Virus record (IMG/VR): IMGVR_UViG_2609460327_000001
Location: 32,001-96,000 of that record
Reading direction: 5' to 3' (one strand)
Length of the DNA stretch: 64,000 nt
Source of the DNA: a virus
Taxonomy: Duplodnaviria; Caudoviricetes
Each line of letters begins with the position of its first letter. Position 1 is the stretch's first letter. A program made the position numbers and the translations under genes. Shown here one piece after another: positions 1 through 64,000 of this stretch. The notes under the pieces were generated by a model. That model was not told the origin of the DNA, did no database searches, and was given only the letters and a program-made list of their open reading frames with translations.

Positions 1-474
1 AGTAGGCTGAAACTCTCCCATTTCATCACGAACACTCTGATCAATAGGGATCGGGTTCGTGAAACGGCAAATAGCTTCGACAAAGCAAAGAGCACCATTA
101 TCATCATAGACCGGGCTCAGCTTAACTGTATAAGACTCTCCCGTGTTGCCGCGACTGATAAAGTCTACTGTTTCCCCGTTCCATGCGCGGAAATAGCAAT
201 CCCGCACATGTTCCAGGTTATCTAAAGGCATAAACTCTTTTGAAAGCTCCCTGCCAAGGAATTGATGCGAAGTCACTCCAACTCTGCAACAAAATTCGCA
301 GTCCACTTCAACATGTAATAACTTACCTTTGACCATAGCGATGCGGTAATATGATTCATCCAAACAAGGTCTCTCATAATTATCCAGCATCATAGAAAGG
401 TTATCGCAAAATTCATCCTCAATCCGCTCCTTCACTAAACCGCTAAAGGATGGATTGCTTGAAAATTGAACCAT
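1..474 (-). CDS. PAS-like domain protein (runs off the left edge of the window; absent from the ORF track)
   Basis: Manual translation is open from ATG 474 (RBS AAGGAG) to position 1: MVQFSSNPSF...FLGRELSKEFMP...CYFRAWNGETVDF...YTVKLSPVYDDNGALCFVEAI. This matches the PAS beta-sheet pattern. Confidence 0.6.
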   Translation of the reverse strand, partial: MVQFSSNPSFSGLVKERIEDEFCDNLSMMLDNYERPCLDESYYRIAMVKGKLLHVEVDCEFCCRVGVTSHQFLGRELSKEFMPLDNLEHVRDCYFRAWNGETVDFISRGNTGESYTVKLSPVYDDNGALCFVEAICRFTNPIPIDQSVRDEMGEFQPT

Positions 475-610
475 TAATTGCTCCTTAAAATTCTCAATCG
501 TGCTGCTTTTTCCGCTCATAACGGCACTTGCAACCCATCTTGCAAAAGTATCGGATGTGCGATTTGATTTGGTCAAAAGATTAAGCATGTGGACGTGTTC
601 CCCCTCGAAC

Positions 611-1249
611 TTAGTGTGTCTTTACGAGATAGGCTCGAACGCCATCACCAATGTCCGTGATTCCTACGAATTGACCGTCATTAAACGGATTCACTCCATC
701 TGTGTTGATTTGTTTCAACTCATTCTGCAGCGAAGCTAATGATTCGTTCAAAGCGCGGATCTCCTCATTCTTTGCATCGAGCTGAACATACAGCTGCTTC
801 TTCTCCGTTTTCAACTGATGAATCTCCTTATCACGATTCACTAGAAGCTTTTCAAACCGCTGTAAATGACTGTTCAATTTGTCAGCCAGATTGAGTATTT
901 CAGACACTTGTTCTTCTTCATTAGGCAAGCCTAAGAAGACATACTCGTGTGGTGTCGTGCTATCAGGCGACTGTCTAATATCAATTATGCCTTCAGCTTT
1001 CAAACGATTAACCGCGCGTGAAATCGTTGCGGTGCTAATGGCAGAACCTTTTTTGCTTTTGGAACTTGCGCCGCCCACGGAATGAACTTTTCGGACAGAG
1101 ATGCGATCCTTAAACATTTCGCTAATGCTTTCAGCCATTTGAATCATAGATTCTTGTACGGATCCCTGTTCTTCTGTTTTAAGCTTTATATACTCATAAA
1201 CTAACATTTCATTCTTCGTCAGGCGACTTTCCAGATAATTTTCAGACAC
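611..1249 (-). CDS. Winged-HTH DNA-binding protein with C-terminal coiled coil
   Basis: ISTATISRAVNRLKAEGIIDI resembles a wHTH recognition helix and wing, followed by a heptad-rich segment. The start is moved to GTG 1249 by the GAGGAGG RBS. Confidence 0.7.
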   Translation of the reverse strand: MSENYLESRLTKNEMLVYEYIKLKTEEQGSVQESMIQMAESISEMFKDRISVRKVHSVGGASSKSKKGSAISTATISRAVNRLKAEGIIDIRQSPDSTTPHEYVFLGLPNEEEQVSEILNLADKLNSHLQRFEKLLVNRDKEIHQLKTEKKQLYVQLDAKNEEIRALNESLASLQNELKQINTDGVNPFNDGQFVGITDIGDGVRAYLVKTH

Positions 1250-1291
1250 GACTTCATCCTCCTCGCAATTTTGCATCGCCTTTTGGCACAA

Positions 1292-1365
1292 AGCAACGCA
1301 ATACAATTTCACTTGTTACGATAAAGTATAACACGTTACAAAGTGAAAAGATATAATGCGTTACA
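1292..1365. promoter_or_regulatory. Three degenerate copies of the TGTAAnGCnTTACA operator upstream of the wHTH gene
   Basis: AGCAACGCAATACA (~1292), TATAACACGTTACA (1327-1340), TATAATGCGTTACA (1352-1365). Confidence 0.55.
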
Positions 1366-1532
1366 TTTTTGCAACGGCTATCTCGCGAAAGAGGCATTTT
1401 ACTCTGTATACCTAGGGATTTTGCGCGATACAAAGGAAAAAGCAAGGTTAAAAAAAGGCTGGACAGTATCCCGAAAGAAAGGAGTAAACTGACCAGCCTC
1501 AACTGAACATTTATTTTCAGTTAATTGCTATC

Positions 1533-1946
1533 TTAAGTTCGAGTGACCGACTTAGAGCCGGTCACTCTTTCTTGTGCTATTAATTTTTCAATGTCCATAT
1601 TCATATTCAAAATAAAAACAGAGAATCCGCCTTCTGTATTAAGTTTCAGATAAGAGTCTGTAACTTCAAGATCTGAGTGAATCGAAGCAAGTGTGACGCT
1701 AATCATAGGGAGAAGAATTTTTTTATAGTCTTCAATCATGGCATGCGTTACATTTGATATTTCAAGATGCTTGTACATTAGCTTTTCTAACTGCGTCATT
1801 TCTAGCCTGCAACGAATTACAATCATGGAATCTATAATGCGAACTCTGCATTCTGTAGGACCCCGCCCAATGACTTTCTTTCCGATTCTGGCGGATTCCA
1901 TAGCAAGATTCTTCTCTAGCTGTCTTATTTCCATTGCTAAAACCAC
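1533..1946 (-). CDS. DUF2294 / MpsC-family protein
   Basis: IGKKVIGRGPTECRVRIIDSMIVI...MTQLEK matches the 'GRGP' motif of DUF2294. Confidence 0.65.
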   Translation of the reverse strand: MVLAMEIRQLEKNLAMESARIGKKVIGRGPTECRVRIIDSMIVIRCRLEMTQLEKLMYKHLEISNVTHAMIEDYKKILLPMISVTLASIHSDLEVTDSYLKLNTEGGFSVFILNMNMDIEKLIAQERVTGSKSVTRT

Positions 1947-2073
1947 GCTTCTGCTCGATCCCGCAAGAATCCTCTTGTTTCCTGCGATTATCGATTACTT
2001 TTTTGATTATAAATACTTTGTCGTATAGTGTCAACGAAATATTGGAAATTCCATGAAAAATTTATAACGAGGC

Positions 2074-2316
2074 TTACTTTCTTTCCCAAATATGAAAGTT
2101 GTGTATCGCGGCGTCCAATTCAACATCGTAAATGCCTCGTATTTTAGCGATAGCCCTGATCTCATCCACATTGTAGATGCGATAACTATGGCGTGGACTG
2201 TTTTTAATAGAACGTCTAGCTCTGGGAATTAGATTTCTTTCCTCCCAGTACTTGATCGTATCCTTATGAACGCCAAGGATCTTGGCTGCTTCGTTGATAG
2301 TGTAGTCCTTGCTCAT
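2074..2316 (-). CDS. MerR-family HTH DNA-binding protein
   Basis: YTINEAAKILGVHKDTIKYWEERNLIP.ARR...YRIY is a classical MerR HTH. Confidence 0.85.
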   Translation of the reverse strand: MSKDYTINEAAKILGVHKDTIKYWEERNLIPRARRSIKNSPRHSYRIYNVDEIRAIAKIRGIYDVELDAAIHNFHIWERK

Positions 2317-2891
2317 GCTGTCCTCATCCCCTGTAAAACATTTAAAATATAGTTAAACTGCCCCCGAAGCGTGTCTAAAACAATCGCCTCTTCTGCATCA
2401 GCAAATGAATATGTTGCTAATGCATGTGTATATGGCGCTATCTGAACATACTGACCAAACTGAGGTTGTTGCATAATTGTACTAGAAATCTTGTATCCTA
2501 AACAAACTATAATAGAGGGGCGAACTGTTAAAATCTCACCGGTAAGATGATGGGCACATTTGGCGGAGTCTTGGGACTCTGAGCATTTTGTAAGGGAAGT
2601 TAAATAGACGTCTTTAAGATCAATACCCATTTCAACCAATAATTTACCAAGTTTTCCGCCTCGCTTGCCATCATACAAAACATCGTCGGGAGTCTCCCCG
2701 ACGATCATAATTGAAGCATCAAAATTGTTGAGAGGCAGCGGCTTGGTAAGTTTAGCAAACGGACATAATCTGCAGTTTTGTATATCTTGACGCAACATGT
2801 CATGAGATTGTTGCAGCATACACTCCTGCGGCATATCATTAAGCAATTCATTATAGTAAACTGGTTTTTCGGCCGCTGCCATATCAACCAC
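2313..2891 (-). CDS. Uracil-DNA glycosylase family 4-like protein
   Basis: C-x2-C (CRLC), IMIVGETP, VYLTSLTKC, C..HL..EI..VRPSIIVCLG. Confidence 0.7.
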   Translation of the reverse strand: MVDMAAAEKPVYYNELLNDMPQECMLQQSHDMLRQDIQNCRLCPFAKLTKPLPLNNFDASIMIVGETPDDVLYDGKRGGKLGKLLVEMGIDLKDVYLTSLTKCSESQDSAKCAHHLTGEILTVRPSIIVCLGYKISSTIMQQPQFGQYVQIAPYTHALATYSFADAEEAIVLDTLRGQFNYILNVLQGMRTA

Positions 2892-2898
2892 TCCTTAT

Positions 2899-4089
2899 TT
2901 AGAGTAATACTTCTTCTTCAGTTGCGCCTTCCAAATCATCGGGCTCCTCATCTGAATCAGATTCATCTACAAAAACAGTATCGCTTGGAATATTTCCAAG
3001 AACAAGATTATTTGTATATTCATACAGTGCTGGGCTAACTCTTAAAGCTTGAAGCAATTGCTCTTTCCCTTGCCACTTGAGTTCATTACCAGATCCATCT
3101 GTGAAAGGATTCTTTGAATCATCAGGGTCGGCACCATAAAAATAATAAGCTCCTTTACGATGAATGATATCTAAATCACAAGCGACATCCATAATATTCT
3201 TCACACGATCAACGCCACCGACCCAATAGTAATCATACTCAGCGGTTGTAAACGGAACGGCGACCTTATTCTTCTTGAAATGAAGAGTAGTTGCCAGGCC
3301 AACCTCAGATCCGCCTTTTTCGATCTTTGTAGCTTTTACTTCGATACGCATTGATGCATAAAATCTAAGAGCAAGACCGCCAGGAGTTGTATTTACTACT
3401 GCTCCTTTTAAGCCTGGCTTTTGACGAAGTTGATTAATAAAAATAAAAGTAGTTCCCGTTTTTTGAGCAGGACCTTTCAATTTACGCAGCCCTTTTCCTA
3501 ACATTCGAGCTTGAAGTCCGATCGGATTATACTCCATATCATTTTCAACTTCTGCAAGAGGCACCAACGCTGCTGCTGAATCGACTATTACAAGACCGAA
3601 CTGCTCAGATAAGCACATAGCCTCCATTAGATCAAAGGCTCCTTCCCCTGTCTCTGGTTGGTTGATCAACATCCCATTTGCCGAAGTGTCTACGCCCAAG
3701 TTAGAGACATGATAAGGGTCTAAAGCATGTTCAGCATCTATAAACCCTACCTTCTTTCCGAAGAAGGGTCCTGGAAGCTTTGCTAACTCCTGAAATTTTC
3801 CTGCAAGCATTAAGCACAAACTTGTTTTACCGGATGACTCTGGACCGTAAATCTCGATTATACGACCAGAAGGAACCCCTCCAATGCCTGTTGCAAAATC
3901 GAATGCCGGTATACCAGAAGGAATAGGAGTAACTTGAGTGCGCTCATTTCCTTCAAGTGTAAAGAAAGTGCCTTCGCCAAAGCGCTTATTAAAATCGGCT
4001 TGGATTGCTTTATTATCCATCATAACCGGATTTTTAGGCTTAGCCGATTCTTTCTCATCGTTTTTTTTAGCCTTCGTTGTTGCTGCCAT
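2899..4089 (-). CDS. recA: RecA recombinase
   Basis: GRIIEIYGPESSGKT Walker A, FIDAEHALDP, VIVDSAAALVP, INQLR, GGLALRFYASMR, KNKVA.PF. Start at ATG 4089 after AAGGAG. Confidence 0.95.
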   Translation of the reverse strand: MAATTKAKKNDEKESAKPKNPVMMDNKAIQADFNKRFGEGTFFTLEGNERTQVTPIPSGIPAFDFATGIGGVPSGRIIEIYGPESSGKTSLCLMLAGKFQELAKLPGPFFGKKVGFIDAEHALDPYHVSNLGVDTSANGMLINQPETGEGAFDLMEAMCLSEQFGLVIVDSAAALVPLAEVENDMEYNPIGLQARMLGKGLRKLKGPAQKTGTTFIFINQLRQKPGLKGAVVNTTPGGLALRFYASMRIEVKATKIEKGGSEVGLATTLHFKKNKVAVPFTTAEYDYYWVGGVDRVKNIMDVACDLDIIHRKGAYYFYGADPDDSKNPFTDGSGNELKWQGKEQLLQALRVSPALYEYTNNLVLGNIPSDTVFVDESDSDEEPDDLEGATEEEVLL

Positions 4090-4453
4090 GATTGTACACT
4101 CCTTTATAGTTGACGATAAAATCATCAACCCCTACTTTTATCTTGTGCAGGTCGCCAATAGCGGCGCGGAGTGTTGCAATCAAATGTTCGTCTCCAGCCG
4201 CTACGGCTGACTCTAATTCTGTTGTTAACGCTCGGCCTCGGGCCTGAAGCGTTCTGGAAAAGAACTGTGCAGAAATCACCTGGGCATGATCCGGAATATC
4301 CTTATCATCTTTGATCATGTTGTGAATCTTGGTTAAAGATTCTTCATACATGCGCCCTTTCGCTCCCTGCACGTTCATCCCCTTATCCCGATAGAATGAG
4401 AAGATGCCGTGCAGGAAGCGTGAAATGGCTTCTGCAGGTTTATGCTGAGACAT
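4067..4453 (-). CDS. Hypothetical protein
   Basis: 128-aa ORF with an RBS, coupled between the SSB and recA genes. Confidence 0.6.
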   Translation of the reverse strand: MSQHKPAEAISRFLHGIFSFYRDKGMNVQGAKGRMYEESLTKIHNMIKDDKDIPDHAQVISAQFFSRTLQARGRALTTELESAVAAGDEHLIATLRAAIGDLHKIKVGVDDFIVNYKGVYNHGSNNEG

Positions 4454-4476
4454 AATGCATCACCTGCTTAAAAGGA

Positions 4477-5241
4477 TTAGCGTTGCGGTGCGCCGAATGG
4501 TGGTTGGAAATTACCTTGTGGCGGCTGGTTTTGAGGCATGCCTCCTTGTTGTGGGGCGCCAAATCCTGCAGGTTGTTGCTGACCAAATCCATTTTGTTGC
4601 TGGTTAAATCCTTGTTGATTACCCCAAGCAGGAGCGCCTTGTTGAGGCTGTTGCGGTTGCTGTTGGAACCCACCTTGCTGAGGCTGTTGCTGTTGGAAGC
4701 CTCCAGCTTGTTGCTGGCCAAACCCTTGTTGCGGCTGTTGCTGATAACCCTGTTGCTGGAATCCTCCGCCTTGTTGCTGTTGTTGACCAAAGCCGCCTTG
4801 TTGTTGATTAGATCCATTACCAGATTGATTGTTATTGCTAGAACCCAGACCTTGGATTTTGCTAACTTTGATGGTCGGAAACATACGGCCATCTGTGTTT
4901 TTCTTCAGCATTGGAATACCTTTGATGAAGAGTTGGCGACCCTTATAGCAGTGTTCCATCAGAAATTTAAAGTTACCGTCACGGTCGCCGTTCGCCCAAA
5001 CTTCAAGATTCCAATAATCCGGTTCAGATTGACCTTGGTGATTAACAGCTACACTTGCATTAGCAACTTTAGAATCTCCAACAGCTCTTGCATAAGCATG
5101 TACGCGATCGCCGTTTTGATTGTTTGGATCCTTTACAGTAGCCAAATTAACGATGAGCTCGATTTCTGCGTGGGAAGGCATGCTGTTCCCCTGATTGTTA
5201 TTTCCTTGTTGACCTTGACCATTATTTTGATAGTTAGACAT
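4477..5241 (-). CDS. ssb: Single-stranded DNA-binding protein with a long Q/G/F-rich tail
   Basis: OB-fold-like N-terminus (VANASVAVN...YWNLEVW...KGRQLFIKG), a low-complexity QQQGGF tail and a GAGGAGG RBS. Confidence 0.7.
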   Translation of the reverse strand: MSNYQNNGQGQQGNNNQGNSMPSHAEIELIVNLATVKDPNNQNGDRVHAYARAVGDSKVANASVAVNHQGQSEPDYWNLEVWANGDRDGNFKFLMEHCYKGRQLFIKGIPMLKKNTDGRMFPTIKVSKIQGLGSSNNNQSGNGSNQQQGGFGQQQQQGGGFQQQGYQQQPQQGFGQQQAGGFQQQQPQQGGFQQQPQQPQQGAPAWGNQQGFNQQQNGFGQQQPAGFGAPQQGGMPQNQPPQGNFQPPFGAPQR

Positions 5242-5277
5242 GTGAAAGTCCTCCTCAAGAGTAATTTAATTTATAAT

Positions 5278-5305
5278 TTCAAAAAGCCTATGGAGCGTTA
5301 GCGAC
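5278..5305 (-). promoter_or_regulatory. Conserved intergenic element CTAACG-N7-GGCTTTTTGAA (copy 1 of 7)
   Basis: The minus strand reads GGTCGCTAACGCTCCATAGGCTTTTTGAA. Near-identical copies lie at 15778-15806 and 28284-28312. Confidence 0.6.
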
Positions 5306-5485
5306 CTAATACGAAAGCTTGTAGAGAATACGTTTTTCCTCATGAACAATAGAAGTTAAAGTAAGTATGTGATCTGAATTATCGCTAAAATGTGCAGCGA
5401 AGCGATCACCAATTTCTATATCTCGTTCAACAGGATACATGAAGTGCTGTTCGGTGCCGTCTGGCAAAACAAACACATTTCTCAT
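5306..5485 (-). CDS. Small hypothetical protein (59 aa, below the ORF-track cutoff)
   Basis: MRNVFVLPDGTEQHF...YKLSY*. It has a GGAG RBS and an ATGA overlap with the upstream gene. Confidence 0.6.
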   Translation of the reverse strand: MRNVFVLPDGTEQHFMYPVERDIEIGDRFAAHFSDNSDHILTLTSIVHEEKRILYKLSY

Positions 5486-5823
5486 ACCAGTAGCTCCATA
5501 TCATAGGCAACAACTGAAAACTCTTTTTTAGGCAGCTTATCGATTACGTTTAAAATTCCGTCAATACACAGGTAGCTGCCAACTTCGATGATATCTTTGA
5601 AATTCTGATATACATCATCAGCGATAATCACTCGGATCTCACCTATGTAGTCGTCAATAACAAATGATCGAATCGAAGATTCATTATCGAAAATAGGTAA
5701 TAAAGGCGTCAAACTGACAGAAGTAATTTTGCCAGCAATCTTAACTTCACTGAGGTACTCACCGTCTTTTAATTGTTCAGAAAAATGCGTAACCACAGAC
5801 TGTATCTTATTAATTGTTGCCAT
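5482..5823 (-). CDS. OB-fold nucleic-acid-binding protein (DnaE C-terminal OB-like)
   Basis: VKIAGKITSV...FVIDDYIGEIRVII...Y..FKDIIEVGSYLCIDG. Confidence 0.65.
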   Translation of the reverse strand: MATINKIQSVVTHFSEQLKDGEYLSEVKIAGKITSVSLTPLLPIFDNESSIRSFVIDDYIGEIRVIIADDVYQNFKDIIEVGSYLCIDGILNVIDKLPKKEFSVVAYDMELLV

Positions 5824-6082
5824 GCAATCTCACCTGCTCGTTGTATGTTTTCCATGCTTCGTCAAGCAGATCATTCAATTCATCTTCGCGAATGATTCCT
5901 CGTTTAATGAGAACGTTGAGTAATACATTGCTGATTACATAAGAAGATTGAAGCAGATCTTCTCTTCTAAGAGATACGAAAGGTTTCTCTTCTCTTGATG
6001 CAGGTATAAGATTGTCAAACAAATCACCCTGTCCATCTATAGGCATGTTAGTTCCTCCTCGGGCAGATCGCCCTCTCCTCAT
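5810..6082 (-). CDS. Hypothetical protein
   Basis: ORF in the operon; probable start MPIDGQ after GAGGAGG. Confidence 0.55.
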   Translation of the reverse strand: MRRGRSARGGTNMPIDGQGDLFDNLIPASREEKPFVSLRREDLLQSSYVISNVLLNVLIKRGIIREDELNDLLDEAWKTYNEQVRLHGNN

Positions 6083-6094
6083 AATTTGCAGTGA

Positions 6095-6817
6095 TTATAA
6101 TTTCTCTGGTGTAGAGATAATCCTCACCTTGACTTCGTGCTTTCCGTATCTAGTACGGTCAGAAGCATCGGGCACATAGATATCAATTTTGTGGCCTTTA
6201 ATAGCCCCACCAGTATCGTCAGCGCGCCGCTTCTCTACTCTGCCGTCTGGATACATGACTTCGACCCACGATCCAATTGGGATCAATCTCGGGTCTACTG
6301 CAATCGTAACACCAGCCTCTACTTTCCGACCGGAGAATGTCACTCCATAAGCCGGATGGCCGGGTCCCTTACCTGTAGATGCCTCGTTTGCATCATAGTA
6401 CGTGGCAATGTAAGACGAACCGGTGCCTTCATCCCAATTCAGTTGCCTGGTCTGGGAATTAGCACTTTGCTTTGCTTGTTCTTTTTCGCTCGAAAGCTTC
6501 TCAATTTTCTGAGTGAACAAACGATTTTGCACTTCCAGCTGCTCCTTGAACTGCTCATTTTCTTCTGCTCTTTTTTCCTTAACGGTATTGAGCTGATAGG
6601 CCAATTCATTGTTCTGCTTTTTCAAAATTTCCTGATCGTTCAGCACCTCCTGCTGAGTGTCGATCAGAAGCTTCTGGTTAGCTACAGTCTGGTTTAAGTC
6701 ATGTATCGTGTTTCTCTTTTCTTGCAAGCTACTATCCGCTCTTTGAACGCTAGTAACAAGTGCGGCAGCAAGTAGGACATTAATGACGCCCATCGTATAA
6801 AAATTACGATGTTTCAT
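6095..6817 (-). CDS. 3D-domain (MltA-like) cell-wall hydrolase with membrane anchor and coiled coil
   Basis: ATYY...GVTFSG...IAVDPRLIPIGS...ADDTGGAIKGHKIDIY is the 3D domain. The N-terminus has a hydrophobic helix. Confidence 0.9.
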   Translation of the reverse strand: MKHRNFYTMGVINVLLAAALVTSVQRADSSLQEKRNTIHDLNQTVANQKLLIDTQQEVLNDQEILKKQNNELAYQLNTVKEKRAEENEQFKEQLEVQNRLFTQKIEKLSSEKEQAKQSANSQTRQLNWDEGTGSSYIATYYDANEASTGKGPGHPAYGVTFSGRKVEAGVTIAVDPRLIPIGSWVEVMYPDGRVEKRRADDTGGAIKGHKIDIYVPDASDRTRYGKHEVKVRIISTPEKL

Positions 6818-6878
6818 TCTGTTTCCACCTCGCTTTGTTCGGTTGTCGTAAGATATCATAGCATTATACCCCATGTTT

Positions 6879-6927
6879 TGCAATGCATTACAAAATAAAA
6901 GTACTACATATAATGTAATGCGTTACA
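6879..6927. promoter_or_regulatory. Two copies of the palindromic operator
   Basis: TGCAATGCATTACA (6879-6892) and TGTAATGCGTTACA (6914-6927), upstream of the 3D gene. Confidence 0.65.
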
Positions 6928-7011
6928 ATATAGGCGATAATCTTGGAGATATTAGGTTGTGATATTAGAATAGGTCAAAAATGCTCTGTTATACGAATTA
7001 ATATTACAGAT

Positions 7012-8229
7012 TTAAACAAGATCCTCCACTTGCTGAAGGCTTGAGGACTTTGTGTGTTTTGTTGTCACCCAAACTTTCTTAGAAAAAGTCAAGAATGACC
7101 AAAAATAAAGCGGAATATTAGATAGGCTAATTAGGTTTAAATAGAAGTAAGCCTTAAAGGTATTCACCTTATGTTTTGCATCCTTTAATGAGATATGGAT
7201 ATACATAAAATTAGAAAGAAGCATAAATGTGTAAACCCACATAGGAATAATCGTATCGTATAAAGTGTGGCCAAAAACCAAAGCTATATAGAAAAATGAA
7301 GACATGATAAAAGCGGCAGCAATTCTTCCTGGATTAAGCAGATAAAGAACGCTGTCAAATGCAGATAGGTCTCCCTTTATGAATGCTCTTTTAAGCAGGG
7401 GGGCAGTATATTTAAAGCATACATCCCAATGCCCTCTCGACCAGCGAAGACGCTGAATACAGCTGTCTTTAAAGCCAGTAGGCTTCTCGTCGTATACTTT
7501 AGCATGGTGGCACCACGTTGTTTTCACGCCTCTAAGGAGAGCCTGCATTGTAAATTCTAGGTCTTCAGTCAAGCTCTTAGCTGTCCAGCCTACTTCACGA
7601 AATACGTTCATCTCTACACAGAATCCAGTGCCGCCGATCACGTTACTGAGTCCAAGACGTGATTTGGCCAATTGCCATGATCTGTTCATTACACGAAAGC
7701 TTGTATCGAATGCGATCGTTACAAAGTTGTCTGTAGGATTTTTCGTGTCTATGTAGCATTGAACGATTTTCTCTCCAGCACAAAGGTGATTGTTCATTTG
7801 TTCAAGATAATTTCTCGAAACAAGATTGTCTGCATCAAATACACAGATTGCATCATACTGATTCAGATCGACTGTTTCAATCGCATAACGAATAGCATAG
7901 GGCTTTCCTTTTTTCTCCCCTGGGAGATAAAAATGCTCAAGGACCATTACATCCTTGGATCTACCTATCTCTGCTGTGTTGTCTTGACAGTTGTCAGCAA
8001 TTAAGCAGATATCATATAGATGATCAGGATAGTCTATTTGCTTAAGATTTTCCAAGATGTCAGATATGACAGCCGCCTCGTTATTCGCAGGAATTAGAAG
8101 CAAAAATCGGTTTTCAGGCGCATGATTCGCTAACTTCTTTGCTTTGCCGAAGCCGAATAGACCAATGACAAACCAATAGCTTAACCAAAGGAAAATGACA
8201 ATCTGCATCACTTCGAAAAAAGTCTTCAA
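7012..8229 (-). CDS. Membrane-integrated processive glycosyltransferase family 2
   Basis: LIPANNE, ADNCQD, FDADN (DxD), TEDL, QRLRW (QxxRW), with N- and C-terminal TM helices. Confidence 0.92.
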   Translation of the reverse strand: MKTFFEVMQIVIFLWLSYWFVIGLFGFGKAKKLANHAPENRFLLLIPANNEAAVISDILENLKQIDYPDHLYDICLIADNCQDNTAEIGRSKDVMVLEHFYLPGEKKGKPYAIRYAIETVDLNQYDAICVFDADNLVSRNYLEQMNNHLCAGEKIVQCYIDTKNPTDNFVTIAFDTSFRVMNRSWQLAKSRLGLSNVIGGTGFCVEMNVFREVGWTAKSLTEDLEFTMQALLRGVKTTWCHHAKVYDEKPTGFKDSCIQRLRWSRGHWDVCFKYTAPLLKRAFIKGDLSAFDSVLYLLNPGRIAAAFIMSSFFYIALVFGHTLYDTIIPMWVYTFMLLSNFMYIHISLKDAKHKVNTFKAYFYLNLISLSNIPLYFWSFLTFSKKVWVTTKHTKSSSLQQVEDLV

Positions 8230-8264
8230 TGAACTAACCTCCGTTGTTATAAGAATTGAGAAAT

Positions 8265-8305
8265 AAAAAAGCCGGCAGCCCTCAAAATGAGAGCCACCGG
8301 CTTTT
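8265..8305 (-). terminator. Intrinsic terminator after the ThiF gene
   Basis: AAAAAAGCCGG...CCGGCTTTT stem with flanking A/T tracts. Confidence 0.75.
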
Positions 8306-8313
8306 ATTGTGTA

Positions 8314-9129
8314 TTATGCTGTAACTAAACGGACATTTTCTGCTAAAGCGAATTGTCCTGCAGTAATATATTCAGAGCGTGTTGATAATAGTCTTGCGTT
8401 GAAATTTGTTACATGACTGATAAGAGTGCGTGAGCCTAATATGTTATTTAGATAGCCAGCCATAACGAGAGCTGCCATTTCATTTGTCATCATGCGCTGC
8501 GGTTGATTAGCCACAATATCCCCGCAGGACTCTGTAGGGAGCTTTGATTCCGTATCTGTTAAGATATCTTCATATAGATCTCCAACCGGCTGTAGCACTA
8601 CTTTTCCGCTTAATTTAAGACCGCAAACAATCTGTCCAGAATATCCTGAAGCTGGATCATCTTCATCGTAAGGATCAATTCCACTATCAATGTAGATAAT
8701 ATCGCCTGTGCAGCTATGAAAGTATTCATGCATGATCTTGCGTGTTGCATGATTATCAACACAGCCGATAAGAATCTTTACCCGATGACCCCCAATGCTA
8801 AATGCTTCTTCAATACTTTGAATAGATTCAATGTACTCATCCTTATAATGAATCGGAAAGTCATAAACATTCCCATAACGATCAGCTAACACTTGAGACT
8901 TTACAAAACCAATATCTTCTTCGATGCATGGTTGCCGCAGGAGATTCTTCTCTTCAAATCGATCCCCATCAATAAGCGTATAAGTAAAGCGAAAAACTGG
9001 ATTCGTCTGCAGGAAAGATTTAAGCATTTTTGAAAGACGCTGGGTTAAATATCCTCCATTACCTCCGACGCCAATCTGAACAATAGAAAATCCTGATAAA
9101 GAATCAGCTACATTGATTTCCTTGATCAT
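8314..9129 (-). CDS. ThiF/E1-like ubiquitin-activating enzyme (PRTRC ThiF-like)
   Basis: IGVGGNG nucleotide-binding loop, DGDRFEEKNLLRQ, K..VLA.RY, IGCVDNHATR, YIDSG, and a candidate catalytic Cys in ESC. Confidence 0.9.
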   Translation of the reverse strand: MIKEINVADSLSGFSIVQIGVGGNGGYLTQRLSKMLKSFLQTNPVFRFTYTLIDGDRFEEKNLLRQPCIEEDIGFVKSQVLADRYGNVYDFPIHYKDEYIESIQSIEEAFSIGGHRVKILIGCVDNHATRKIMHEYFHSCTGDIIYIDSGIDPYDEDDPASGYSGQIVCGLKLSGKVVLQPVGDLYEDILTDTESKLPTESCGDIVANQPQRMMTNEMAALVMAGYLNNILGSRTLISHVTNFNARLLSTRSEYITAGQFALAENVRLVTA

Positions 9130-9136
9130 AATATAA

Positions 9137-9562
9137 TCACCCCTTTTTCGGTGCTTTGGTTACATTTGGAATGATATATTTCTGCTCCTTATCAATCATC
9201 ATTTCAGTGCGGTCTTTAGAAAATTGAGGATACTCCATTTCCAAGTACTGTCGCACTTTTTCCAATGTTAATCCGTCTTCTGGAACGGGAATGCGCTTAT
9301 CGTAAACGAGACATACCCAATTCGTATCATATTTGACAGGATCAGTCGGTGATGGCTTTGTAGCATTGACTTTAGGCTTTGAAGATTTTGATTTTGGAGT
9401 TGCTGCAGCAATAGGCTCACCAAAGAGATCATACTCAACATTAGCGTCTTTGCTTTCTGCCTCGTCTTCTGGTTCTTCTGGCTCCACTGATTTCATCATA
9501 TAATCGAGCTGCTTTTGTTTTTCTAATTCCTCATTGTTTTCTTGCTCTTGAATAAAATCCAT
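9137..9562 (-). CDS. Prokaryotic ubiquitin-like protein (PRTRC protein C-like) with an acidic N-terminal extension
   Basis: It lies between E2 and E1. The C-terminal ~65-aa compact domain (P..GLTLEKVRQYLEMEYPQF) ends in ...KKG-COOH. Confidence 0.7.
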   Translation of the reverse strand: MDFIQEQENNEELEKQKQLDYMMKSVEPEEPEDEAESKDANVEYDLFGEPIAAATPKSKSSKPKVNATKPSPTDPVKYDTNWVCLVYDKRIPVPEDGLTLEKVRQYLEMEYPQFSKDRTEMMIDKEQKYIIPNVTKAPKKG

Positions 9563-9573
9563 GATAATTCCTC

Positions 9574-10251
9574 CTAGTTGTTATTAATAAATAATCTAGA
9601 CCAATCACCAAATGTCGTATTCATTGGTGTTAGGATATCGTAATCAAATGGCTTGTTTTTAAACATGTCAAAGACATTATACAAGGTGTCTTTAATTTTG
9701 TTGGTTTCTCCGGAAAAATAAATATGATCATTATTAGGCACTTCACGCCATTGATAAGGGAATGTCTGCAACTGCACAAGATCATGAACCAACTCATTAG
9801 TCCAGTAGCAGAGCTTTCCACTATCGTAAACATTAGAATAAGGGAATCGGTATAGCTCAGACGTGTCTCTAAGGCTTAAGTCTTTATAAGCTGCAACATA
9901 TGCCGATATGAGTGTTTTACCAGCAACAGCAAAAGCAAAAACCATTTTTGGATATGGTATCGATTCGAAACTAAAATCATGATATTTAACATCATGGGTA
10001 GTTTCTTCTACTGTAATAAATAAATAGTTTGTTCCTTTTTCAGATTGAGCATATTTGGCTGTGTTTTGTGGAAGCGCAGGAGAAGTAAGAACCACTCTAT
10101 CAGATGTAAATTCTTTCCCTCCTGTTGATGATTGAAGCATATCAATAATTTGATCCGCATAAACATATTTCGTCGTTTTAACTCCATTATCTTCAATAAT
10201 TAAAAGCGGCATCTTTTCAGGATGAAGCTCGATCTTGACTGACATTTCCAT
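9574..10251 (-). CDS. Prokaryotic E2-like conjugating enzyme (family D / PRTRC protein B-like)
   Basis: PYPKMVF...LYRFPYSNVYDSGKLCYW is the E2-type P..NV...G.lC motif. Confidence 0.8.
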   Translation of the reverse strand: MEMSVKIELHPEKMPLLIIEDNGVKTTKYVYADQIIDMLQSSTGGKEFTSDRVVLTSPALPQNTAKYAQSEKGTNYLFITVEETTHDVKYHDFSFESIPYPKMVFAFAVAGKTLISAYVAAYKDLSLRDTSELYRFPYSNVYDSGKLCYWTNELVHDLVQLQTFPYQWREVPNNDHIYFSGETNKIKDTLYNVFDMFKNKPFDYDILTPMNTTFGDWSRLFINNN

Positions 10252-10744
10252 TGCCTCCTTCTGTTAAATATGGCTTTATTTCTTTAAGTAAGTTCATAAA
10301 ATTTATAGCACCCAACCCCACACCAACAAAATAATAATATTTAATATGCAATATATCTTCTTGTTCGATTTCCCACGAGGCATCAAAATCAAAACCTGAA
10401 ATATCATCAAGAATATCTTCAAACTTCTTTTTGATGGGAGCTAGTATTTTTAATTCTGTTTCTGTTAAATCTTCACGAAAATAAAACTCGATTCTCGCAA
10501 TTGTATCTTCATGATCATCATCGGAATAGCCAAATACTGCTCCGTAGGGAAATATAAGATCGTGAAGAGTTAGGCGAAATAATGTTTGAACTAATCCATC
10601 ACCAGGCTGAGTTGTTAAGTTATTAAATTCCGATGAAGTTTCAAAATTATTAATCCTTCGAATTTTCAAGAGTGCAAGAATATCTAATTGATTAAGCCAA
10701 TAATCACGTTCTTCAGCTCCGAACAAAGGGGTAACTTCGTGCAT
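10217..10744 (-). CDS. Hypothetical protein in the E2/Ubl/E1 operon
   Basis: 175-aa ORF with a GAGGTG RBS, overlapping the E2 gene. Confidence 0.65.
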   Translation of the reverse strand: MHEVTPLFGAEERDYWLNQLDILALLKIRRINNFETSSEFNNLTTQPGDGLVQTLFRLTLHDLIFPYGAVFGYSDDDHEDTIARIEFYFREDLTETELKILAPIKKKFEDILDDISGFDFDASWEIEQEDILHIKYYYFVGVGLGAINFMNLLKEIKPYLTEGGNGNVSQDRASS

Positions 10745-10758
10745 GGATCACACCTCTA

Positions 10759-11100
10759 TTAAAAAAATTTTACTGGTTGTCGAACTCGCTGCATCTTTTT
10801 TAGCTCAAATATAAATTCGCGCATATATACATGTTGATAAATACTGTCTCTCAGCATATTGGGAGTATACTCCTCCCCATCTTCAAGGGTGGCAGTATAA
10901 TTAATCTCTTCGAATAGTCGTTTAATGCCTTCAAAGCTAATGTTATCAAGCTGCTCATCAGATACTGAGTTGTTATTAAAAATGACATTTGCAACTTTCA
11001 ATTCTTCTTCTTGATACTGGATATTATTGCTATTAATTGACTGAGTAGATAATGCGATTTCTAGTACACTACTATAATTAAAAAATTGTTCTTTAGGCAT
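10759..11100 (-). CDS. Hypothetical protein
   Basis: 113-aa ORF, translationally coupled (TAATG). Confidence 0.6.
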   Translation of the reverse strand: MPKEQFFNYSSVLEIALSTQSINSNNIQYQEEELKVANVIFNNNSVSDEQLDNISFEGIKRLFEEINYTATLEDGEEYTPNMLRDSIYQHVYMREFIFELKKMQRVRQPVKFF

Positions 11101-11447
11101 TAGATCAACCCCCTGTTTTTTGCTTCTTCAATCATCAATAAATAAGTTTTGGATTTGCGAAGATATTCAGCAATAACATCCATCCTTATATTTTTAGCTT
11201 TATTGCGCCTGTATTTTTTACTCATAATTTGAGAAGCAAGCTCGCGAAGATCAATATCCTGCACTCTTCTTTCAGTTAGGCGAATACAATTTAAAAGATG
11301 ACTATCTGTCATATTGGCAGGCCGAATAACTAACCCCTTTTCTGTAGTCCAGAAGCCAATGAAATCCCCATTTTTAGCCTTCTGCAAATTGATTGAAGCC
11401 TGAAACTCACCGGGGTCTCGATAATGATAGGCTGTCATTAATTCCAT
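11100..11447 (-). CDS. Hypothetical protein with MELMxxY N-terminus
   Basis: Starts MELMTAY after a GGGGTG RBS. Confidence 0.7.
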   Translation of the reverse strand: MELMTAYHYRDPGEFQASINLQKAKNGDFIGFWTTEKGLVIRPANMTDSHLLNCIRLTERRVQDIDLRELASQIMSKKYRRNKAKNIRMDVIAEYLRKSKTYLLMIEEAKNRGLI

Positions 11448-11490
11448 GAATGTTCACCCCAATAAACATTAATTTCAAAAGAGATAATTT

Positions 11491-12306
11491 TTATGTGTTG
11501 AATATAGATTCGTATCGTTGCTGATCGTGGTACTTCTTCATCAAGTTATTAAGATCAAGCTGGGCTTCAATTTCTAAAAGCAAATCATTGTCATGACAAC
11601 TTGATCTCGAATATGATCCTCCACTGTAATTAATATAAGAAATGTCTGGGTTCTGATACTCACCTTTCAAATCACTTGAGCTGGAATTTATCCAAGAACT
11701 AAAATTTACTTTGAACTTCGGCTTATATGTATAGAATTTGCCGATGCCAAGAGGCGATTTTGTAATCCGCCCGAACCTTTTTTCACATATGGTATCAATA
11801 GGTTCTCCCCAGGTAGATGAGACCCATAAATGACCTCGATCCCCAAAATTCTTAAATATATGAGTTAATCGGTGCTTATGGATAACCTTTGGCCATATAT
11901 GTTTGCGAACATAGCTAGTCTTCTCAAATTTAATAACTTCACGGACAATTATCTTTCTAGCCTGCTGCTTAGTAACACCACTTGTTTTGCAAAGCACATG
12001 CACTTGGCCATGCTGATTAAACTGTAGATGCAGGTCATAAAGAGAGCGCCAGACTCTACGCTTCTGGCGCTTATCATAGTAGTGAACCCGCTTATGATCA
12101 AGACGACCGGTGTAATTATACAAGTTATAAAAAGTATCGGGCTCGACCTTAAAGCTATAGTTTCCATCAGGAATAAATTCTTCACCCCAATAATCTGACC
12201 TGCCCATTGCTTCTAAGTGAATCAATTGGTGAGCGAAGTAAACCTTCTCTTTTTCAGGCCCATATAAATATGGGACCTTCTTTACAACAACCGGCATTCC
12301 TTTCAT
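11491..12306 (-). CDS. Hypothetical protein
   Basis: 271-aa basic ORF with an AGGAGG RBS. Confidence 0.65.
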   Translation of the reverse strand: MKGMPVVVKKVPYLYGPEKEKVYFAHQLIHLEAMGRSDYWGEEFIPDGNYSFKVEPDTFYNLYNYTGRLDHKRVHYYDKRQKRRVWRSLYDLHLQFNQHGQVHVLCKTSGVTKQQARKIIVREVIKFEKTSYVRKHIWPKVIHKHRLTHIFKNFGDRGHLWVSSTWGEPIDTICEKRFGRITKSPLGIGKFYTYKPKFKVNFSSWINSSSSDLKGEYQNPDISYINYSGGSYSRSSCHDNDLLLEIEAQLDLNNLMKKYHDQQRYESIFNT

Positions 12307-12317
12307 AAAGATTCCTC

Positions 12318-14192
12318 CTAACCTCCAACAGTTACAAGACCCTGAGAAGATTTTTTTCTTTCCTTGATCATGTTTTCCATTGCAAGCTTGCTTATGTTCT
12401 TTGATGAGGCGGTTGACTTGCCGCCATCAATAACTGTATTGGCCATCGATGATTTACGCTCGAGAATATTCAGCAGATGCTCGTCGTATCCGTTATTCAT
12501 GATCAAATAATAGATGTTGATGTTGCTAAACTTATTGCCTGTGCGATCAATGCGGCCATTCCGCTGCTCAACTAAAGTAGGATCCCAAGGCAAGTCAGCA
12601 TGAATCATATAGTTGGCAACCTGCAAATTCAGTCCAGTGCTTCCAGCATCGGTACACACAATGGCCTTAATGTTCGGATTATTAACGAATTGCTCTTTAG
12701 CAAATTCCTTCGCGTTGTCATTCATCTTTCCATGGAATACCACCGATTGCTTGAGCTTGCTATGAATAAGCTCAGCCATACGAGCAAACTGAGTGAATAT
12801 AACAACCTTAGACTTTGGCTCATCATAAAGCATTTGCTCATAGAACTGAACAATATGATCCACCTTTGGTGATTTAAGGTCTTTCTCGGACAAAGAGATA
12901 TCCTTCAGTATGCCTTGCGCCATGGATGAATCGGACATTGTAAGAAGCTGCGGAGAATCACAAGCACTCAGCATAAATATTTGATAGCCTTGAGCTAATG
13001 CATCGTAATATTCCTTCGCCTCCTCTTTAGACATGCTTTTGCCGGCGATAAAATGATACTGATCCGGGCTAGAGGAAATCTTCTTAGCTGTCTCTTTAAC
13101 TTCCATGTACTTATCCAGAAGATAATCATGAAGTTGTGCTTGCTTATCGGTCATATCAAGGAAGATTGGATCATCTGTAACTTTAGGCAATTGCTGTTGT
13201 ACTTCTGGGTTCTCTTTCGTTCTCCGTATAAAGTAAGGCGCAATGCGATAATAAAGTTCTCCAAGCTCTTTGTAGCCTGTAATCCCATATCGCTTGCTAT
13301 ACTCGCAGTATCTTTCACGAAAAGCATACCAATCACCGAGTATATGTTCATTAACGAAGTAGAACAGACTCCACACCTCTTCTGCTTTACCCTGCATAGG
13401 TGTAGCAGTAGCAATAAACCGATGAGGAATATATTTTAGCTCATAAGTGGCGGAAGCTATCTGGCTTGGCTTGAGATCCAAAAAGGTATCTGTTACACCA
13501 TTCTTTATTTTTTGAGCCTCATCTAATCCAACGGCATCAAAAGGAATACTAGTAATAAGTTTGCGAAGTTTTTCATCCCGCAGGATTTCATAGTTGATCA
13601 CCAAATATTGTGTCTTCTTATGTGAAGCGAAGCCACGTATGAGCTTCTCTCTCTGCTTGGATGTGCCTGTTACTGGAATAGCTGGCTTACCCGTAAACTT
13701 CTCAATTTCCTTAGCCCATTGCCTCTTAAGAGAATTAAGTGTGACGATCAGTCCGCGCTTGCCACCACGTTCAAAAATTTTCTCAAAAGCGCCGATCAAT
13801 TGCGGAGTCTTGCCAAGACCGCAACCATCAAAAACGGCAGCGGATCCTCGATCAAGAAGAAAGTTTGCACCCACTTTTTGATATGGATATAGCAACAGCT
13901 TAAATTTCTTGAACTCTGTTTCGGATTCCCATTGTAAGTGCTTCTGTACAATCTCGTCATAGATGTCTAATCCAGCAACGATTTCGTTAAGCGGGGTCAT
14001 CCAGATAATCTGATTGTTAAAATTAAACAAAAGAGCACCAACATTGTCACGGGAGATCATCCACTCGCCAGTTTCCATGTTGAACGCACGTCCAGGCAAA
14101 GATCGAACTCTGGACAAAGTATATTCGAATGTATCTATGTTATCCAATATTTTAATATATACGTTATCGTATTGGCTGCGCACTTGTATCAA
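12318..14192 (-). CDS. SNF2-family (SF2) helicase
   Basis: LYPYQ, DGCGLGKT, LDEAQKIKN, TATPMQ, IRRTK, VVIFTQF, DAGSTGLNLQ, PWDP..VEQRNGRIDRTG. Confidence 0.93.
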   Translation of the reverse strand: MIQVRSQYDNVYIKILDNIDTFEYTLSRVRSLPGRAFNMETGEWMISRDNVGALLFNFNNQIIWMTPLNEIVAGLDIYDEIVQKHLQWESETEFKKFKLLLYPYQKVGANFLLDRGSAAVFDGCGLGKTPQLIGAFEKIFERGGKRGLIVTLNSLKRQWAKEIEKFTGKPAIPVTGTSKQREKLIRGFASHKKTQYLVINYEILRDEKLRKLITSIPFDAVGLDEAQKIKNGVTDTFLDLKPSQIASATYELKYIPHRFIATATPMQGKAEEVWSLFYFVNEHILGDWYAFRERYCEYSKRYGITGYKELGELYYRIAPYFIRRTKENPEVQQQLPKVTDDPIFLDMTDKQAQLHDYLLDKYMEVKETAKKISSSPDQYHFIAGKSMSKEEAKEYYDALAQGYQIFMLSACDSPQLLTMSDSSMAQGILKDISLSEKDLKSPKVDHIVQFYEQMLYDEPKSKVVIFTQFARMAELIHSKLKQSVVFHGKMNDNAKEFAKEQFVNNPNIKAIVCTDAGSTGLNLQVANYMIHADLPWDPTLVEQRNGRIDRTGNKFSNINIYYLIMNNGYDEHLLNILERKSSMANTVIDGGKSTASSKNISKLAMENMIKERKKSSQGLVTVGG

Positions 14193-14321
14193 GAGGAAAC
14201 CTCCCTTCTATCCTACATTATATCACGTTAACCCATTGTTCAATACTATTTTAAACAATTAGGCACTGCATGCAAGGCCCGATTTTAAATAATCATCGGA
14301 ACCCTGAGTTGCAATGTCTAG

Positions 14322-15329
14322 TTAGAAAATTTGCTTTCCTGCAGAATCAACCGGAGCACCCCACTGCATAGACTGCGCCTGAAAGCTATTTGGGGATGCA
14401 GAGCCTTGTGGTTGAGCCTGTGGCGCTTGCGAAGACGACTGCTGACCAAAGAGTGGTTGAGCTGCAAAAGGATGCTGAGCGCTAAAAGCAGGAGGCTGAG
14501 AGCCGAATGTTTGGGATCCAAAGCCAAAAGATTGATGCTGAGACCGCTGATTCGATTGCTGATTCACAATTTGAAGAGCTTTTTCCATTGCAATTTCTAT
14601 AATGGTTTGCTCTTGAATGTAGGCAAGTGCCTTGTACTTATTTCGAACATCCTGCACGTATTCGAATGGGGACACATCCGGATGAACAAACGAAGTATTC
14701 GGAAGATTTCCTTGTTGTGCTATCGTCTTAATGTAAGGCGTTACTTGTCCATTAGCCCTATCTTGGTGAACCTGAAGCATGCGTCGTTTTTTCGGTGTGA
14801 GTGAAGCATTTTCTTCAGTAAATACATCTGTATTGCGATCCCAATGGTCCTCCATGCCGATTAAATAGCGACTACCTGGTGCTTTGTTGCTATCCACTAC
14901 TCGAAAATTGATGTTAAGCATATGTAGAGGAGATTTATCATGAGTAATTGTGAGTGAAATGGATACACTATTTTCATACTCTACTGCTGAGAACCGAGCG
15001 CCATGCAGTTCATAAGTGGCACGCTTGCGATTATTCCCTCCGATTTCAACCGAATCGCCATTCAGGAAGCGTTGATCAATGCCCATGATAGCCTGGTATA
15101 ATGAACCGAAATTAGCAATTCGAAGTGTCGTAAAGGCTTCTCTTCCGTCATATAAGCGCTCAGGACCATTGGTATTCAGTAGTTTTGGGTAATACGTCAA
15201 TGACCATCCTTTTGTAATGGATCCTTCAGCGATATCTTGCACCATTACAGGATAAGTGCCATTTCCAGTCATCATGCCGACTTCAACAGAAATTGCGTTT
15301 TGAATATCATTTTTGATTTTATCTAACAT
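14322..15329 (-). CDS. Hypothetical protein with a Q/P/S-rich disordered tail
   Basis: 335-aa ORF with a GGAGG RBS. Confidence 0.7.
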   Translation of the reverse strand: MLDKIKNDIQNAISVEVGMMTGNGTYPVMVQDIAEGSITKGWSLTYYPKLLNTNGPERLYDGREAFTTLRIANFGSLYQAIMGIDQRFLNGDSVEIGGNNRKRATYELHGARFSAVEYENSVSISLTITHDKSPLHMLNINFRVVDSNKAPGSRYLIGMEDHWDRNTDVFTEENASLTPKKRRMLQVHQDRANGQVTPYIKTIAQQGNLPNTSFVHPDVSPFEYVQDVRNKYKALAYIQEQTIIEIAMEKALQIVNQQSNQRSQHQSFGFGSQTFGSQPPAFSAQHPFAAQPLFGQQSSSQAPQAQPQGSASPNSFQAQSMQWGAPVDSAGKQIF

Positions 15330-15471
15330 TAAAATTTCCTCCGATTGTTTTTAGGATTAGGTAGTTTTACTTGAGTCTTCCAAAAGTGATTGATCAGGGC
15401 AAATAAAATAACAGCGGGCAGTAGCCAAAACTGCCCTATAAGAACAAAGAAACCGAAAATGAAATACCAAA

Positions 15472-15753
15472 TCATAGAGCCACTTCTTCCTTGATTCGAT
15501 CGTAATGCAATACATTATGTGCTCTTCTTTCCTCCTGCAGAGCCAAATCATCAATAATAGCAAGCTTTGACATCGTCCACATAGCAAGAAGCGTGCTCTT
15601 AGAAGCGATCTGAGCTTCTACTTGATCAGAAAGCTCTTCTGAGGCAGCGCGAAGCGCCTCATATCTTTGCATTGGCGCAAGGGGCTTAACCGCCTCTGTT
15701 ATAGCATTTAAGGTACCTGCATTGACAATTTTATTAACGATATTGATAAGCAT
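15472..15753 (-). CDS. Hypothetical protein
   Basis: Probable start MLINIV after GGAGGG. Confidence 0.55.
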   Translation of the reverse strand: MLINIVNKIVNAGTLNAITEAVKPLAPMQRYEALRAASEELSDQVEAQIASKSTLLAMWTMSKLAIIDDLALQEERRAHNVLHYDRIKEEVAL

Positions 15754-15807
15754 AAAAATTCCCTCCGTAAATTTAATTCTAAAAAGCCATAGGAGCGTAA
15801 GCGACAA

Positions 15808-16269
15808 TCAGCGCGCGAGACTTTCAGCCAAATAAAGCAGTGATGTTTTCGCAGGAGCTACATAGCTTCCAAGCTTCTCTTTTATATAATTGTAATACGT
15901 TACTTTTAGGGATGAATCACTGCTGAAACCGCCATCTATAAGCCCTCGTATGAATTGATCCGTCTCTAATTCGGTCTTAAATTCGTACTCCTTCTCCGGA
16001 TTTTCACTATCTAATAGTTGCACAGTGATACGCCTTGCAATATCACCACATATATCCTTTTCTACCTCAGTATATAATTCTTCGATAATCTGATTTAATT
16101 GCCAATATTTCTTCCAACCGCCTACCTCAACATGGTAGCCGGAACATTCCATTGGCGTCTTATCTAGCTGATCTGCAAGCTTTAAGGCTTCAGAGTAATT
16201 AGAGTTACCAAAATCTATTGTTACAGTCTCGTTACATTTTAGGCATGTTGTTTTGACTTGTCTTCCCAT
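15808..16269 (-). CDS. Hypothetical protein (CxxC near the N-terminus)
   Basis: 153-aa ORF with an RBS. Confidence 0.6.
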   Translation of the reverse strand: MGRQVKTTCLKCNETVTIDFGNSNYSEALKLADQLDKTPMECSGYHVEVGGWKKYWQLNQIIEELYTEVEKDICGDIARRITVQLLDSENPEKEYEFKTELETDQFIRGLIDGGFSSDSSLKVTYYNYIKEKLGSYVAPAKTSLLYLAESLAR

Positions 16270-16496
16270 TGAATTTCTTCCTCCTCTATAATGATTTCCT
16301 CAATACTTTGTCTTCGAAGATCCCATCTAATATAAAATGCAAATAAAGCGACAAGAGCTAAGATTATTAGGATTCCGAAGGGTTCCAGTAAAATAGCTAA
16401 AGTCGCAAGGAAAGCACCTATTAATATGCAAACCAGTAATCTGTCTGCAATGAAATCTAATCCAGGACCAACAACATCCATAAATGATCTTTTCAT
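16239..16496 (-). CDS. Small membrane protein
   Basis: Two hydrophobic helices. Confidence 0.6.
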   Translation of the reverse strand: MKRSFMDVVGPGLDFIADRLLVCILIGAFLATLAILLEPFGILIILALVALFAFYIRWDLRRQSIEEIIIEEEEIQWEDKSKQHA

Positions 16497-16756
16497 TAGA
16501 CAACCGCCCTTACAATCGGATTCTGAATATAAGCAAACGCGATCGTAAAAGGAATGTTTGCAGGCTTATTTGTCTTAAGATCGATAACATTCTTAAAAGT
16601 ACAGAATGTATAGCTTGTGTCTTCTACTACACCCAAATAGAGCTTTCCAAAATAAATAAACTCAACACGAGCATTAATTCTTGCCCATCCTGGACGATTC
16701 TTGTCTTGTGGCAGCATATTGCCCTCCTTCTTATGAAACCGCCATTGCTGTTTCAT
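16496..16756 (-). CDS. Hypothetical protein
   Basis: ORF coupled to its neighbours; the start may be MLPQDK. Confidence 0.5.
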   Translation of the reverse strand: MKQQWRFHKKEGNMLPQDKNRPGWARINARVEFIYFGKLYLGVVEDTSYTFCTFKNVIDLKTNKPANIPFTIAFAYIQNPIVRAVV

Positions 16757-17246
16757 ATATCGTTTGTTTTGCTTTCATTGCATATTCACTTGAAATATGA
16801 ATAGCTTCGATATTATTCTCAGGAGCTGGACTGTCGGCCATATAATGGACTTTATAGCTTATAGTCTTTGACTCCAAAAGAGCATGAATTTGACGCCATA
16901 AATCCTCATGTTTGAGCTGATCGCCATTAGCTTTCTTGAAATCATTTTTAGCCCATTGATGAATCAGCTTATTTAGCCCCGCACTGACTTGCGGAATGCC
17001 GGTATAGATATGGACAAAGGCTTTTTTCTTTATTTCTTTAAGTCCTTCAAGAACTGCTTTAAGCGTCATTCGAGTTACAGTTGTATCCTTGCCATAGCCA
17101 CCAAGAGTTTTTTTATAATGCTGGCCACCCATAGCAGAATGAAGCATGACACAATAGCCTCCATCCTTATTGGTGTTAGCAGTACCGGATACCCACATTT
17201 CAATGCGCAAACAGTCAAATTCTTTCTTTCCTTTTGTGCCACTCAT
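16731..17246 (-). CDS. Ribonuclease HI-like protein (acidic catalytic residues look degenerate)
   Basis: GGYCVML, TTVTRMTLKAVLEGLKEI, W.KN.FKKANG..LKHEDLWRQI, N..A. The canonical DG and RMEL acidic residues are replaced. Confidence 0.75.
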   Translation of the reverse strand: MSGTKGKKEFDCLRIEMWVSGTANTNKDGGYCVMLHSAMGGQHYKKTLGGYGKDTTVTRMTLKAVLEGLKEIKKKAFVHIYTGIPQVSAGLNKLIHQWAKNDFKKANGDQLKHEDLWRQIHALLESKTISYKVHYMADSPAPENNIEAIHISSEYAMKAKQTIYETAMAVS

Positions 17247-17403
17247 CTTAAGCGACCTCCTATATAAAATAATGATATTTGCTGAAACATTTGATAAATC
17301 AAAATATTTGAATCACCAAATCTATCAACAAATTGCCTGATTTTGCATTCTTAATATGACATATTTCATACTACATATGATTTGAGTGCTCAAGAAATAG
17401 AAA

Positions 17404-17430
17404 AAGACCCACATCATATGATATGAGTCT
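17404..17430 (-). terminator. Intrinsic terminator
   Basis: Minus strand AGACTCATATCA-TA-TGATGTGGGTCT followed by a T tract. Confidence 0.6.
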
Positions 17431-17469
17431 AAATCGTATTTCATATATAGTATTTAGTAGAGTGGAGCA

Positions 17470-17850
17470 TCATTTTTTCCGAAAAAGATGATATAAATCT
17501 TTGACATGATCTGGAAGCTGGTCGAAGATTTCCTTGGGCATATCATCAATGTTTCCACCAAATACATTGACATAGCTGCTTAATTCAGGTTTTTGGAATG
17601 GGTCAAAGCTCTCTTCTTTGTTAGAAGGTGAAGGCATTTTTTTAAGCTCTTGGAATTTAGCCTTCTTAGCTTCCTTGATCTGCTCTTGAATGATTAATTT
17701 AAAAGTATCTCCAATACTATCGACAGTTGCTTCTTTCAAAGAAACTGAAATCTCATCAGCTTTAAGATTAAACTGACTTTCTTTATCTGAACCTTCTACT
17801 GGGTTAACGACATGGATAGATAGACCTTTGATTGTGATGTTAGCTTGCAT
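17470..17850 (-). CDS. Hypothetical protein
   Basis: 126 aa with a GGAGG RBS. Confidence 0.65.
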   Translation of the reverse strand: MQANITIKGLSIHVVNPVEGSDKESQFNLKADEISVSLKEATVDSIGDTFKLIIQEQIKEAKKAKFQELKKMPSPSNKEESFDPFQKPELSSYVNVFGGNIDDMPKEIFDQLPDHVKDLYHLFRKK

Positions 17851-17916
17851 GATTAAATTCCTCCAAAGTATGTTTTATTATTTAACTTCAAAAAGCCCCC
17901 GCAGTCGTTAGACTGC

Positions 17917-18141
17917 TTATTTGAAACGTCTAGTGCGACGATCCTCAAGTACATTACGAACGGCATTTCTATAGTTGGCACGGTTAAGCTTGGGATCCTT
18001 GGCTTCCCTCTTATTCGCTTGATGAACAGCTTCAGATCTTGCAATATGCTGATGTGTGGCCATCATATGTCCAAGAAGCAATCCACTCTTACCGTTAATT
18101 TGATAAGCCAGGGAATCAATAAGATAAAGATTCTCATCCAC
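17917..18141 (-). CDS. Hypothetical protein
   Basis: 74 aa with an AAGGAGGTG RBS. Confidence 0.6.
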   Translation of the reverse strand: MDENLYLIDSLAYQINGKSGLLLGHMMATHQHIARSEAVHQANKREAKDPKLNRANYRNAVRNVLEDRRTRRFK

Positions 18142-18619
18142 CAGACTCCACCTCCTTAATAAAGTCAGAAAGCTTCATTTTGTCATGGTCGGGTATCATC
18201 GTATAATTTACACCCTTCTCATGATACGCCAGTTCTCGACTCGTAGTACGAGAACCTGTCTGATCATAGACCTTGATCCAAAAATCGACACGATCACGCT
18301 CGACTACTGTCGCATTAAAGTCGAATCGAAGCGGGTAGAAAAACCCACGATCTTTGACTCTAAGTACATAAAGTAGAGGTATTTCGCCACTGTGTGAAGA
18401 AAACGAATCACCATGAAAGTAAGGGATAGAATAATAATATCCATCTTGATTAGAAACATCCATTCGATCCATTGGCTGCTCTTGAATATCAAAGAAATCT
18501 TCTGATACATATGTAGCGAATATTCCAAGACCAGCTTGGAATTTAACGTGGAAATCATGAGAAAGTTCAGGATAGCCCGAAGGGCGTGATCTCAGCCATT
18601 CTTTAAGGTTGTTATTCAT
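18134..18619 (-). CDS. Hypothetical protein
   Basis: 161 aa, ATGA-coupled. Confidence 0.6.
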   Translation of the reverse strand: MNNNLKEWLRSRPSGYPELSHDFHVKFQAGLGIFATYVSEDFFDIQEQPMDRMDVSNQDGYYYSIPYFHGDSFSSHSGEIPLLYVLRVKDRGFFYPLRFDFNATVVERDRVDFWIKVYDQTGSRTTSRELAYHEKGVNYTMIPDHDKMKLSDFIKEVESGG

Positions 18620-19161
18620 ACGACACCTTCTTTATTGTAATGTATTACACGAACCTGTAATCCTTTATTCTTAGCGATATTAATCATGCCTGCTGTTCCT
18701 TTGCTAATGCTATCCCAGAAGGCCACAAGAGCATCGCCATTATCGGCCATATCAGCATTTCGCCTATGTCCAGCAGAACGATCAACAGGACCTCTCGGAC
18801 CCCTAGGGCGCCAATTAGGGATGTATGTATCTATAAAGTATCCTCTTTCATTGGCATATCGCTCTCCTAGCATGTCTGCACCTATAGCATTTCCTGAAAC
18901 AATCACGATGTTCTTCTTGTGTTGCAAGAGATGATCCAAATGTCTGCTAAGCAGTGCGTAATCATCGAAGTCGCGTGACCCGGCTACAACAAGTCTGAAG
19001 TATTCATCCACTTCAATAACATCCACGATAGATATGGCCGAATCATCCAGATTCCACATCTTCTCTACGTCTAATGGATCCTTGCAGTACTGCACTTTAA
19101 GTTCGCTATAGTTGGTGTCGTCTCTGTATTGTACAAGATACATCGAAAAATGTCTCCTCAA
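18616..19161 (-). CDS. YspA/SLOG-family (DUF2493-like) protein
   Basis: LVVAGSRDF.DY, IVSGNA.GAD.LGERYA, AGHRRNADM, LVAFWD..SKGT..MI. Confidence 0.85.
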   Translation of the reverse strand: MRRHFSMYLVQYRDDTNYSELKVQYCKDPLDVEKMWNLDDSAISIVDVIEVDEYFRLVVAGSRDFDDYALLSRHLDHLLQHKKNIVIVSGNAIGADMLGERYANERGYFIDTYIPNWRPRGPRGPVDRSAGHRRNADMADNGDALVAFWDSISKGTAGMINIAKNKGLQVRVIHYNKEGVV

Positions 19162-19674
19162 TTCATATATTTTTGTTGTATTGCCTTACATTTTAGTACA
19201 AAACGACGGATTTTGCGATAGTCACCGATTAAATGGCATGCTACATAGATACCAAGCACGATACCGAAAACAGTCAATTTAGTTAGCCTCCCTCCACTGG
19301 AATAGAACATTACACGAACAGTATGTGTACAATTTGTGAACGTTTTAGGATTGGGTGTATATACCCTATGTTTTCCGGTAATTCTTTATATATAGAAGCA
19401 AGCTTACTTAAGAATAGATAGATTACATTCAATTCAAGAGTTAGCTTACTTCTGATGTAGATAGAAAAATAAAAAGGTGGAGCAAAAACGGCAGCTACCT
19501 TTAATAGAATGAGCTATCGTATAGAATCGTCAGTTCATTCTATTGAGAGTAACATTCATTAGTAAGATACATAAATAATCGGCCTTCGGGAGAGGTCTGT
19601 CCAAATGAGGCAGAGCATAAAACCTTTAAAACCCTATGCAATGGTTTAGTTATCCCATATAGGGAAACGAATCT

Positions 19675-19884
19675 TTAGGAGTGAGCAGTCTCTAATGACA
19701 GCACCTCCTCTACTTTATTTTCGAGAGCCTGGCGATCACGGGAATAGAAAGTATACTTCCCTTTCACGAAAGGCTTAGGGCCTTCCTCGATAATGATATC
19801 TCCTTTACTCCGAGTAGCGACAACCAAAGCAAAGTTATTCTGAATAGGCTTCATAAAATATCTGATGATCTGTTTATTATCCAT
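19675..19884 (-). CDS. Hypothetical protein
   Basis: Start MDNKQ after AAGGAG. Confidence 0.55.
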   Translation of the reverse strand: MDNKQIIRYFMKPIQNNFALVVATRSKGDIIIEEGPKPFVKGKYTFYSRDRQALENKVEEVLSLETAHS

Positions 19885-19980
19885 GATATGACACTCCTTT
19901 AAATATAGTATGGTACTGCTATACTCCCGAGTTGGGAGCCCGCGCTTGGCCAAAAGCCTATTTATAGTCGCCAAGCCGAC

Positions 19981-20232
19981 TTAGAAAAAGAGGGATGCTG
20001 ATTGTCTGATGCATTCTTGTTTGAGATGCTGATTTTTGACAAATAAGTCAACGAGCATTAATTTGAGTGCGCTTTCAGGAATATCTTTGATCTGTTCGGA
20101 CACCCAATGAGTAAGCAAATTACTTTCAGTTTCGATATCAAATGAAGCATTCTCGATATAAGCGGACATATTATCAAGGTATTGTTTGGCTTGATCATCG
20201 GTCATTTTCTCTTGTGCGACAGCAGTTAACAT
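19981..20232 (-). CDS. Hypothetical protein
   Basis: 83 aa with a GGAG RBS. Confidence 0.6.
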   Translation of the reverse strand: MLTAVAQEKMTDDQAKQYLDNMSAYIENASFDIETESNLLTHWVSEQIKDIPESALKLMLVDLFVKNQHLKQECIRQSASLFF

Positions 20233-20233
20233 T

Positions 20234-20506
20234 TTATTCGCTCCAATCTATTTGAGTTTGATATGCTTCTAAAGCTTGTTGTCGATACCAGTCGGCTGCT
20301 TTAAAGCTGATCGGCATCGGACGATAAATCTTGATGTTTAGTTCAGCACACTTTTGTTCGATCTCACCTAGGATTTGACGGCATTCGTCATCCTTATCTT
20401 GAAGATAGAATGTATCAGCTCTGATTAAATCAATACTGAGCTGGGCGGGGAGAGGGGTGCGCTGTAAACAATAGATGTGATCATCTAAGCTAGTGTAATT
20501 AAACAT
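20234..20506 (-). CDS. Hypothetical protein
   Basis: Start MFNYT after AAGGAG. Confidence 0.6.
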   Translation of the reverse strand: MFNYTSLDDHIYCLQRTPLPAQLSIDLIRADTFYLQDKDDECRQILGEIEQKCAELNIKIYRPMPISFKAADWYRQQALEAYQTQIDWSE

Positions 20507-20517
20507 AATTAGTCTCC

Positions 20518-20664
20518 TTAGAAAGGGACGCATTCTAAACAGAAATGGTCATCTATGCATCCACATGGTTTGTATGTATGAATGTCTTGCTCATAGCCAG
20601 TCGGATCGAAATCCCAGTGCATCTGCTGGAACTCCGGATCGTCGAAAATAAATACATTTTTCAT
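20518..20664 (-). CDS. Small Cys/His/Asp-rich protein (48 aa, not in the ORF track)
   Basis: MKNVFIFDDPEF...PCGCIDDHFCLECVPF* after AGGAGG. Confidence 0.55.
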   Translation of the reverse strand: MKNVFIFDDPEFQQMHWDFDPTGYEQDIHTYKPCGCIDDHFCLECVPF

Positions 20665-20715
20665 AAGTCTTCCTCCTAATAAAAAAGCCCGCTCCATTAA
20701 GGAACAGGCTTAGGT

Positions 20716-20952
20716 TTAATTTGTGGTTGATTCTAACTCGTTATAGTATTCATCAAACTCGTATTCAAACTTTCGATCTATTACTGTGCCTTCTTCATTA
20801 AAAACAACTAGCATAGGAACTCCGAGAAGATACTCGCGAATTTCAAAATCGAGTCCTCGCTGATAAAGCTCGCCACCTATCATACCAAGTATTAAATCGT
20901 AGGCGTTATTTATTCTTTCAATTTCCTTCTGAATCTTAGGATCTTTTGGCAT
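20716..20952 (-). CDS. Hypothetical protein
   Basis: 78 aa with an AAGGAGG RBS, followed by a terminator at ~20682-20712. Confidence 0.6.
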   Translation of the reverse strand: MPKDPKIQKEIERINNAYDLILGMIGGELYQRGLDFEIREYLLGVPMLVVFNEEGTVIDRKFEYEFDEYYNELESTTN

Positions 20953-21082
20953 CTACATATAATTCCTCCTTCTAGTAGTTTGCTAGAATTATACAATTGT
21001 GTTAAGCATATTAATAGTACTAATCAATAGTACGAAAACACGTCCTGATAAATGAAAGAGCCAAGCTTAATTACCTAATCGC

Positions 21083-21206
21083 ATCGTATAAGTATTTAAT
21101 ATATCATATGAAATAGGAATTATATAATATATCATACGATATAACTGTTATCGCATATGATATAAGACTTAAATCATATGAAATATCTTATAAATCATAT
21201 GAAATA
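21083..21206. repeat. Iteron/centromere-like array of ATCATATGA(A/T)ATA units with a 21-bp period
   Basis: Units at 21103, 21131, 21152, 21173 and 21194, plus a degenerate unit at 21083, in an AT-rich intergenic region. Confidence 0.75.
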
Positions 21207-21425
21207 CTATTGAGCGGATTCAGATAGCTCCATTAGATAAGCCGAATAAATAAAGAACATCATAAGTATAATTGCTCCTATAACCTCAAACTTGCGCTTT
21301 AGCGGGATTTTAGGATTTCTGAGAGCGGGAATAGCGATGATAAAGCATAGGAAAAGAAACAGCTCGAATATGATAACAGCAATTGTATTATACGTCTGGT
21401 TTATATCTATGATTATAACCTCCAA
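21207..21425 (-). CDS. Small membrane protein (2 TM)
   Basis: Two hydrophobic stretches separated by a basic loop. Confidence 0.55.
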   Translation of the reverse strand: MEVIIIDINQTYNTIAVIIFELFLFLCFIIAIPALRNPKIPLKRKFEVIGAIILMMFFIYSAYLMELSESAQ

Positions 21426-21502
21426 TCATATTCTGTTTCGCTGCTAGTACAGCTCATCAGTACGGTTTGATTACCGCAGACAGAATAGGGGAGAGGCCCC
21501 CC

Positions 21503-21757
21503 TTATTTTTGCATTGGTATACGAACGATCATACCTGGCTTAAGATCACCTGGATTATGTAAGTTGCTTTTATCAATCATATAGGCGACGATGGCACGTT
21601 TATCTGTATCAATGTCACTTTGCTCAGCAATACTCCAAAGTGTATCGCCAGAATCAACAACATAGTCAACATATGCAGGATCAGGCTGCCATGCAATAAT
21701 GCCAATAGTAGTACAGAGAGTGATAAAGAATGCGATAGCAAGTGATTTAGTTTTCAT
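21503..21757 (-). CDS. Membrane-anchored LysM protein (YneA-like architecture)
   Basis: N-terminal TM helix, then YVVDSGDTLWSIA...N.L...LKPGMIVRIP. Confidence 0.85.
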   Translation of the reverse strand: MKTKSLAIAFFITLCTTIGIIAWQPDPAYVDYVVDSGDTLWSIAEQSDIDTDKRAIVAYMIDKSNLHNPGDLKPGMIVRIPMQK

Positions 21758-21843
21758 AGGTAAAACCTCCAGTTTATGATTGAATAAGAAAAAGGACTGC
21801 TATATAGACAGTCCTCATAAAGCCCTTGCTATCGTTAGATAGC

Positions 21844-22077
21844 CTAGAAATGATATTGCTCACAAGAGATAATTTCATCCTCATGAAGAAGAAGATCAAT
21901 GAGAAGAGTAGTCCCAGAAGCTAAATCGAAAGAGATAGCATAATCAAAGTGAAAGTTTTCACCTTCTCGTTTAGAAAAAGACGCCTGAATGTTTCTTTCT
22001 TTGGTGTCCTTGATGTTGTATAGTCGTCCTGGAATCATGAGAACTTTGTTTACTGGGTGTAGAATAGGTGGTTGCAT
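21844..22077 (-). CDS. Hypothetical protein
   Basis: 77 aa with an AAGGAG RBS. Confidence 0.55.
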   Translation of the reverse strand: MQPPILHPVNKVLMIPGRLYNIKDTKERNIQASFSKREGENFHFDYAISFDLASGTTLLIDLLLHEDEIISCEQYHF

Positions 22078-22139
22078 GTAGAAAATCTCCTTTGAATTAG
22101 AAATAAAAAAGACTGCCTAAGTGGCAGCCGAAGGTAAAA

Positions 22140-22523
22140 CTATTCATCCATCTCGCCAATATCGACAGTTACTGTTGATATCTCATATCGATATATTGGA
22201 ACGCTTAATAATTTATAATTAAATTTGGCAGGCGAGTCTGGAAATGCTCTGAACATATTGCGCTTCTCGAAAATAACAATCTCATCATCACCATTATCTT
22301 TTCTGGTCAAAACAATATAATCCAGGCGATCTATGATGTCATATTCTATGAATGGAATGAGCTTATTTACAACTTCTTCGAAATACTTATGAATTGGATC
22401 AACAGTTATTACAGTAGCTCCATCGTGGGAAGTTAGACCATGATTTAGGTATTCATCAATCAAGTCATGCAGGAAATAATCTAAATCTAAATTGCTTACT
22501 GTCAAAAGAATCCGTCCCCTCAA
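22140..22523 (-). CDS. Hypothetical protein
   Basis: 127-aa ORF followed by a terminator-like hairpin (~22105-22130). Confidence 0.55.
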   Translation of the reverse strand: MRGRILLTVSNLDLDYFLHDLIDEYLNHGLTSHDGATVITVDPIHKYFEEVVNKLIPFIEYDIIDRLDYIVLTRKDNGDDEIVIFEKRNMFRAFPDSPAKFNYKLLSVPIYRYEISTVTVDIGEMDE

Positions 22524-22540
22524 AATAGAATAATTTACCT

Positions 22541-22972
22541 TTAAAACAATAGCATAGAATCATTCTGATTGGCAGTGCTAATCCAACCGCATTGATCCTC
22601 AAAATGAATAAGCTCAGCTTGATCAATTACGGATCCATCAAGAGTATGAAATTCTCGAGAACGGTAAGGATTATATCTTACTTGAACATTAAGATCTGCA
22701 GACTTGTCTGAATCAATAGCAACAAGAGTTCCGGAGAAGACAGCACAAACAGCTCGTTGTTTCTTCTCTTGAATAGAATCATATTTGCTCTGAATAATAC
22801 GAGAACGAGCCGACCTAATGGTGACTCGCTCTGCATAAGCCAATACTTTATTATATGTAGGACTCTTAGGCTGACGATCAAGAATACTGAATACACCTTT
22901 CTTATTCAGATTCACATAAACGTCAACACGCTGTCCTATAATTGGATTCCCATTTCGTATTTCCAATATCAT
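22541..22972 (-). CDS. Phage hypothetical protein
   Basis: 143 aa with an AAGGAG RBS. Confidence 0.65.
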   Translation of the reverse strand: MILEIRNGNPIIGQRVDVYVNLNKKGVFSILDRQPKSPTYNKVLAYAERVTIRSARSRIIQSKYDSIQEKKQRAVCAVFSGTLVAIDSDKSADLNVQVRYNPYRSREFHTLDGSVIDQAELIHFEDQCGWISTANQNDSMLLF

Positions 22973-22983
22973 ATGCTCCTTTA

Positions 22984-23238
22984 CTATACGGCAGCGCTGA
23001 TAAGCGCAGAGTCCACACGAATGATTGATTCATAAGAAAACTGGCAATTCACATCGAAAGTAATCTCACCTTCAGCAGTACGCTTTTCAGCATTATTCAT
23101 GCGGACAACATAAGGGAGGTTAGGGTCGATAAAACATTCACCAGTATATTGAGTTCCATTGATAACAGTAACCGTGTTGATCTTGCCAGGGGAGAGAAGA
23201 CTATCATAGCGGCGATCATAACCAAACATTAAATCCAT
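22984..23238 (-). CDS. Hypothetical protein with MDLMxxY N-terminus
   Basis: Starts MDLMFGY. Confidence 0.6.
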   Translation of the reverse strand: MDLMFGYDRRYDSLLSPGKINTVTVINGTQYTGECFIDPNLPYVVRMNNAEKRTAEGEITFDVNCQFSYESIIRVDSALISAAV

Positions 23239-23273
23239 TCGACCACGTCCTTGTATGAAATAAAAAAGCTCAC

Positions 23274-23456
23274 CTATTGGCGAGCTTTAATCGTTGCTTG
23301 TATTCGTTTATTAATTTCTTTTCTATTTCTGATAAAGGCACTGACATTAGAAGTGTCAACTCCAGGCAATGTTTGTTCAACATAATGACCGTTAGTGTGT
23401 CGATCAGCGGCTTTTTCTAATTCTTTGAAGCGTCGATCAAGTATTTCTTTGTCCAT
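23274..23456 (-). CDS. Small basic protein, partner of the GNAT gene
   Basis: Start MDKEI after GAGGTG. Confidence 0.55.
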   Translation of the reverse strand: MDKEILDRRFKELEKAADRHTNGHYVEQTLPGVDTSNVSAFIRNRKEINKRIQATIKARQ

Positions 23457-23470
23457 GTTAATCACCTCTC

Positions 23471-23941
23471 TTATAAGTATACATTAACCAAATGCTGAGC
23501 GGTAGTCTCAGATACAATCATATCTTGGCCACTTATAGGAACCGCACCTAAAGATGAGAAATAATTGACCAGTTTAGTCTTAGCTTTCAGGCCAATAAAA
23601 CCTTCGTGACCTAGTTCCATGCTTCGTTTACAGCAAAATGCAAATAAATGAGCTCCAATATGAGAAAACTGTTTATTAATCGGATCCCTATTACGGGGTG
23701 AGCTTTCGATTAAAAGCATAAAAACATGATCTTCTTTCTTTTCCAGTGCAATGGCGCCTTGTATTGTACCACTAGGATCACCTGTAACAACCATTTTATA
23801 CACTTCTACTTTAGGAGCGTTAAAATAAATATTCCAGTCAAAAGAAGGCTCCCATCCAGTTTTATTCATAAATTTGACATCTGCTTTGGTTAAAGGAAGG
23901 AAGGATACGGGATATTCTTCACCATTTCTATGTAGAATCAT
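23471..23941 (-). CDS. GNAT-family acetyltransferase
   Basis: IQGAIAL...VFMLLIESSPRN...HIGAHLFAFCCKRS...G.EGFI.L.AK..LVNYF..LGA. Confidence 0.7.
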   Translation of the reverse strand: MILHRNGEEYPVSFLPLTKADVKFMNKTGWEPSFDWNIYFNAPKVEVYKMVVTGDPSGTIQGAIALEKKEDHVFMLLIESSPRNRDPINKQFSHIGAHLFAFCCKRSMELGHEGFIGLKAKTKLVNYFSSLGAVPISGQDMIVSETTAQHLVNVYL

Positions 23942-24104
23942 TTTGCTAAAAGAACTCCTTTCATAAGCGGAAAATGCGGTTCTTTGATCATATTAGCATA
24001 ATAAATATGCTTAATGATTTATTTCACTAATTAAATTATTAATGTAATGAAATAAATAATGAACATAATAAAAGCCGCCCAATAACGAGCGGCAATGAAA
24101 CACA

Positions 24105-24509
24105 TTACATAGAAAAAGATAATCTAGGCGGCATCATATAATGGACGCCTACACGTAAAGCCATCTTAGCTTTATCTATATCCTTATAGTATCCAGATAT
24201 GCGATCGTGGTGAAGGCAGACATCAAGTTCAAAATCATAAGAGTCATAGCCAATATAATATCCTGCGGCTGAGTGCATAATCTTTTCAGGGGAGACGAGA
24301 TTACCATAAACATCAAAGTTGTAACGGTATGTATTATCTAAGTATTCAAACAGTAAAGATTTAGCTTTAGTAACTGAATAGTCAGGCTCATAAATAAAGA
24401 TGCCTTCTGATTCAAGTATGTCCATCAAAAGACTGCGGGAGATATTCTGAGCGGCAGGGTAGAGAGGTAAAATAGAATCTAAAAGTTCTACAACTTGCAT
24501 AGTATTCAT
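24105..24509 (-). CDS. Hypothetical protein
   Basis: Start MNTMQ after GGAG. There is an operator copy at 24536-24549 upstream and a terminator at ~24070-24093 downstream. Confidence 0.6.
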   Translation of the reverse strand: MNTMQVVELLDSILPLYPAAQNISRSLLMDILESEGIFIYEPDYSVTKAKSLLFEYLDNTYRYNFDVYGNLVSPEKIMHSAAGYYIGYDSYDFELDVCLHHDRISGYYKDIDKAKMALRVGVHYMMPPRLSFSM

Positions 24510-24602
24510 ATGTATAGTCTCCAATCTAGTTAAAATGTAATGCGTTAAATTATATATCGGATAACATAATAATATCATAAAGACCTCGGAGCCGTTAGGC
24601 TC

Positions 24603-25046
24603 CTACAAGGCACCGACATAGTTGTAGTAATCGCCTTCAGAAGCAAAGGCGCCACCAAATGGACCGTCATTCTCATCATCGCATGGTGTGCCAAACTGAG
24701 AGATATATTCATGACCATCAGCATACCAAGCGCGAAGACCAAGCATGTATAAATCGTTATTAACCACAAAGCCGCCAAACTCATCATCAAGCTCTTGTTT
24801 TAAAGCAGGATTAGCATCTGGATAGTATTTCAAATCAATTTCAGGCTTGCTGATAACCGGTACGATAAGAGCAGGATCATAGCCTTGATCACGCATCTTG
24901 TTGATGATGTCATTACAGCATGCTTCTGCCCACATCTCAATACGAAGATCAGAAGAGCTGAAGCACTCAGGATTGTGTGAAGATGCTTTGTAGCCATAAA
25001 ACATCATAGAAATCACATGTTCAAAGTTTTCGTTATGTATACGCAT
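24603..25046 (-). CDS. Acidic hypothetical protein
   Basis: Start MRIHN after GGAGG. Confidence 0.6.
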   Translation of the reverse strand: MRIHNENFEHVISMMFYGYKASSHNPECFSSSDLRIEMWAEACCNDIINKMRDQGYDPALIVPVISKPEIDLKYYPDANPALKQELDDEFGGFVVNNDLYMLGLRAWYADGHEYISQFGTPCDDENDGPFGGAFASEGDYYNYVGAL

Positions 25047-25186
25047 TATAAATAGCCTCCATATGTATAAATTCAAAAAGCCCCCGAAGCCGTTAGGCTT
25101 CCGAGAGCGATAGTTAATTGATTGCTATAAAGAATGCGAAAGCTCAATATCATTTGGCGCCGTTCCGAAGGATCGGCAAAAGAAAA

Positions 25187-25402
25187 TTAAAGATCAAATA
25201 GGCGATTATCACTATATAAGATACCTAGCTCTTTATCGCTATGGTATAGCTTCTTACCATACTCATAGCCAAGCTTATACTGAGGATCCTCAGTATATAC
25301 GCTAGGGTAGAGGGAGACATAGCCATAGCAATAATGATAAGCATCAACTACACCATTATAATACTCCTTAGTATTCTCCTTATAAGCAGACATCAGCTCC
25401 AT
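25187..25402 (-). CDS. Tyr-rich small protein, MELMxxY family
   Basis: MELMSAY; overlaps the upstream stop codon. Confidence 0.65.
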   Translation of the reverse strand: MELMSAYKENTKEYYNGVVDAYHYCYGYVSLYPSVYTEDPQYKLGYEYGKKLYHSDKELGILYSDNRLFDL

Positions 25403-25710
25403 CATGGCCCACTCCAAAATGGTGGATACATAATACCTACTATGTCAAACTCTCGAATATAGTGTTGATTAGAAGTACTCTCATCGTGAATCACAATGTA
25501 TTTAGAAATTAAATCTTCGTTAACCTCCTGAATAACGCCAGTTGCATAGGATCTGGATATCGTCTTATTATCTAAATCTACGTCATGATAATGTATCACA
25601 CGTACAAAATCACCTATATAGAAGTCGGCATCTTGAAATGTAATGCGATTCATTATAGGGGGAGAAAAGGTAAAACCAGTATTCTCTAAATAGACATTCA
25701 TTAATTCCAT
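25402..25710 (-). CDS. Small protein, MELMxxY family
   Basis: MELMNVY, GGAGG RBS, TGATG coupling. Confidence 0.7.
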   Translation of the reverse strand: MELMNVYLENTGFTFSPPIMNRITFQDADFYIGDFVRVIHYHDVDLDNKTISRSYATGVIQEVNEDLISKYIVIHDESTSNQHYIREFDIVGIMYPPFWSGP

Positions 25711-25979
25711 CAGGCGCCTCCATGAAGTTTGACATTATAGATATTTCCTTCGTATAGAGATATATGTCCATGGTTGGATCGAGGACCATCATCCGGATCT
25801 CGATATATAATTCGAAACATCATACGTTCATGCTGTGAATCGTCATCCCTGTGCATATACTGAGCAATATACTTTATTCCAGGCCGGTCATAGTAGTATT
25901 CGAACTCATAGACTAAGCCTGGAACCATATCTTCTGGTTCTATATGTTTGCGTAGGCGATAACTAGTCATTAATTCCAC
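25710..25979 (-). CDS. Small protein, MELMxxY family
   Basis: A GTG start 8 nt after AAGGAG gives MELMTSY. Confidence 0.7.
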   Translation of the reverse strand: MELMTSYRLRKHIEPEDMVPGLVYEFEYYYDRPGIKYIAQYMHRDDDSQHERMMFRIIYRDPDDGPRSNHGHISLYEGNIYNVKLHGGA

Positions 25980-26206
25980 TCCCAACACTCCTTTATGTTA
26001 GATAGTGGTATGGAACAAGAATTAACTTCATGAAGCATGTTATCTCGGCCATCAAAAGAGACAAGTGCAAATGTAAGAGTGATTCCATCTTCGGTGGCAG
26101 CCGCGATCATGCCCAGATAATAATCATTGCTATAGGTAACAAATACATATTCATCACCTATAGCATACTCAAGCATGGTTCTAAGGTAAGGAGCAATCAG
26201 TTCCAT
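25970..26206 (-). CDS. Small protein, MELMxxY family
   Basis: ATG 26206, 10 nt after AAGGAG, gives MELIAPY. Confidence 0.65.
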   Translation of the reverse strand: MELIAPYLRTMLEYAIGDEYVFVTYSNDYYLGMIAAATEDGITLTFALVSFDGRDNMLHEVNSCSIPLSNIKECWEWN

Positions 26207-26426
26207 AGATTTCATACTCCTTTATAGAGTCAACATGTAATGACATTTCTGATGTTGACTTAATATTACGAGGATCATCACATAAAGATATGTCTACCAT
26301 GCCAAGCTTTAAAAAGTTGCGGTCTAGGGAAACTACAGTTCCGAGCAACTGATCACCGTTGTTTAGTAACTTATAGTCACATCCTATATGAAGCAACGAT
26401 TTAATATACGATGAAATGAGCTCCAC
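26181..26426 (-). CDS. Small protein, MELMxxY family
   Basis: GTG 26426 after GGAGAG gives MELISSY. Confidence 0.65.
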   Translation of the reverse strand: MELISSYIKSLLHIGCDYKLLNNGDQLLGTVVSLDRNFLKLGMVDISLCDDPRNIKSTSEMSLHVDSIKEYEIYGTDCSLP

Positions 26427-26428
26427 GA

Positions 26429-26671
26429 TCAATCACTCTCCATATAAATACTTAATTGATCTATCTCGTCTGGTGCAAACATCATCCCTATTCTGCAGTA
26501 CTGATTATTGATAGTATACGTGTGAAAGATCAAAACTTGAGAATCATGTCTATGCTTATGGAAAACAGCAATATGATACTGACCTTCATAATAAAAAGAA
26601 TAGGTATTGCCAGGGATAAGCTGATGCGCAGCAACAATAGTTCGTTCAAAGTAAGGAGACATAAGCTCCAT
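26429..26671 (-). CDS. Small protein, MELMxxY family
   Basis: ATG 26671 after GAGGTG gives MELMSPY. Confidence 0.7.
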   Translation of the reverse strand: MELMSPYFERTIVAAHQLIPGNTYSFYYEGQYHIAVFHKHRHDSQVLIFHTYTINNQYCRIGMMFAPDEIDQLSIYMESD

Positions 26672-26684
26672 TATATACACCTCA

Positions 26685-26945
26685 TTAGCGCTCTTTTACA
26701 CTACCAGGATCCGCTCTGCGCAGGATCTCATCATAGACAGCGTATGCATATTCCCAGTCTTCGAATTTCTTATCATATATAGAGATGGTTTCCCATCCTC
26801 GCCAGCCACCAACATCACTCCAATAGTCTTTTGAAACAATGATTCGAGCCGGTTTAGGGAGAATATCCCCAGTCCTTTGAATCTGAGAGTAATGCTTAAC
26901 GCTATCTTTAGTGAAAAAATGTCTCTTTATAGGCTTAGCACCCAT
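26685..26945 (-). CDS. Hypothetical protein
   Basis: 86 aa with an AGGAGGT RBS. Confidence 0.6.
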   Translation of the reverse strand: MGAKPIKRHFFTKDSVKHYSQIQRTGDILPKPARIIVSKDYWSDVGGWRGWETISIYDKKFEDWEYAYAVYDEILRRADPGSVKER

Positions 26946-26956
26946 AGCAATACCTC

Positions 26957-27154
26957 CTATAGGTGCCTTCTTGTAGCATGACCAGCTTCAATAAGTTTAT
27001 TAAGATAGCGTAGCTGCTGCGCTGCATAGTATGGATCATCACTATCACTAAGCCTATTCTTTATATCTTGCAGGGCAATCAGCGGGAAATCATATTCACC
27101 AATCAGCTTATTTATCTCAGCTGATACATACTCATGAGTAATCTCTTGACTCAT
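26957..27154 (-). CDS. Hypothetical protein
   Basis: Probable start MSQEIT after AAGGAAG. Confidence 0.55.
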   Translation of the reverse strand: MSQEITHEYVSAEINKLIGEYDFPLIALQDIKNRLSDSDDPYYAAQQLRYLNKLIEAGHATRRHL

Positions 27155-27155
27155 A

Positions 27156-27344
27156 TTATCTTCCTTTCTTAATAAGATTATCAAGCTCTCTACTGATATT
27201 ATCGAGAGCTTGGCTTTCTCTGGTCTGAGCATCATGTATGCGCTTAGTTGATCGGCGTATAGATAGAATATTGATTACGGCAATGGCCGCAATGGCAATA
27301 GATATTACAGATATAACAGTCGAGACCCAGAGTATAGGGCTCAT
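27156..27344 (-). CDS. Small single-TM membrane protein
   Basis: MSPILWVSTVISVISIAIAAIAVINIL followed by a coiled tail. Confidence 0.55.
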   Translation of the reverse strand: MSPILWVSTVISVISIAIAAIAVINILSIRRSTKRIHDAQTRESQALDNISRELDNLIKKGR

Positions 27345-27492
27345 AAGCATCAACTCCAATGCATAGGGTTTTAAAAGGTTTTAGCGCCGTTCCGTAAGGA
27401 TCGGCAAAAAGAAAAAATCCAAGCCGCATACCATTAATACTATAGCTCACTATATAAACAGTATACAGCATAAGCATACATAGAAGATAAGA

Positions 27493-27798
27493 CTATAGAT
27501 CAAGTAGAGGAACATTCCTATTAGGAACAGATATCATCTCAGTACCGAAAGAGCCCATACGCAAAGATACAGCACCAACATCTATAAGCTTACGCATACG
27601 ATACTCCAGTTCCTTCTCAGTAAGACCATGCTTCATATCATAATAGTTAGGATACATTTGAACTACAGTATAGAAAGGAACCTCCTCATTACCTGAGATA
27701 TCTAACGTTTTAGTTATAGCATGCAGAGCCTCAAAGTTGCGATAACCTAATTGTTCATTAGTGTAATTCATATCAAATTCATTAACAGCATTGTTCAT
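27493..27798 (-). CDS. Putative winged-helix-like protein
   Basis: LTEKELEYRMRKLIDVGAV. It resembles the neighbouring gene product (KKEFQYRLVVLIDAGFI). AGGAGG RBS. Confidence 0.5.
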   Translation of the reverse strand: MNNAVNEFDMNYTNEQLGYRNFEALHAITKTLDISGNEEVPFYTVVQMYPNYYDMKHGLTEKELEYRMRKLIDVGAVSLRMGSFGTEMISVPNRNVPLLDL

Positions 27799-27915
27799 AT
27801 CATTAATCCTCCTATAGATAATTAGAATATAAGCTGGGCGATCAATAAACCAGTGGTAACACCCAGCGCAAAGTAAACAACAACATCCCATTTAGTACGC
27901 ATATATAAATCCTCC

Positions 27916-28254
27916 TTAAGATACAGCAGATACAGCATCATATCTCTTCATACCAAGCTCAGTAGGAGAGAGTATATCATTCATATCTATAGTCTCTCTA
28001 TATATAAAGCCGGCATCAATCAATACAACCAGTCTATACTGGAACTCCTTCTTGCCCATAGTATACTTCATATTCACACTATGGTAACTAGCATGTAGCA
28101 TGCAGAGATTGCTACCAGAGATAGTTCTTCCAGTATGTAGTCTAAGCATATCCATGAGAAAAGCAAATACATCTAAGTTGCGATTACGTACTTCCTCTTT
28201 AGATAAACTATGATCGAATAAGCTACGTCCTTCAGTTAGCAATTTGTTGCTCAT
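27916..28254 (-). CDS. Putative winged-helix-like protein, paralog-like to 27493-27798
   Basis: RNLDVF/RNFEAL and EFQYRL..LIDAG/ELEYRM..LIDVG similarities. Confidence 0.5.
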   Translation of the reverse strand: MSNKLLTEGRSLFDHSLSKEEVRNRNLDVFAFLMDMLRLHTGRTISGSNLCMLHASYHSVNMKYTMGKKEFQYRLVVLIDAGFIYRETIDMNDILSPTELGMKRYDAVSAVS

Positions 28255-28551
28255 ATAGATAGCCCCCTTGTTCAAGTTAAACATTCACAATGCCACAGGA
28301 GCGTTAGCGACCATCGTCTACACTATCTATTACATCGTCATACACTATAGAAGACTTAAGATAATCATACGCAGGATGAAGAAAATTTTCGGATGAGGGT
28401 TCACCACTTTCAGTCGCATATGATATACGAAATAGGTAATATAGCATTCGAAGTATGATATATGGCAGGATGTAGCTCTCTGTGATATAAGTCATCGTAC
28501 ATAAAGTAGCGTCACAATTGAGATTGCACACGATTCGGATAGGTGATAACA

Positions 28552-28870
28552 GCCATCGATAACGGCATGATCAGCATGCTCATATAGATCAGCTTACTGG
28601 CGGCGAAGCAGCTTCCTCCCCCACCGGGAGCTATATTCATATGATTCAGCTGTCTAGCTGTATTGCCGTAAGTTGCCGCCCATACATGTCCACTATAAGT
28701 ATCTTGCCTTCGCGTCTAACGAGAGCATCCTACAAGTAGTATGATTCGTCATCTGCAAAGGGTAGGGCGTCTTAGAGAGGAAGCGTGGAGCTGTCGATGG
28801 CGTTAGCACCTACCCGAAGGGTGTGCTATAATAAAGCAGTAGCCGACATGCCTAGGAACATGCCGACTAC
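28552..28870 (-). ncRNA. Putative large structured non-coding RNA downstream of the polymerase gene
   Basis: There is no convincing ORF. Long-range complementarities are 28552-28561/28792-28801, 28611-28618/28777-28784 and 28599-28604/28675-28680. There is a UUCG hairpin at 28806-28826 and a 12-bp stem at 28839-28870 with G-U pairs on the minus strand. Confidence 0.4.
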
Positions 28871-28891
28871 GTGTATGGCTGTGGTGGCCTA

Positions 28892-31800
28892 TTACATGCG
28901 TTCGATGCTGGAGATAGTCAGACTCATAGTTCTGCCTTTAGCTTCAGCATTGGACACACTAAGATTAAAGCATGTTGCGCCAGTCAAGAATCCAACTTGG
29001 TCTTGGTAGAAGTCACCTACATATACATTTCTGCTGCCTACTGGAACATAAGCAACATACGTATAGCTTTCAGTAACCTCGTTATACATATACTCCACTG
29101 TTACCATACCTGCATTCGCAATGACAGGTGCCATTCTCTCTCCATCAAATACACGACCGGTTGAATCAGCTCCAATACGGAAGTTTGCTTTGATATCAGA
29201 TGCAGGGACAACATAAGGGTTCTTCACAATCTCACGATTAGAGATAGCAGCGCACAGCTCCAAGAATTGCTTCTTAGCCACGACCCAAGGGAAGCTGATC
29301 GAACGATTGTTATCTTGACCTCTCTCTGTGTATGTCACCATATATGCAACATAGCCGATATCCATAGAAGAGTAAGAGAACTCCAATGCAGCAAGTGCCA
29401 TTTGACTCTTATACATAATCGCATCGCAATCGTCTCTATAGATACGCTCAATCTTCTCTTTAGCCATCGCCAGTGCAGGATCAGCCTCACCATACTTCAG
29501 CTCAGCAAGCTTGATGAACTCTTCATGTTTCTGACGAGCATTCTTGATGTCGCTTGTATAGATAGAACGAATGGAACGAATAGAGTTAGCGATTCTGTCA
29601 TAGATAACTGGATCAATAACATACTCAGCTCTCAGGATATGAATCAGGTTGTTGTTCTCTACATCGTTCATGATCTCTTCGGACTTGTCGATTACATTCT
29701 CTTGTACGAATGCTTTCATGTGGTTATGCACACGGGACATTACAGAACCTGTGTCTACTCCACCCTCAGCACCTTTGTGATGTGCGAGCCATGCTTGCTT
29801 GATCCATTGACGCTTGGATTTAGGTGACTCTTGGAATCCTGCATATCTTGGAGGATTGTTGATGAACTCCAATTCAGCAGCCAATGCTTCCTCATATGCA
29901 CCACCATGCTTAGCACGGTCAATCTCCCATCCTTGAGCCAGACGAATCAAGTCGATCATATCTTCCATACGAGCGATCTCTCTAATCAGCTCTTGTTTCT
30001 CAGCATCTGAACGTTCAGTCTTTTGACCAAACTCATTGGTATTCTCTGCATACATATATCCTACTTTACGTACAGCATCAGCAAGACGAGTAGCAATGTT
30101 AGTCAGTTGACCGATCTTGTTAGGAGTCAGTGTACGAATGACATACTCTTTGCTTAGCTCATGTACAGCTTGAATGAATGCATCATTATATTGATCGGCA
30201 GTGAACTTCACTTTGAATTGTCCATCGTGTGATACGCAAGGAGCATCAAATGCAAGCTTCTCATCAGATTCCATAGGGAACGGGCATCCAGAAGACCACT
30301 CACCATCTTTATCTACATGCAGGTCAAGCATAGCCAAGAACTTAGATTGACCATCTTTACCCATGATGCCATTAACGATAGCACGTACTTGTGTAATGAA
30401 TGTTTCATCACCATCGTTATCAGCTCCGCCTTCAGCGAATGTATCCAAGTCATGGCAGCTCATTACACATACAGAGTTGAATGCGCCTTTAGCAGAAGCA
30501 GTCACATAGTTTTGTGGAGCTACACCATTCAAGATACGTCCTTCACCTTTAGCAATAGCAGGGTTACGGAAGGATGCAACAGGGCCCTCTACAAAGTGTT
30601 GGTTATCGCGTGCTGTCATGAATGTTTGGTGTGGCTTAAGACCAACGTGATCAGGGACAATCATATCTCCATTCTCATCTTCCACAGCTTGAAGCAATGC
30701 ATATGGATCTTGAACCATGAAGCGATACTCGCCTTCTACAGGAATCGTACCAGCAACCCATTTGTCTACTTGCTGCCCCATCAGTCTCAGTGCTCTTGTT
30801 TGCATGTAAGCATCTTGGAATGTGAATGGAGCATAGTGCATGAAGTTAGCAAATACAGAAACAAGGGAGCGATCACGTAGAAACTCAGCTTGTGCAAGAG
30901 TCAGCTTGTTCAGCTTCTCCAAGTGAGCAACCCCTGCATACTTTTGAATCAGTGCAGGATTAGTAAGTACACTCTTAGCTTCATCCAGGCGTGGTTGAGC
31001 AACATCAATCATTTGCTCTGCTGTAATGCTGGATACATGTGCAAACTGATATGGAAGCTCTACATACTCAGACTTCATAGCAGGACGCTTAGCAAAGCGT
31101 GCAATACGCAGCTCAATACCAAAGTCAATCTTACCTTCGCTATCAGCAAGCAAACGGAAGTCACCTTTCACAGCAGACTTGAATGCAACGATATCTGCAT
31201 CATAGTATTGACGCAAGCCTGGCACGAATACCATCAAGCCTTTAACGAATGGGGTGATACGTACTTGCCATGCATCGGAATCATTGCCAAACTCAGCCTT
31301 CAATGCCCAGTAGATCGACTCGGAAGCTAGAACCAAGCCATCGCCTACGCCAAGCTTCAGATAGTTCATAGGCAGGACTTCTTCTTTAGTCATGCGTCCT
31401 TCTTTCCATGTAGCTGTGAATGTACCATCAACCGCAGATACAGTGACTACACGGTTGTTATAGAATGCTTTGAACTTACCATTCTTGATCTTAGCAAAGC
31501 GATCATCGATTACTGCCATAGAGTGACGATCAGAGTTAACCAAGTATTCTCCTGCTCTCATGTTAGGCAGCTGGTCGATATGAGCATTAGGGAAGGTTAC
31601 AACCTTAGATGGCACAGAGCTTGTACCAGACAGGCCTGGACGTTTCAGATACTTCGTGATATCCAGTGTATAGATACCCGTAGCCTTATCCAGTTTGCAA
31701 TAAGACAGGAAGCTATGACCAAGCTTACGGAATGCTTGTGGAATCGTCATGAAGTCTTCTGCAATATAGATACCTTGCAATTGACGAGCTTGAGAACCTG

Positions 31801-32524
31801 TTTGAATAAAGAAGTTTGCTTTGTGTGTAACGCCATCCACTGAGTAATGGAATCCATTGCGGACGATCTCGATTTGCAAGTCTTTCATTTCTTGATTCTC
31901 TTGATCAGCGATATTCAAGTCGATATAAACAATGTGAGTCGCATCCAAGTGTAGATCGTTGCTATCTGTAGCTGGCATCAATTTACCGAATGCATCAGCA
32001 AGCTGAGATTGAGATTGATAGCTGACCTCCGCGTTGAGCACCACTTCACCAGCTTCGTTGCGGGAATGCTTCAATAGATCGACAGATACAGTACGTACAC
32101 GCTTACGAGTAGGTGCAATCACCATAGCAGGAATCTCTGCACCTTTCTCTTCCATGAATGCACGGAAGAAGCGATATTGATTCTTAGGAACACCAGTAAG
32201 CTCCGGGTTCTCCATAACAGTACGGATATCCTTACCACTAGCGATAGCAGCTGTGATAGCCTCATAATTCTTTGTTTTAACGCCCAATCCTGGGAACTCA
32301 GCAATAGCATCCAATACTACAGAAGTAGACTTGTAATCAGACATTTGCGCCTCTAGTTTGTTACCTTTGATAGCTTTGTTGAAAAGACGGTTTACCTCAG
32401 CCAGTTGTTTGTTGATTTGTGCTTGTTTGTTGTTAGTCATTGTAGATTGCTCCTTTTTGTTTGTTTTAGTTTGTTTGTTGGACATAGGGACGGACGACAT
32501 AGCTTTCTTTGAATCAGTTGACAT
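28892..32524 (-). CDS. Single-subunit two-barrel RNA polymerase, cellular RdRP / SPbeta YonO-like
   Basis: Ordered cRdRP motifs: KRPGLSGTSS, GDGLVLAS, AWQVRITPFVKG, FRNP, catalytic GGADNDGD (DxDGD), IGQLTN, EIDRAKHG. Start at ATG 32524 after AAGGAGG. Confidence 0.88.
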   Translation of the reverse strand: MSTDSKKAMSSVPMSNKQTKTNKKEQSTMTNNKQAQINKQLAEVNRLFNKAIKGNKLEAQMSDYKSTSVVLDAIAEFPGLGVKTKNYEAITAAIASGKDIRTVMENPELTGVPKNQYRFFRAFMEEKGAEIPAMVIAPTRKRVRTVSVDLLKHSRNEAGEVVLNAEVSYQSQSQLADAFGKLMPATDSNDLHLDATHIVYIDLNIADQENQEMKDLQIEIVRNGFHYSVDGVTHKANFFIQTGSQARQLQGIYIAEDFMTIPQAFRKLGHSFLSYCKLDKATGIYTLDITKYLKRPGLSGTSSVPSKVVTFPNAHIDQLPNMRAGEYLVNSDRHSMAVIDDRFAKIKNGKFKAFYNNRVVTVSAVDGTFTATWKEGRMTKEEVLPMNYLKLGVGDGLVLASESIYWALKAEFGNDSDAWQVRITPFVKGLMVFVPGLRQYYDADIVAFKSAVKGDFRLLADSEGKIDFGIELRIARFAKRPAMKSEYVELPYQFAHVSSITAEQMIDVAQPRLDEAKSVLTNPALIQKYAGVAHLEKLNKLTLAQAEFLRDRSLVSVFANFMHYAPFTFQDAYMQTRALRLMGQQVDKWVAGTIPVEGEYRFMVQDPYALLQAVEDENGDMIVPDHVGLKPHQTFMTARDNQHFVEGPVASFRNPAIAKGEGRILNGVAPQNYVTASAKGAFNSVCVMSCHDLDTFAEGGADNDGDETFITQVRAIVNGIMGKDGQSKFLAMLDLHVDKDGEWSSGCPFPMESDEKLAFDAPCVSHDGQFKVKFTADQYNDAFIQAVHELSKEYVIRTLTPNKIGQLTNIATRLADAVRKVGYMYAENTNEFGQKTERSDAEKQELIREIARMEDMIDLIRLAQGWEIDRAKHGGAYEEALAAELEFINNPPRYAGFQESPKSKRQWIKQAWLAHHKGAEGGVDTGSVMSRVHNHMKAFVQENVIDKSEEIMNDVENNNLIHILRAEYVIDPVIYDRIANSIRSIRSIYTSDIKNARQKHEEFIKLAELKYGEADPALAMAKEKIERIYRDDCDAIMYKSQMALAALEFSYSSMDIGYVAYMVTYTERGQDNNRSISFPWVVAKKQFLELCAAISNREIVKNPYVVPASDIKANFRIGADSTGRVFDGERMAPVIANAGMVTVEYMYNEVTESYTYVAYVPVGSRNVYVGDFYQDQVGFLTGATCFNLSVSNAEAKGRTMSLTISSIERM

Positions 32525-32893
32525 AGAGTGATTCCTCCTTGGGGTTATATGTGCTGTACTTACATACAGCTCCCTATATAGGGGGGGGTTCATATAGAGG
32601 GGGGTCTATATAGGCCACCTATACAGGGAGCTATGTGTAAATAAATAAAAAGACCCCTGCATACTACACATGGGGGCGGCTGACCCGAACCATGCGTACT
32701 ACACAGGGGCTGTATATGATAGAGTGCACCTACACACCCATATGCCCATATACATAGGCACAATATGGCTAACCATAGTACTGCTACCCATGCCACCATA
32801 TAAGGTAGGGTAGAGGGTATAGCCTACATAGGGGATCATCCACCGTTATCGTGTACTCCCTATGCATCTACACCATGCCATGTCCATGACCTA

Positions 32894-33445
32894 TTAGATC
32901 ACGAACAAAGCAGCTGTATTGAGGTATGCATATGCAGATGCTACCCATACATAGTCAAGACCAATGCATGCCCAGTATGTAGCATATAGGGCGATCACAG
33001 GCAGGAAGCCAGCTATAAGGCTGGATACCATAGCGGATAGGATAGCTCTGCGCCAGTCCATAGCCTGCTTCTTACGCTTAGCAATAAGGAAGTGGATAGT
33101 GAGTATGGCTACCATGGCTACAGCAGCAGCTATCCACCCTGCACCTACTAGGGATGTGGTAGCCACGCCACCTACTACAGCAGAGCCTACTACAGTGGCA
33201 GTCTCCCACTTATGCTTACGAATAGCATTGCCTACAAAGGCTATGTCTTTCTTAAGTCCATTGTAGATGAAGCCTACTACCTTCTTAGTTGCATCCCATA
33301 CAATACCAGCATACTTAGCAATCTTAGATGTCTTAGCTTCACTAGCATCAGCAGGAACATCAATGATGATAGGCTTACGCTTTGCTTCGAGATCTTTCTT
33401 GAATTGCATGTAAGTGTTGATAGAACCTTGAATTGTGTTAGTCAT
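32894..33445 (-). CDS. Multi-pass membrane protein, first gene of the leftward arm
   Basis: Start MTNTIQ after AAAGGAG; 3-4 hydrophobic segments. Confidence 0.7.
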   Translation of the reverse strand: MTNTIQGSINTYMQFKKDLEAKRKPIIIDVPADASEAKTSKIAKYAGIVWDATKKVVGFIYNGLKKDIAFVGNAIRKHKWETATVVGSAVVGGVATTSLVGAGWIAAAVAMVAILTIHFLIAKRKKQAMDWRRAILSAMVSSLIAGFLPVIALYATYWACIGLDYVWVASAYAYLNTAALFVI

Positions 33446-33618
33446 GATAGACTCCTTTCGTTGTTGCAGTTTTACGGGTTCACTGCCAACCCTAATGTGT
33501 TTGCTTATTGTTGGAGGGGGTGGGGCGTCGAACGTCACCATCAACCAACAATAAACAACTAGGTACCCCACGCAAAAATTTTTTTATAGAAAATTGCCCC
33601 CTATAGAAAATTTAATTG

Positions 33619-33647
33619 TTGTCAAATAAAATGTAACGCATTACAAT
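33619..33647 (+). promoter_or_regulatory. Sigma-A-type promoter for the rightward early genes, overlapped by the operator
   Basis: TTGTCA-17 bp-TACAAT, with TGTAACGCATTACA at 33632-33645. Confidence 0.75.
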
Positions 33648-33689
33648 TTGAGTATAGAAAATAAAAAAATAAAAAAGGAATGATTATCC

Positions 33690-34220
33690 ATGTTAAAAGA
33701 AACATTCTTAATACACATATCAAAAGACGGCGGTTATATCAAAACAGAAGGACCATTCGAACAGTATCCTACAAATGGGCAGATTATGTTAGCTATTGAA
33801 AAACACGAAGGAGATAGCGGCACGATTGAAAAGTCATTTGATTTAATTAAAAAAGAAGAGAAGAAGTCGGACGATCTGCGAGAAGCTTTGAGGCCCATGA
33901 TGCTCATGACGATCAAGAATAAATTACTTCACGCTGCCGAAAATCATAATTATATTTATGTCGATGAATATCTCAGACAAGTCGGAAAAACAACTGCTTT
34001 GATTGAGTTTGCTAAAGATATCGAAGGTATCGTTGTTGTAAGACACAGAAGTATTGCAGAGGCATTAAAAGAACAATCAAAATATGATCGCATTATGTCG
34101 GTTTTCGATGCAAGTGTGAAAGGGTTTGACCAAGATACTCCTGTTGTATTTGATGAAGGCGTGAACCCTGATATGCTAATAGGTTTAAACGTAGCAACGG
34201 GATTCGTAAACAAAAAATAA
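33690..34220 (+). CDS. Small P-loop NTPase-like protein (terminase-ATPase-like motifs)
   Basis: RQVGKTTALI Walker A and VVFDE Walker B. Confidence 0.65.
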   Translation: MLKETFLIHISKDGGYIKTEGPFEQYPTNGQIMLAIEKHEGDSGTIEKSFDLIKKEEKKSDDLREALRPMMLMTIKNKLLHAAENHNYIYVDEYLRQVGKTTALIEFAKDIEGIVVVRHRSIAEALKEQSKYDRIMSVFDASVKGFDQDTPVVFDEGVNPDMLIGLNVATGFVNKK

Positions 34221-34253
34221 TACAAACACGCATGTACTGAGGAGAGCTATGTA

Positions 34254-34628
34254 ATGTCAAAAGAATGCGCGATTGAAGGATGCAACGAGCATGTTAGATC
34301 AACAGGGCTTTGTGCAAAACACTATCGGAGGAAATGGCTATACGGAGACCCAACATACGAGAAGCAAGATTATGATAGACCAAAGTCTTGCTCAGCATGT
34401 GGTATTAACAAAGTGAAAGCGCTCGGCCTCTGCCCTAATTGCTATGCAAAGAATCGAAGAAAAGAAATGGGATGTAATCAATACATGATCGGTGGCAAGT
34501 CCAATAACGATTGCGAATGTATTGAAGAGGGGTGCAGCAAACCAGCTCTAGCAAGAAAGCTATGCAGGAGGCATTATCTTAAAAAGCGCGCAGAAGAAGA
34601 CGAACATAAATTGGAGGCAAGCAAATAA
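34254..34628 (+). CDS. Cys/His-repeat (putative zinc-binding) protein
   Basis: Repeats of C-x4-C-x9-C-x2-H/C-Y. Confidence 0.75.
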   Translation: MSKECAIEGCNEHVRSTGLCAKHYRRKWLYGDPTYEKQDYDRPKSCSACGINKVKALGLCPNCYAKNRRKEMGCNQYMIGGKSNNDCECIEEGCSKPALARKLCRRHYLKKRAEEDEHKLEASK

Positions 34629-34831
34629 TGAAAAAGCAAGGAAAGATTGTTGTGACGAAAGAAGTGCTCGAGCAAGCGCTTCATCTTAAGGAGGGAATCT
34701 CAATCATTGGGATTGAGATGGATTCAATAGATCGAAATACGTATGCGGTCTATGTTCAAGGAGATAGCTTGCAGACGGTGGGAGAAGCGCAACAATCTAT
34801 AGTCTATCAGCAGGAAGACGTAATGAAATGA
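34628..34831 (+). CDS. Hypothetical protein
   Basis: 67 aa, coupled at both ends. Confidence 0.6.
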   Translation: MKKQGKIVVTKEVLEQALHLKEGISIIGIEMDSIDRNTYAVYVQGDSLQTVGEAQQSIVYQQEDVMK

Positions 34832-35172
34832 AAGCCATATGCGAATTTCCTCGTTGTGGAAAAGAAGTTATCGCAAAAGGGCACTGCTGGAAGCATTACA
34901 GAAGAATCAAGCGGCATAATGATCCCACCATTGTGTTAGCAGGAACAGGGAAGCCTATGTACGAGCATACAGAGTGCATCGAAGAAGGGTGCGATAAGAA
35001 GCCTATTGCAAAAGGACTTTGCGTTGTGCACTACTCCAGAGCAAGGCGAATAAACCGCTTGGCGGACGGACGGTGTACGGTATGTGGGAAAGAGAACAAT
35101 AGCACAAAGAGGGCATGTGATTCCTGCCGCTTGAAACAGAAGATGAGGGCTAAGAGGAAGGCGGGAGCCTAG
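34828..35172 (+). CDS. Cys/His-repeat protein, paralog of 34254-34628
   Basis: ECIEEGC.K...A..LC..HY is shared with the 34254 product. Confidence 0.75.
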   Translation: MKAICEFPRCGKEVIAKGHCWKHYRRIKRHNDPTIVLAGTGKPMYEHTECIEEGCDKKPIAKGLCVVHYSRARRINRLADGRCTVCGKENNSTKRACDSCRLKQKMRAKRKAGA

Positions 35173-35507
35173 TGGAATTGATGAAGGTCTATTCAGAAAA
35201 ATTGAAAGAGGAAAAGTCAAGGAGCAATTGGCTTAATCTTGCAGACGTTGTCTACTATATCCAGCCTGGGGAGGTTGCCGAATCAGAAGATCGCCAATTC
35301 AGCGTGAGTTGTACAGATTCTATCAATGGGCACTTATCCTATTACTTCATGGACAAGGGGCGAAGACATGGAAAGAGACTGGAATTTAGCAAGGGAAGCA
35401 TTATGACGGCATTCCAAAAGATGATGCTGCCTAATCCAGACTTCTATAGTGCCTCATACAAGATAAGGGGGGTGCGAGATATTGGAGCTTATGCAGAAAT
35501 ACATTGA
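35172..35507 (+). CDS. Small protein, MELMxxY family
   Basis: GTG start giving MELMKVY, with TAGTG coupling. Confidence 0.65.
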   Translation: MELMKVYSEKLKEEKSRSNWLNLADVVYYIQPGEVAESEDRQFSVSCTDSINGHLSYYFMDKGRRHGKRLEFSKGSIMTAFQKMMLPNPDFYSASYKIRGVRDIGAYAEIH

Positions 35508-35865
35508 TAATGTTTACTCTCTTAATGGCATCTATATTATGCAAATACCAAGCTCGATGCCGTTTAAACAAGCAAAAGAAATGGCGGATAAATGGAAAAA
35601 TAGATTCGGTCAAGGTAGACCGCTTATGGTTATTCCAGAAGAAGTGGACATTCAGTACATGGAATCATTCGATACGAGTATTGCCATAAGGATGCTTACG
35701 AACGGATATAGGCTTAAAAGAAGCAGCGAGCTTGGAGTAAAGTATATATGGAGTGATAGGTTGAAGCGGAAGGAAGAGGGTCAGAGGTGGAAAAATTACA
35801 CCCTTACAGACGCAGACTTGCTTGCTAGAGATTGGCAGTTGGTCAGGGAGGATCTACAGTTATGA
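35482..35865 (+). CDS. Small protein, MELMxxY family, with a C-terminal 'DLLA.DW' motif
   Basis: A TTG start after AAGGGGGGTG gives MELMQKY. AI..L..G..LKR...DLLARDWQLV recalls DUF2829-type phage proteins. Confidence 0.65.
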   Translation: MELMQKYIDNVYSLNGIYIMQIPSSMPFKQAKEMADKWKNRFGQGRPLMVIPEEVDIQYMESFDTSIAIRMLTNGYRLKRSSELGVKYIWSDRLKRKEEGQRWKNYTLTDADLLARDWQLVREDLQL

Positions 35866-36059
35866 ATATAGCAAATCAAGTCCTAAAGGCTTTAGACGAA
35901 AGCTTCCCTGGCTTAGAGTCTATTGTTGCAGAAGGCGACAGGGTTATCATGTATTGTGAATCAGGAGCTTGGCAGCTAGATATTATAAAGGCGCAGCCCA
36001 TGGAGTATATAGCCATTGACGTTAAGGTGGACGTGTCTGATCTAGTAGGTGAAAGCTAA
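35862..36059 (+). CDS. Hypothetical protein
   Basis: MNIANQ after GGAGG. Confidence 0.55.
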   Translation: MNIANQVLKALDESFPGLESIVAEGDRVIMYCESGAWQLDIIKAQPMEYIAIDVKVDVSDLVGES

Positions 36060-36367
36060 TGAGAACCCCGAAGATCGGATCGAGGTGGCAGCACTACAAA
36101 GGTGGACTATATGTCATATCTGACATAGGTATTGATGCAAGTCGTCATGAGGATGGGAAAGCAATCTGGTACTACCGTGAGGATGAGCCTGATCAGAAAT
36201 ACTACCGACCGATTTTAGAATGGCACAATCCTATTGAGCATGAAGGTGAGGTTGTTCCTCGTTTCAGAGAGCTTGAGAAGGGAGGATCAACACTTGGAGC
36301 TATTGATGGACTATTTGCAAAGGGTATCAAAGGCAAAGGGAGAACCTATCGTCGTCCGAGAGTCTGA
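36059..36367 (+). CDS. DUF1653-family protein
   Basis: WQHYKGGLYVI...YYRP..EW...VPRF. Confidence 0.8.
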   Translation: MRTPKIGSRWQHYKGGLYVISDIGIDASRHEDGKAIWYYREDEPDQKYYRPILEWHNPIEHEGEVVPRFRELEKGGSTLGAIDGLFAKGIKGKGRTYRRPRV

Positions 36368-37091
36368 CTACTATGAGCGCTGGAGACTGTTCCAAGAGTG
36401 CGATAATGGCCATATTGCGGTCGTTGCTCACAGGAGAGCAGGGAAGACCACGGCCATAAGTGAAAAGGCAATCAAGTCAAACAAGAACGTTGTTATATTT
36501 GATCGGTATGTTGCTTCATCACAGGCTCATAGGGATATGATAAGATCACGCCTTATTCAGGATGGTATTCAGTATGATTATACGTCTAATGGGTTCTCCT
36601 TGGGAAATGGCAGGACCATATCTTTAGAGATGAAGATCGGAGAGTATGCACCACAAGAACTAAATGATTGCTTGGTCATATTTGATGAAGCAGACTCTAT
36701 GATGATCCATTCAAGTTGGTTGGAGCAAGTCATGATCTATGCTGATGTTATTATGGTGTCCACATATACAGCATTGTTGGATAACACGTTTAAGAAGTTT
36801 CTTAGTAATCGAATAAAGCCACGGATCGGAGATCATGAAGTCCTGGCCTTTATCATGCCTTCTCCAAGAGCTCCATCTAGTTATGGAGAGTTATTTATGG
36901 ATGCAGAGCAAATTGCCTTACAGATCGAATGTGACCTAGCAAGGGCACGGAAATTCAATGGAATAAGACACGGAAGAGGACGGAGATTAAATGCGAGTTT
37001 TCAAACGACTGAAGAGACAAGACAAGTGCTCCCTAGCGATAATGTTACTGCTAGTGACATCGGCAACGGCACCGCAAGTGATAACGGATAA
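36294..37091 (+). CDS. Stand-alone terminase-like ATPase domain with MELLxxY N-terminus
   Basis: TTG 8 nt after GGGAGG gives MELLMDY. VVAHRRAGKTT Walker A, VIFDEAD Walker B and VST motif III are present; there is no nuclease domain. Confidence 0.7.
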   Translation: MELLMDYLQRVSKAKGEPIVVRESDYYERWRLFQECDNGHIAVVAHRRAGKTTAISEKAIKSNKNVVIFDRYVASSQAHRDMIRSRLIQDGIQYDYTSNGFSLGNGRTISLEMKIGEYAPQELNDCLVIFDEADSMMIHSSWLEQVMIYADVIMVSTYTALLDNTFKKFLSNRIKPRIGDHEVLAFIMPSPRAPSSYGELFMDAEQIALQIECDLARARKFNGIRHGRGRRLNASFQTTEETRQVLPSDNVTASDIGNGTASDNG

Positions 37092-37188
37092 AAAGGCAAC
37101 ACATCAAGAGGAAACGTATATCATAGAACAAAATCAAAAGCGTCAAAGAAAAAAAGAGAGAAAACGCGTGAAATAAGCCATTATCATA

Positions 37189-37217
37189 TTGTAATGCGTT
37201 ACATTATCGTATAGAAT
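37189..37217 (+). promoter_or_regulatory. Sigma-A-type promoter overlapped by the operator
   Basis: TTGTAA-17 bp-TAGAAT, with TGTAATGCGTTACA at 37190-37203. Confidence 0.7.
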
Positions 37218-37222
37218 AAACT

Positions 37223-37385
37223 CAAGTCGAGAACACAGACCCGACTTGGCAGATGACTGCAGCAGCTCTCCTCAGAATAGCTGACTGGACACAGTATGGT
37301 TTACTCCGGATGAATCGTGTAGCTTAGCATGGGCTCACGGCACCTCCTACAAAAAAATAGTCCGGAGTATGCCTATACTCTTTTT
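37223..37385 (+). ncRNA. Putative ~160-nt small RNA or attenuator
   Basis: It has a promoter upstream and no sense ORF. Hairpins are CAAGTCG/CGACTTG, CAGCT/AGCTG and TACTCCGGA/TCCGGAGTA. The terminator is GAGTAT-GCCT-ATACTC-TTTTT. Confidence 0.55.
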
Positions 37386-37516
37386 AGAGAAAAGGGCTTC
37401 AAGTAAATAGCCACAGATCAAGGACTGCCACCCTACCTGTTAAATTACACCTCCAGTGTTGAATATAGCGTTGGCATCGCTCTTGAAGCCTTTTCTGTGA
37501 AAAGAAATCACAAAAT

Positions 37517-37559
37517 AAGAACATATGTTCTTGATATTTTTTGCCAAATGGCTTAAAAT
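37517..37559 (+). promoter_or_regulatory. Gram-positive LexA (Cheo) box abutting a sigma-A promoter
   Basis: AAGAACATATGTTCTT (GAAC-N4-GTTC) lies directly before TTGATA-17 bp-TAAAAT. Confidence 0.7.
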
Positions 37560-37565
37560 ATAACT

Positions 37566-37648
37566 CAGCGAAGGATACGTGAGATCTCCAACCTCATACA
37601 GCTTCACTTGTTCGAAAAGCGGCGGGCGGCACACCTGCTGCTTTTTTT
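37566..37648 (+). ncRNA. Putative ~85-nt SOS-regulated small RNA
   Basis: It lies between the LexA-box promoter and the terminator AAAAGCGGCGGG...CCTGCTGCTTTTTTT, with no RBS or ORF. Confidence 0.55.
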
Positions 37649-37718
37649 GTTGCCCAAAATAAGGGTTGCTTGCCATCTCCTAAATATGTTATGATCGTTT
37701 ACGAGAGAATACATCAGA

Positions 37719-37744
37719 ACATGTTATAATATGATATAACATGT
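37719..37744. promoter_or_regulatory. Perfect 10-bp inverted repeat over the parM promoter (candidate ParR operator)
   Basis: ACATGTTATA-N6-TATAACATGT overlaps an extended -10 (TGtTATAAT). Confidence 0.6.
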
Positions 37745-37765
37745 CGAATTAGGAGGAAAACAATC

Positions 37766-38959
37766 ATGGCGGTGAAAAAAGTGAAAGATTTGAAGTTGAA
37801 GCTAGAGGACTTATTTGATTTTGATCTTGCAGCAATTGATATTGGTTTTAATGGAAGCAAGCGTATGTCAAGCTTAGGTATGTTCGGTGTTATACCAAGT
37901 ACTGTTATGCCTACAAATGAAAAATTCGCAAATTCCTTCAAACACACAGAAGTTGATGAGTCGCGCTTGATGGTGAAGACTGCTGACGGTTTCTACCACG
38001 TAGGTGAACAAGCAATGAAGAGTAATAAGCTTCTGGTCACAAGTCGGACAACCAATCATGACCGTGCGTCCGATCCTTCATTCAGAGTTATGTTTGAAAC
38101 CAATCTTGCACTATGTGTTCCTCATGAAGATGGAGAATATGATGTCTACTTAACAACCGGCTTGCCGAATGAGGATTTCGATAAAGGTATTCGCACACGG
38201 TTGGAGGAGTACATAAACCAAAGTTTTGAAGTTGTAATCTACCTTGGTTATGGAAAGAAAATCACTAAGAAAATTAACATTATTGGATATGAAGTTCTGA
38301 GACAGCCAGAGGGAAGTGTGACATCTACACAATTTGCCTTTACAAGAGAAGGCCTTCTGACGACTACTCTCTACAGAGCTTTGACTGCTGTTGTTGATAT
38401 TGGCCACCTGACTACAGACTATGCATTATTCTCCGAAGGCGTATATGTAGAGGAAGAAGGAACTTACGGATCGACACTTGCGACTGCTGAGCTGTACAAG
38501 CGACTCAAAGTGAGCATGGCTATTCACTTTGATAATGAGTTTGGAGTTGCTTACAGTCCAACGGATGATGAACTGGATTCAGTTGTTCGTGGAGAAGATA
38601 TCGAGTTCAATGGTGCTTCTCATAAGTTGTATCATCTTGTAGAAGAAGCCGCGAAGGAAATCTCGGCAGTCATTGCGAACGAGGTCATTACGTCTTGGGG
38701 TCAACATGCGAACCGCGTGAAGATCATCTTGCTTACAGGCGGCGGTGCTCATATCTTCCAAGACTTCCTGAGAGAAGAGTTTGCGAAGCGTAAGGTACAA
38801 GCCTTCTCTGTAGTGGAAGATCCTCAAATGGCTAACGTATATGGATTCTACATCCGAGCAGCCATGAACCAAGTCAAAGAGATGGAAGATGGATCTCTGA
38901 ACTTCGAGCAGGTATACGAAAGATTCATCAAAGATATATTCGAAAGCGAGGCAGCGTAA
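37766..38959 (+). CDS. parM: ParM/StbA-family actin-like ATPase
   Basis: AIDIGFNGSK (phosphate 1), LTTGLP, QPEG, VVDIGHLTTD (phosphate 2), LLTGGGA, DPQMANVYGF. Confidence 0.9.
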   Translation: MAVKKVKDLKLKLEDLFDFDLAAIDIGFNGSKRMSSLGMFGVIPSTVMPTNEKFANSFKHTEVDESRLMVKTADGFYHVGEQAMKSNKLLVTSRTTNHDRASDPSFRVMFETNLALCVPHEDGEYDVYLTTGLPNEDFDKGIRTRLEEYINQSFEVVIYLGYGKKITKKINIIGYEVLRQPEGSVTSTQFAFTREGLLTTTLYRALTAVVDIGHLTTDYALFSEGVYVEEEGTYGSTLATAELYKRLKVSMAIHFDNEFGVAYSPTDDELDSVVRGEDIEFNGASHKLYHLVEEAAKEISAVIANEVITSWGQHANRVKIILLTGGGAHIFQDFLREEFAKRKVQAFSVVEDPQMANVYGFYIRAAMNQVKEMEDGSLNFEQVYERFIKDIFESEAA

Positions 38960-39120
38960 TGGCTGAAGAAAGAGAGACAAAACCACAGAAGGTGCCTAAA
39001 ATCCAAGTCATCATTCGGGATGTCGATACAGATATTAAAGAACATTTCGAAAAGATTAAGCCAGGTGATTGGGCAACAGAGGCCAGACGACTATTGTCGA
39101 AAGCTATTGAGTCGGAGTAA
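38959..39120 (+). CDS. ParR-like ribbon-helix-helix adaptor (53 aa, not in the ORF track)
   Basis: TAATG-coupled to parM. KIQVII strand followed by two helices (DTDIKEHFEKI, WATEARRLLSKAI). Confidence 0.65.
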   Translation: MAEERETKPQKVPKIQVIIRDVDTDIKEHFEKIKPGDWATEARRLLSKAIESE

Positions 39121-39180
39121 AACGCAGGAAAATAACGCTTTCCAGCGGAATTAAATGAAATGAAATAGAATCACTTAAGA

Positions 39181-39210
39181 TAGAGTCCCTACATGGGGCT
39201 CTATTTTTTT
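39181..39210 (+). terminator. Intrinsic terminator of the par operon
   Basis: TAGAGTCCC-TACAT-GGGGCTCTA-TTTTTTT. Confidence 0.85.
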
Positions 39211-39352
39211 GTGCATTCATAGGTGCAAATGTCCTGAAAATACCAGAGCCTGTACAATTAAGCTAAGGGGATAGACTGCCCAAACAGTACCGATCGGGGT
39301 CAAGGGGTCATTAGATCTACCCCTTTTTTCGTACTTACAAGGAGGAGAATTT

Positions 39353-39706
39353 ATGAAGCCATATGTCTGGAAAGAAGGTATGAGTCTGGAGGAAACAAAA
39401 GACGGAGCCTATTGGGAAAGGAATATGCTGGCGCTATTGCTGGCTAACTATATAAATACATCCAATCAGGAAATGTGGGGGCTAATGGCCAACACGACAT
39501 GCGGTTGGTATTACGATACGGATAATAACTGGGAAGGATGGCTTCGCGTCATTTCCATCAACAGTGGAGCGATTACATTCCATATTCCAGACAGCTTTGA
39601 TGTTGGCACCCTGCCAGAGATTAAACCTAATTGGGATGGGCATAGCACAGAAGAAAAATGGAAGAATGTCATGAAGACTTGTGGCGTCATTCCAGAAGGA
39701 GAGTGA
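39353..39706 (+). CDS. Phage hypothetical protein
   Basis: AY.ERN...ITFHIP...WDGHS.EEKW; AAGGAGG RBS. Confidence 0.7.
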   Translation: MKPYVWKEGMSLEETKDGAYWERNMLALLLANYINTSNQEMWGLMANTTCGWYYDTDNNWEGWLRVISINSGAITFHIPDSFDVGTLPEIKPNWDGHSTEEKWKNVMKTCGVIPEGE

Positions 39707-39709
39707 CCT

Positions 39710-40450
39710 ATGTCTAATACTGGACCTCGAACCGAAGCCGGGAAGATGGTCGTCTCTCAAAACCTGAATCCTACGGCTTGGACACAGAATCCTGCCGCTA
39801 TACAGGCGATAGATGTCGCCCGCAGGCTTCGCAGTACAAAGCATGGGCTATATGCATCCGTGCCAATCATCTGTAAAGCAGAATCCTGCCCTTATCGTGA
39901 GTCTTGCCCTCTCATGCAAATGCAAATGGCACCCTTTGGCGAGAAGTGTCCTATTGAGATTGCTGCGATTGAAGATCTCTTTGACCGATACTGCACAGAC
40001 CTCAAGATTGATCGAGAGGATCCGAAAAATACGGTCGATCTCATCATGGTTAAAGAACTCGTTGATATTGATGTGTCACTTCTCAGATGTGATAACAAGA
40101 TGGCGATCGATGCGGACTTCATCATAGAGAACGTGGTGGGTATGACAGAAGACGGAGATGCGCTAGTGAAGAAAGAATTGCATCCCGTAGTCGAGTATAA
40201 AGAGAAGCTGAGAAACAGCAAGAACAAGACACTGCAGCTCTTGAACAGTACGCGCCGTGATAAGCAAGGGACGAAGGTTACAGTTGAACTTGATCCGGCT
40301 TCGAGAGCTTCACAAATGGTTAAGGTGAATGACGATATGGATGCTCATATGGAACACGAGGATGAAGCACAGCGCAGATACTACGAGAAGATGAGGGGCG
40401 CAAGCGAGCCAATCGACATTACGCCAATTGAAGTCGAGCCGATTGAATAG
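39710..40450 (+). CDS. Putative terminase small subunit
   Basis: GPRTEAGK...KHGLYA motif and its position upstream of terL. Confidence 0.6.
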   Translation: MSNTGPRTEAGKMVVSQNLNPTAWTQNPAAIQAIDVARRLRSTKHGLYASVPIICKAESCPYRESCPLMQMQMAPFGEKCPIEIAAIEDLFDRYCTDLKIDREDPKNTVDLIMVKELVDIDVSLLRCDNKMAIDADFIIENVVGMTEDGDALVKKELHPVVEYKEKLRNSKNKTLQLLNSTRRDKQGTKVTVELDPASRASQMVKVNDDMDAHMEHEDEAQRRYYEKMRGASEPIDITPIEVEPIE

Positions 40451-40461
40451 GAGGTGAGAAC

Positions 40462-40821
40462 ATGTATGTCAGAGGCGCTGTGAACGTGGGCAAATATATA
40501 GGGAAACAAGTCCCTTCGATGTTTGAGAGGAATACTCAACGGAGCATTAACAATCTGTACACAGGATTAGGTCTATCCAGAAAAGGAAAGGCAGTAGCTC
40601 TTACAGGAATGGGAGCTTACGGCGGATATCAGGTTGTAACTGGGCAATCCGAAGCCGGAAATCGAAATGCGATGGATGCTATGGATGATCGAGGGATTAT
40701 GTCGCTTCCTGGGACAAGATCGGATGGTATGGGATATCTAGGCGATCCTGCCGGTAATCAGGATTTGGCTGCCAGAGGTGACCTTGTATTTGCCCTACAC
40801 AATTTAAGGCATGGGGGTTAG
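40462..40821 (+). CDS. Gly-rich putative virion protein
   Basis: AGGAGGTG RBS and a central hydrophobic Gly/Ala segment. Confidence 0.6.
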   Translation: MYVRGAVNVGKYIGKQVPSMFERNTQRSINNLYTGLGLSRKGKAVALTGMGAYGGYQVVTGQSEAGNRNAMDAMDDRGIMSLPGTRSDGMGYLGDPAGNQDLAARGDLVFALHNLRHGG

Positions 40822-40825
40822 ATAA

Positions 40826-41269
40826 GTGGCCAATATGACAACACAAGCGTTGCCGCCAGCATCTGGAGATGGAGGCGTCAAGCAGTTTAGAAAAGAAGGA
40901 AAGATCGCTCGGACTTTTGGGGCAGGAATGGTTGCGGTCGATGCCTTTTCTCGAATTAAAGACGGGGAGAATGCGGCTGTTGCTATCGGTAAGGCTGCCC
41001 TGACGAATGCCGCGTGGAACCTTATGCCTGGTGGCTTCCTTACAATGGGGGTTATGGCAGGGGTATCTATGACGCCTGAGATCATCCGGATGACCGATGC
41101 AGCCAAGGCTGGCATACGACAGAAGTCTTCTATGTTTGGAGGCGGATTCACGCAGAATGAGGGGCAGATGTACATGCAGCAGACGGGTATGCAGAATGCC
41201 TCGAATGCGAGAAACACAGCTTCCGCTATTATGTCACGGCACGCGCGCGGGGCATCTAAAGCCTACTGA
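40826..41269 (+). CDS. Gly/Ala/Met-rich putative virion protein
   Basis: ORF in the late operon. Confidence 0.6.
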   Translation: MANMTTQALPPASGDGGVKQFRKEGKIARTFGAGMVAVDAFSRIKDGENAAVAIGKAALTNAAWNLMPGGFLTMGVMAGVSMTPEIIRMTDAAKAGIRQKSSMFGGGFTQNEGQMYMQQTGMQNASNARNTASAIMSRHARGASKAY

Positions 41270-41286
41270 GAGGGAGGTGAGTAAAG

Positions 41287-41634
41287 ATGATGAGAAGCAA
41301 TGAGCCCTATCAAAGAGTCAGAAATCATGACCCCGTTTATAACGGCGCAGCTTATGGGGCTTTGGCCGGTGCGGCAAGCATGGGTGTGGCTCATGCAGGA
41401 GCAAAAGGGGCCTCACTTATAAGTGCAGCTAGGTCAGCAAGAAAAGATTCCACCCCTCTATTGCCGGAGTATGGATCCACCAAACGGACTGCTAAAGCAG
41501 TCGGAGTCGGCGGAAAAGTAGAACGAGGTTACGGCAAGGTGTTTGGTGGTGGCTGGAAGAAGGCAGGATATTATGCTGGTGCTGCTCTGCTCGGTGGAGG
41601 AATTGGAGCAGGAATTGACTATATGACTGATTGA
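41287..41634 (+). CDS. Glycine-zipper membrane-interacting protein
   Basis: GAAYGALAGAA and AALLGGGIGAG; paralog of the next gene. Confidence 0.65.
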   Translation: MMRSNEPYQRVRNHDPVYNGAAYGALAGAASMGVAHAGAKGASLISAARSARKDSTPLLPEYGSTKRTAKAVGVGGKVERGYGKVFGGGWKKAGYYAGAALLGGGIGAGIDYMTD

Positions 41635-41645
41635 GGTGAATAACG

Positions 41646-42014
41646 ATGATGCAATCAAACAACCCATATAATCGGGTAGATGAAGGAATCGGTTCTGGAC
41701 TCGTAGCCGGAGCAGTTGTAGGCGGTGCATCGATGGCTGGCTTGCAGTTCGGGGGAACTCAGGCTGCGCGAGGATTGCGAAACATGGCAAACCCAGTGCT
41801 AAGCAGAAACGCAGCTGCAAGAGCGATTGATGGAGGCATTCCTAAAATGGCAACCGCTCAAGGTGTAGCTGCCTCTGGAGCAAAGCATTTAGGTAATGGA
41901 ATCCGAGGAGCGCGGAAAATGGCATTTGGAGGAGGAAGAAACAAACTCCTATCTTATGGCGTTGGCGCACTTGGTGGAGCTGCGATTGGCGGTATTGCTG
42001 ACGGAATGAACTAA
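41646..42014 (+). CDS. Glycine-zipper membrane-interacting protein
   Basis: MMQSNNPYNRV vs MMRSNEPYQRV; GxxxG repeats. Confidence 0.65.
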   Translation: MMQSNNPYNRVDEGIGSGLVAGAVVGGASMAGLQFGGTQAARGLRNMANPVLSRNAAARAIDGGIPKMATAQGVAASGAKHLGNGIRGARKMAFGGGRNKLLSYGVGALGGAAIGGIADGMN

Positions 42015-42079
42015 AGACATCCTGCCTAGGAGGTGCACTCATGCAAACTTCATGAATAGTGAAGGGGTGCTGAATTAGG

Positions 42080-42310
42080 ATGTTTTTAAAATCTAACCAA
42101 TCATTAAATAGGATCTTGCTTCATGGCCGAAAGAATGATCAATGGGTTCCTCTGAAACATTTGCAAACTCATGGGCTTCACGACCAGATGGATTGGCCTA
42201 AAGCAGCTGATGCAGGATTGCTTCATATGAGGAAAAAAGAGAGAGGGTATGAAGTCAATCTCTCGCAAAAGGGATACCACACCCTAAGCAACCTCTATCG
42301 AGCGAATTAG
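42080..42310 (+). CDS. Hypothetical protein
   Basis: 76 aa with an RBS. Confidence 0.55.
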   Translation: MFLKSNQSLNRILLHGRKNDQWVPLKHLQTHGLHDQMDWPKAADAGLLHMRKKERGYEVNLSQKGYHTLSNLYRAN

Positions 42311-42319
42311 GGTGATATT

Positions 42320-44080
42320 ATGGATACTGTTGACGAAAGACAATTATTTGAAATGGAGCGTGAGATTCGCTCTGATCCGATCAAGTGGGCGTACTGGAAG
42401 CTAAAAGATCCGAAAGGTAATGCATGGAAAGCCCGCTGGTATCAACGAGAAATGATCCGGGGGATTATGAAAGGCGACCGGCGTGTTGCTGCTCGAATGG
42501 GACGCCGGGTTGGTAAGACGGAGACGATGGTTGTATTCTGTCTTTGGTACGCGTTTCATCATAAGAATAGCCGTCTACTTATTGCAACGCCATATGAACA
42601 TCAGGTGCGATTGATTTTCATGCGTCTGCAGGAGTTAGTCCGTGACTGTGAAGAGCTAAGTGCTTCAGTCACCATAACCAAGAATCCGTTTATCGCTTCC
42701 TTCGGAAATGGTTCCAAGATTATGGGATTTACAGCTGGTGCGAATGCCGGCAGTCAAGCCGGTGCGTCCGTCCGTGGTCAGCGGGCAGACTGGTTGTTCC
42801 TTGATGAGGTCGATTACATGTCTCGTGACGGTATCGATGCGGTAACAGCCATTGCGCTTGAAGACCCAAAGCGTATCGGTATTTGGGTAAGTTCCACACC
42901 TACAGGTAAGCGGGACTTCTTCTATGATATCTGTACAAATCCGGATACGGGATATATTTCGTATCATTTCCCGTCTCACGTCAACCCTGACTTTGATGAA
43001 CGAATGGAAGGCGAAATGCGTGCTACCATGACTCAGCAAGGTTATATTCATGAGGTTGAGGCAGAGTTCGGAGAAGAAACCGTCGGAGTATTTAATAAAG
43101 ACGCGGTAGAGCGAGCAAAAAGCCAATATCATTATAGTTATCGTTCTCTGAATACGTATGAGCGTGAGCAGTATCAGAAGCAAGGCATCAACCTAGATGA
43201 CATTGTTTATTACGGGCCTTATACTATAAATAACCCAGCGCCGAAGGCTCTCCGGGTCATCGGAGTGGACTGGGATAAATACGGAGCAGCGACTCAGATT
43301 ATCGTTACGGAGTTCGATGAGCAACTGAAGAAATTCAGAGTCTGCCTGAGATCAGAAATACCTCGGAGCGATTTTACGTTCGATAATGCGGTAAAACGAA
43401 TTATTGAGCTGAATGATATATATAACCCTGCCTTTGTCTATGTAGACGCAGGGAGCGGGGAATATCAAATCGAAGCGCTTCGTCTTCACGGTCGGGAGAA
43501 TCCATATACACAGCTAGATAAAAAGGTAAAACGGATTCAGTTCGCACAAACCATCGAGGTGCGTGATCCAGCGACTCGTGAAGTCGATAAGAAAGATGCG
43601 AAAAACTTCATGGTTAACCAAACAGCTATCCTATTGGAGCGGGATCGACTCGTTCTTTCACCATTCGATGATATGGTGTGGAAGCAAATGATGGATTACC
43701 AAGTTATCCGTATCTCTCAAAACGGAAAGCCGATCTATACGTCAGAAAATGAGCATGCACTGGATGCATTCATGCTGACGATCCTTGGATTTACATTAGA
43801 GTTTCCTGAGATCGCAAAGGTCTTGGAAAAGTTCAATGTAGCCACTCGTGCTTTCGTATCGCATAACACATCAGAAGAGAAGATCGCAGAGCAAGTATTT
43901 GGCGGTCAACGTGATATATTCAATATCCAAAACAAAAAACCAGAGCGTGAAGCGAGGGACAACCCGAACTGGCACTGGGAGAAAGTTCAACTTGGATATG
44001 GTGGAAAAAGAAGTAGAGGCGGATCGAATATATGGGGTCGCGGAAATGCGAAGAATCGTCCGACAAGAGCTAAGTTTTGA
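42320..44080 (+). CDS. terL: Terminase large subunit
   Basis: WYQ, MGRRVGKT Walker A, LFLDEVD Walker B, SSTP, IGVDW nuclease, and a C-terminal HALDA. Confidence 0.93.
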   Translation: MDTVDERQLFEMEREIRSDPIKWAYWKLKDPKGNAWKARWYQREMIRGIMKGDRRVAARMGRRVGKTETMVVFCLWYAFHHKNSRLLIATPYEHQVRLIFMRLQELVRDCEELSASVTITKNPFIASFGNGSKIMGFTAGANAGSQAGASVRGQRADWLFLDEVDYMSRDGIDAVTAIALEDPKRIGIWVSSTPTGKRDFFYDICTNPDTGYISYHFPSHVNPDFDERMEGEMRATMTQQGYIHEVEAEFGEETVGVFNKDAVERAKSQYHYSYRSLNTYEREQYQKQGINLDDIVYYGPYTINNPAPKALRVIGVDWDKYGAATQIIVTEFDEQLKKFRVCLRSEIPRSDFTFDNAVKRIIELNDIYNPAFVYVDAGSGEYQIEALRLHGRENPYTQLDKKVKRIQFAQTIEVRDPATREVDKKDAKNFMVNQTAILLERDRLVLSPFDDMVWKQMMDYQVIRISQNGKPIYTSENEHALDAFMLTILGFTLEFPEIAKVLEKFNVATRAFVSHNTSEEKIAEQVFGGQRDIFNIQNKKPEREARDNPNWHWEKVQLGYGGKRSRGGSNIWGRGNAKNRPTRAKF

Positions 44081-44244
44081 ATCCTCTGGAATGCCTGAAG
44101 TAATGCGTTGTCCCTTGCGGCCATTGGGCCGCCTGGTGGAAGGCAAAAATCCCCTGTATCCTTTCTGGCTAGGCTCATCAAACTCTCTTTCCCTGGGGCG
44201 CAGACTAATCTCTGCGCCTTACATATTTTATGGAGGTCATTAAT

Positions 44245-45498
44245 ATGTCAGAAGATATCTTTGGGCAGCGTGGTATAGATACATCCTATGAGCGGAATCA
44301 GGTTAACTATCGGCCGGATCTGAAGATGCCGAAGAAAGATAGGTTCTATCGAATTAATCCGGCAACTGTGCAAAAGATTATTCGTTCAGAGGATTTTACG
44401 ATTACTAGCGTTCTAAAGGGCTATTCAGAATTAGTTGAGCGAATGAATGTCTTAATGAAGATGATCGAAGATCGAAATCAAACCCCTAGCTTCTCTACGT
44501 ATAAGACAATCCTCGAATCAGGAGATCAGAGCAGCATTATTGAGCAAGAAGATATATTGTGCGGTCCGCGGGCTTCTGGTGATGCTGAAATTTACACGAT
44601 CCTATACCGAATGAAGGCATCCTGCTCGATGCAGTTCGAATTTGTGGACGGACACTACCGTACTCAGATTACAGATAACGCAGAGGTTAGTGCTGTCGAA
44701 GAATCAGAAGTCAATATGATTAATCAATGGATTGAAGCAGAGCAAGTCTTCAATCAGCTCACAGATGAGATTCAGTCTGCGTATTCGGATGAAGAGAGCC
44801 ATGAGGAAGATATAGCGAACTCGACAATCTCTTCACTGGAACGGCAGATTTATGACCAAGACTTAACTCGTCAACAGATGGAAGCATTGCATGTATCTCT
44901 ATCGGATACTTCATATGTACACCGAAACCGATATGTGATGTATTCTCAATTACTTGATCAGATGCAGTTTCTTATAACGAATCCAGCAGTTGTCATGAAG
45001 GATGATCTTAAAGGGATGATTCTACAGGTGGCACCCCTTGCTGATAAGTCTTCTGTTGCTGCTTATGTCCTGCTGTCCTTCCGCAACATAAAAGACAAGC
45101 TGACTGCATTGAAAGGGCAGTATGCGCTGATTGACGATCAGAAAGAATCCTTTGTTTCAAAGCAACAGTGGTTCTATCAGCAACTGGAATCCAAATCCGG
45201 TGTCGGAGTTAAGAGCTGGCTCTATAATCAATCGGATACAAATGAATCCATGAATGCACTGGCTGAAATCATTGTCGGCTCCTTATCGCAGAGTAAAAAC
45301 CAGTACGACTCATCCATTACAGATATGACTCGTTTCTATCAGCAAGAGGCAATTTTCTATAGTCAACAATACCAGCTTATTCAGAAAAAAGAGGAAATCA
45401 GAAGATTCTTGAGGATATTAGAGGATTTGCAAGAGGCAAGCAATATCGATGAAGAATGGGCAATTAGTTATTTGGAGACTAATGGATACGTAGTCTAG
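44245..45498 (+). CDS. Hypothetical alpha-helical protein
   Basis: ~417-aa ORF between terL and the portal gene, with a GGAGG RBS. Confidence 0.7.
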   Translation: MSEDIFGQRGIDTSYERNQVNYRPDLKMPKKDRFYRINPATVQKIIRSEDFTITSVLKGYSELVERMNVLMKMIEDRNQTPSFSTYKTILESGDQSSIIEQEDILCGPRASGDAEIYTILYRMKASCSMQFEFVDGHYRTQITDNAEVSAVEESEVNMINQWIEAEQVFNQLTDEIQSAYSDEESHEEDIANSTISSLERQIYDQDLTRQQMEALHVSLSDTSYVHRNRYVMYSQLLDQMQFLITNPAVVMKDDLKGMILQVAPLADKSSVAAYVLLSFRNIKDKLTALKGQYALIDDQKESFVSKQQWFYQQLESKSGVGVKSWLYNQSDTNESMNALAEIIVGSLSQSKNQYDSSITDMTRFYQQEAIFYSQQYQLIQKKEEIRRFLRILEDLQEASNIDEEWAISYLETNGYVV

Positions 45499-45504
45499 CA
45501 CAAG

Positions 45505-45518
45505 TGTAACGCCTTACA
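45505..45518. promoter_or_regulatory. Operator copy upstream of the portal gene
   Basis: TGTAACGCCTTACA, followed by TATAAT. Confidence 0.55.
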
Positions 45519-45575
45519 TTTTTAATATATAATTATTTAAGATAAAGTGACTTGCTCGGAAAGGAGATGTGTTTC

Positions 45576-47801
45576 TTGGCTAAGCTTTTTATGAATGTCT
45601 TATCACGTATTGGCCTAAAGAACGCAACGACTCCAACGGGCGGCAGCTCCAGTAGCGGCATCACTGTCAATCGTGATCCAAAAGCGACTCAAGTCAAGCG
45701 AGTAGGATATGCAGTCAAAAACAGCTCAGGTGGTAGTGACGCTGAAACTCCGAAATCGGACTTTGCAGCTATTGCAACCGCCATAGAGCGTGATAGCTAT
45801 CTAACACAGACAGTCCTGAAATATAGTGAGCTGATTATGAAAGGCGGCTATGCATTTAAGAGTCGCAGTGATGAAGCTTTGCAGTATCTCAAGACAAGGT
45901 TGGATATGATGGCGATTGCTACACAAGTGCCTACAGACGAGCTATTTCATGGAATCGCAGATGATATTGTAAGATTTCACAACTCTTTCGTTGTCAAAGC
46001 CAGGGCTAAAAATGGCGTGGGTCTACCTCCGGGTCTTCCCGCAACAGCAGTCCTTCCAGCCAAAGACCCCGTAGCCGGATATTTTAGACTTCCACCCGCG
46101 ACGATCTCGATTACGCGGGATGATCAAGGTAATGTAACCAGCTATACGCAGGATTCTGGATCAGGCGGAGACACAGTAGATTTTCAGGTGCAGGATATGA
46201 TTCACATTCCTGTGAATCGTCCAGCAGGCGAAGCATTTGGTATTCCGTTTCTCGCTCCTGTTATAGATGATGTAAGGCTTTTGAGAAAGGTAGAAGAGAA
46301 TGCAGCACTCCTGCTGTATCGACACATCTTTCCGCTTCTGGCTTATACGGTAGGTGTTGCACAGCCGGGATATGAGGCAACGGATGAAGAGCTTGAAGCT
46401 ATTCGATCTGTTATCGAAGATTTACCGACAGATGGTGCGATCGTCCTTCCAGAACGCCATAAAGTAGAAGCTGTTAGTATAACAGCCATTGATGGTCGTC
46501 CTTACCTGGATTATTTCGAAAACCGAGTGTTCTCGGGGCTTGGTATGTCTCAAGTCGATTTCGGTCGGGGAGATACAGCCAATCGAAATACAGCGGACGC
46601 TATGGGTGGAAATAAAGCTGACCGAGTGAAAGGTTGGCAGAAAACGATCCAAATGTACATTGATCAATTCATTATCGAAGAGCTTTTGGTTGAGGGCGGC
46701 TACGATCCTATGGCCAACCCTGATTTTAAAGTTAACTTCGTCTTTAATGAAATTGAGCAAGAAATGCGTATCAAGGTCGAAACACATGAGATCTTTAAAT
46801 TTGAGCATAACGTTCAGACGTGGGATGAAACCCGCAAGAATATTGGAATGGACCCTGTAACCGATGAAGGTCGATTACACTTCCAAATGATTGGGATGCA
46901 GCAAGCAGAGCATCAAGCGACTCTTGATCAAGCAGCAGCCGCGGCATCCGGCAGTGCGGAGACAAACAATAAGCAACAGCCAACCAATCAAAATGGAACA
47001 CGATCCGGACCAAAAAGCAGTACAGAATCCTTGAAGGAAATGTACGACAAAGTGATTGGAATTTCGCTGAAAGAAAAAGACCAATACGACCAGATTCAAT
47101 CGGAATTTGAACTTCCTATTGAGACTGTGCAATCCCTTCATAAAGAGATGAGTAAAGTCTTCTCTGCAATGGAGGAGGATGTGATTGGTGAGATTCAGCG
47201 GACGAATACCCGTAACAGATTCCCAATGACTTCGCCATCTGAAGCCCTTTCTGCGATTCATTTCAGCAAAGACAAAATGGATCAAGTTATTCAGAAAGAA
47301 GCAAGAAGCGTACTCCTTGAAGGAGCAAAGAAAGCTGCTACTCAATTAAAGCTATCTAAAGCGCCTGGTATTAACTTATCACAATCGCTTCGACTGGTAT
47401 CTGAATTTACACAAGATTCTTTTGATTTGATGGAAGAAACAATACATCACGTATTAAATGAAAAGCTCAAAGGTGTAGATGATGAAAACAAAGCAATTCT
47501 AATCACGCGTAGCGTGTTTGAATCTGTAAGGCATCGCATTAAGGCTATTGCCAAAACGACAGTGATTAAGACATACCATTACGGATATGTTCTGGCGCTG
47601 GGCAGAAGTGGAGTCTCTAGCGTAAAAGCTCTTCATGAGCCTGGAAGCTGTTCAACCTGCTATGAGAAATCGCAGGAGATTATCTCACTAGTAGAGTTAT
47701 CGTCCTACGATGAGATGGCTATATTCTATCGCATTCCCCCGTTTCACACGAACTGCGAATGTGATCTAACAATCCATGACGAAGGGGGTGAAGCTAAGTG
47801 A
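45576..47801 (+). CDS. Portal protein with a C-terminal MuF-like head-morphogenesis domain
   Basis: MIHI...FGIP.LAP portal pattern, position, and a C-terminal CSTC...PPFHTNCEC. Confidence 0.8.
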   Translation: MAKLFMNVLSRIGLKNATTPTGGSSSSGITVNRDPKATQVKRVGYAVKNSSGGSDAETPKSDFAAIATAIERDSYLTQTVLKYSELIMKGGYAFKSRSDEALQYLKTRLDMMAIATQVPTDELFHGIADDIVRFHNSFVVKARAKNGVGLPPGLPATAVLPAKDPVAGYFRLPPATISITRDDQGNVTSYTQDSGSGGDTVDFQVQDMIHIPVNRPAGEAFGIPFLAPVIDDVRLLRKVEENAALLLYRHIFPLLAYTVGVAQPGYEATDEELEAIRSVIEDLPTDGAIVLPERHKVEAVSITAIDGRPYLDYFENRVFSGLGMSQVDFGRGDTANRNTADAMGGNKADRVKGWQKTIQMYIDQFIIEELLVEGGYDPMANPDFKVNFVFNEIEQEMRIKVETHEIFKFEHNVQTWDETRKNIGMDPVTDEGRLHFQMIGMQQAEHQATLDQAAAAASGSAETNNKQQPTNQNGTRSGPKSSTESLKEMYDKVIGISLKEKDQYDQIQSEFELPIETVQSLHKEMSKVFSAMEEDVIGEIQRTNTRNRFPMTSPSEALSAIHFSKDKMDQVIQKEARSVLLEGAKKAATQLKLSKAPGINLSQSLRLVSEFTQDSFDLMEETIHHVLNEKLKGVDDENKAILITRSVFESVRHRIKAIAKTTVIKTYHYGYVLALGRSGVSSVKALHEPGSCSTCYEKSQEIISLVELSSYDEMAIFYRIPPFHTNCECDLTIHDEGGEAK

Positions 47802-49237
47802 GGAATGTATACACGCTTACAGAACATGAACAAAAAACACTGGTGCCTAAAGCCTTTAACGAGAATTTAGGGACCATCGGAAAGATCAAACGAGAATCAG
47901 TCCAAGTGTTGAATGAATCAGCCAAAGGAAAACCCAAAAAGCTGATTGTTACCATTGAAGCAATCCACGTTGGTCGTACTCGTAACTATACGTATTACAC
48001 CAAAGAAGGATTGTCTGCAGGTCTTGAAAGCTGGACGTCACCACGGCCGAAGCCGGTACTGACTCACCACAATGATGTTGACGGTGAGCCAATCGGACGG
48101 ATCATCAAGGCAGAGTACCATGATGTGACGATGTCGGGTAAGCCAGGGCTTATGTTTACCGTAGAGAGCACCGATCCGGTCGCAATTGAGAAGGTGCTTG
48201 ATGGTCGATACCAAACAGTATCTATCGGGGCGAGTACAGACAAGGTTACTTGTAACATTTGCGGATCAGACCGCACTCAAGAGTGGTGTGAGCACTATCC
48301 CGGCCAAGAGTACGAGGATCAGACAGCTCATTTCATTATTGGAACAACATATGGACGTGAAGTTTCATATGTAAATGTCCCTGCTGACGAATATGCCGGA
48401 AACACAGGTGTTACTGCAGTTTATGAGGACGATGGAAGCAATTCAAACGGGTCTTCTCAAGAATCCGTTCAAATGAATATCTTTCAACTAGCCGAAGGGT
48501 TACTGCAGCATGTAGATAGCCCAGGTACTAACCTATATGAGCAGTTAAATGAAGGACAAAAGAAAGCCTTCGAAAACTTGCTTAGATTTGAAGAAGGGAG
48601 TACAACAATGCCTAATCCAAATGAGGAAAATCCAGAAACTACAGTTACAGGAACAAAAGAAGGAGAGCAGACGCCTCCAACTGAGCCAGAAACAACCCCA
48701 GTGGCTGGCACTAAAGAAGGAGAGCAAACACCTCCTGCACCGGCTAATGCTGACCCAGTTGCACAAACAACGGAAAGCAACCCGCCTGCTCCTGCAACTC
48801 CTCCAACTCCGACAGTTAATGTGACGGAAATGCAGCAGACCATTACAAATCTCGTAATGGAGAACCAACGCATTGGAGCGAAGCTGTCTGAAGCACAAGC
48901 AGAAGTTTCTCGACTGACACAAGAAAATGCAACATTGAATGAGGCAGCTCATCGATCTCTTGCAGAAAGCGTTGTTCAGTTAAAACGTCAGCTAAACAAA
49001 CCTGATGTTGTAGGTGTCGATCACCAAGAAGCAGTAGATGCACATGCAGCACGTAGTAAAGAGTCCTTGGAAAATACAAGAACTGATCTTCTTGCAGAAT
49101 CTAAAACTCTTAAGCCGGTTCCAGGTAGCGTAACAAACCCTGGTGTTCATACAGATGAGTCCGATAAGCCGAAAACGATGACTGGACAAGATGCTGTAAA
49201 TCTATTTAGTGGCATGTTTAAAAGCAAAAAACACTAA
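47798..49237 (+). CDS. Prohead protease fused to a scaffold domain
   Basis: KPVLTHH...PIGR, VSIG (Ser), EVSYVNVPAD, a Zn-ribbon insert (CNICG...CEH), a P/T/E linker and a coiled coil. Confidence 0.85.
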   Translation: MRNVYTLTEHEQKTLVPKAFNENLGTIGKIKRESVQVLNESAKGKPKKLIVTIEAIHVGRTRNYTYYTKEGLSAGLESWTSPRPKPVLTHHNDVDGEPIGRIIKAEYHDVTMSGKPGLMFTVESTDPVAIEKVLDGRYQTVSIGASTDKVTCNICGSDRTQEWCEHYPGQEYEDQTAHFIIGTTYGREVSYVNVPADEYAGNTGVTAVYEDDGSNSNGSSQESVQMNIFQLAEGLLQHVDSPGTNLYEQLNEGQKKAFENLLRFEEGSTTMPNPNEENPETTVTGTKEGEQTPPTEPETTPVAGTKEGEQTPPAPANADPVAQTTESNPPAPATPPTPTVNVTEMQQTITNLVMENQRIGAKLSEAQAEVSRLTQENATLNEAAHRSLAESVVQLKRQLNKPDVVGVDHQEAVDAHAARSKESLENTRTDLLAESKTLKPVPGSVTNPGVHTDESDKPKTMTGQDAVNLFSGMFKSKKH

Positions 49238-49271
49238 AACATGTATACCAATTTAAGGAGTTGACTATTCA

Positions 49272-50498
49272 ATGGCATTATTCTCTGGCAATACAGGTCC
49301 TCTTAGAGACACACCAGATCAGTACAATCGTACAAATACCAAGCTTCAAGCAGGTACTCATGATAGTCCCGGTGAGAAGTTTGCGATTGACCCTCGTCTG
49401 AAACGTCTTTTCCGCTATCATTTCGGTGGCGATGGCTGGGTTGTAATTCCAAAAGGTCGTGCAGTTGCGCCAGCAGCTGATAACTTTGGCGAAAGACAAG
49501 ATGGCGTAATTAAAGACTTCGACAGTGGCACATTACTTCCAGTTCTTACATTGGCAAACGGCGGTAAAGATGTAACGGACGTTCATAAAACAGACGGTTC
49601 CACTTACACTCGTGCAGCTAATAAAGCGATTGGCGTAGCTTACGGTAACTTGTATGAAGAGTTTGTAGATGGTTTCAACGGCATGCAGCCGACAATTGAA
49701 AATACGATCTACATTGAGCTTCCATACATTCCAGTAAAAGCAGATGCTGAGGAAATTCATTGGGGTTCTTTCTACGATGTGAATCCAGCGCGTCCTGCGA
49801 AAAACGGCGACTATGTAATGTCTGATGAAAACGGACGCTTGATTGTAGCCGACTTCGATCAGATTCGTGAACAAATCAAAGCAGCGACTACCATTGATGA
49901 GTTGAAAGCCTTGATGGAAAAAGAAAGTATCATGCGTGATCAAGCAATCGGTCAGATCTGGTCTGTTGAAACTAACATGCCTCCACAAGGCTGGTTGAAA
50001 TGGGTTGGATGGAGCGAAGAAGATCAACGCTCTGATGACAGACACATCAATAACTCCGGATTCCGCCCTGAAGATATCGGCGCACAAGATGGTTTCCCTG
50101 GCTACCCTTACGAAAAAACTTATGCGAACTGGGATAAAGGACAGTACAAGCCGCAAGGTATTCCTGGTCTCACGAACGGTTCTAACATCGAAGTGCCATA
50201 CGAAGATGAAGTTATCGGCACAATTCAGCCAGGACAATCAGGACGTCATGATTTCCGTCTGGAACACCTTCCAGCTGTAGCCGGAACAATCGAAGTTAAA
50301 TTCGATGGACAAGTCATCCAACCTGATTATGTTAATGCTGATCTAGGCTTGGTTGTTGTAACGGTTGATAACACTGCTGGCACTACTCCTAAAAATGTAA
50401 CGGCAACGTACAAAGCAACAGGTCAAATCCCTGGTATCCCAACAGGTTGGGACTTCAAAGGTTCGATCGGTGCGGTTCGTATCCTGCTTCATAAATAA
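49272..50498 (+). CDS. Capsid-associated (decoration/cement) protein
   Basis: Position between the protease and the MCP; highly expressed codon bias. Confidence 0.6.
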   Translation: MALFSGNTGPLRDTPDQYNRTNTKLQAGTHDSPGEKFAIDPRLKRLFRYHFGGDGWVVIPKGRAVAPAADNFGERQDGVIKDFDSGTLLPVLTLANGGKDVTDVHKTDGSTYTRAANKAIGVAYGNLYEEFVDGFNGMQPTIENTIYIELPYIPVKADAEEIHWGSFYDVNPARPAKNGDYVMSDENGRLIVADFDQIREQIKAATTIDELKALMEKESIMRDQAIGQIWSVETNMPPQGWLKWVGWSEEDQRSDDRHINNSGFRPEDIGAQDGFPGYPYEKTYANWDKGQYKPQGIPGLTNGSNIEVPYEDEVIGTIQPGQSGRHDFRLEHLPAVAGTIEVKFDGQVIQPDYVNADLGLVVVTVDNTAGTTPKNVTATYKATGQIPGIPTGWDFKGSIGAVRILLHK

Positions 50499-50529
50499 TT
50501 CGTAATCACAGAAAGGGGCCTAGCCACTT

Positions 50530-51615
50530 ATGATGAACTTAAATGAAATGCAATTGTCTCCGGAGGCTGTGAAAGTCTACGAGAGAATGCAGCGTCAGCT
50601 CAACCTTGAAGAGGATTGGACGCAAATTCCGAAAGGTGAACTTGTCGGCGTAAAAGAAGCACTAACTACTCAAGATGCTTCCATTCTTATCCCTCGCGTT
50701 ATTACTGGTATGATGCGTGAAGCGGCTGAGCCTATGTATCTCGGTTCCACTCTGATGCAGACAGTGCGTCTAACAGAAGGACGTTCTATCGAGTTCCCGT
50801 CCATTGGCGCAATGCGTGCACATGATATCGGGGAAAGCCAATCGTACCTGGAAGAAACTGTTGACTTCCAAATGCACCGCACTCAAGAAGTCAAAGTTGG
50901 TAAATCCGGTATGGTGGTCCGCGTGACGGACGAAATGATCAACGACTCCCAATGGGACGTAATCGGGATCTTGGTTCGTAAAGCGGGCGAAGCAATGGCT
51001 CGTCTTAAAGAAGAAAAAATCTTCAACCAGTTCTCTAAGCATGGTCACATCGTATATGATAACGACATTCGTCAAAAATATACGGAAGCAGGTACAACTG
51101 GCCGTGATATCGATGGCAACTTTAATAATACACTGAGCACAGAAGATATGATTGATATGTTCGTAGCGGTTATGGCCAACGGATTCAATCCTACAGATAT
51201 CATCATGCATCCACTGACTTGGAGTGTATTCTTCAAAAATGATCTGATGCAATCCCTGTCTCATGCAGCACTGGGCGGTTCTCAAATTACGAACCTTCAA
51301 ATTAACCCAGACAGCGTGCAAGGACGTATTCCATTCAGCATCAACATCAACTTTACGCCGTTTGCTCCATTCAACTACGAACAGAAGAAATTCGATATGT
51401 ATGTTGTGGACAAATCCAATATCGGTATCGTGCTCGTTAAAGACCCACTGTCTACAGAGCAATTCGATGATCCAATGCGTGATATCCAAACGATCAAAGT
51501 TAAAGAACGCTATGGTATCGGCGTATTGAACGAAGGTAAAGCAGTAGCGACAGCTCGTAACCTTGCTTTCGAACGCAGCTATCCAAATCCTCAAACAGTA
51601 CGAGTTGTCTCTTAA
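50530..51615 (+). CDS. Major capsid protein (HK97 fold)
   Basis: LIPRVI, K.G..VRVTDEMINDS.WD, AMARLKEE, IIMHP..W, KERYG; size and position fit. Confidence 0.9.
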   Translation: MMNLNEMQLSPEAVKVYERMQRQLNLEEDWTQIPKGELVGVKEALTTQDASILIPRVITGMMREAAEPMYLGSTLMQTVRLTEGRSIEFPSIGAMRAHDIGESQSYLEETVDFQMHRTQEVKVGKSGMVVRVTDEMINDSQWDVIGILVRKAGEAMARLKEEKIFNQFSKHGHIVYDNDIRQKYTEAGTTGRDIDGNFNNTLSTEDMIDMFVAVMANGFNPTDIIMHPLTWSVFFKNDLMQSLSHAALGGSQITNLQINPDSVQGRIPFSININFTPFAPFNYEQKKFDMYVVDKSNIGIVLVKDPLSTEQFDDPMRDIQTIKVKERYGIGVLNEGKAVATARNLAFERSYPNPQTVRVVS

Positions 51616-51677
51616 TCTGCTTGTTTGGTAAGGTATAGCAAACTAAACTAAACTAAACTTAAATGGAGGGATCAAAT

Positions 51678-52199
51678 ATGGCTGTACAAGTGACGTTCGG
51701 TTTAGCGCCGCGCAAAACTAGCTACTTTGATCCCCTCACTAACACTTATCTTACGCTGGCTAATCCTACACGGTCATTGACATATGACGAGACCAAGCCT
51801 GAGACGATGAAAAACATTGTCCACGCTGTGTTGTGTAAGATGCCAGCTTTGGTGTTATATGAGGGGGAGCTTCCGGCCTCTGTAATCGAGAACTGGAAAG
51901 CAAAGTTTACTGATGTATTTAAAACAAATACAAAAGAAGTTCGTAAGACTTTGGATGGAAAACTTGTTCATCCAGATCCTTCAATGGCTGTTGATCGCGC
52001 AGATCAGCTCTTGGCTGGCAACGCTGATCTTCCTAATGCTAAAGAAGCAGGAGAGCCTGAGATCGTTCAAGTGAACGCAATGGCAGCTGCGGCAGCAACT
52101 GCTGAAGCTCCTGAAGAAGTCAAGGAAGAGGTCAAGGAAGAAGCGCCAAAAACAACAGCTAAACGCACCGCTAGAGCTGCAGCAAAAACTCAAGAATAA
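51678..52199 (+). CDS. Putative head-associated protein
   Basis: Follows the MCP; E/K/A-rich tail. Confidence 0.6.
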   Translation: MAVQVTFGLAPRKTSYFDPLTNTYLTLANPTRSLTYDETKPETMKNIVHAVLCKMPALVLYEGELPASVIENWKAKFTDVFKTNTKEVRKTLDGKLVHPDPSMAVDRADQLLAGNADLPNAKEAGEPEIVQVNAMAAAAATAEAPEEVKEEVKEEAPKTTAKRTARAAAKTQE

Positions 52200-52224
52200 T
52201 ATAGCGTGAAAGGCAGGGACCATC

Positions 52225-54291
52225 ATGAATGAAGAAATGAGCGTCATGCCTTTCACTATTGATGCAGGAAATCCGATGAAAGAGCGGCTATTCAGGCAAG
52301 TTTCTTTTCCGGGTAGTGAAGGTGTCTATCGTCTTCGTGTAGTTCAAGCCGAAGGCGATAGCGCATCAATAGTGACACAAAAGCGCGTTGATACCGGCCT
52401 TGAAGCAGACAGCGTAGAAGGCGCTATATTCCGTGTTAAAGCCGTTCTGGATTCACCGATCGATAGTGTTTCGGAATCCTATTGGCTAACACTTGGGTTA
52501 AATCCGCAGCCGGGTGAAGTGAAAAGGCTCAATCAGTATCGAATCCGTGGTGTTTCGGATGTCGGGTACAGAAGTGATTGGATCTATTCAGAACTCAAGG
52601 ACGATCAAAATGAGCTTTTAGTTTATGAAATGCTTTACGATCTTCTTGATATCCTAACAATGGTTCGAGAGGGAGAAGTCGAGAGTCTTGTTAGTCTCAT
52701 AGTGGACGACGCGCTTCAATCTACGCTCCGCAAGGATCGAACCAGACATGACTTCCTTATGAATCATGAGGATGAAATGACGACAGGCACATCCGAACAA
52801 TTTATTGTTCGAGCTAGCAGTATGGAAAGTGTACATGAGCAGATGGAAGCTGCGCTTCAGGAAGTATTTCAGCTGATCGGCAAGGAGCTAGGACATGAGT
52901 TCAAAGAAAGTTTCATGTCCTCACATAAAGAGTTCTCAGAGCTTATGAGACTGCACCGCGTGTCCGACCAGATCAAGAATCGGACAGATGATATCGTGAC
53001 GTTTGTTCTTGAAGTTTTCCTTGAAGATGCGATTGATAAAATCATTAAAAAGTCCAGGATTGAAGTCTTCTTAGAAAACGGCGAAAATCAAGCGATTTAT
53101 TTAGGTGATAGCACTGATTTCGATATAAAGCGTGAAGTATTGAAGTCAGCACATGATCTGATGCCTTCTGACGACTTTGTTCTAAAAGCTAATGGTACAG
53201 TACAATTAATACTAGAGCCTGCGCTGCAAGAACAGATGGACTATGTTCATTTGGAATCTACAAAAACAGAGCTCAACTACTTTAAGAATGAGATCCTTGA
53301 GGCTCTGATAGCGGAACCTGAAGAAGAGCTGCTAATGCTTATGAAGCTCTTTATTACTGATGCCTTGTTCCCTTATCTAGCGCTTGATCAGTTAGCGGCT
53401 AGTCTCTATCTGGAAGTCGAGGATGAAGCGGATCTGTCTAAGAAGAAGTCTCATGGCATAGTCAGATATGACATCTATCATGACGATGATGTAATGCAAT
53501 ACATGATTGTTAAGGATCTTGTTAAGGAACTGATAAGCGGAGACCTCCTGCCTCATATCGATGACTATTTTGTTCATCTGGTAGATAAGCTCATAGGCCG
53601 CATACAAGAAAAAGCTCACGTTCTAGTGGACTATGAAATTGTTGAGGCATTCGACAATTTTGCAGGCATCGGGGAACGTCTGCAGCAGGGCTATATGGCA
53701 ATTAAAGCGACCTACTCAGAGGATTGGGTGGTCGAAATGCTGGAAGGCTTAGAAGCTCATTATGAGCCTCAGATTTCCTTTAAAGATAATGTAGATATGA
53801 ATCTGCATGAATCCTTCAAATGGATCGAGACTGCACGCCATAAAGCTAATGAAACCACGAACATTGCTTTGGATGAAAGGCTAAATGTGACTCGTGGGCA
53901 TTCTGCCAATCTAATCGATCAAGCACAATTAAGCATAAGCTCCACTTATCAAATCATCGCAGATTATCAAAAGCGGTTAAGTGAATACTACGATGTTTTG
54001 ATTCAAGATGATATACAAATCCGGAAAGACCTCGCTGGATCAACGAATGAGGCAATTAGCTTTGATTCTAACGACAGCGTCTATCCGGTCTATATGCCAA
54101 ATATAAGCGACCAACGAAAACGTCTTGCTTCTGATAATGTAATGCCGTTCATTCATCCACAGCCAGCTGACTTCTTTAAGATTAGCGGCAAGGAGAAAGT
54201 GCAGTACGCACTAGGCAACGGATTTGATGAAGGATGGCCAATCGGGGAATTTATACTTGGCGTCAATACCCTAAAAGGAGTGGACTCATAA
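52225..54291 (+). CDS. Large acidic putative structural protein
   Basis: 688-aa ORF in the structural operon. Confidence 0.65.
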   Translation: MNEEMSVMPFTIDAGNPMKERLFRQVSFPGSEGVYRLRVVQAEGDSASIVTQKRVDTGLEADSVEGAIFRVKAVLDSPIDSVSESYWLTLGLNPQPGEVKRLNQYRIRGVSDVGYRSDWIYSELKDDQNELLVYEMLYDLLDILTMVREGEVESLVSLIVDDALQSTLRKDRTRHDFLMNHEDEMTTGTSEQFIVRASSMESVHEQMEAALQEVFQLIGKELGHEFKESFMSSHKEFSELMRLHRVSDQIKNRTDDIVTFVLEVFLEDAIDKIIKKSRIEVFLENGENQAIYLGDSTDFDIKREVLKSAHDLMPSDDFVLKANGTVQLILEPALQEQMDYVHLESTKTELNYFKNEILEALIAEPEEELLMLMKLFITDALFPYLALDQLAASLYLEVEDEADLSKKKSHGIVRYDIYHDDDVMQYMIVKDLVKELISGDLLPHIDDYFVHLVDKLIGRIQEKAHVLVDYEIVEAFDNFAGIGERLQQGYMAIKATYSEDWVVEMLEGLEAHYEPQISFKDNVDMNLHESFKWIETARHKANETTNIALDERLNVTRGHSANLIDQAQLSISSTYQIIADYQKRLSEYYDVLIQDDIQIRKDLAGSTNEAISFDSNDSVYPVYMPNISDQRKRLASDNVMPFIHPQPADFFKISGKEKVQYALGNGFDEGWPIGEFILGVNTLKGVDS

Positions 54292-56351
54292 TGAATTTAA
54301 AAGCAATCAATGCATTGCTGAGCAAGCTTCCAGATGGACCTAAGAAAGAATCTTTCATGAAAAGATTTCAGTCCGCAACTTCTCCAAAAGCCAATGGAGG
54401 ATTGAATGACACTTTCGAATTTGAAACGAAGGGTCATATCATGATCGAAAGAATCGACGAGGCTGGCAACAGCTTAGGCGTGCTTGCGGATCAACCAAAC
54501 TTGGTTGTCGATGGTGCCGAAGAAATTATGCTCCGTGCGTTCTCTGGCGATCCGGATCGTACTCTTTACAAAAACCGCACACCAAAAGCAACGAATGGTG
54601 TCACACAGAAATTCCATATTGGCTTGACTGATAACATTTCCAGTGCAGTGGATGGGGTAGATCAACTCAATTTTGCTCCGAATGTTTTCTGGAAAGCAGT
54701 AGACGACAGTCAGTTTAATATCACTTACAGTTACCGTCCAAAAACGGTATATCTGAAAGAAGAAGTATCTGAGCAGGTAGGCAAGAAAGCATTCAGCATT
54801 TCTACAAAATCTTCTTCTGGTGCGATTCCTATTACATCTGAGATTTATAGTGCTCAAACCAATATGTTCATTGGATTGGGTGACGGGAAAGATCGTGCAA
54901 TTGATTTCGAAGATGCGCGTATCGAAATTACTGGCGGATTTGAGGTGGCTGAAGGCAAGGCAGTAGCGACTACAGAGAATGCTTCATTGAAGCTCACTGA
55001 GAAGCTAGGACGCCTTGTTGTGAAATACGAAAAATCCAATACGGGTGGACAAATCGGGGTTTATGTTGATGGCACTTTGAAAGAGACCATTGAGACTTAC
55101 GATTCTTCCCTTGCAGAACCGGTTTCTGCTGAAAAAGTATTTGCAGATCTTGACCGCGAAACTTCTCATGAAGTTGAACTTCGCTTTACAGGAAAAGATC
55201 CTTCGATTACTGAGGGAGCAAATGTAGTGATTACTGGACTTCGTTCAGATGGTCTTACTGAAGCAATGAACGGCTTGGCGCATGAGTTTGAGAACTTCAC
55301 AAAATCGTTCCAAACCATTACGTCATACAGCACTTCAACAAACCCTCCTTATGTAGCGCAGCTGGAGCATTTCCCTGTTGTTCCTGAGAGTCTTGAGGTT
55401 TCTTATGAAGATGAAACTTTCGAGCGAGTTGAAGATCGAGCTGATCTTGCAGATGGCAAGTACTTCCTTGATGAGAAAAAAGGAACGCTTGAATTTAATA
55501 AAACGCTGAGCGGATTGCACGTCACTTATGATATCACCGGCGAAAGATACGATTTGAAAGCAGCCGCAGCGTTGACGAATCAAACCGTAACTTCCAATGT
55601 AACCGGTGAAGCTGTAGGTACAGGCGACGGCACGGTGTCGGTGTTTAACCTTGCTAATACGAATGTAGTAAGCTCATCGCTTGTTCTTAAAGTTAACGGC
55701 GAGGTCGTTACAACTGGATTCGGTCACAGCAAAGGCGTGATTACCTTCTCAAACGCTCCTGCAGTAGACACAGTCATTACAGCTGACTACCGCTATACTA
55801 CTGTTGGTAAGGTGTACAATGCACCAGTTGTCTTGAAAGAAGCAACTGTATTTGATGCTAATACAGGCAAAGAGCTAGCACTGGTAGCAACAGACGATGA
55901 ATTTAACACTGGAAAGTTCAAACTTTCGGAAGATAAGAAATCGATCGTCATTAGCACTTTGGATGCAGAAGGCACCGCTATCGTGAACTACGATATTTAC
56001 TATACTTCTGAGGAGATTCCAGGATTCGAGACAGGTTATGCACGAGCTGTCATCGAGAAGCCAAAAGCGGGAACAGCTTATCCTTGGTATCAGCTTGATA
56101 AAGGAACAGTAAGCTTCATCGCTGAGTTCCCTGAGCAAGTACCGGCATACAACGTGACGATTCGTGAAATGGGATTGTTTAACGGGCCACGTAAGGATGA
56201 TGCAATTGAGGGATTTACTGGATTCCCAGTCGATGCTTACTCCTTAGTACGTGTTGGCGATACCGTGAAAGATGTTACCACAGGAATCCGTGTCACTTGG
56301 ACAATTAAGCTACTGAATAAAAACGGGGACGCTTTTAAAGGCGGATTCTAA
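54291..56351 (+). CDS. Fibre/collar-like structural protein with inserted beta-sandwich domains
   Basis: N-terminal GHIMIE...NLVVDG and C-terminal IREMGLF...RVTWTI frame, with internal GDG...F.L...V.VNG repeats. Confidence 0.65.
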   Translation: MNLKAINALLSKLPDGPKKESFMKRFQSATSPKANGGLNDTFEFETKGHIMIERIDEAGNSLGVLADQPNLVVDGAEEIMLRAFSGDPDRTLYKNRTPKATNGVTQKFHIGLTDNISSAVDGVDQLNFAPNVFWKAVDDSQFNITYSYRPKTVYLKEEVSEQVGKKAFSISTKSSSGAIPITSEIYSAQTNMFIGLGDGKDRAIDFEDARIEITGGFEVAEGKAVATTENASLKLTEKLGRLVVKYEKSNTGGQIGVYVDGTLKETIETYDSSLAEPVSAEKVFADLDRETSHEVELRFTGKDPSITEGANVVITGLRSDGLTEAMNGLAHEFENFTKSFQTITSYSTSTNPPYVAQLEHFPVVPESLEVSYEDETFERVEDRADLADGKYFLDEKKGTLEFNKTLSGLHVTYDITGERYDLKAAAALTNQTVTSNVTGEAVGTGDGTVSVFNLANTNVVSSSLVLKVNGEVVTTGFGHSKGVITFSNAPAVDTVITADYRYTTVGKVYNAPVVLKEATVFDANTGKELALVATDDEFNTGKFKLSEDKKSIVISTLDAEGTAIVNYDIYYTSEEIPGFETGYARAVIEKPKAGTAYPWYQLDKGTVSFIAEFPEQVPAYNVTIREMGLFNGPRKDDAIEGFTGFPVDAYSLVRVGDTVKDVTTGIRVTWTIKLLNKNGDAFKGGF

Positions 56352-56371
56352 GAATAGGGGGATAACAGACA

Positions 56372-58117
56372 ATGTTTAGAGATGAAACTAACCTAAACGC
56401 TAAGGGCCGCGTTAAACTTGAAATGTATAACGATCATGAGGGTGTTTTCTTCACAAAAGAGAAGAAAAACATTGCCGTTCATAGTCTGAATAATATCATT
56501 GCACAAATGATGGCTGATCCGGCTGGCAAGACTCGTGCGAAGCAAACAGACAAGGGTGAAACGGCGCTTGCACCAAATGCAAAAGGCGTTTACGAATTTG
56601 ATCTCTCAATTGCCTGTGAATCCGAAGGAACCTACACGACTGATGTAGGTTCCGCTAATACAAGCACAGATCTTGTTATTCCGGATATCACACGGCTCTT
56701 GAGCGTCATTTCTGTAGAGGCTGATGGCCAAGCCCTTGTGTTAAATAAAGACGTATCCATTAAAGACCCAGACTCTGCAACATTAAAATTTACGGCTGCA
56801 CCAAAAAATACAGTTACAGTGAAGTTCCGGAAAGTAGCGTCCGAGTATGCTGAGGTCGTAGCGGGTTCAGAGGCGATTACTGTGGGCGGAGAAGCATATG
56901 TGCTTGCAGATGTTCCATCGGAAGAGAACAAACAGTACGCTATTGATTACAAGCTTGGTAAGGTTTACTTTGCTGCAGCTAAGACGAACGTCAAAGCAGA
57001 TTATCAATTCAAGCTGTTCTACTCCTTGGGCTTTATGGGGCTCGGCGGAAAGCCAGAAGGGCATCCAGAAAATAAACCGGTTGAGTTCGCTGAATCTGAT
57101 AAGCTTCGCATCAAAATGGATGGGGAATACGATGGAGCTCGTCAATTGATTCAGTATCCTTCGCTAATAAGTATGGGCGATCCGGAAGTGGAAGTCTTCC
57201 CGACTAAGCCGATTACTTTCTCAGAGAAAGTCATTACGGTGACGGGTGATGGAGCAGCAACATCGTTCCCGCTGAATCCAGAAAATAAAGTGCTTAAAAT
57301 TCTAAGCGCTAAACTGGAAACTGATGCAACAGACGTAACGGTTACATTGGAAGGATCGAATGTCGTGTTTGCTGAAGCGCCAGCGGAGGGAGTGAAGGTA
57401 GTCGTTCGTTTCCAAGATCAGCTGGACAATAGTCATCTGACTTTTGAAATGGCAGATGCACCAATCATGGAGCTTGTATCCGTTAAGCATCAAGCGTTGG
57501 ATAACACCGTTAAAGAGTACAAGATTGTAGACAAAGGCCTTAGCATCGGCAAAGGTGATGTGTGGATCGTTAACTCTGGCAAAGGCATTATTCAATTCAG
57601 CCTCGCACCGCAAGGAGTAGATGCTCTTGATCCTGCGAAGAAACCTCCAGTCGTAGAAACTCCAGGGCTGTTGACATTCGAATATCGAGTGAACAGTGGT
57701 ACGACCGTTCAATTTGTAGCCGACTTCCCTAAAGGAGTTCCAGGTCCAATGAACGTGGAGAAAACAGAAACACTGAACGTATCTTCTGCTGTAACGACTT
57801 ACACTCTCAATAAGGCTGCTACTAAAGATGCTGAGGGCAAATTCATCCTTGCTGTAACGTTGAACGGCGTAGCTCAGGTTGAAGGCACTGGTTATGATGT
57901 GTCCGCTGACGGGAAGCAAATCACATTCAAAGTCTCTCTTCAAGATACAGATAGCGTGAATGTGGTGTATCAGTACAGCGAAACTACACACGTAATCTAT
58001 CAAGTAGGTATGTTTGCAGAGCAGGAAGAAGGAAAGATGTCTAACATCTCCGGTATTGGTCCTGTTACTAAAGACGCAAGCACAGGCATGAGAGTAACCT
58101 GGTCAATGACAATCTAA
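56372..58117 (+). CDS. Paralogous fibre/collar-like structural protein
   Basis: KGRVKLE...N; FVADFP; IYQVGMF...RVTWSM parallel the previous gene. Confidence 0.65.
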   Translation: MFRDETNLNAKGRVKLEMYNDHEGVFFTKEKKNIAVHSLNNIIAQMMADPAGKTRAKQTDKGETALAPNAKGVYEFDLSIACESEGTYTTDVGSANTSTDLVIPDITRLLSVISVEADGQALVLNKDVSIKDPDSATLKFTAAPKNTVTVKFRKVASEYAEVVAGSEAITVGGEAYVLADVPSEENKQYAIDYKLGKVYFAAAKTNVKADYQFKLFYSLGFMGLGGKPEGHPENKPVEFAESDKLRIKMDGEYDGARQLIQYPSLISMGDPEVEVFPTKPITFSEKVITVTGDGAATSFPLNPENKVLKILSAKLETDATDVTVTLEGSNVVFAEAPAEGVKVVVRFQDQLDNSHLTFEMADAPIMELVSVKHQALDNTVKEYKIVDKGLSIGKGDVWIVNSGKGIIQFSLAPQGVDALDPAKKPPVVETPGLLTFEYRVNSGTTVQFVADFPKGVPGPMNVEKTETLNVSSAVTTYTLNKAATKDAEGKFILAVTLNGVAQVEGTGYDVSADGKQITFKVSLQDTDSVNVVYQYSETTHVIYQVGMFAEQEEGKMSNISGIGPVTKDASTGMRVTWSMTI

Positions 58118-58134
58118 GATAGGACGGTGACAGC

Positions 58135-58647
58135 ATGGCTACACCTAACTACATGAAGCGGATCGCCTTTCTGGATGGACAAGTACTGCACGACTTTCAC
58201 TTGAATACGATGCAGAAAAACATTTCGGAAGCGATTAAGCTGAAAACCATGTACGAGCGATATGACATGCTGTTGCTGTGCTCTCCATATAAGCTCTACT
58301 TTGCAGAGCCGTTTGTGGATGAGGTGTACAAAGATCCATCGAGTACTGCAATTCTGGATACTCTAACGAACTCCATTAAAGCAGACTCATGGATCTCTGT
58401 GCTCCATGAGCTACCAGCAACAACAGATGAGTTATATTTGCTTGCGAATCAAGAGGTGGACGTAGCGAATGGTGCATCTGTCGATTACTACTATCGTGTG
58501 AATACAAGTTCACCGTGGCAGAAGATGACAACAGATGTTGCTGTTTACCTAAGTACACCCACGAAGTTTGTACAAATTCGAATTGACTGCAAATACACCG
58601 GAACAGTAAGACCAGCTGTATATGATTACTGTCTAATGTGGAAGTAA
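58135..58647 (+). CDS. Putative structural protein
   Basis: F.DGQVL...LN.MQ pattern seen at the N-termini of phage structural proteins. Confidence 0.55.
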   Translation: MATPNYMKRIAFLDGQVLHDFHLNTMQKNISEAIKLKTMYERYDMLLLCSPYKLYFAEPFVDEVYKDPSSTAILDTLTNSIKADSWISVLHELPATTDELYLLANQEVDVANGASVDYYYRVNTSSPWQKMTTDVAVYLSTPTKFVQIRIDCKYTGTVRPAVYDYCLMWK

Positions 58648-58660
58648 AGGAGGAAAGAAC

Positions 58661-58972
58661 ATGGCTCATGTAACCAAGCACCCTACTCACCCTAAGTATC
58701 GCATGAAAGTCGGAACAATGCCGGATTTCAGCGGCGAAAACGACGTAGATGGCGAGCAGCCCTTTGGCGTAGTAGATGGAGTTAATAAGATATTCGTTTT
58801 AGCGAATAACCCTATTAAGAACTCTTACAAGGTCTTTCGGGATGGGATGAGGCTTAGACGCGGAGCGGATTACGACTATGTTGTTAACGGCAAGGAGATT
58901 ACTTTCACTGAGCCGCCGCCTAAAAACTCCACAATCCTTGTAGATTATAAATTGCAGGTGGCGACATCATGA
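58661..58972 (+). CDS. Small beta-sandwich structural protein
   Basis: G.VDG.N..F.L...VFRDGMRL...DY...G..ITF..PP...ILVDY. Confidence 0.65.
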   Translation: MAHVTKHPTHPKYRMKVGTMPDFSGENDVDGEQPFGVVDGVNKIFVLANNPIKNSYKVFRDGMRLRRGADYDYVVNGKEITFTEPPPKNSTILVDYKLQVATS

Positions 58973-60114
58973 GTCTGGTCCTTCGAACGTTTCCGGTGCA
59001 TCTAAGTCAGAAGGTTGATCTCGATAGCGATATTGAGGTCACTTTTCTATTCGATATCTTTAAGGAATCCATTAATACAAATAACGTCATGCTCTTGAAC
59101 CTGAAGACACAGAAGGGCGAAGAGATCAGCGTTGTATATAAAGACAAACTGCTTAAAATCCTGCCAGCCAGAAGACTCGAACCACTAACACATTATCAAG
59201 TGGAGCTGGTTGGCGGGGTAGAAGGCGGTATTCGGGATATTACCGAGCGTCCGCTTCTACAAAGTTACAAGTTTGAATTTGTAACCGGCAATGAGACTCG
59301 AATGGCACGTCCTCTAATCACATCGCCTACAGATCTATCCGAAATCACAGGTGATGCTAAATTCACCTGGCTGCCGGTAGACAGAGCAGACCACTACGAG
59401 CTGGAGATATCCAAGAGCAATACATTCGATGTATTGGTTTGGCCACACCAGAATACGGGCTTGATCTTTGATACACAGGTAGTGCCTGATATTGATTATC
59501 AAAAAGGGATTACCTACTATGCCCGAATTAGAGCGGTCAATATTCAAGGGGTGAAAAGCGCTTATTCGAATCCGATTCGCTATCACTATGATGGGATTGA
59601 TGAGACCGAGCCACCTCCTGAAAAAGAGACGATTAACATTGACCATGTTAAAACGCTGCAGGCCGAGGGTGGAGAAGTGCTGTTCCGCATGGATAAGCCA
59701 TACACACCAGGCATCGGGCAGCTAAGTGTCTACCTGAATGGCATGAAATTGCAGCCTTGCTCAGGACCAACAGTGACGGATGGAGACTACCGTGAAGTAG
59801 ATCAATATTTCATGATGTTTGTAGAGCCGTTGCAAGCTGAGGATGCAATAGAGTTCAGAATTGCCAACGCTGTAAAACAGGATGTACTCGTGGGCAGGGA
59901 AACCACGCCAGCATCTGAGATCGATACCCTAAGAGATTACTTCGCAGCTCAGCTTGAAGAGTTAGCGCCAGTATTGGCCGTAAGCTCAGTTAAGCCAAAG
60001 AACGGCTCCTTGATGGTCACAGACTTATCTAGTATCATCATTGAGTTTAGCCAAGAGGTTGATCCGAAGAGTATTGATGAAGAAACGGTCTATGTCGTTT
60101 CTGAAAAAAACTAA
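58969..60114 (+). CDS. Ig-like (Big_5) and FN3-like domain structural protein
   Basis: I.VTF...I...SIN...L.I.P...LEP.T.Y.V...GIRDI.G; FTW.PV..A..YELEIS...YYARIRAVN. Confidence 0.75.
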   Translation: MSLVLRTFPVHLSQKVDLDSDIEVTFLFDIFKESINTNNVMLLNLKTQKGEEISVVYKDKLLKILPARRLEPLTHYQVELVGGVEGGIRDITERPLLQSYKFEFVTGNETRMARPLITSPTDLSEITGDAKFTWLPVDRADHYELEISKSNTFDVLVWPHQNTGLIFDTQVVPDIDYQKGITYYARIRAVNIQGVKSAYSNPIRYHYDGIDETEPPPEKETINIDHVKTLQAEGGEVLFRMDKPYTPGIGQLSVYLNGMKLQPCSGPTVTDGDYREVDQYFMMFVEPLQAEDAIEFRIANAVKQDVLVGRETTPASEIDTLRDYFAAQLEELAPVLAVSSVKPKNGSLMVTDLSSIIIEFSQEVDPKSIDEETVYVVSEKN

Positions 60115-60120
60115 GAGAGG

Positions 60121-60414
60121 TTGAGTGAGATGGCTGAGATCAGAAAGAAGGGCGGAAATGCAATGCCGGTTCGGGTGACGAACCAAATGACATCAGTTAG
60201 AAATGAATCACCTATTCCGGATTCCGTGGACAGCCAGACCTTTCTCACAAAGAATGCTTTTGTCTCAGGGACACTATTCGTCAGTCTAAACGGCATGAGA
60301 ATGCATGAGGGCGAAGACAACGATTATATAGAGCTGAGTAGTCAGAAGTTCAGGTTTAACTTTCCATTGGAATCAGAGGATGCTGTGATTTGTGACTATA
60401 TATTAATCCTTTAA
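60121..60414 (+). CDS. Small beta-sandwich structural protein
   Basis: L.V.LNGMR...G..NDY.E; similar to the 58661 product. Confidence 0.6.
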   Translation: MSEMAEIRKKGGNAMPVRVTNQMTSVRNESPIPDSVDSQTFLTKNAFVSGTLFVSLNGMRMHEGEDNDYIELSSQKFRFNFPLESEDAVICDYILIL

Positions 60415-60428
60415 GGAGTGAAACACAC

Positions 60429-61805
60429 ATGGCAATTACTCGTTTTCGTGGTGAACAAATTAGAGATGCCGTATTGAAAAACAGCCATATTGCCGATGAT
60501 GCAGCCATTGCTGAGTCGAAACTGGCGGTTAACTGGGAAGAGCATTATCAGACGGCACTAGAAGGCAAGAAAGTTGCCGACTACATTCAAGTCATTGCGA
60601 CAGATGTATCCGGCGTAGCCAATCTGGATGTCTCTGAAATCATTCCGGCAACCGTGCCAAACGTGTTGTCTGACCCACTTTCCGGTGAAGGCGTTATCGT
60701 TGATGCGCCAAAGAATAAAGTAATCCTCCGTGACGTTGTAACCGGCGAACCGGTTCTGGATGATAAAGACCAAGAAGTATTCGGTCGAATGACTTTCGAA
60801 GGCGGCGTCTTCGTTCTGAAATTCTACTCTCCTGACGGCGCAGGTGAAGTTCCATTCACAATGCCTGAAGGACAGAAGATCGACTGGCAATACCTGAAAC
60901 GCTTCAACCTTCAGACGGTTTCGGAGATGTTCGCAGCGAACGAGAAGTTTGCTGAAGGTACGGCTGATGCAACAGCTCACCTGAACATCAACCAGCTGGC
61001 ACAAGACCTTTACGGCGCAGGGTTCTCTCTGGATCGCGATGGTAACGGCAACTTGCCTAAAGCAATTGTTCAGCAAATCGCAGATGAGATTCAAGCTCGT
61101 ATTGCTGCTGATCAGGCAATCCGTACTGACTTCGCAAGTAATGAAGCTGGCAAAGGTGCAAGCACCATTGGCGTACAGGATGAAGCTGGACACTTCGCAG
61201 GCGCTACGGTTGAAGCAGTACTAGCTGAAATCTTTGAGGCTCTTACTGGAATCTCAAACGGCGGAACTACAACTCAAGTTGAAGTAGATGCTGCTCGGGT
61301 ATCCACGCTTACTGGCGAACATGAGGCACTGAATGATCGTCTTGAAGCTGACGCTGCTGCTCTTGCTAAGCAAGTAGCAGATGAGAAGGAAAGAGCTGAG
61401 GCGGCCGAAGAAGCACTCGCTGGGCGTGCGACTGATCTGGAAACAGAAGTCACAGCAGCACGCGGTACCGCAGAAACCATCGATGCTCGCCTGGATCGCG
61501 CTCTGAATGAAGATGGAACGCTTAAGGCAGGTAAAGATATTCACCGTCACCCTAAAGCAGTTTATGTCGCAAACGGCGGAGAATCTGTTGTACAGCTTGC
61601 TGACTTCAACGTAGAGGATCTGCCTCCTTATCAAGTCGGAGACATGACGCTTGACGTTTATATCAACGGTGGCTTGCAGCATGAAGGGCTCAACTATGCA
61701 GAAGTTGCTGGCGGCTTGTCGATCAACTTCGATGTTGGCGACGGAACGACTCTTATTACAGGCGACTTGGTAACAATCAAGTATCAAGTCAACAACGTAG
61801 AGTAG
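60429..61805 (+). CDS. Fibre-like structural protein with a coiled coil
   Basis: EV.AAR...L..RL repeats and a C-terminal VYING.LQ..G.NY.E domain. Confidence 0.7.
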   Translation: MAITRFRGEQIRDAVLKNSHIADDAAIAESKLAVNWEEHYQTALEGKKVADYIQVIATDVSGVANLDVSEIIPATVPNVLSDPLSGEGVIVDAPKNKVILRDVVTGEPVLDDKDQEVFGRMTFEGGVFVLKFYSPDGAGEVPFTMPEGQKIDWQYLKRFNLQTVSEMFAANEKFAEGTADATAHLNINQLAQDLYGAGFSLDRDGNGNLPKAIVQQIADEIQARIAADQAIRTDFASNEAGKGASTIGVQDEAGHFAGATVEAVLAEIFEALTGISNGGTTTQVEVDAARVSTLTGEHEALNDRLEADAAALAKQVADEKERAEAAEEALAGRATDLETEVTAARGTAETIDARLDRALNEDGTLKAGKDIHRHPKAVYVANGGESVVQLADFNVEDLPPYQVGDMTLDVYINGGLQHEGLNYAEVAGGLSINFDVGDGTTLITGDLVTIKYQVNNVE

Positions 61806-61865
61806 CACAATTTCCCCTCGATTATGAGGGGATATACATAAAAATGAGTGAAGGAAGGCATCGCC

Positions 61866-62444
61866 ATGAAGCACATTGGAGAATATGCGAAGAACCAAGA
61901 GATTATCTTAGAATTATTGACCTATGATGAAGAAAGCATGCCCATTCCTGCCGATTTCTTTCCCACTGCAATCGTTGAGTATTATAGCTCAAATGGTCTT
62001 ACTCAAGTGGCCCATGTTACACTTGAAGAAGCAAAAAATGGCTTATATATGAAGAGTTTTACTGTGCCTGAAAGCTTTACTACCGGGCATTATGTAATCA
62101 CTTACGAAGCAACAATTGATGGAGAATTATATACAGTCTTAGAGCGATTTAGAGTCATTGGCTCCAGTAATGATTCATCGTCTACACCTACCCAAAAAGT
62201 AGCAGTATCTGATCTTACTATTCTTACTCCTTCAGGACTTCCGACAACGGTCGTGATGGCGGGCGGGCCTGTGAAGCTCGCAGTCGTTCGCATATGGAGT
62301 CAGGATAAAAAGACGCTGATCGATACGATATCGACAGATGCGCAAGGTCACTGGCATACATCATTGTATCCGGGGTCCTATCAGTTCGAATTTATACATC
62401 CGAACGGGACGCTGCTGCGAACTTTAGAAAAGGTGGTGAAATGA
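61866..62444 (+). CDS. Putative structural protein (prealbumin-like C-terminal domain)
   Basis: TDAQGHW...LYPGSY motif. Confidence 0.6.
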   Translation: MKHIGEYAKNQEIILELLTYDEESMPIPADFFPTAIVEYYSSNGLTQVAHVTLEEAKNGLYMKSFTVPESFTTGHYVITYEATIDGELYTVLERFRVIGSSNDSSSTPTQKVAVSDLTILTPSGLPTTVVMAGGPVKLAVVRIWSQDKKTLIDTISTDAQGHWHTSLYPGSYQFEFIHPNGTLLRTLEKVVK

Positions 62445-63256
62445 TGGACATTGGATACAAAGACTATATTCCTCCTAGTATGTTCGGAATGAATGTAAAT
62501 TTCTTTGTCATTCTGGATGACGGAACGGAGATTACGCTTGAAGATGCGAAATCGGCGGGTCGAGGGATTCGAAAGCTTGTAGTTAAACCAGTAGATTCTA
62601 TACTCCTGAATCACAACTACACTGTTGTGGTGGACGGGGTTAAGAATGCAGATGGTGACGCTTTAGAAGAGCCTAGTGTCTCCGTAATCAGTACAGAGTT
62701 CAGCCCATTGTATGCTAAGCCGGTAGAGCTAAGACCATTGCTTCGTCAGTTGATGAGTTATTTCACCGTATACGAATTATACGTTGCCCTGCGAGATGCC
62801 GGCCAAAAAGCTCATCAGCTTCAAGATATGATTATCGATGCGAACAACAATAGATATGACTTACTAGAAGAGCGTGATACTTCTTATTACCCTACTCAGA
62901 AGTTTGTCGTGTATGAAGCAGCGATTAATCTATTATCCTCTTTGCTTGTTACTGTCATGGATCAGCAAAACATCGGGAACCCAAATGAGACCATTAGTGT
63001 TAATGGGGGAGACGAGGTTCAGCTGGGCGATTTCCGAATTGTTCCGGGAGGATCTTCTTCTACCACTTCAAGCGGTAACTCAAGTGCAACTGTTCCGATC
63101 AACCTGATCAAGCAGACACTTGAAACCTTGTCTGGAGATCATAAGTTCTGGATGGACGCTATGATGGGACGCAATAAGCGCGGATACGCAACGCCAGTTA
63201 GCGCTTCGATGAAAGTAAATAACGGCGCGACACCAGACGACAGAGGTCTTGAATAA
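62441..63256 (+). CDS. Putative head-tail adaptor
   Basis: Position; LYA.P.EL...V.LGDF pattern. Confidence 0.5.
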   Translation: MMDIGYKDYIPPSMFGMNVNFFVILDDGTEITLEDAKSAGRGIRKLVVKPVDSILLNHNYTVVVDGVKNADGDALEEPSVSVISTEFSPLYAKPVELRPLLRQLMSYFTVYELYVALRDAGQKAHQLQDMIIDANNNRYDLLEERDTSYYPTQKFVVYEAAINLLSSLLVTVMDQQNIGNPNETISVNGGDEVQLGDFRIVPGGSSSTTSSGNSSATVPINLIKQTLETLSGDHKFWMDAMMGRNKRGYATPVSASMKVNNGATPDDRGLE

Positions 63257-63738
63257 TGAGAGACCTTAGAGAAGATCTAGCGAAATTTTTCGATAAATAT
63301 GCTCACAATGTCGTTTATGTTCGTCGTGATCCACGATTCCGATGCGCTTGCTATTCTGAACGAAGCGGTGAGCCAACCAGCAATTGTCCTAAATGCTTCG
63401 GGACTTCCTATGTCGTATCAATGGAGAAAGTGAGAACCAGAAGAACACTTAGTTCTGTTCCGGAGTCACTGCCAAATACGAATAGATCCGCTGCATTTGG
63501 TAGCATGGTGCCTAAGCAGTATGTCTACTACTTAGAACACGATATCAATCCGAAAGAGAATGATCTTATTCTAGAAGTCCAATGGGACAAGGGCATGCCG
63601 GTTCGCATTATGCAAAAGCACAGTATAAGTGTAGCTGAGCCACTTTACGGCAAAGGCGGTCGAGTGGAGTTCTGGGTGACTTATCTGAAGCATTCAATGG
63701 GGGAGGCGGGAGACAATGCAGCCCTCACCAAATATTGA
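63256..63738 (+). CDS. Putative neck/head-closure protein
   Basis: RCAC...CPKCFGT.Y motif typical of large-myovirus neck proteins. Confidence 0.6.
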   Translation: MRDLREDLAKFFDKYAHNVVYVRRDPRFRCACYSERSGEPTSNCPKCFGTSYVVSMEKVRTRRTLSSVPESLPNTNRSAAFGSMVPKQYVYYLEHDINPKENDLILEVQWDKGMPVRIMQKHSISVAEPLYGKGGRVEFWVTYLKHSMGEAGDNAALTKY

Positions 63739-64000
63739 TTATTTTCAACTTCCTCATATCTATTCCAGTGTAAACCTGGCGATAGGTAAACGAATCATCG
63801 TTCTTGGGGAATCTACCAAAGGATCACTTTATGATCCCATTGCAGTTACCAGTGTAACTTTAGCAAAGAAAGTCTTTGGCGAAGGACCATTAATAGAGCG
63901 CTTCAAAGATTTATATCTAGGTGGTCAAGTGGGAGCCTATTTAATGAGAGTTGAACGTAATGCGTTACAAACATCGCTTAGTACACTCCTTAAATTCCCC
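63716..64000 (+). CDS. Tail sheath-like protein (partial, runs off the right edge)
   Basis: Manual translation MQPSPN...IIVLGESTKG..YDPI.V.S...AKKVFGEG.L resembles sheath N-termini. Confidence 0.6.
   Translation, partial: MQPSPNIDYFQLPHIYSSVNLAIGKRIIVLGESTKGSLYDPIAVTSVTLAKKVFGEGPLIERFKDLYLGGQVGAYLMRVERNALQTSLSTLLKFP

Follow-up and report, generated by a model that had tools for sequence, protein, structure and literature searches.

Ten copies of a bipartite hairpin-plus-tail element, here designated H, precede early and replication genes of a 206,307-bp Paenibacillus phage-plasmid genome (G000), and versions of this element with other loops and tails occur in related lineages that carry the same RNA polymerase gene. 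We propose, with roughly even confidence, that H is a class of hairpin-type promoters which work in an N4-like manner, stand outside the N4 family and serve one or other of the two two-barrel RNA polymerases encoded by the phage. A more far-reaching proposal, to which we give somewhat less than even credence, is that H may be the first defined promoter class of the YonO/QDE-1-type single-chain two-barrel RNA polymerases, built from a DNA hairpin and an initiator-like tail, independent of N4 in origin and equipped with lineage-specific loops and tails across ~200-kb Bacillales phage-plasmids; together with a second motif (P) and the giant protein P0038 of the virion module, it could then form a two-polymerase, two-promoter-class programme. 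The promoters of single-chain two-barrel enzymes are, according to the available parts of two reports, undefined so far (PMC5467207; bioRxiv 10.1101/2020.03.07.982082). If the proposal is correct, H would reveal the means by which a minimal relative of cellular RNA polymerase locates start sites, and would add a second, independent example to promoter recognition through DNA shape. H marks the early and replication regulon of widespread, unstudied jumbo phage-plasmids of Paenibacillus, Bacillus and relatives, and the 10-16 natural variants per genome, together with the lineage versions, constitute a ready mutational series for in vitro work. The literature searched gave no description of H, and the phrase "undescribed transcription-control system", used in an initial annotation of this DNA, is a fair one.

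Definition of the H element

All ten copies of H lie on the minus strand between genome positions 4952 and 60312, three of them to the left of the window (the 64,000-nucleotide stretch analysed here, to which the coordinates below refer unless another genome is named). The initial annotation had recognised seven copies by their plus-strand cores (CGTTAG at 5296, 17906, 21833, 24593, 25091 and 28302; CGTAAG at 15796), and these seven, the stems that it ascribed to four of them and the sequence GTCGCT(A/T)ACGCTCC shared by the other three are all borne out. The four stems with their loops read GAAGCC-TAAC-GGCTTC in copy 2 (25072..25101; spacer GGG, tail GGCTTTTTGAA; 52.2 bits), whose tail lies 25 nt from the start codon; GGAGCC-TAAC-GGCTCC in copy 3 (24574..24603; GAG, GGTCTTTATGAT; 47.3 bits), which begins at the upstream stop codon; GCTATC-TAAC-GATAGC in copy 4 (21814..21843; AAG, GGCTTTATGAG; 43.9 bits), whose tail runs into an intrinsic terminator; and GCAGTC-TAAC-GACTGC in copy 5 (17887..17916; GGG, GGCTTTTTGAA; 55.3 bits), the ortholog of which in the close relative G001 keeps the stem and has a changed spacer and tail. 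The shared sequence defines a second class, to which belong copy 1 (28284..28312; GGTCGC-TAAC-GCTCC, tail GGCATTGTGAA; 41 bits), conserved in its G001 ortholog; copy 6 (15778..15806; TGTCGC-TTAC-GCTCC, tail GGCTTTTTAGAA; 38.1 bits), with the tail GGCTATATGAA in G001; and copy 7 (5278..5306; GGTCGC-TAAC-GCTCC, ATA, GGCTTTTTGAA; 47.5 bits), downstream of which lie genes of 254 and 94 amino acids and recA. This GGTCGC class makes up three of the ten copies in G000; its hairpin is weak whichever strand is folded (-1 to -4 kcal/mol), and it is the sequence that is kept rather than the pairing.

The initial annotation had suggested a covariance-model scan of the genome and its relatives; such a scan recovers the ten G000 copies at 38-55 bits, with the next-best match in the genome at 14 bits. 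The hexamer CGTTAG by itself is not enriched (13 matches vs 18.2 expected), and two other plus-strand sites, at 23390 and 28801, lack the tail. The bipartite pattern CTAACG-N7/8-GGYNTTNTR, which passes over the copies at 15796 (CTTACG) and 24593 (different tail), has five matches vs 0.00 expected, and none of 100 shuffles contained any match. As the initial annotation had noticed, most copies start at the upstream stop codon, which ends -9 to +3 nt from the hairpin in eight of the ten G000 copies. A search of the phage collection for DNA nearly identical to this stretch gave no match, and a search of sequencing runs for this DNA listed DNA runs and no RNA run.

Stem covariation and the level of pairing

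Among the G000 stems, pairing holds in 84.2% of 57 cells, and both sides change in four of the six pairs; neither the paired share nor the covariation score was reached in any of 500 shuffles, and two counting measures were reached in 28 and 241 of the 500. A second covariation test found pairing in 97.2% of 145 cells and changes on both sides in 36, and neither these values nor the covariation score was reached in 500 shuffles. G.U pairs account for only 3 of 277 pairs in the H stems vs 20 of 114 (17.5%) in a control of 11 terminator hairpins from this arm (Fisher p = 2e-8); the control is inflated, in that the terminator finder permits G-T pairs in stem extension. This scarcity of G.U pairs points to pairing at the level of DNA, and we infer that the H hairpin forms there; the argument is statistical rather than decisive, as the sense RNA is able to form the same hairpin. 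The mismatches found in H stems, A.C and CU/UC, read on the template strand as G.T and tandem G.A; that strand folds no worse than the sense strand in 17 of 17 copies. A pseudoknot between the loop and downstream sequence was considered and set aside, being inconsistent between copies by eye.

H in related phage-plasmids

Versions of H are present in G001, in a Paenibacillus urinalis plasmid of 94% identity and in four more distant lineages, all with the same polymerase gene. Besides the ten copies in G000, there are seven in G001 by model plus one degenerate copy by eye, ten in the P. urinalis plasmid, and, by a second model (R2) that was itself built with 11 of the 36 copies concerned, 11, 16 and 9 in three distant lineages. 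In the common architecture, a stem of 5-6 bp carries a C-TNNC-G loop and is followed, after 2-3 nt, by KKC-N4-YGA; the loop has four nucleotides except for three in the G001 copy at 68302, and hairpin and tail lie 2 nt further apart in some lineages than in others. Every copy in every lineage examined lies on the strand of the RNA polymerase gene and downstream of it, the first copy 255-1300 nt past that gene, so that the restriction to the polymerase-headed arm claimed in the initial annotation extends beyond G000. A Shine-Dalgarno site and start codon follow within 150 nt in 45 of 51 copies (12-138 nt from H to the start codon; median 31 nt from the tail), and 28 of the 51 start -9 to +4 nt from the upstream stop codon.

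Loop and tail vary by lineage, from TNAC with GGC... through TGAC with TTC... to TGTC or TATC with CATTC..., on a constant hairpin architecture. Relatives have TTCACTGCAG or TTCATGGTGAA in place of the G000 tail, the latter in L041; G001 tails include GGCTATATGAA, in one copy, and GGCTTGACGAT; and the tails of G004-G006 follow TTC-N4-YGA and lack the U run. Such a shift of loop and tail with lineage around an unchanged hairpin is what would be expected of co-evolution with a phage protein, not with host factors. H modules also lie at borders where the gene content of G000 and G001 differs, and one 157-aa gene is preceded by H in both genomes despite different upstream genes. A tandem pair in G005 (36465/36542) is spaced 77 nt apart with no ORF in between.

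Searches further afield returned little. The strict H pattern occurs at 36 loci in IMG/VR; G001's own copy aside, one of 35 (L090) has a full stem, and the remaining loci were taken as chance. A first model (R1) gave only weak matches in Alicyclobacillus and Oceanobacillus genomes with relatives of the polymerase; three of these, at Oceanobacillus contig ends, had the look of rrn sites and were likewise ascribed to chance, being antisense within the 23S-5S spacer. In SPbeta, no H-like element was found in two stretches searched (72 kb, the yonN-yonK gap included), where the best R1 match (15.3 bits, E 0.11) had no hairpin aligned.

Polymerase genes and the organisation of the arm

The phage-plasmid carries two RNA polymerase-like genes. 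The gene for the non-virion enzyme P0001 (28892..32524, minus strand) heads the arm, with the first H copy ~580 nt downstream. P0001 possesses a GGADNDGDE motif that is invariant in 15 aligned homologs and is the sole match to its family in the genome; searches of the protein itself against Pfam, PHROG and PDB sequences returned nothing, and its family was assigned through homologs, 19 of 36 of which carry PF05183. On these sequence grounds, P0001 is a YonO/QDE-1-type polymerase. For the giant P0038, all 50 matches listed by a Foldseek fold search are largest subunits of RNA polymerases (E ~1e-6), which supports a beta-prime-like predicted fold; by profile comparison it has no match to the P0001 family, sequence searches against Pfam and PDB gave no RNA polymerase, and the Atlas offered only a weak lead (0.78). 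Among 224 ORFs scanned, no sigma factor, Nus-like protein or T7-like RNA polymerase was recognised; nor was an RNA-binding protein, which is weak evidence as most of these ORFs have no family. The 140-kb right arm, where replication genes also occur, has no copy of H. The H arm also contains a Pistol self-cleaving ribozyme, and its mRNA is therefore processed at least once.

H as a candidate phage promoter

The reading that we favour takes H, with its 5-6 bp hairpin, fixed loop, short spacer and 11-nt tail ending in pyrimidine-G-A, to be a signal that one of the two two-barrel RNA polymerases recognises in part by its shape, in DNA that is unwound or extruded. The likelier reader would be the non-virion P0001, its gene heading the arm, and the arrangement would then be T7-like, with all promoters downstream of the leading polymerase gene. 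The start of the RNA would fall within the tail or just past it, perhaps at the conserved Y-G-A, and the resulting leaders, of ~15-60 nt, would include the Shine-Dalgarno site.

Of the three functions suggested in the initial annotation, a hairpin promoter as in phage N4 fits best, although neither the loop nor the type of enzyme is that of N4. The early promoters P1-P3 of N4 likewise combine a short hairpin of free stem sequence and fixed loop with a short spacer and a start region, and the co-varying 5-6 bp stem of H falls within the 5-7 bp expected of the N4 type. Initiation of the N4 type takes place on single-stranded template, ~11 nt downstream of the centre of the loop. On the RNA-like strand of P2, in the oligonucleotide given in the available part of one report, the hairpin is followed by 4 nt and GGC, the first G being +1 (PMC13492108), as compared with hairpin, 3 nt and GGC in G000. 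In both systems the reader would be a phage enzyme rather than a host sigma factor. The N4 loop, however, has 3 nt with a critical central guanine (-11G) on the template strand, according to the same portion of that report (PMC13492108), whereas that of H has 4 nt (GTNA or GNCA on the template strand); N4 has three such promoters as opposed to the 10-16 copies of H; and the N4 virion enzyme is a T7-like right-hand polymerase in contrast to the two-barrel candidates here. A parallel for the enzyme is YonO of SPbeta, which, as described in the available text, is a single-chain two-barrel polymerase; it transcribes a defined block of genes in a temperate phage of Bacillales, and its promoter sequence is given there as still undetermined (PMC5467207). 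SPbeta yielded no convincing R1 match. For crAss-like phages, the portion available reports that no motif was found to be shared by the regions upstream of early transcripts (bioRxiv 10.1101/2020.03.07.982082), and the accessible parts of the crAss and P23-45 papers give no hairpin promoter.

Host-type promoter signals do not coincide with H: no -35/-10 sequences occur at a fixed place near it, and promoter-like sites are not enriched. The sequence TTGAA was rejected as a sigma-70 -35 box, the Shine-Dalgarno site being too close and no -10 box lying at 16-18 nt; in the copy at 25091, the gap between tail and Shine-Dalgarno site is only 10 nt. Several observations sit uneasily with the promoter reading, among them the weak hairpin of the GGTCGC class and the lineage-dependent distance between hairpin and tail. 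An intrinsic terminator follows H immediately in three of 51 copies and precedes it in only one, and terminator-then-promoter would be the commoner order; the copy at 21833, said in the initial annotation to precede a terminator, does so, a canonical one with 9 pairs and a T run occupying 21792..21816 on the minus strand. A promoter directly followed by a terminator stem-loop is known from the PeSL cassettes of T4-type phages, as far as the available part of that report goes (PMC2839356).

Alternative roles

The function of H could instead lie in the mRNA, as a 5'-leader site for a phage RNA-binding protein acting in translation, stability or cleavage, or as a loading site for a non-Nus antitermination factor. 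We regard this as possible but rather unlikely. Protein-RNA sites typically combine a fixed loop with a stem of free sequence, and UNAC loops are a known class of stable tetraloop. The same hairpin folds in the sense RNA, the distance to start codons suits a leader element, the three copies directly ahead of a terminator are fittingly placed for an antitermination signal, and the ribozyme attests to processing of the arm's mRNA. An RNA site is, however, at odds with the near absence of G.U pairs, which RNA terminator hairpins of the arm do contain, and with mismatches such as the opposite strand would tolerate; antitermination sites would not usually occur in tandem or in 10-16 copies per arm, and the lack of a recognised RNA-binding or Nus-like protein weighs weakly in the same direction. 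More specifically, the initial annotation had entertained a boxB-boxA-like signal, by which, in rrn fashion, the nascent tail would recruit host NusB:S10 and render host RNA polymerase resistant to the terminators of the arm, which has at least 11 terminator-like hairpins. As in the rrn leaders of B. subtilis and in lambda nut, a hairpin stands beside a short U-rich single-stranded box, in the rrn order of hairpin then boxA-like tract, and GGCUUUUUGAA, aligned by eye to the B. subtilis consensus AUGAUCUUUGAAA, matches its core at 8 of 10 positions, and the E. coli consensus at 7 of 10 (PMC13753749). This resemblance is confined to the G000 tail. Host Nus factors are conserved and their site should be too, so that the replacement of the tail in G001, L041 and G004-G006 speaks against boxA; so do the many sites, ten to sixteen per arm and each right before a gene, and the lack of any N-like or Nus-like gene among those found. 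We consider the boxB-boxA reading very improbable.

Scarcely credible, in our judgement, is a terminator or attenuator at gene ends, serving host or phage polymerase, even though many copies begin at an upstream stop codon and a T5 run follows the hairpin in G000. Six nucleotides (NNGGGC) separate stem and T run there, the true terminators of the arm differ in look, and a terminator scanner does not call the H copies on the minus strand. With the next gene 12-60 nt on, there is no room for another promoter. The initial annotation had named plain termination as the outcome that would overturn its proposals, and the U run on which it would depend is not conserved, being absent from relatives and from some G001 copies; its loss rules out a plain terminator and speaks against a NusB-type boxA. 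Improbable as well, if less so, is a DNA site outside transcription initiation, such as the operator of a regulator, a signal for priming or a hot spot of recombination where cassettes meet. The apparent pairing at the DNA level would suit it, as would the modules at G000/G001 gene-content borders, which recall PeSL, described in the available part of one report as small repeated cassettes between early genes at the borders of shuffled modules in T4-type phages (PMC2839356); PeSL, however, have sigma-70-like -35/-10 sequences, which H lacks and for which its Shine-Dalgarno spacing is too tight. Strict co-orientation with the genes, strictly downstream of the polymerase gene, is not what such a site would require, and a replication signal would be expected in the right arm too, on the other strand, where H does not occur.

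Motif P

The promoter interpretation of H must also accommodate motif P (GTAACGCATTAC), which is itself promoter-like in placement and more widely conserved than H, so that H need not be the polymerase's promoter. A copy of motif P (TTAACGCATTAC; 24537..24548, minus strand) lies 25 nt beyond H copy 3, ahead of the gene that comes next.

Genome organization and relatives

The virus record that contains the window (bases 32001-96000) is a single sequence of 206,307 bp, rated 100% complete. One set of genes occupies the stretch from ~64.6 kb back to the left end and points leftward; the other, pointing rightward, begins at 65.7 kb and continues to the right end. The right arm encodes terminase, capsid and giant tail-type proteins, with further replication genes at its far end; a Tad2-like anti-Thoeris gene also lies there (L008 6510-6812). 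The left arm is headed by the gene for the 1210-aa protein P0001, a non-virion two-barrel RNA polymerase (RNAP; window 28892..32524, minus strand), followed by some 100 genes, mostly small, plus genes for RecA, two SNF2 helicases, primase, beta clamp, ThyX and others. Of the named relatives, the nearest is a circular plasmid of 214,846 bp from Paenibacillus urinalis 2022CK-00829 ('plasmid unnamed1'), which matches 93% of a 15-kb query at 94.2% identity; the element is accordingly a jumbo phage-plasmid of Paenibacillus. In its terminase it shares 34-45% identity with Moorella phage MTATph1 and Bacillus jumbo phages. Among relatives carrying the P0001 gene, G001, a 117-kb fragment with 81% RNAP identity, is syntenic with our genome, and the distant G006 is a 228,841-bp record named as a Paenibacillus rhizovicinus plasmid.

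Several other features were recorded. A ThiF/E1-like gene adjoins a prokaryotic E2-like gene in the left arm (window 8314-10251, minus strand), the arm has a tRNA-Ile (GAT) gene close to its end (L002 2394-2465, minus), and two of its small genes flank a Pistol self-cleaving ribozyme (RF02679, 47.3 bits against a gathering score of 34.5; window 19917-19981, minus). A UvrD-like helicase (L003 1026-3012, minus; genome 20823-22812) is split into an N-terminal part and a 95-aa C-terminal piece ~680 nt apart, with a small opposite-strand ORF between them, a layout identical in G001.

A covarying hairpin element confined to the polymerase-headed arm

The initial annotation described seven copies of a bipartite element in the window, four of them with compensatory stems, restricted to the arm headed by the polymerase gene. 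All seven were found at their positions as described. On the minus (sense) strand each copy of this element, here H, has a 6-bp stem whose loop, T(A/T)AC, is closed by C-G; three variable nt and the tail GGCTTTTTGAA or a near variant follow. The CGTTAG hexamer alone is not enriched in the window (13 found, 18.2 expected); the bipartite pattern has five matches there and none in 100 shuffles. Across the whole genome a loose pattern and R1, a covariance model, alike return exactly ten copies, all on the minus strand (genome 4952-60312), which score 38-55 bits under R1 against 14 bits for the next genome match. The claimed compensation is borne out: 84% of 57 stem cells are paired, both sides change in 4 of 6 pairs, and no shuffle in 500 reached the paired share or the covariation score, while two of the five covariation measures are not unusual (reached by 28 and 241 of 500). 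Sliding the stem to other registers leaves 23-44% paired. In the GGTCGC class, represented by three copies, sequence is kept rather than pairing, and the fold is weak.

Relatives carry the same design in diverged forms. G001 has seven model matches and one degenerate copy found by eye, all on the RNAP strand downstream of the RNAP gene; the loop is TAAC or TGAC, with TAC in one copy, paired changes account for the differences in several stems, and among the tails are GGCTTCTTGAA, GGCTTTACGAA, GGCTTGACGAT and GGCTATATGAA. In the P. urinalis plasmid ten matches lie on one strand at 55.6-111.0 kb, preceded by its RNAP gene at 51.4-55.0 kb. A strict H pattern matched 36 loci in IMG/VR, with the stem present only in G001's own copy and one other (L090). 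At 44% RNAP identity, lineage L041 has four copies of the form GCATGC-TNAC-GCATGC, 3 nt, TTC-N5-GAA. At 32-39% identity, the stems of G004, G005 and G006 are 5 bp long with a loop of TGAC or TGTC/TATC, and lead after 2 nt to TTC-N4-YGA. A second model, R2, built from 11 of the distant-lineage copies and run on the full records of these three, gave 11, 16 and 9 matches, each of the 36 co-oriented with the RNAP gene and downstream of it. For 29 distinct copies taken together, 97.2% of 145 cells are paired and both sides have changed in 36 cells; none of 500 shuffles reached these values, in an alignment whose fitting to the model favours structure. The polymerase gene stands first in the arm, with H only after it, in our genome, G001, the P. 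urinalis plasmid, L041, G004, G005 and G006, so that the proposed restriction holds in all seven. This order is like that of T7, in which gene 1, the polymerase gene, is followed by its promoters.

Two candidate phage polymerases

P0001 carries the motif GGADNDGDE, invariant in 15 aligned members, and 19 of 36 homologs match PF05183, the QDE-1-type 'RdRP' family. YonO-like enzymes are relatives of this family. The homologs lie on Bacillales contigs of about 190-230 kb. A DFDxD-type motif is given as the catalytic site of cellular RNAPs in the crAss preprint (bioRxiv 10.1101/2020.03.07.982082). A second candidate, the 2260-aa P0038 (genome 109654-116436, plus strand; L149:654-7433, outside the window), is encoded in the virion module, with a gene for another giant protein on either side, and all five relatives examined have it. 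It has a DnaQ-like exonuclease signature at its N-terminus and a motif, NxRYPTFH...ADSDGD, invariant in 14 homologs. Sequence searches with P0038 (profile against the P0001 family, Pfam, PDB) gave no RNAP match. The structural model of residues 1301-1960 is of moderate confidence (mean pLDDT 59.8, most of residues 300-570 scoring 70-90), and all 50 Foldseek matches listed are to the largest subunit of a cellular RNA polymerase, with E from 7.5e-7 to 5.2e-6, low TM-scores and, in most cases, about 225-310 aligned columns; the predicted beta-prime-like fold lies around the invariant ADSDGD. P0038 looks like a candidate virion-module RNAP such as those of crAss-like phages and P23-45 (crAss preprint and P23-45 abstracts). 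The 224 ORFs scanned yielded no sigma factor, Nus-like protein or T7-like RNAP.

H and its neighboring genes

In a survey of 51 copies from six lineages, a Shine-Dalgarno (SD) site and start codon follow within 150 nt in 45, the distance from tail end to start codon having a median of 31 nt (range 12-138). An upstream ORF ends within 40 nt of H in 41 copies, and at -9 to +4 nt in 28 of these; in six, the loop's own TAA or TGA is the upstream gene's stop codon (for example, genome 30882-30885, G001 91059 and G005 49144). An intrinsic terminator directly follows H in three copies, namely window 21833, where the initial annotation had noted one, G004 124552 and G005 48148; in one copy of 51 a terminator lies 32 nt upstream. 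Two copies in G005 are 77 nt apart with no ORF between them. The unit after H in our genome is often short, with one or two genes and then a terminator or a copy of a second promoter-like motif, P. Despite synteny, a 157-aa gene has different H versions in our genome and G001, behind different upstream genes, and one H near a LysM gene occupies different junctions in the two.

Function of H

Pairing in H appears to be suited to DNA. The RNA control is a set of eleven terminator-like hairpins from this arm, whose action has to be in RNA: 20 of their 114 pairs are G.U. H stems have 3 G.U, 4 A.C, 24 other non-pairs and 246 Watson-Crick pairs (G.U against Watson-Crick, Fisher p = 2e-8). The A.C pair of the copy at genome 30885, kept in its G001 ortholog, is G.T on the template strand, where a tandem G.A takes the place of the CU/UC mismatch in the GGTCGC class. 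In 17 of 17 copies the template strand folds no worse than the sense strand (summed energies -135 vs -111 kcal/mol with RNA parameters, -75 vs -66 with DNA parameters). These observations favour pairing in DNA, or on both strands; they fall short of proof, since the terminator finder lets G-T pairs lengthen a stem and wobble may be avoided in short stems. We leave a minority share of probability to an RNA-level site for a phage factor, and consider a DNA site of another kind unlikely. The boxA part of the boxB-boxA-like signal first proposed is matched by our genome's tail at 8/10 positions of the B. subtilis boxA-like core and 7/10 of the E. coli one when aligned by eye (consensus sequences from PMC13753749), but tails of other lineages are unlike boxA; as a family trait this reading is weak, and a Nus-type boxA site is quite improbable. 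A plain terminator is the least credible reading of all, because the T run stands six nt off the stem and is absent from relatives, and the next gene is too close to leave room for another promoter. A sigma-70 promoter was rejected, as no -10 lies at the proper distance from TTGAA and an SD site lies 10 nt after the tail in copy 25091.

The polymerase-first order and a likeness to the N4 P2 promoter lead us to regard H as a promoter of hairpin type, used by one of the phage's two-barrel RNAPs, of which P0001 is the likelier; we give this reading about an even chance. RNA would start inside the tail, and its conserved pyrimidine-G-A is a plausible start, since two-barrel enzymes favor pyrimidine at -1 and purine at +1. 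The RNA-like strand of the published N4 P2 oligo (PMC13492108) has a hairpin of 5 bp and a 3-nt loop, then 4 nt and GGC, with +1 at the first G, an arrangement paralleled by the hairpin, spacer and GGC of H. Among the readings of the initial annotation, the N4-like hairpin promoter is the best fit; the start site, the reading enzyme and extrusion of the hairpin from DNA are inferred. An H directly followed by a terminator can be reconciled with a promoter because YonO-type enzymes are described as without the flap mediating hairpin-dependent termination (PMC5467207), or because promoter-then-stem-loop cassettes occur in T4-type phages (PMC2839356). The YonO promoter is still undetermined according to PMC5467207, and the crAss preprint reports no motif shared by the early transcripts that the virion enzyme makes. 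H is not described in the literature covered on promoters of YonO, the crAss-like virion RNAP, the Bacillus jumbo phage single-subunit RNAP and hairpin promoters, in which subscription journals are thinly represented.

Motif P and non-coding regions

Motif P, (a/t)aatGTAACGCATTACa(a/t)t, is a near-palindrome with ~25 copies genome-wide at <=1 mismatch, in both arms and mostly 15-50 nt before start codons; examples are at window 33633-33644 and 45506-45517 (plus strand) and 6915-6926 and 24537-24548 (minus). It recurs almost letter for letter in L041, L056, L057, L058, L062 and L067, where RNAP identity is only 31-44%, and adjoins H in either order (24537 in our genome, L041 17539, G006 125210). 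Motif P is a competing promoter candidate beside H, and could be an operator or the other class of promoter.

A 570-nt non-coding stretch (window 28320-28890, minus strand) separates the first H copy from the RNAP-gene terminator. It is kept in blocks with G001 at 81% mean column identity, and within it a CCCTTCGGG hairpin adjoins an H-like core without a tail. The stretch has no match in Rfam and may be a structured RNA or control region; L041 and G005 have similar CCTTCGG hairpins ahead of H copies. Finally, the non-coding region upstream of the RNAP gene (window 32530-32890), is crowded with C runs and with units resembling TATATAG/TGTGTAG, and may hold a promoter or an origin.

Follow-up and report, generated by a model that had tools for sequence, protein, structure and literature searches.

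A portable N-terminal peptide on unrelated small proteins of a Bacillales jumbo-phage lineage, most likely a docking or sorting label

Tagged Open Reading Frames of the Window

The window, a stretch of 64,000 nucleotides, belongs to G000, a Bacillales jumbo phage of 206 kb (206,307 bp) in which an N-terminal tag is found on about 20 unrelated small proteins. The tag consists of eight residues at the N-terminus, Met-Glu-Leu-hydrophobic-x-x-Tyr-Leu. The five N-termini listed by the first-pass annotation (at 35172, 35482, 36294, 11447, and 23238) are present in the sequence as described, and its total of 11 tagged ORFs in the window (Table 1) is reached when Ile is allowed at position 4, which adds the minus-strand ORFs at 26206 and 26426. 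The tagged genes are mostly small non-structural ORFs located among replication and accessory genes, outside the head operon. The further statement that no late structural gene is tagged is true for the strict motif. An offset variant, MTELMSRY (genome position 156428), lies inside the tail region.

Table 1. Tagged ORFs of the window, with their N-terminal residues.
Position	Strand	Length (aa)	N-terminus	Start codon	Remarks
35172..35507	+	111	MELMKVYSEK	GTG	No family
35482..35865	+	127	MELMQKYIDN	TTG	Sub-threshold C-terminal Tad2-like (DUF2829) match only
36294..37091	+	265	MELLMDYLQR	TTG	Stand-alone terminase-type ATPase domain
11100..11447	-	115	MELMTAYHYR		Same strand as the E1/E2 genes, downstream of them
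22984..23238	-	84	MDLMFGYDRR		
25187..25402	-	71	MELMSAYKEN		Most downstream of six adjacent tagged genes
25402..25710	-	102	MELMNVYLEN		In six-gene run
25710..25979	-	89	MELMTSYRLR	GTG	In six-gene run
25970..26206	-	78	MELIAPYLRT		Ile at position 4; in six-gene run
26181..26426	-	81	MELISSYIKS	GTG	Ile at position 4; in six-gene run
26429..26671	-	80	MELMSPYFER		Most upstream of six-gene run

A Shine-Dalgarno-like run is located 4–8 nt upstream of each GTG or TTG start, and three orthologs in G007, the closest relative, use ATG at the same codon; the GTG and TTG starts of the tagged ORFs are therefore credible. The G007 ortholog of the 35172 ORF starts with ATG and reads MELMKAYSEK. The tag is also kept in the orthologs of the 35482 ORF in G007, G001, and G002, and is present on those of the 11447 ORF in G007 and G004 and of the 25710..25979 ORF in G007 and G001. 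Matches to sigma-70-type promoters show no excess (55 versus 59 in shuffles).

Few of the tagged proteins can be assigned to a family. A Pfam scan of the 20 tagged proteins gave one match above the cut-off (MazG) and four sub-threshold matches, leaving 15 without a match, which does not bear out the earlier suggestion that the cargo is enriched in anti-defense proteins. An NCBIfam scan of the tagged proteins gave no match, and a homolog search with a tagged protein of 154 aa recovered only itself. The DUF2829-like label given to the 35482 ORF is not supported as it stands, since its match to Pfam PF11195 (18.2 bits, E = 0.0036) falls short of the cut-off of 25 bits and spans profile positions 49–73 only; a protein-atlas search with this ORF gave no usable match. 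The assignment of one tagged gene to a Ubl operon is correct, with the E1/E2 operon (ThiF, 1.3e-7; Prok-E2_D, 2.1e-6) found upstream of the 11447 ORF.

Frequency of the Tag and Its Distribution among Related Phages

A search of both strands of the whole genome (206,307 bp) with the strict pattern, i.e., a start codon followed by [ED]-L-[ML]-x-x-Y, gave 17 matches, nine of them inside the window, and each match begins an ORF of 52 codons or more. Simulated genomes (order-2 Markov, n = 30) contained a mean of 0.53 matches and a maximum of 3. Likewise, M[ED]L[MILVA]xxY begins 15 of the 243 called genes of this genome, as against 0.20 expected from the independence of its own position-specific N-terminal frequencies. 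When [ED]L[ML]xxY was sought in six frames, 17 of the 30 occurrences directly followed a start codon. With the generalized motif, M-[E/D]-L-[M/I/V/L/A]-x-x-Y-[L/I/M]-x-[R/N/K], 20 tags are found on ORFs of at least 40 aa.

Nine related jumbo-phage genomes carry the tag, on 3–22 ORFs each. Matching ORFs of at least 40 aa number 20 in G000, 8 in G007 (a 117-kb fragment), 24 in G001, 16 in G002, 8 in G004, 13 in G005, and 5 in G010; five of these 94 ORFs are internal false positives, leaving 89 tags over the seven genomes. G003 and an Oceanobacillus contig (G011:C61) are tag-poor, with three N-terminal tags each, which flank the Pol III alpha gene and adjoin a SNF2 helicase-methyltransferase pair. 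None of five more distant isolates (Moorella MTATph1, Bacillus Edson, WH1, KLEB27-3, and 0305phi8-36) has the tag, and the Moorella phage and 0305phi8-36 show no recurrent N-terminus of any kind, with 0 N-terminal versus 12–16 internal motif occurrences. The motif almost always lies at the extreme N-terminus, with 17–22 N-terminal occurrences and internal ones at background level. The hosts of the clade include Oceanobacillus and Alicyclobacillus; in the assembly of Alicyclobacillus shizuokensis, 13 of the 15 pattern matches are on a 198-kb phage contig and two in the remaining ~3.4 Mb. The motif is real, and it is specific to the phage rather than to the host. Full-text listings on jumbo-phage N-terminal targeting, on 0305phi8-36, and on MELM in phages yielded no description of it.

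An ortholog search within the clade, with queries trimmed of the tag, gave 63 cross-genome pairs, of which 56 were tagged at the expected N-terminus, five had an offset or degenerate tag, and two were unresolved. The phyletic evidence for the tag represents one or two evolutionary events rather than a long series of independent ones. The E1/E2 operon is not the gene set that correlates with the tag, since two tag-rich genomes, G001 and G005, lack it. Three other candidates for tagged sites were discarded: the Cas4-like nuclease (MMAGLLQTYIE), whose orthologs have a native helix at that place; a C-terminal match in a portal-neighbor gene, which is a false positive; and the internal DLIPSYI of Pol III alpha, also a false positive, located in a segment conserved among the Pol III alpha orthologs of the clade and presumably a conserved motif of bacterial DnaE. 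A C-terminal tail of the form FxRx[VL]E[VIY] is absent from the eight genomes checked.

Conservation of the Peptide

All six Leu codons are found at Leu3 over the 89 tags (TTG 8, CTT 20, CTA 10, TTA 18, CTC 17, and CTG 16), which indicates that selection is on the peptide, not on the DNA. Up to five Leu codons occur in a single ortholog family, the Glu and Tyr positions each show both possible codons, and the start shows three, in genomes whose G+C content ranges from 34% to 52%. The tag shows no conservation at the nucleotide level and the sequence upstream is variable, so that a DNA-level repeat or gene-junction element was rejected. Two positions outside the search pattern are also biased, namely position 8 (L39/I13/M8 of 89) and position 10 (R20/N13/K9 of 89), and no residue is conserved after position 10. 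In a short helix, the conserved residues 3, 4, 7, and 8 would share one face.

The preferred residue at position 4 depends on the genome: Met prevails in G000 (15 of 20), Val, Ala, and Ile in G001 (V11/A6/I5), Ile in G002 (I8), and Val in G005 (V8). In G010, position 2 is Asp in all five tags. The genome-specific preference at position 4 suggests one co-evolving reader.

Unrelated Proteins behind the Tag

The earlier inference of a modular tag, as opposed to tandem duplication, is supported by three lines of evidence: there is no similarity among trimmed sequences, the folds differ, and homologs outside the clade lack the tag. When the first 12 residues were removed from 22 tagged or relaxed-tag proteins of G000, the best pairwise BLASTP E-value was 0.07, and four tandem arrays gave one significant pair in all. 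Tagged genes are found in hypervariable runs of 2–8 adjacent small ORFs. Three adjacent genes of G002 are detectable paralogs, and one ORF of G005 contains three in-frame copies of the tag, at residues 1, 44, and 64.

Behind the tag, a MazG/PRA-PH fold is found in one protein and a terminase-type ATPase in another. The first-pass annotation had proposed examining whether homologs lack the heptapeptide, and they do. Among the 150 best MazG homologs, a single one matches a loose form of the tag, and this match is the first helix of the domain itself; all 150 align from query residue 6 or later, most from 10–21. Homologs of the ATPase in four phages (KLEB27-3, WH1, G003, and the Oceanobacillus contig) are untagged. 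In the AlphaFold2 model of MazG (pLDDT 96.6), residues 1–13 are predicted as coil at ~78 and the first helix spans residues 14–27; in that of the ATPase, the tag is a detached helix (residues 2–11, pLDDT 46–51) next to a core at 85–95. The models thus place the tag outside the folded domain in both proteins. The tag has been gained and lost independently of the domain behind it.

The Terminase-Type ATPase and a Tagged Capsid Protein

The ORF at 36294 had been called an ATPase, and it indeed has a terminase-type ASCE fold with Walker A (AHRRAGKTT) and Walker B (IFDEAD) motifs. Its top Foldseek matches are the large terminases of HK97 (E = 4.6e-6), P74-26, D6E, and T4 (E-values up to 1e-4), and it shares 24–28% BLASTP identity with TerL N-domains; a nuclease domain is lacking. 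A PDB sequence search gave no match, and a search for related loci with the ATPase alignment returned four, three of them already known. This ATPase is tagged in seven genomes. In six orthologs, the invariant columns are M1, E2, L3, Y7, W30, A45, R47, G50, K51, and A59. Four tag residues (M1, E2, L3, and Y7) vary no more than the Walker A motif, in a family with 22–41% identity.

The major capsid protein of G010 is tagged as well, with a tag-profile score of 11.3 that ranks third of 71,557 positions. The idea that the tag mimics the N-terminal arm of a capsid protein was rejected, as the arm scored around zero or lower with the profile in all six clade genomes examined.

Possible Readers and Alternative Explanations

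The tag is most likely a shared docking or sorting label, added on in this lineage specifically. It would be a portable N-terminal label appended to proteins of one Bacillales jumbo-phage lineage that have nothing else in common and are for the most part small and non-structural, and it probably docks all of them onto one common, co-evolving putative reader. A phage Ycf46/Cdc48-like AAA+ module, comprising an AAA protein (genome positions 26185–27837), a DUF1257-like protein, and a DUF2997-like protein, could read the tag and then remodel, unfold, or hand on the tagged proteins. Cdc48-type enzymes engage protein termini, and the closest match to the ATPase domain of the AAA protein is VAT/Cdc48/p97 (E = 2.5e-49). 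A tblastn comparison leaves just nine G000 genes that are shared by all complete tag-bearing genomes (the distant G010 among them) and lacking in both the Moorella phage and 0305phi8-36; the AAA and DUF1257-like genes are two of the nine. The AAA protein is present in G003, G008, G009, and G010 and absent from all five tag-less isolates, and by profile search all three module genes are in 9 of 9 complete tag-bearing genomes and in neither W01 nor W05. However, this co-occurrence is phylogenetically non-independent, and mycobacteriophage Corndog has a full-length AAA homolog (29% identity, 91% of query), yet the motif is at the N-terminus of 0 of its 122 annotated proteins. In addition, the pore-loop position holds Lys where VAT has Trp in the alignment, no partner protease was seen, and the N-domain has no recognizable peptide-binding relative (PDB sequence searches with this domain and with the DUF1257-like protein gave no match). 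We regard this module as an unlikely reader. Docking of accessory proteins onto the phage replisome, through the beta sliding clamp or Pol III alpha in a clamp-binding or PIP-like manner, is also improbable. The spacing of hydrophobic-4, aromatic-7, and hydrophobic-8 recalls the PIP box, a beta clamp ORF (429–476 aa) exists in 7 of 7 complete clade genomes, one MazG is tagged, and the tags kept in the tag-poor genomes are those around Pol III alpha and the SNF2 helicase-methyltransferase pair. Nevertheless, the distribution of the clamp does not follow that of the tag: no clamp is detected in the tagged G010, even by a clade-specific profile, and 0305phi8-36 encodes one although it is tag-less. 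The clamp was therefore rejected as the correlated gene. Known clamp motifs also have a leading Gln that the tag lacks, and small, hypervariable ORFans in runs of up to eight would hardly be replisome parts. A host factor may instead read the tag, as a degron for a host AAA+ protease limiting early proteins or as a handle for a chaperone or RNA polymerase, which is a minor possibility. The near-exclusive location at the extreme N-terminus and the small, non-structural nature of most tagged genes would agree with this, and differences between hosts (G+C content; Oceanobacillus, Alicyclobacillus) could also explain the genome-specific position 4, but the host genomes make no use of the motif themselves, and tags on the G010 major capsid protein, MazG, and the ATPase are hard to square with a destruction signal.

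Other explanations do without a reader. The tag might act on translation, early elongation, or N-terminal processing, or it might be a relic of the insertion of new genes downstream of a ribosome-binding site and first codons already in place. Its position is fixed beside the start codon, the three in-frame copies in the G005 ORF look like remnants of replaced genes, and the tagged G010 capsid protein is highly expressed. Against this, the varied Leu, Glu, and Tyr codons and the variable upstream sequence leave no conservation at the DNA level, most highly expressed structural genes are untagged, and the one-sided hydrophobic pattern at 3, 4, 7, and 8 is that of a binding helix; moreover, a relic would not stay invariant while the remainder of the ATPase diverges so far. 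Taken together, these two variants are quite unlikely. That all tagged proteins are diverged paralogs of one family, with the tag as its best-conserved segment, would account for the adjacency of many small tagged ORFs and for the paralogous G002 trio. This is very improbable and is largely refuted by the lack of resemblance between the 22 G000 proteins after residue 12, the single significant pair in four arrays, and two unrelated known folds whose outside homologs have no tag.

A Possible Capsid Destination and Comparison with Known Systems

For the docking label, the favored single destination is the procapsid interior, by analogy with the T4 capsid-targeting sequence, although we propose it only tentatively; the complete scheme of portable address label, common reader, and procapsid interior is equally tentative. 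In this scheme, the procapsid would take up the tagged proteins as cargo, and they would enter the next host along with the DNA. The lineage would possess its own sorting code, conceivably an N-terminal peptide of 8–10 residues that loads up to about 20 different proteins per genome into the capsid through a co-evolving reader. The peptide could be bolted onto any new accessory gene, and the cargo would include the MazG pyrophosphatase, the terminase-like ATPase, and dozens of ORFans, which may counter host defenses. The lineage itself may be carried as plasmid-like prophages. Two tagged proteins, the terminase-type ATPase and the G010 major capsid protein, are head-related, and the hypervariable runs of tagged genes resemble the T4 case. 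On the other hand, the neighbors of the tagged genes are replication and accessory genes rather than those of the head operon, and none of the portal, protease, scaffold-position, and capsid proteins of the G000 clade is tagged. As no residue is conserved after position 10, there is no visible site for a maturation protease such as follows the T4 sequence; the candidate prohead protease of G000 (window positions 47798–49237) has a weak protease match. At least 20 cargo species would also be many, and the tags flanking Pol III alpha in G003 and the Oceanobacillus contig are as compatible with a role in replication as with one in the capsid.

According to passages from a study of the T4 internal proteins, these accessory, defense-countering proteins, highly diverse and fast-evolving, have nothing in common but a short conserved peptide at the N-terminus (PMC3012670). 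The tag resembles the T4 capsid-targeting sequence in being a short N-terminal peptide common to otherwise unrelated proteins, in its hypervariable gene runs, and in its portability between folds. It differs in having no visible conserved cleavage site behind it and in the number of tagged genes, 3–22 per genome; the lineage is unrelated to T4, being 0305phi8-36-like with a Bacillales host, and packaging is here a proposed function. Encapsulin cargo-loading peptides and bacterial microcompartment encapsulation peptides are short terminal helices that address unrelated enzymes into a protein shell, which in encapsulins has the phage-capsid fold. The likeness lies in a short terminal helix as a putative address, but encapsulin peptides are usually C-terminal with another consensus, whereas the phage tag is N-terminal. 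PIP-box and beta-clamp-binding peptides are short linear motifs by which many proteins share one hub. The tag has the same hydrophobic/aromatic i, i+3, i+4 spacing, and G000 encodes its own clamp; the tag differs from these peptides in the missing Gln and in its independence of clamp presence. Terminal degrons, read by AAA+ unfoldases, also lie at the extreme terminus of proteins, and the tag co-occurs with a lineage-specific Cdc48-like AAA+ gene; it differs from them in marking a capsid protein and conserved enzymes, with no protease partner seen and with an AAA homolog in Corndog, which is untagged.

Implications

Should the tag prove to be an address label, it would define one functional set comprising up to 9% of the genes in these phages. 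Nearly all members of this set are ORFans with no other annotation, and one shared peptide would offer a direct handle on them. Public culture collections have two strains with a clade member as a whole contig, namely Alicyclobacillus shizuokensis NBRC 103103, which carries G002 with 15 tags, and Oceanobacillus profundus DSM 18246, whose contig has three, so that the question is testable at the bench. If the peptide is a capsid-loading code, the principle of the T4 internal proteins would extend to an unrelated Gram-positive jumbo phage on a larger scale, and would provide a means to package foreign proteins.

Occurrence of the tag and its start codons

The five N-termini reported by the first-pass annotation are present in the sequence as claimed, and the observation is much stronger than could be seen at that stage. 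The genome under study (G000) is a 206,307-bp virus record, of which the window covers bases 32001–96000. It has 17 matches to a strict DNA pattern (start codon, [E/D], Leu, [Met/Leu], two codons, Tyr), each of them beginning an ORF of at least 52 codons; the average across 30 order-2 Markov genomes was 0.53. In six-frame translation, 17 of the 30 occurrences of the hexapeptide immediately follow a start codon. When Ile, Val, Ala, and Phe were also allowed at position 4, 20 ORFs were obtained genome-wide, 11 of them inside the window, which is the number originally counted there. In a crude gene call from Shine-Dalgarno (SD) runs and codon usage (243 genes), the motif opens 15 genes, compared with 0.2 expected from the position-specific frequencies of G000 itself. 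The three GTG and TTG starts are credible, since each has an SD-like run 4–8 nt upstream and the orthologues in the closest relative, G007, have ATG at the same codon.

Just 5′ of these three ORFs, two neighboring proteins (124 and 114 aa) carry repeated Cys-x2-Cys...His-Tyr zinc-ribbon-like units with weak matches to Zf_WRKY19 and Zn_ribbon_LapB, and the first 74 nt of the tagged ATPase gene are shared with the gene for a DUF1653 protein (3.2e-9). Intrinsic-terminator-like hairpins are about twofold enriched around this part of the window (24 versus 11.9 in shuffles, standard deviation 3.4), and one of them lies directly upstream of the MDLMFGY gene. A tagged ORF of 52–61 aa lacks an SD run and begins a few bases past the stop of a 1081-aa SNF2-type helicase gene. 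Translational coupling is suggested here, because these features recur in a tagged ORF of G007, which has 61 aa and no SD run and begins one codon after an upstream in-frame stop.

Coordinates of the features (window, positions in the window; genome, positions in the G000 record; L, positions within the named locus)
Feature	Coordinates	Strand	Remarks
Tagged ORF MELMKVY	window 35172 (start)	+	GTG; 111 aa
Tagged ORF MELMQKY	window 35482 (start)	+	TTG; 127 aa
Tagged ORF MELLMDY (ATPase)	window 36294 (start)	+	TTG; 265 aa
Tagged ORF MELMTAY	window 11447 (start)	-	
Tagged ORF MDLMFGY	window 23238 (start)	-	
E1/E2 conjugation genes	window 8314-10245	-	
Terminator-like hairpins	window 20000-39000	mostly -	
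Zinc-ribbon-like proteins	window 34254-35172	+	
DUF1653 protein	window 36059-36367	+	
Actin-like segregation protein	window 37766-38959	+	
Beta sliding clamp	genome 3581-4918	-	locus L001
Tagged ORF 3′ of helicase gene	genome 7085-7243	-	locus L001
AAA module	genome 25068-27837	-	outside the window; L157 5068-7837
Tagged ORF of G007	G007 111665	+	
G005 ORF with three tags	L121 3214-3696	+	161 codons
G010 major capsid protein	L173 1212-2306	-	

Distribution in the phage lineage

ORFs of at least 40 aa, called in each of nine related genomes, were searched for M-[E/D]-L-hydrophobic-x-x-Y. Seven genomes together contain 94 pattern ORFs: G001 (24), G000 (20), the Alicyclobacillus shizuokensis phage contig G002 (16), G005 (13), G004 (8), the 117-kb fragment G007 (8), and the distant relative G010 (5). 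Five of these were dropped because they lie inside long ORFs (four within Pol III alpha or portal-neighbor gene orthologues, one in another long G001 ORF), and 89 tags were kept. The tag-poor G003 and Oceanobacillus contig have three tags each. No pattern match was found in the isolates Moorella MTATph1, Bacillus Edson, WH1, KLEB27-3, and 0305phi8-36, and no recurrent N-terminus of any sort in the whole genomes of MTATph1 and 0305phi8-36. These two phages have the core 12–16 times internally and never N-terminally; tag-bearing genomes, at an equal internal rate, have it 5–22 times at the N-terminus. The tag is a lineage trait. Nor is the motif a host habit, since 13 of the 15 matches in the Alicyclobacillus assembly fall on the phage contig, with two in the other ~3.4 Mb.

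The large terminase of G000 shares 45% identity with that of MTATph1, 34–40% with those of Edson, WH1, KLEB27-3, and 0305phi8-36, and 68–89% with those of nearer relatives in IMG/VR. Two Bacillales isolate assemblies, Oceanobacillus profundus DSM 18246 (194,705 bp) and A. shizuokensis NBRC 103103 (197,999 bp; G002), each contain a clade member as a whole contig. Together with an actin-like segregation protein of the Alp7A/ParM type (ALP_N 3.5e-25, MreB-like_C, Alp7A_like_C), this hints that the lineage may be carried as a plasmid-like prophage.

Modularity and peptide-level conservation

The proposal that the tag is modular is supported. No similarity past residue 12 was detected among 22 tagged or relaxed-tag G000 proteins (best E = 0.07), and derivation of the tagged proteins from a single paralogous family is extremely improbable. 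Tagged genes do form tandem runs (6 in G000, 8 and 5 in G001, 4 and 4 in G002); the four arrays tested contain one significantly similar pair. A Pfam scan of 20 tagged proteins gave one match above the cut-off, a MazG/PRA-PH pyrophosphohydrolase, with four sub-threshold and 15 without a match; the suggested enrichment in anti-defence proteins was not apparent. Among the best 150 of 7,021 homologues of this MazG protein (1.84-billion-protein library), alignments begin at query residue 6 or later, mostly at 10–21, and the loose tag pattern occurs once, as the domain's own first helix. In the AlphaFold2 model (mean pLDDT 96.6), residues 1–13 are coil at ~78 and the first helix spans 14–27.

The tagged ATPase family carries the tag in seven genomes and, at 22–41% identity, M1, E2, L3, and Y7 are invariant to the same degree as the Walker A Gly-Lys. 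Its model shows a low-confidence N-terminal helix (residues 2–11, pLDDT 46–51), a linker, and a confident core resembling large-terminase ATPase domains (HK97, E = 4.6e-6; also P74-26, D6E, and T4 gp17). The heptapeptide is missing from the homologues KLEB27-3 gp091 and WH1 gp028, as it is from the G003 and Oceanobacillus contig orthologues. When orthologues were sought with queries stripped of the tag, 56 of 82 cross-genome pairs proved to be tagged at the expected N-terminus. The 26 others comprise 19 from three G010 queries matching structural or terminase proteins of other genomes, five with offset or degenerate tags (MSELVGAY, MTELAEAY, MNLTETY, MNLVETY), and two window artefacts.

Judged from codon usage, conservation is at the peptide and not the DNA level. 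The 89 tags use all six Leu3 codons (8, 20, 10, 18, 17, and 16 times) and both Glu and both Tyr codons; a single orthologue family may use up to five codons for the invariant Leu and vary its start among ATG, GTG, and TTG. G+C content of the genomes ranges from 34% to 52%. Outside the search pattern, position 8 is Leu/Ile/Met in 60, position 10 Arg/Asn/Lys in 42, and position 6 Ala in 26 of the 89 tags, with no conservation past position 11. Residues 3, 4, 7, and 8 would lie on one face of a helix. The favored residue at position 4 varies by genome, even between orthologues (Met 15/20 in G000; Val 11, Ala 6, and Ile 5 in G001; Ile 8/15 in G002; Val 8/11 in G005), and all five G010 tags have Asp in place of Glu at position 2. 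Such a concerted shift would be expected, as indirect evidence, from co-evolution with one common binding site. The tag is probably an address read by one common partner; a role other than docking is improbable.

Candidate readers and destination

The first-pass annotation had proposed looking for a gene that correlates with the tag. Nine G000 genes have tblastn matches in every complete tag-bearing genome (G010 among them) but not in the Moorella phage or 0305phi8-36; they encode a ThyX fusion, a radical-SAM protein, a coiled-coil protein, four virion-region proteins, an AAA+ ATPase, and a DUF1257-like protein. The 550-aa ATPase is closest to VAT/Cdc48/p97 (E = 2.5e-49) and has an uncharacterised 230-aa N-domain. 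Its module also encodes a 120-aa helical protein, the DUF1257-like protein, and a small protein, which we take to be DUF2997-like; the gene for the latter is outside the nine-gene list, having no tblastn match in G010 at threshold, and was found there by blastp and profile. The order of the module's genes is the same throughout the clade and in G010. That this module reads the tag is rather unlikely. The ATPase gene and its partners do track the tag: in a profile search, the genes for the ATPase, the DUF1257-like protein, and the DUF2997-like protein were all found in each tag-bearing genome examined whole, and the ATPase gene is present in G003, G008, G009, and G010 and was not found in any of the five tag-less isolates. 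However, this co-occurrence reflects few evolutionary events, and full-length ATPase homologues also occur in cluster O mycobacteriophages and in Rhizobium phages; Corndog has one, yet none of its 122 annotated proteins begins with the tag.

Docking onto the replisome is about equally unlikely, as clamp presence does not follow the tag. A beta sliding clamp is encoded by each of the seven clade genomes available whole. That of G000 has 445 aa, with N- and C-terminal extensions outside its three Pfam clamp domains, and is distant kin of the 0305phi8-36 clamp; 0305phi8-36 has a clamp without tags, and G010 has tags with no clamp found even with the clade profile. The ubiquitin-like conjugation genes (ThiF-type E1, 1.3e-7; Prok-E2_D E2, 2.1e-6; a 141-aa unassigned gene between) were likewise rejected as tag-correlated, being present in G007, G002, G004, and G010 and missing from G001 and G005. 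Reading by a host factor is also unlikely.

As to destination, the nearest precedent is the capsid-targeting sequence of T4, and delivery of the tagged proteins to the capsid is the likeliest of the single readings considered, if still doubtful. The portability of the tag, the hypervariable runs of small tagged genes, and the tagged terminase-type ATPase speak for it, as does the G010 major capsid protein, which begins with a perfect tag (MDLMEKYM; rank 3 of 71,557 positions with the clade tag profile). On the other hand, capsid and other head proteins of the G000 clade are untagged, no cleavage motif follows the tag, tagged genes lie outside the head operon, and the three tags surviving in tag-poor genomes adjoin replication genes.

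A limited literature search found no published description of the motif; as a putative portable targeting peptide, the tag is a known sort of device. One G005 ORF contains three in-frame copies of it, at residues 1, 44, and 64, and the alignment with an orthologous G001 gene starts at the third. The two copies before that may have been left behind by replaced genes, which would hint at a way in which the tag is retained while the coding sequence after it is exchanged.
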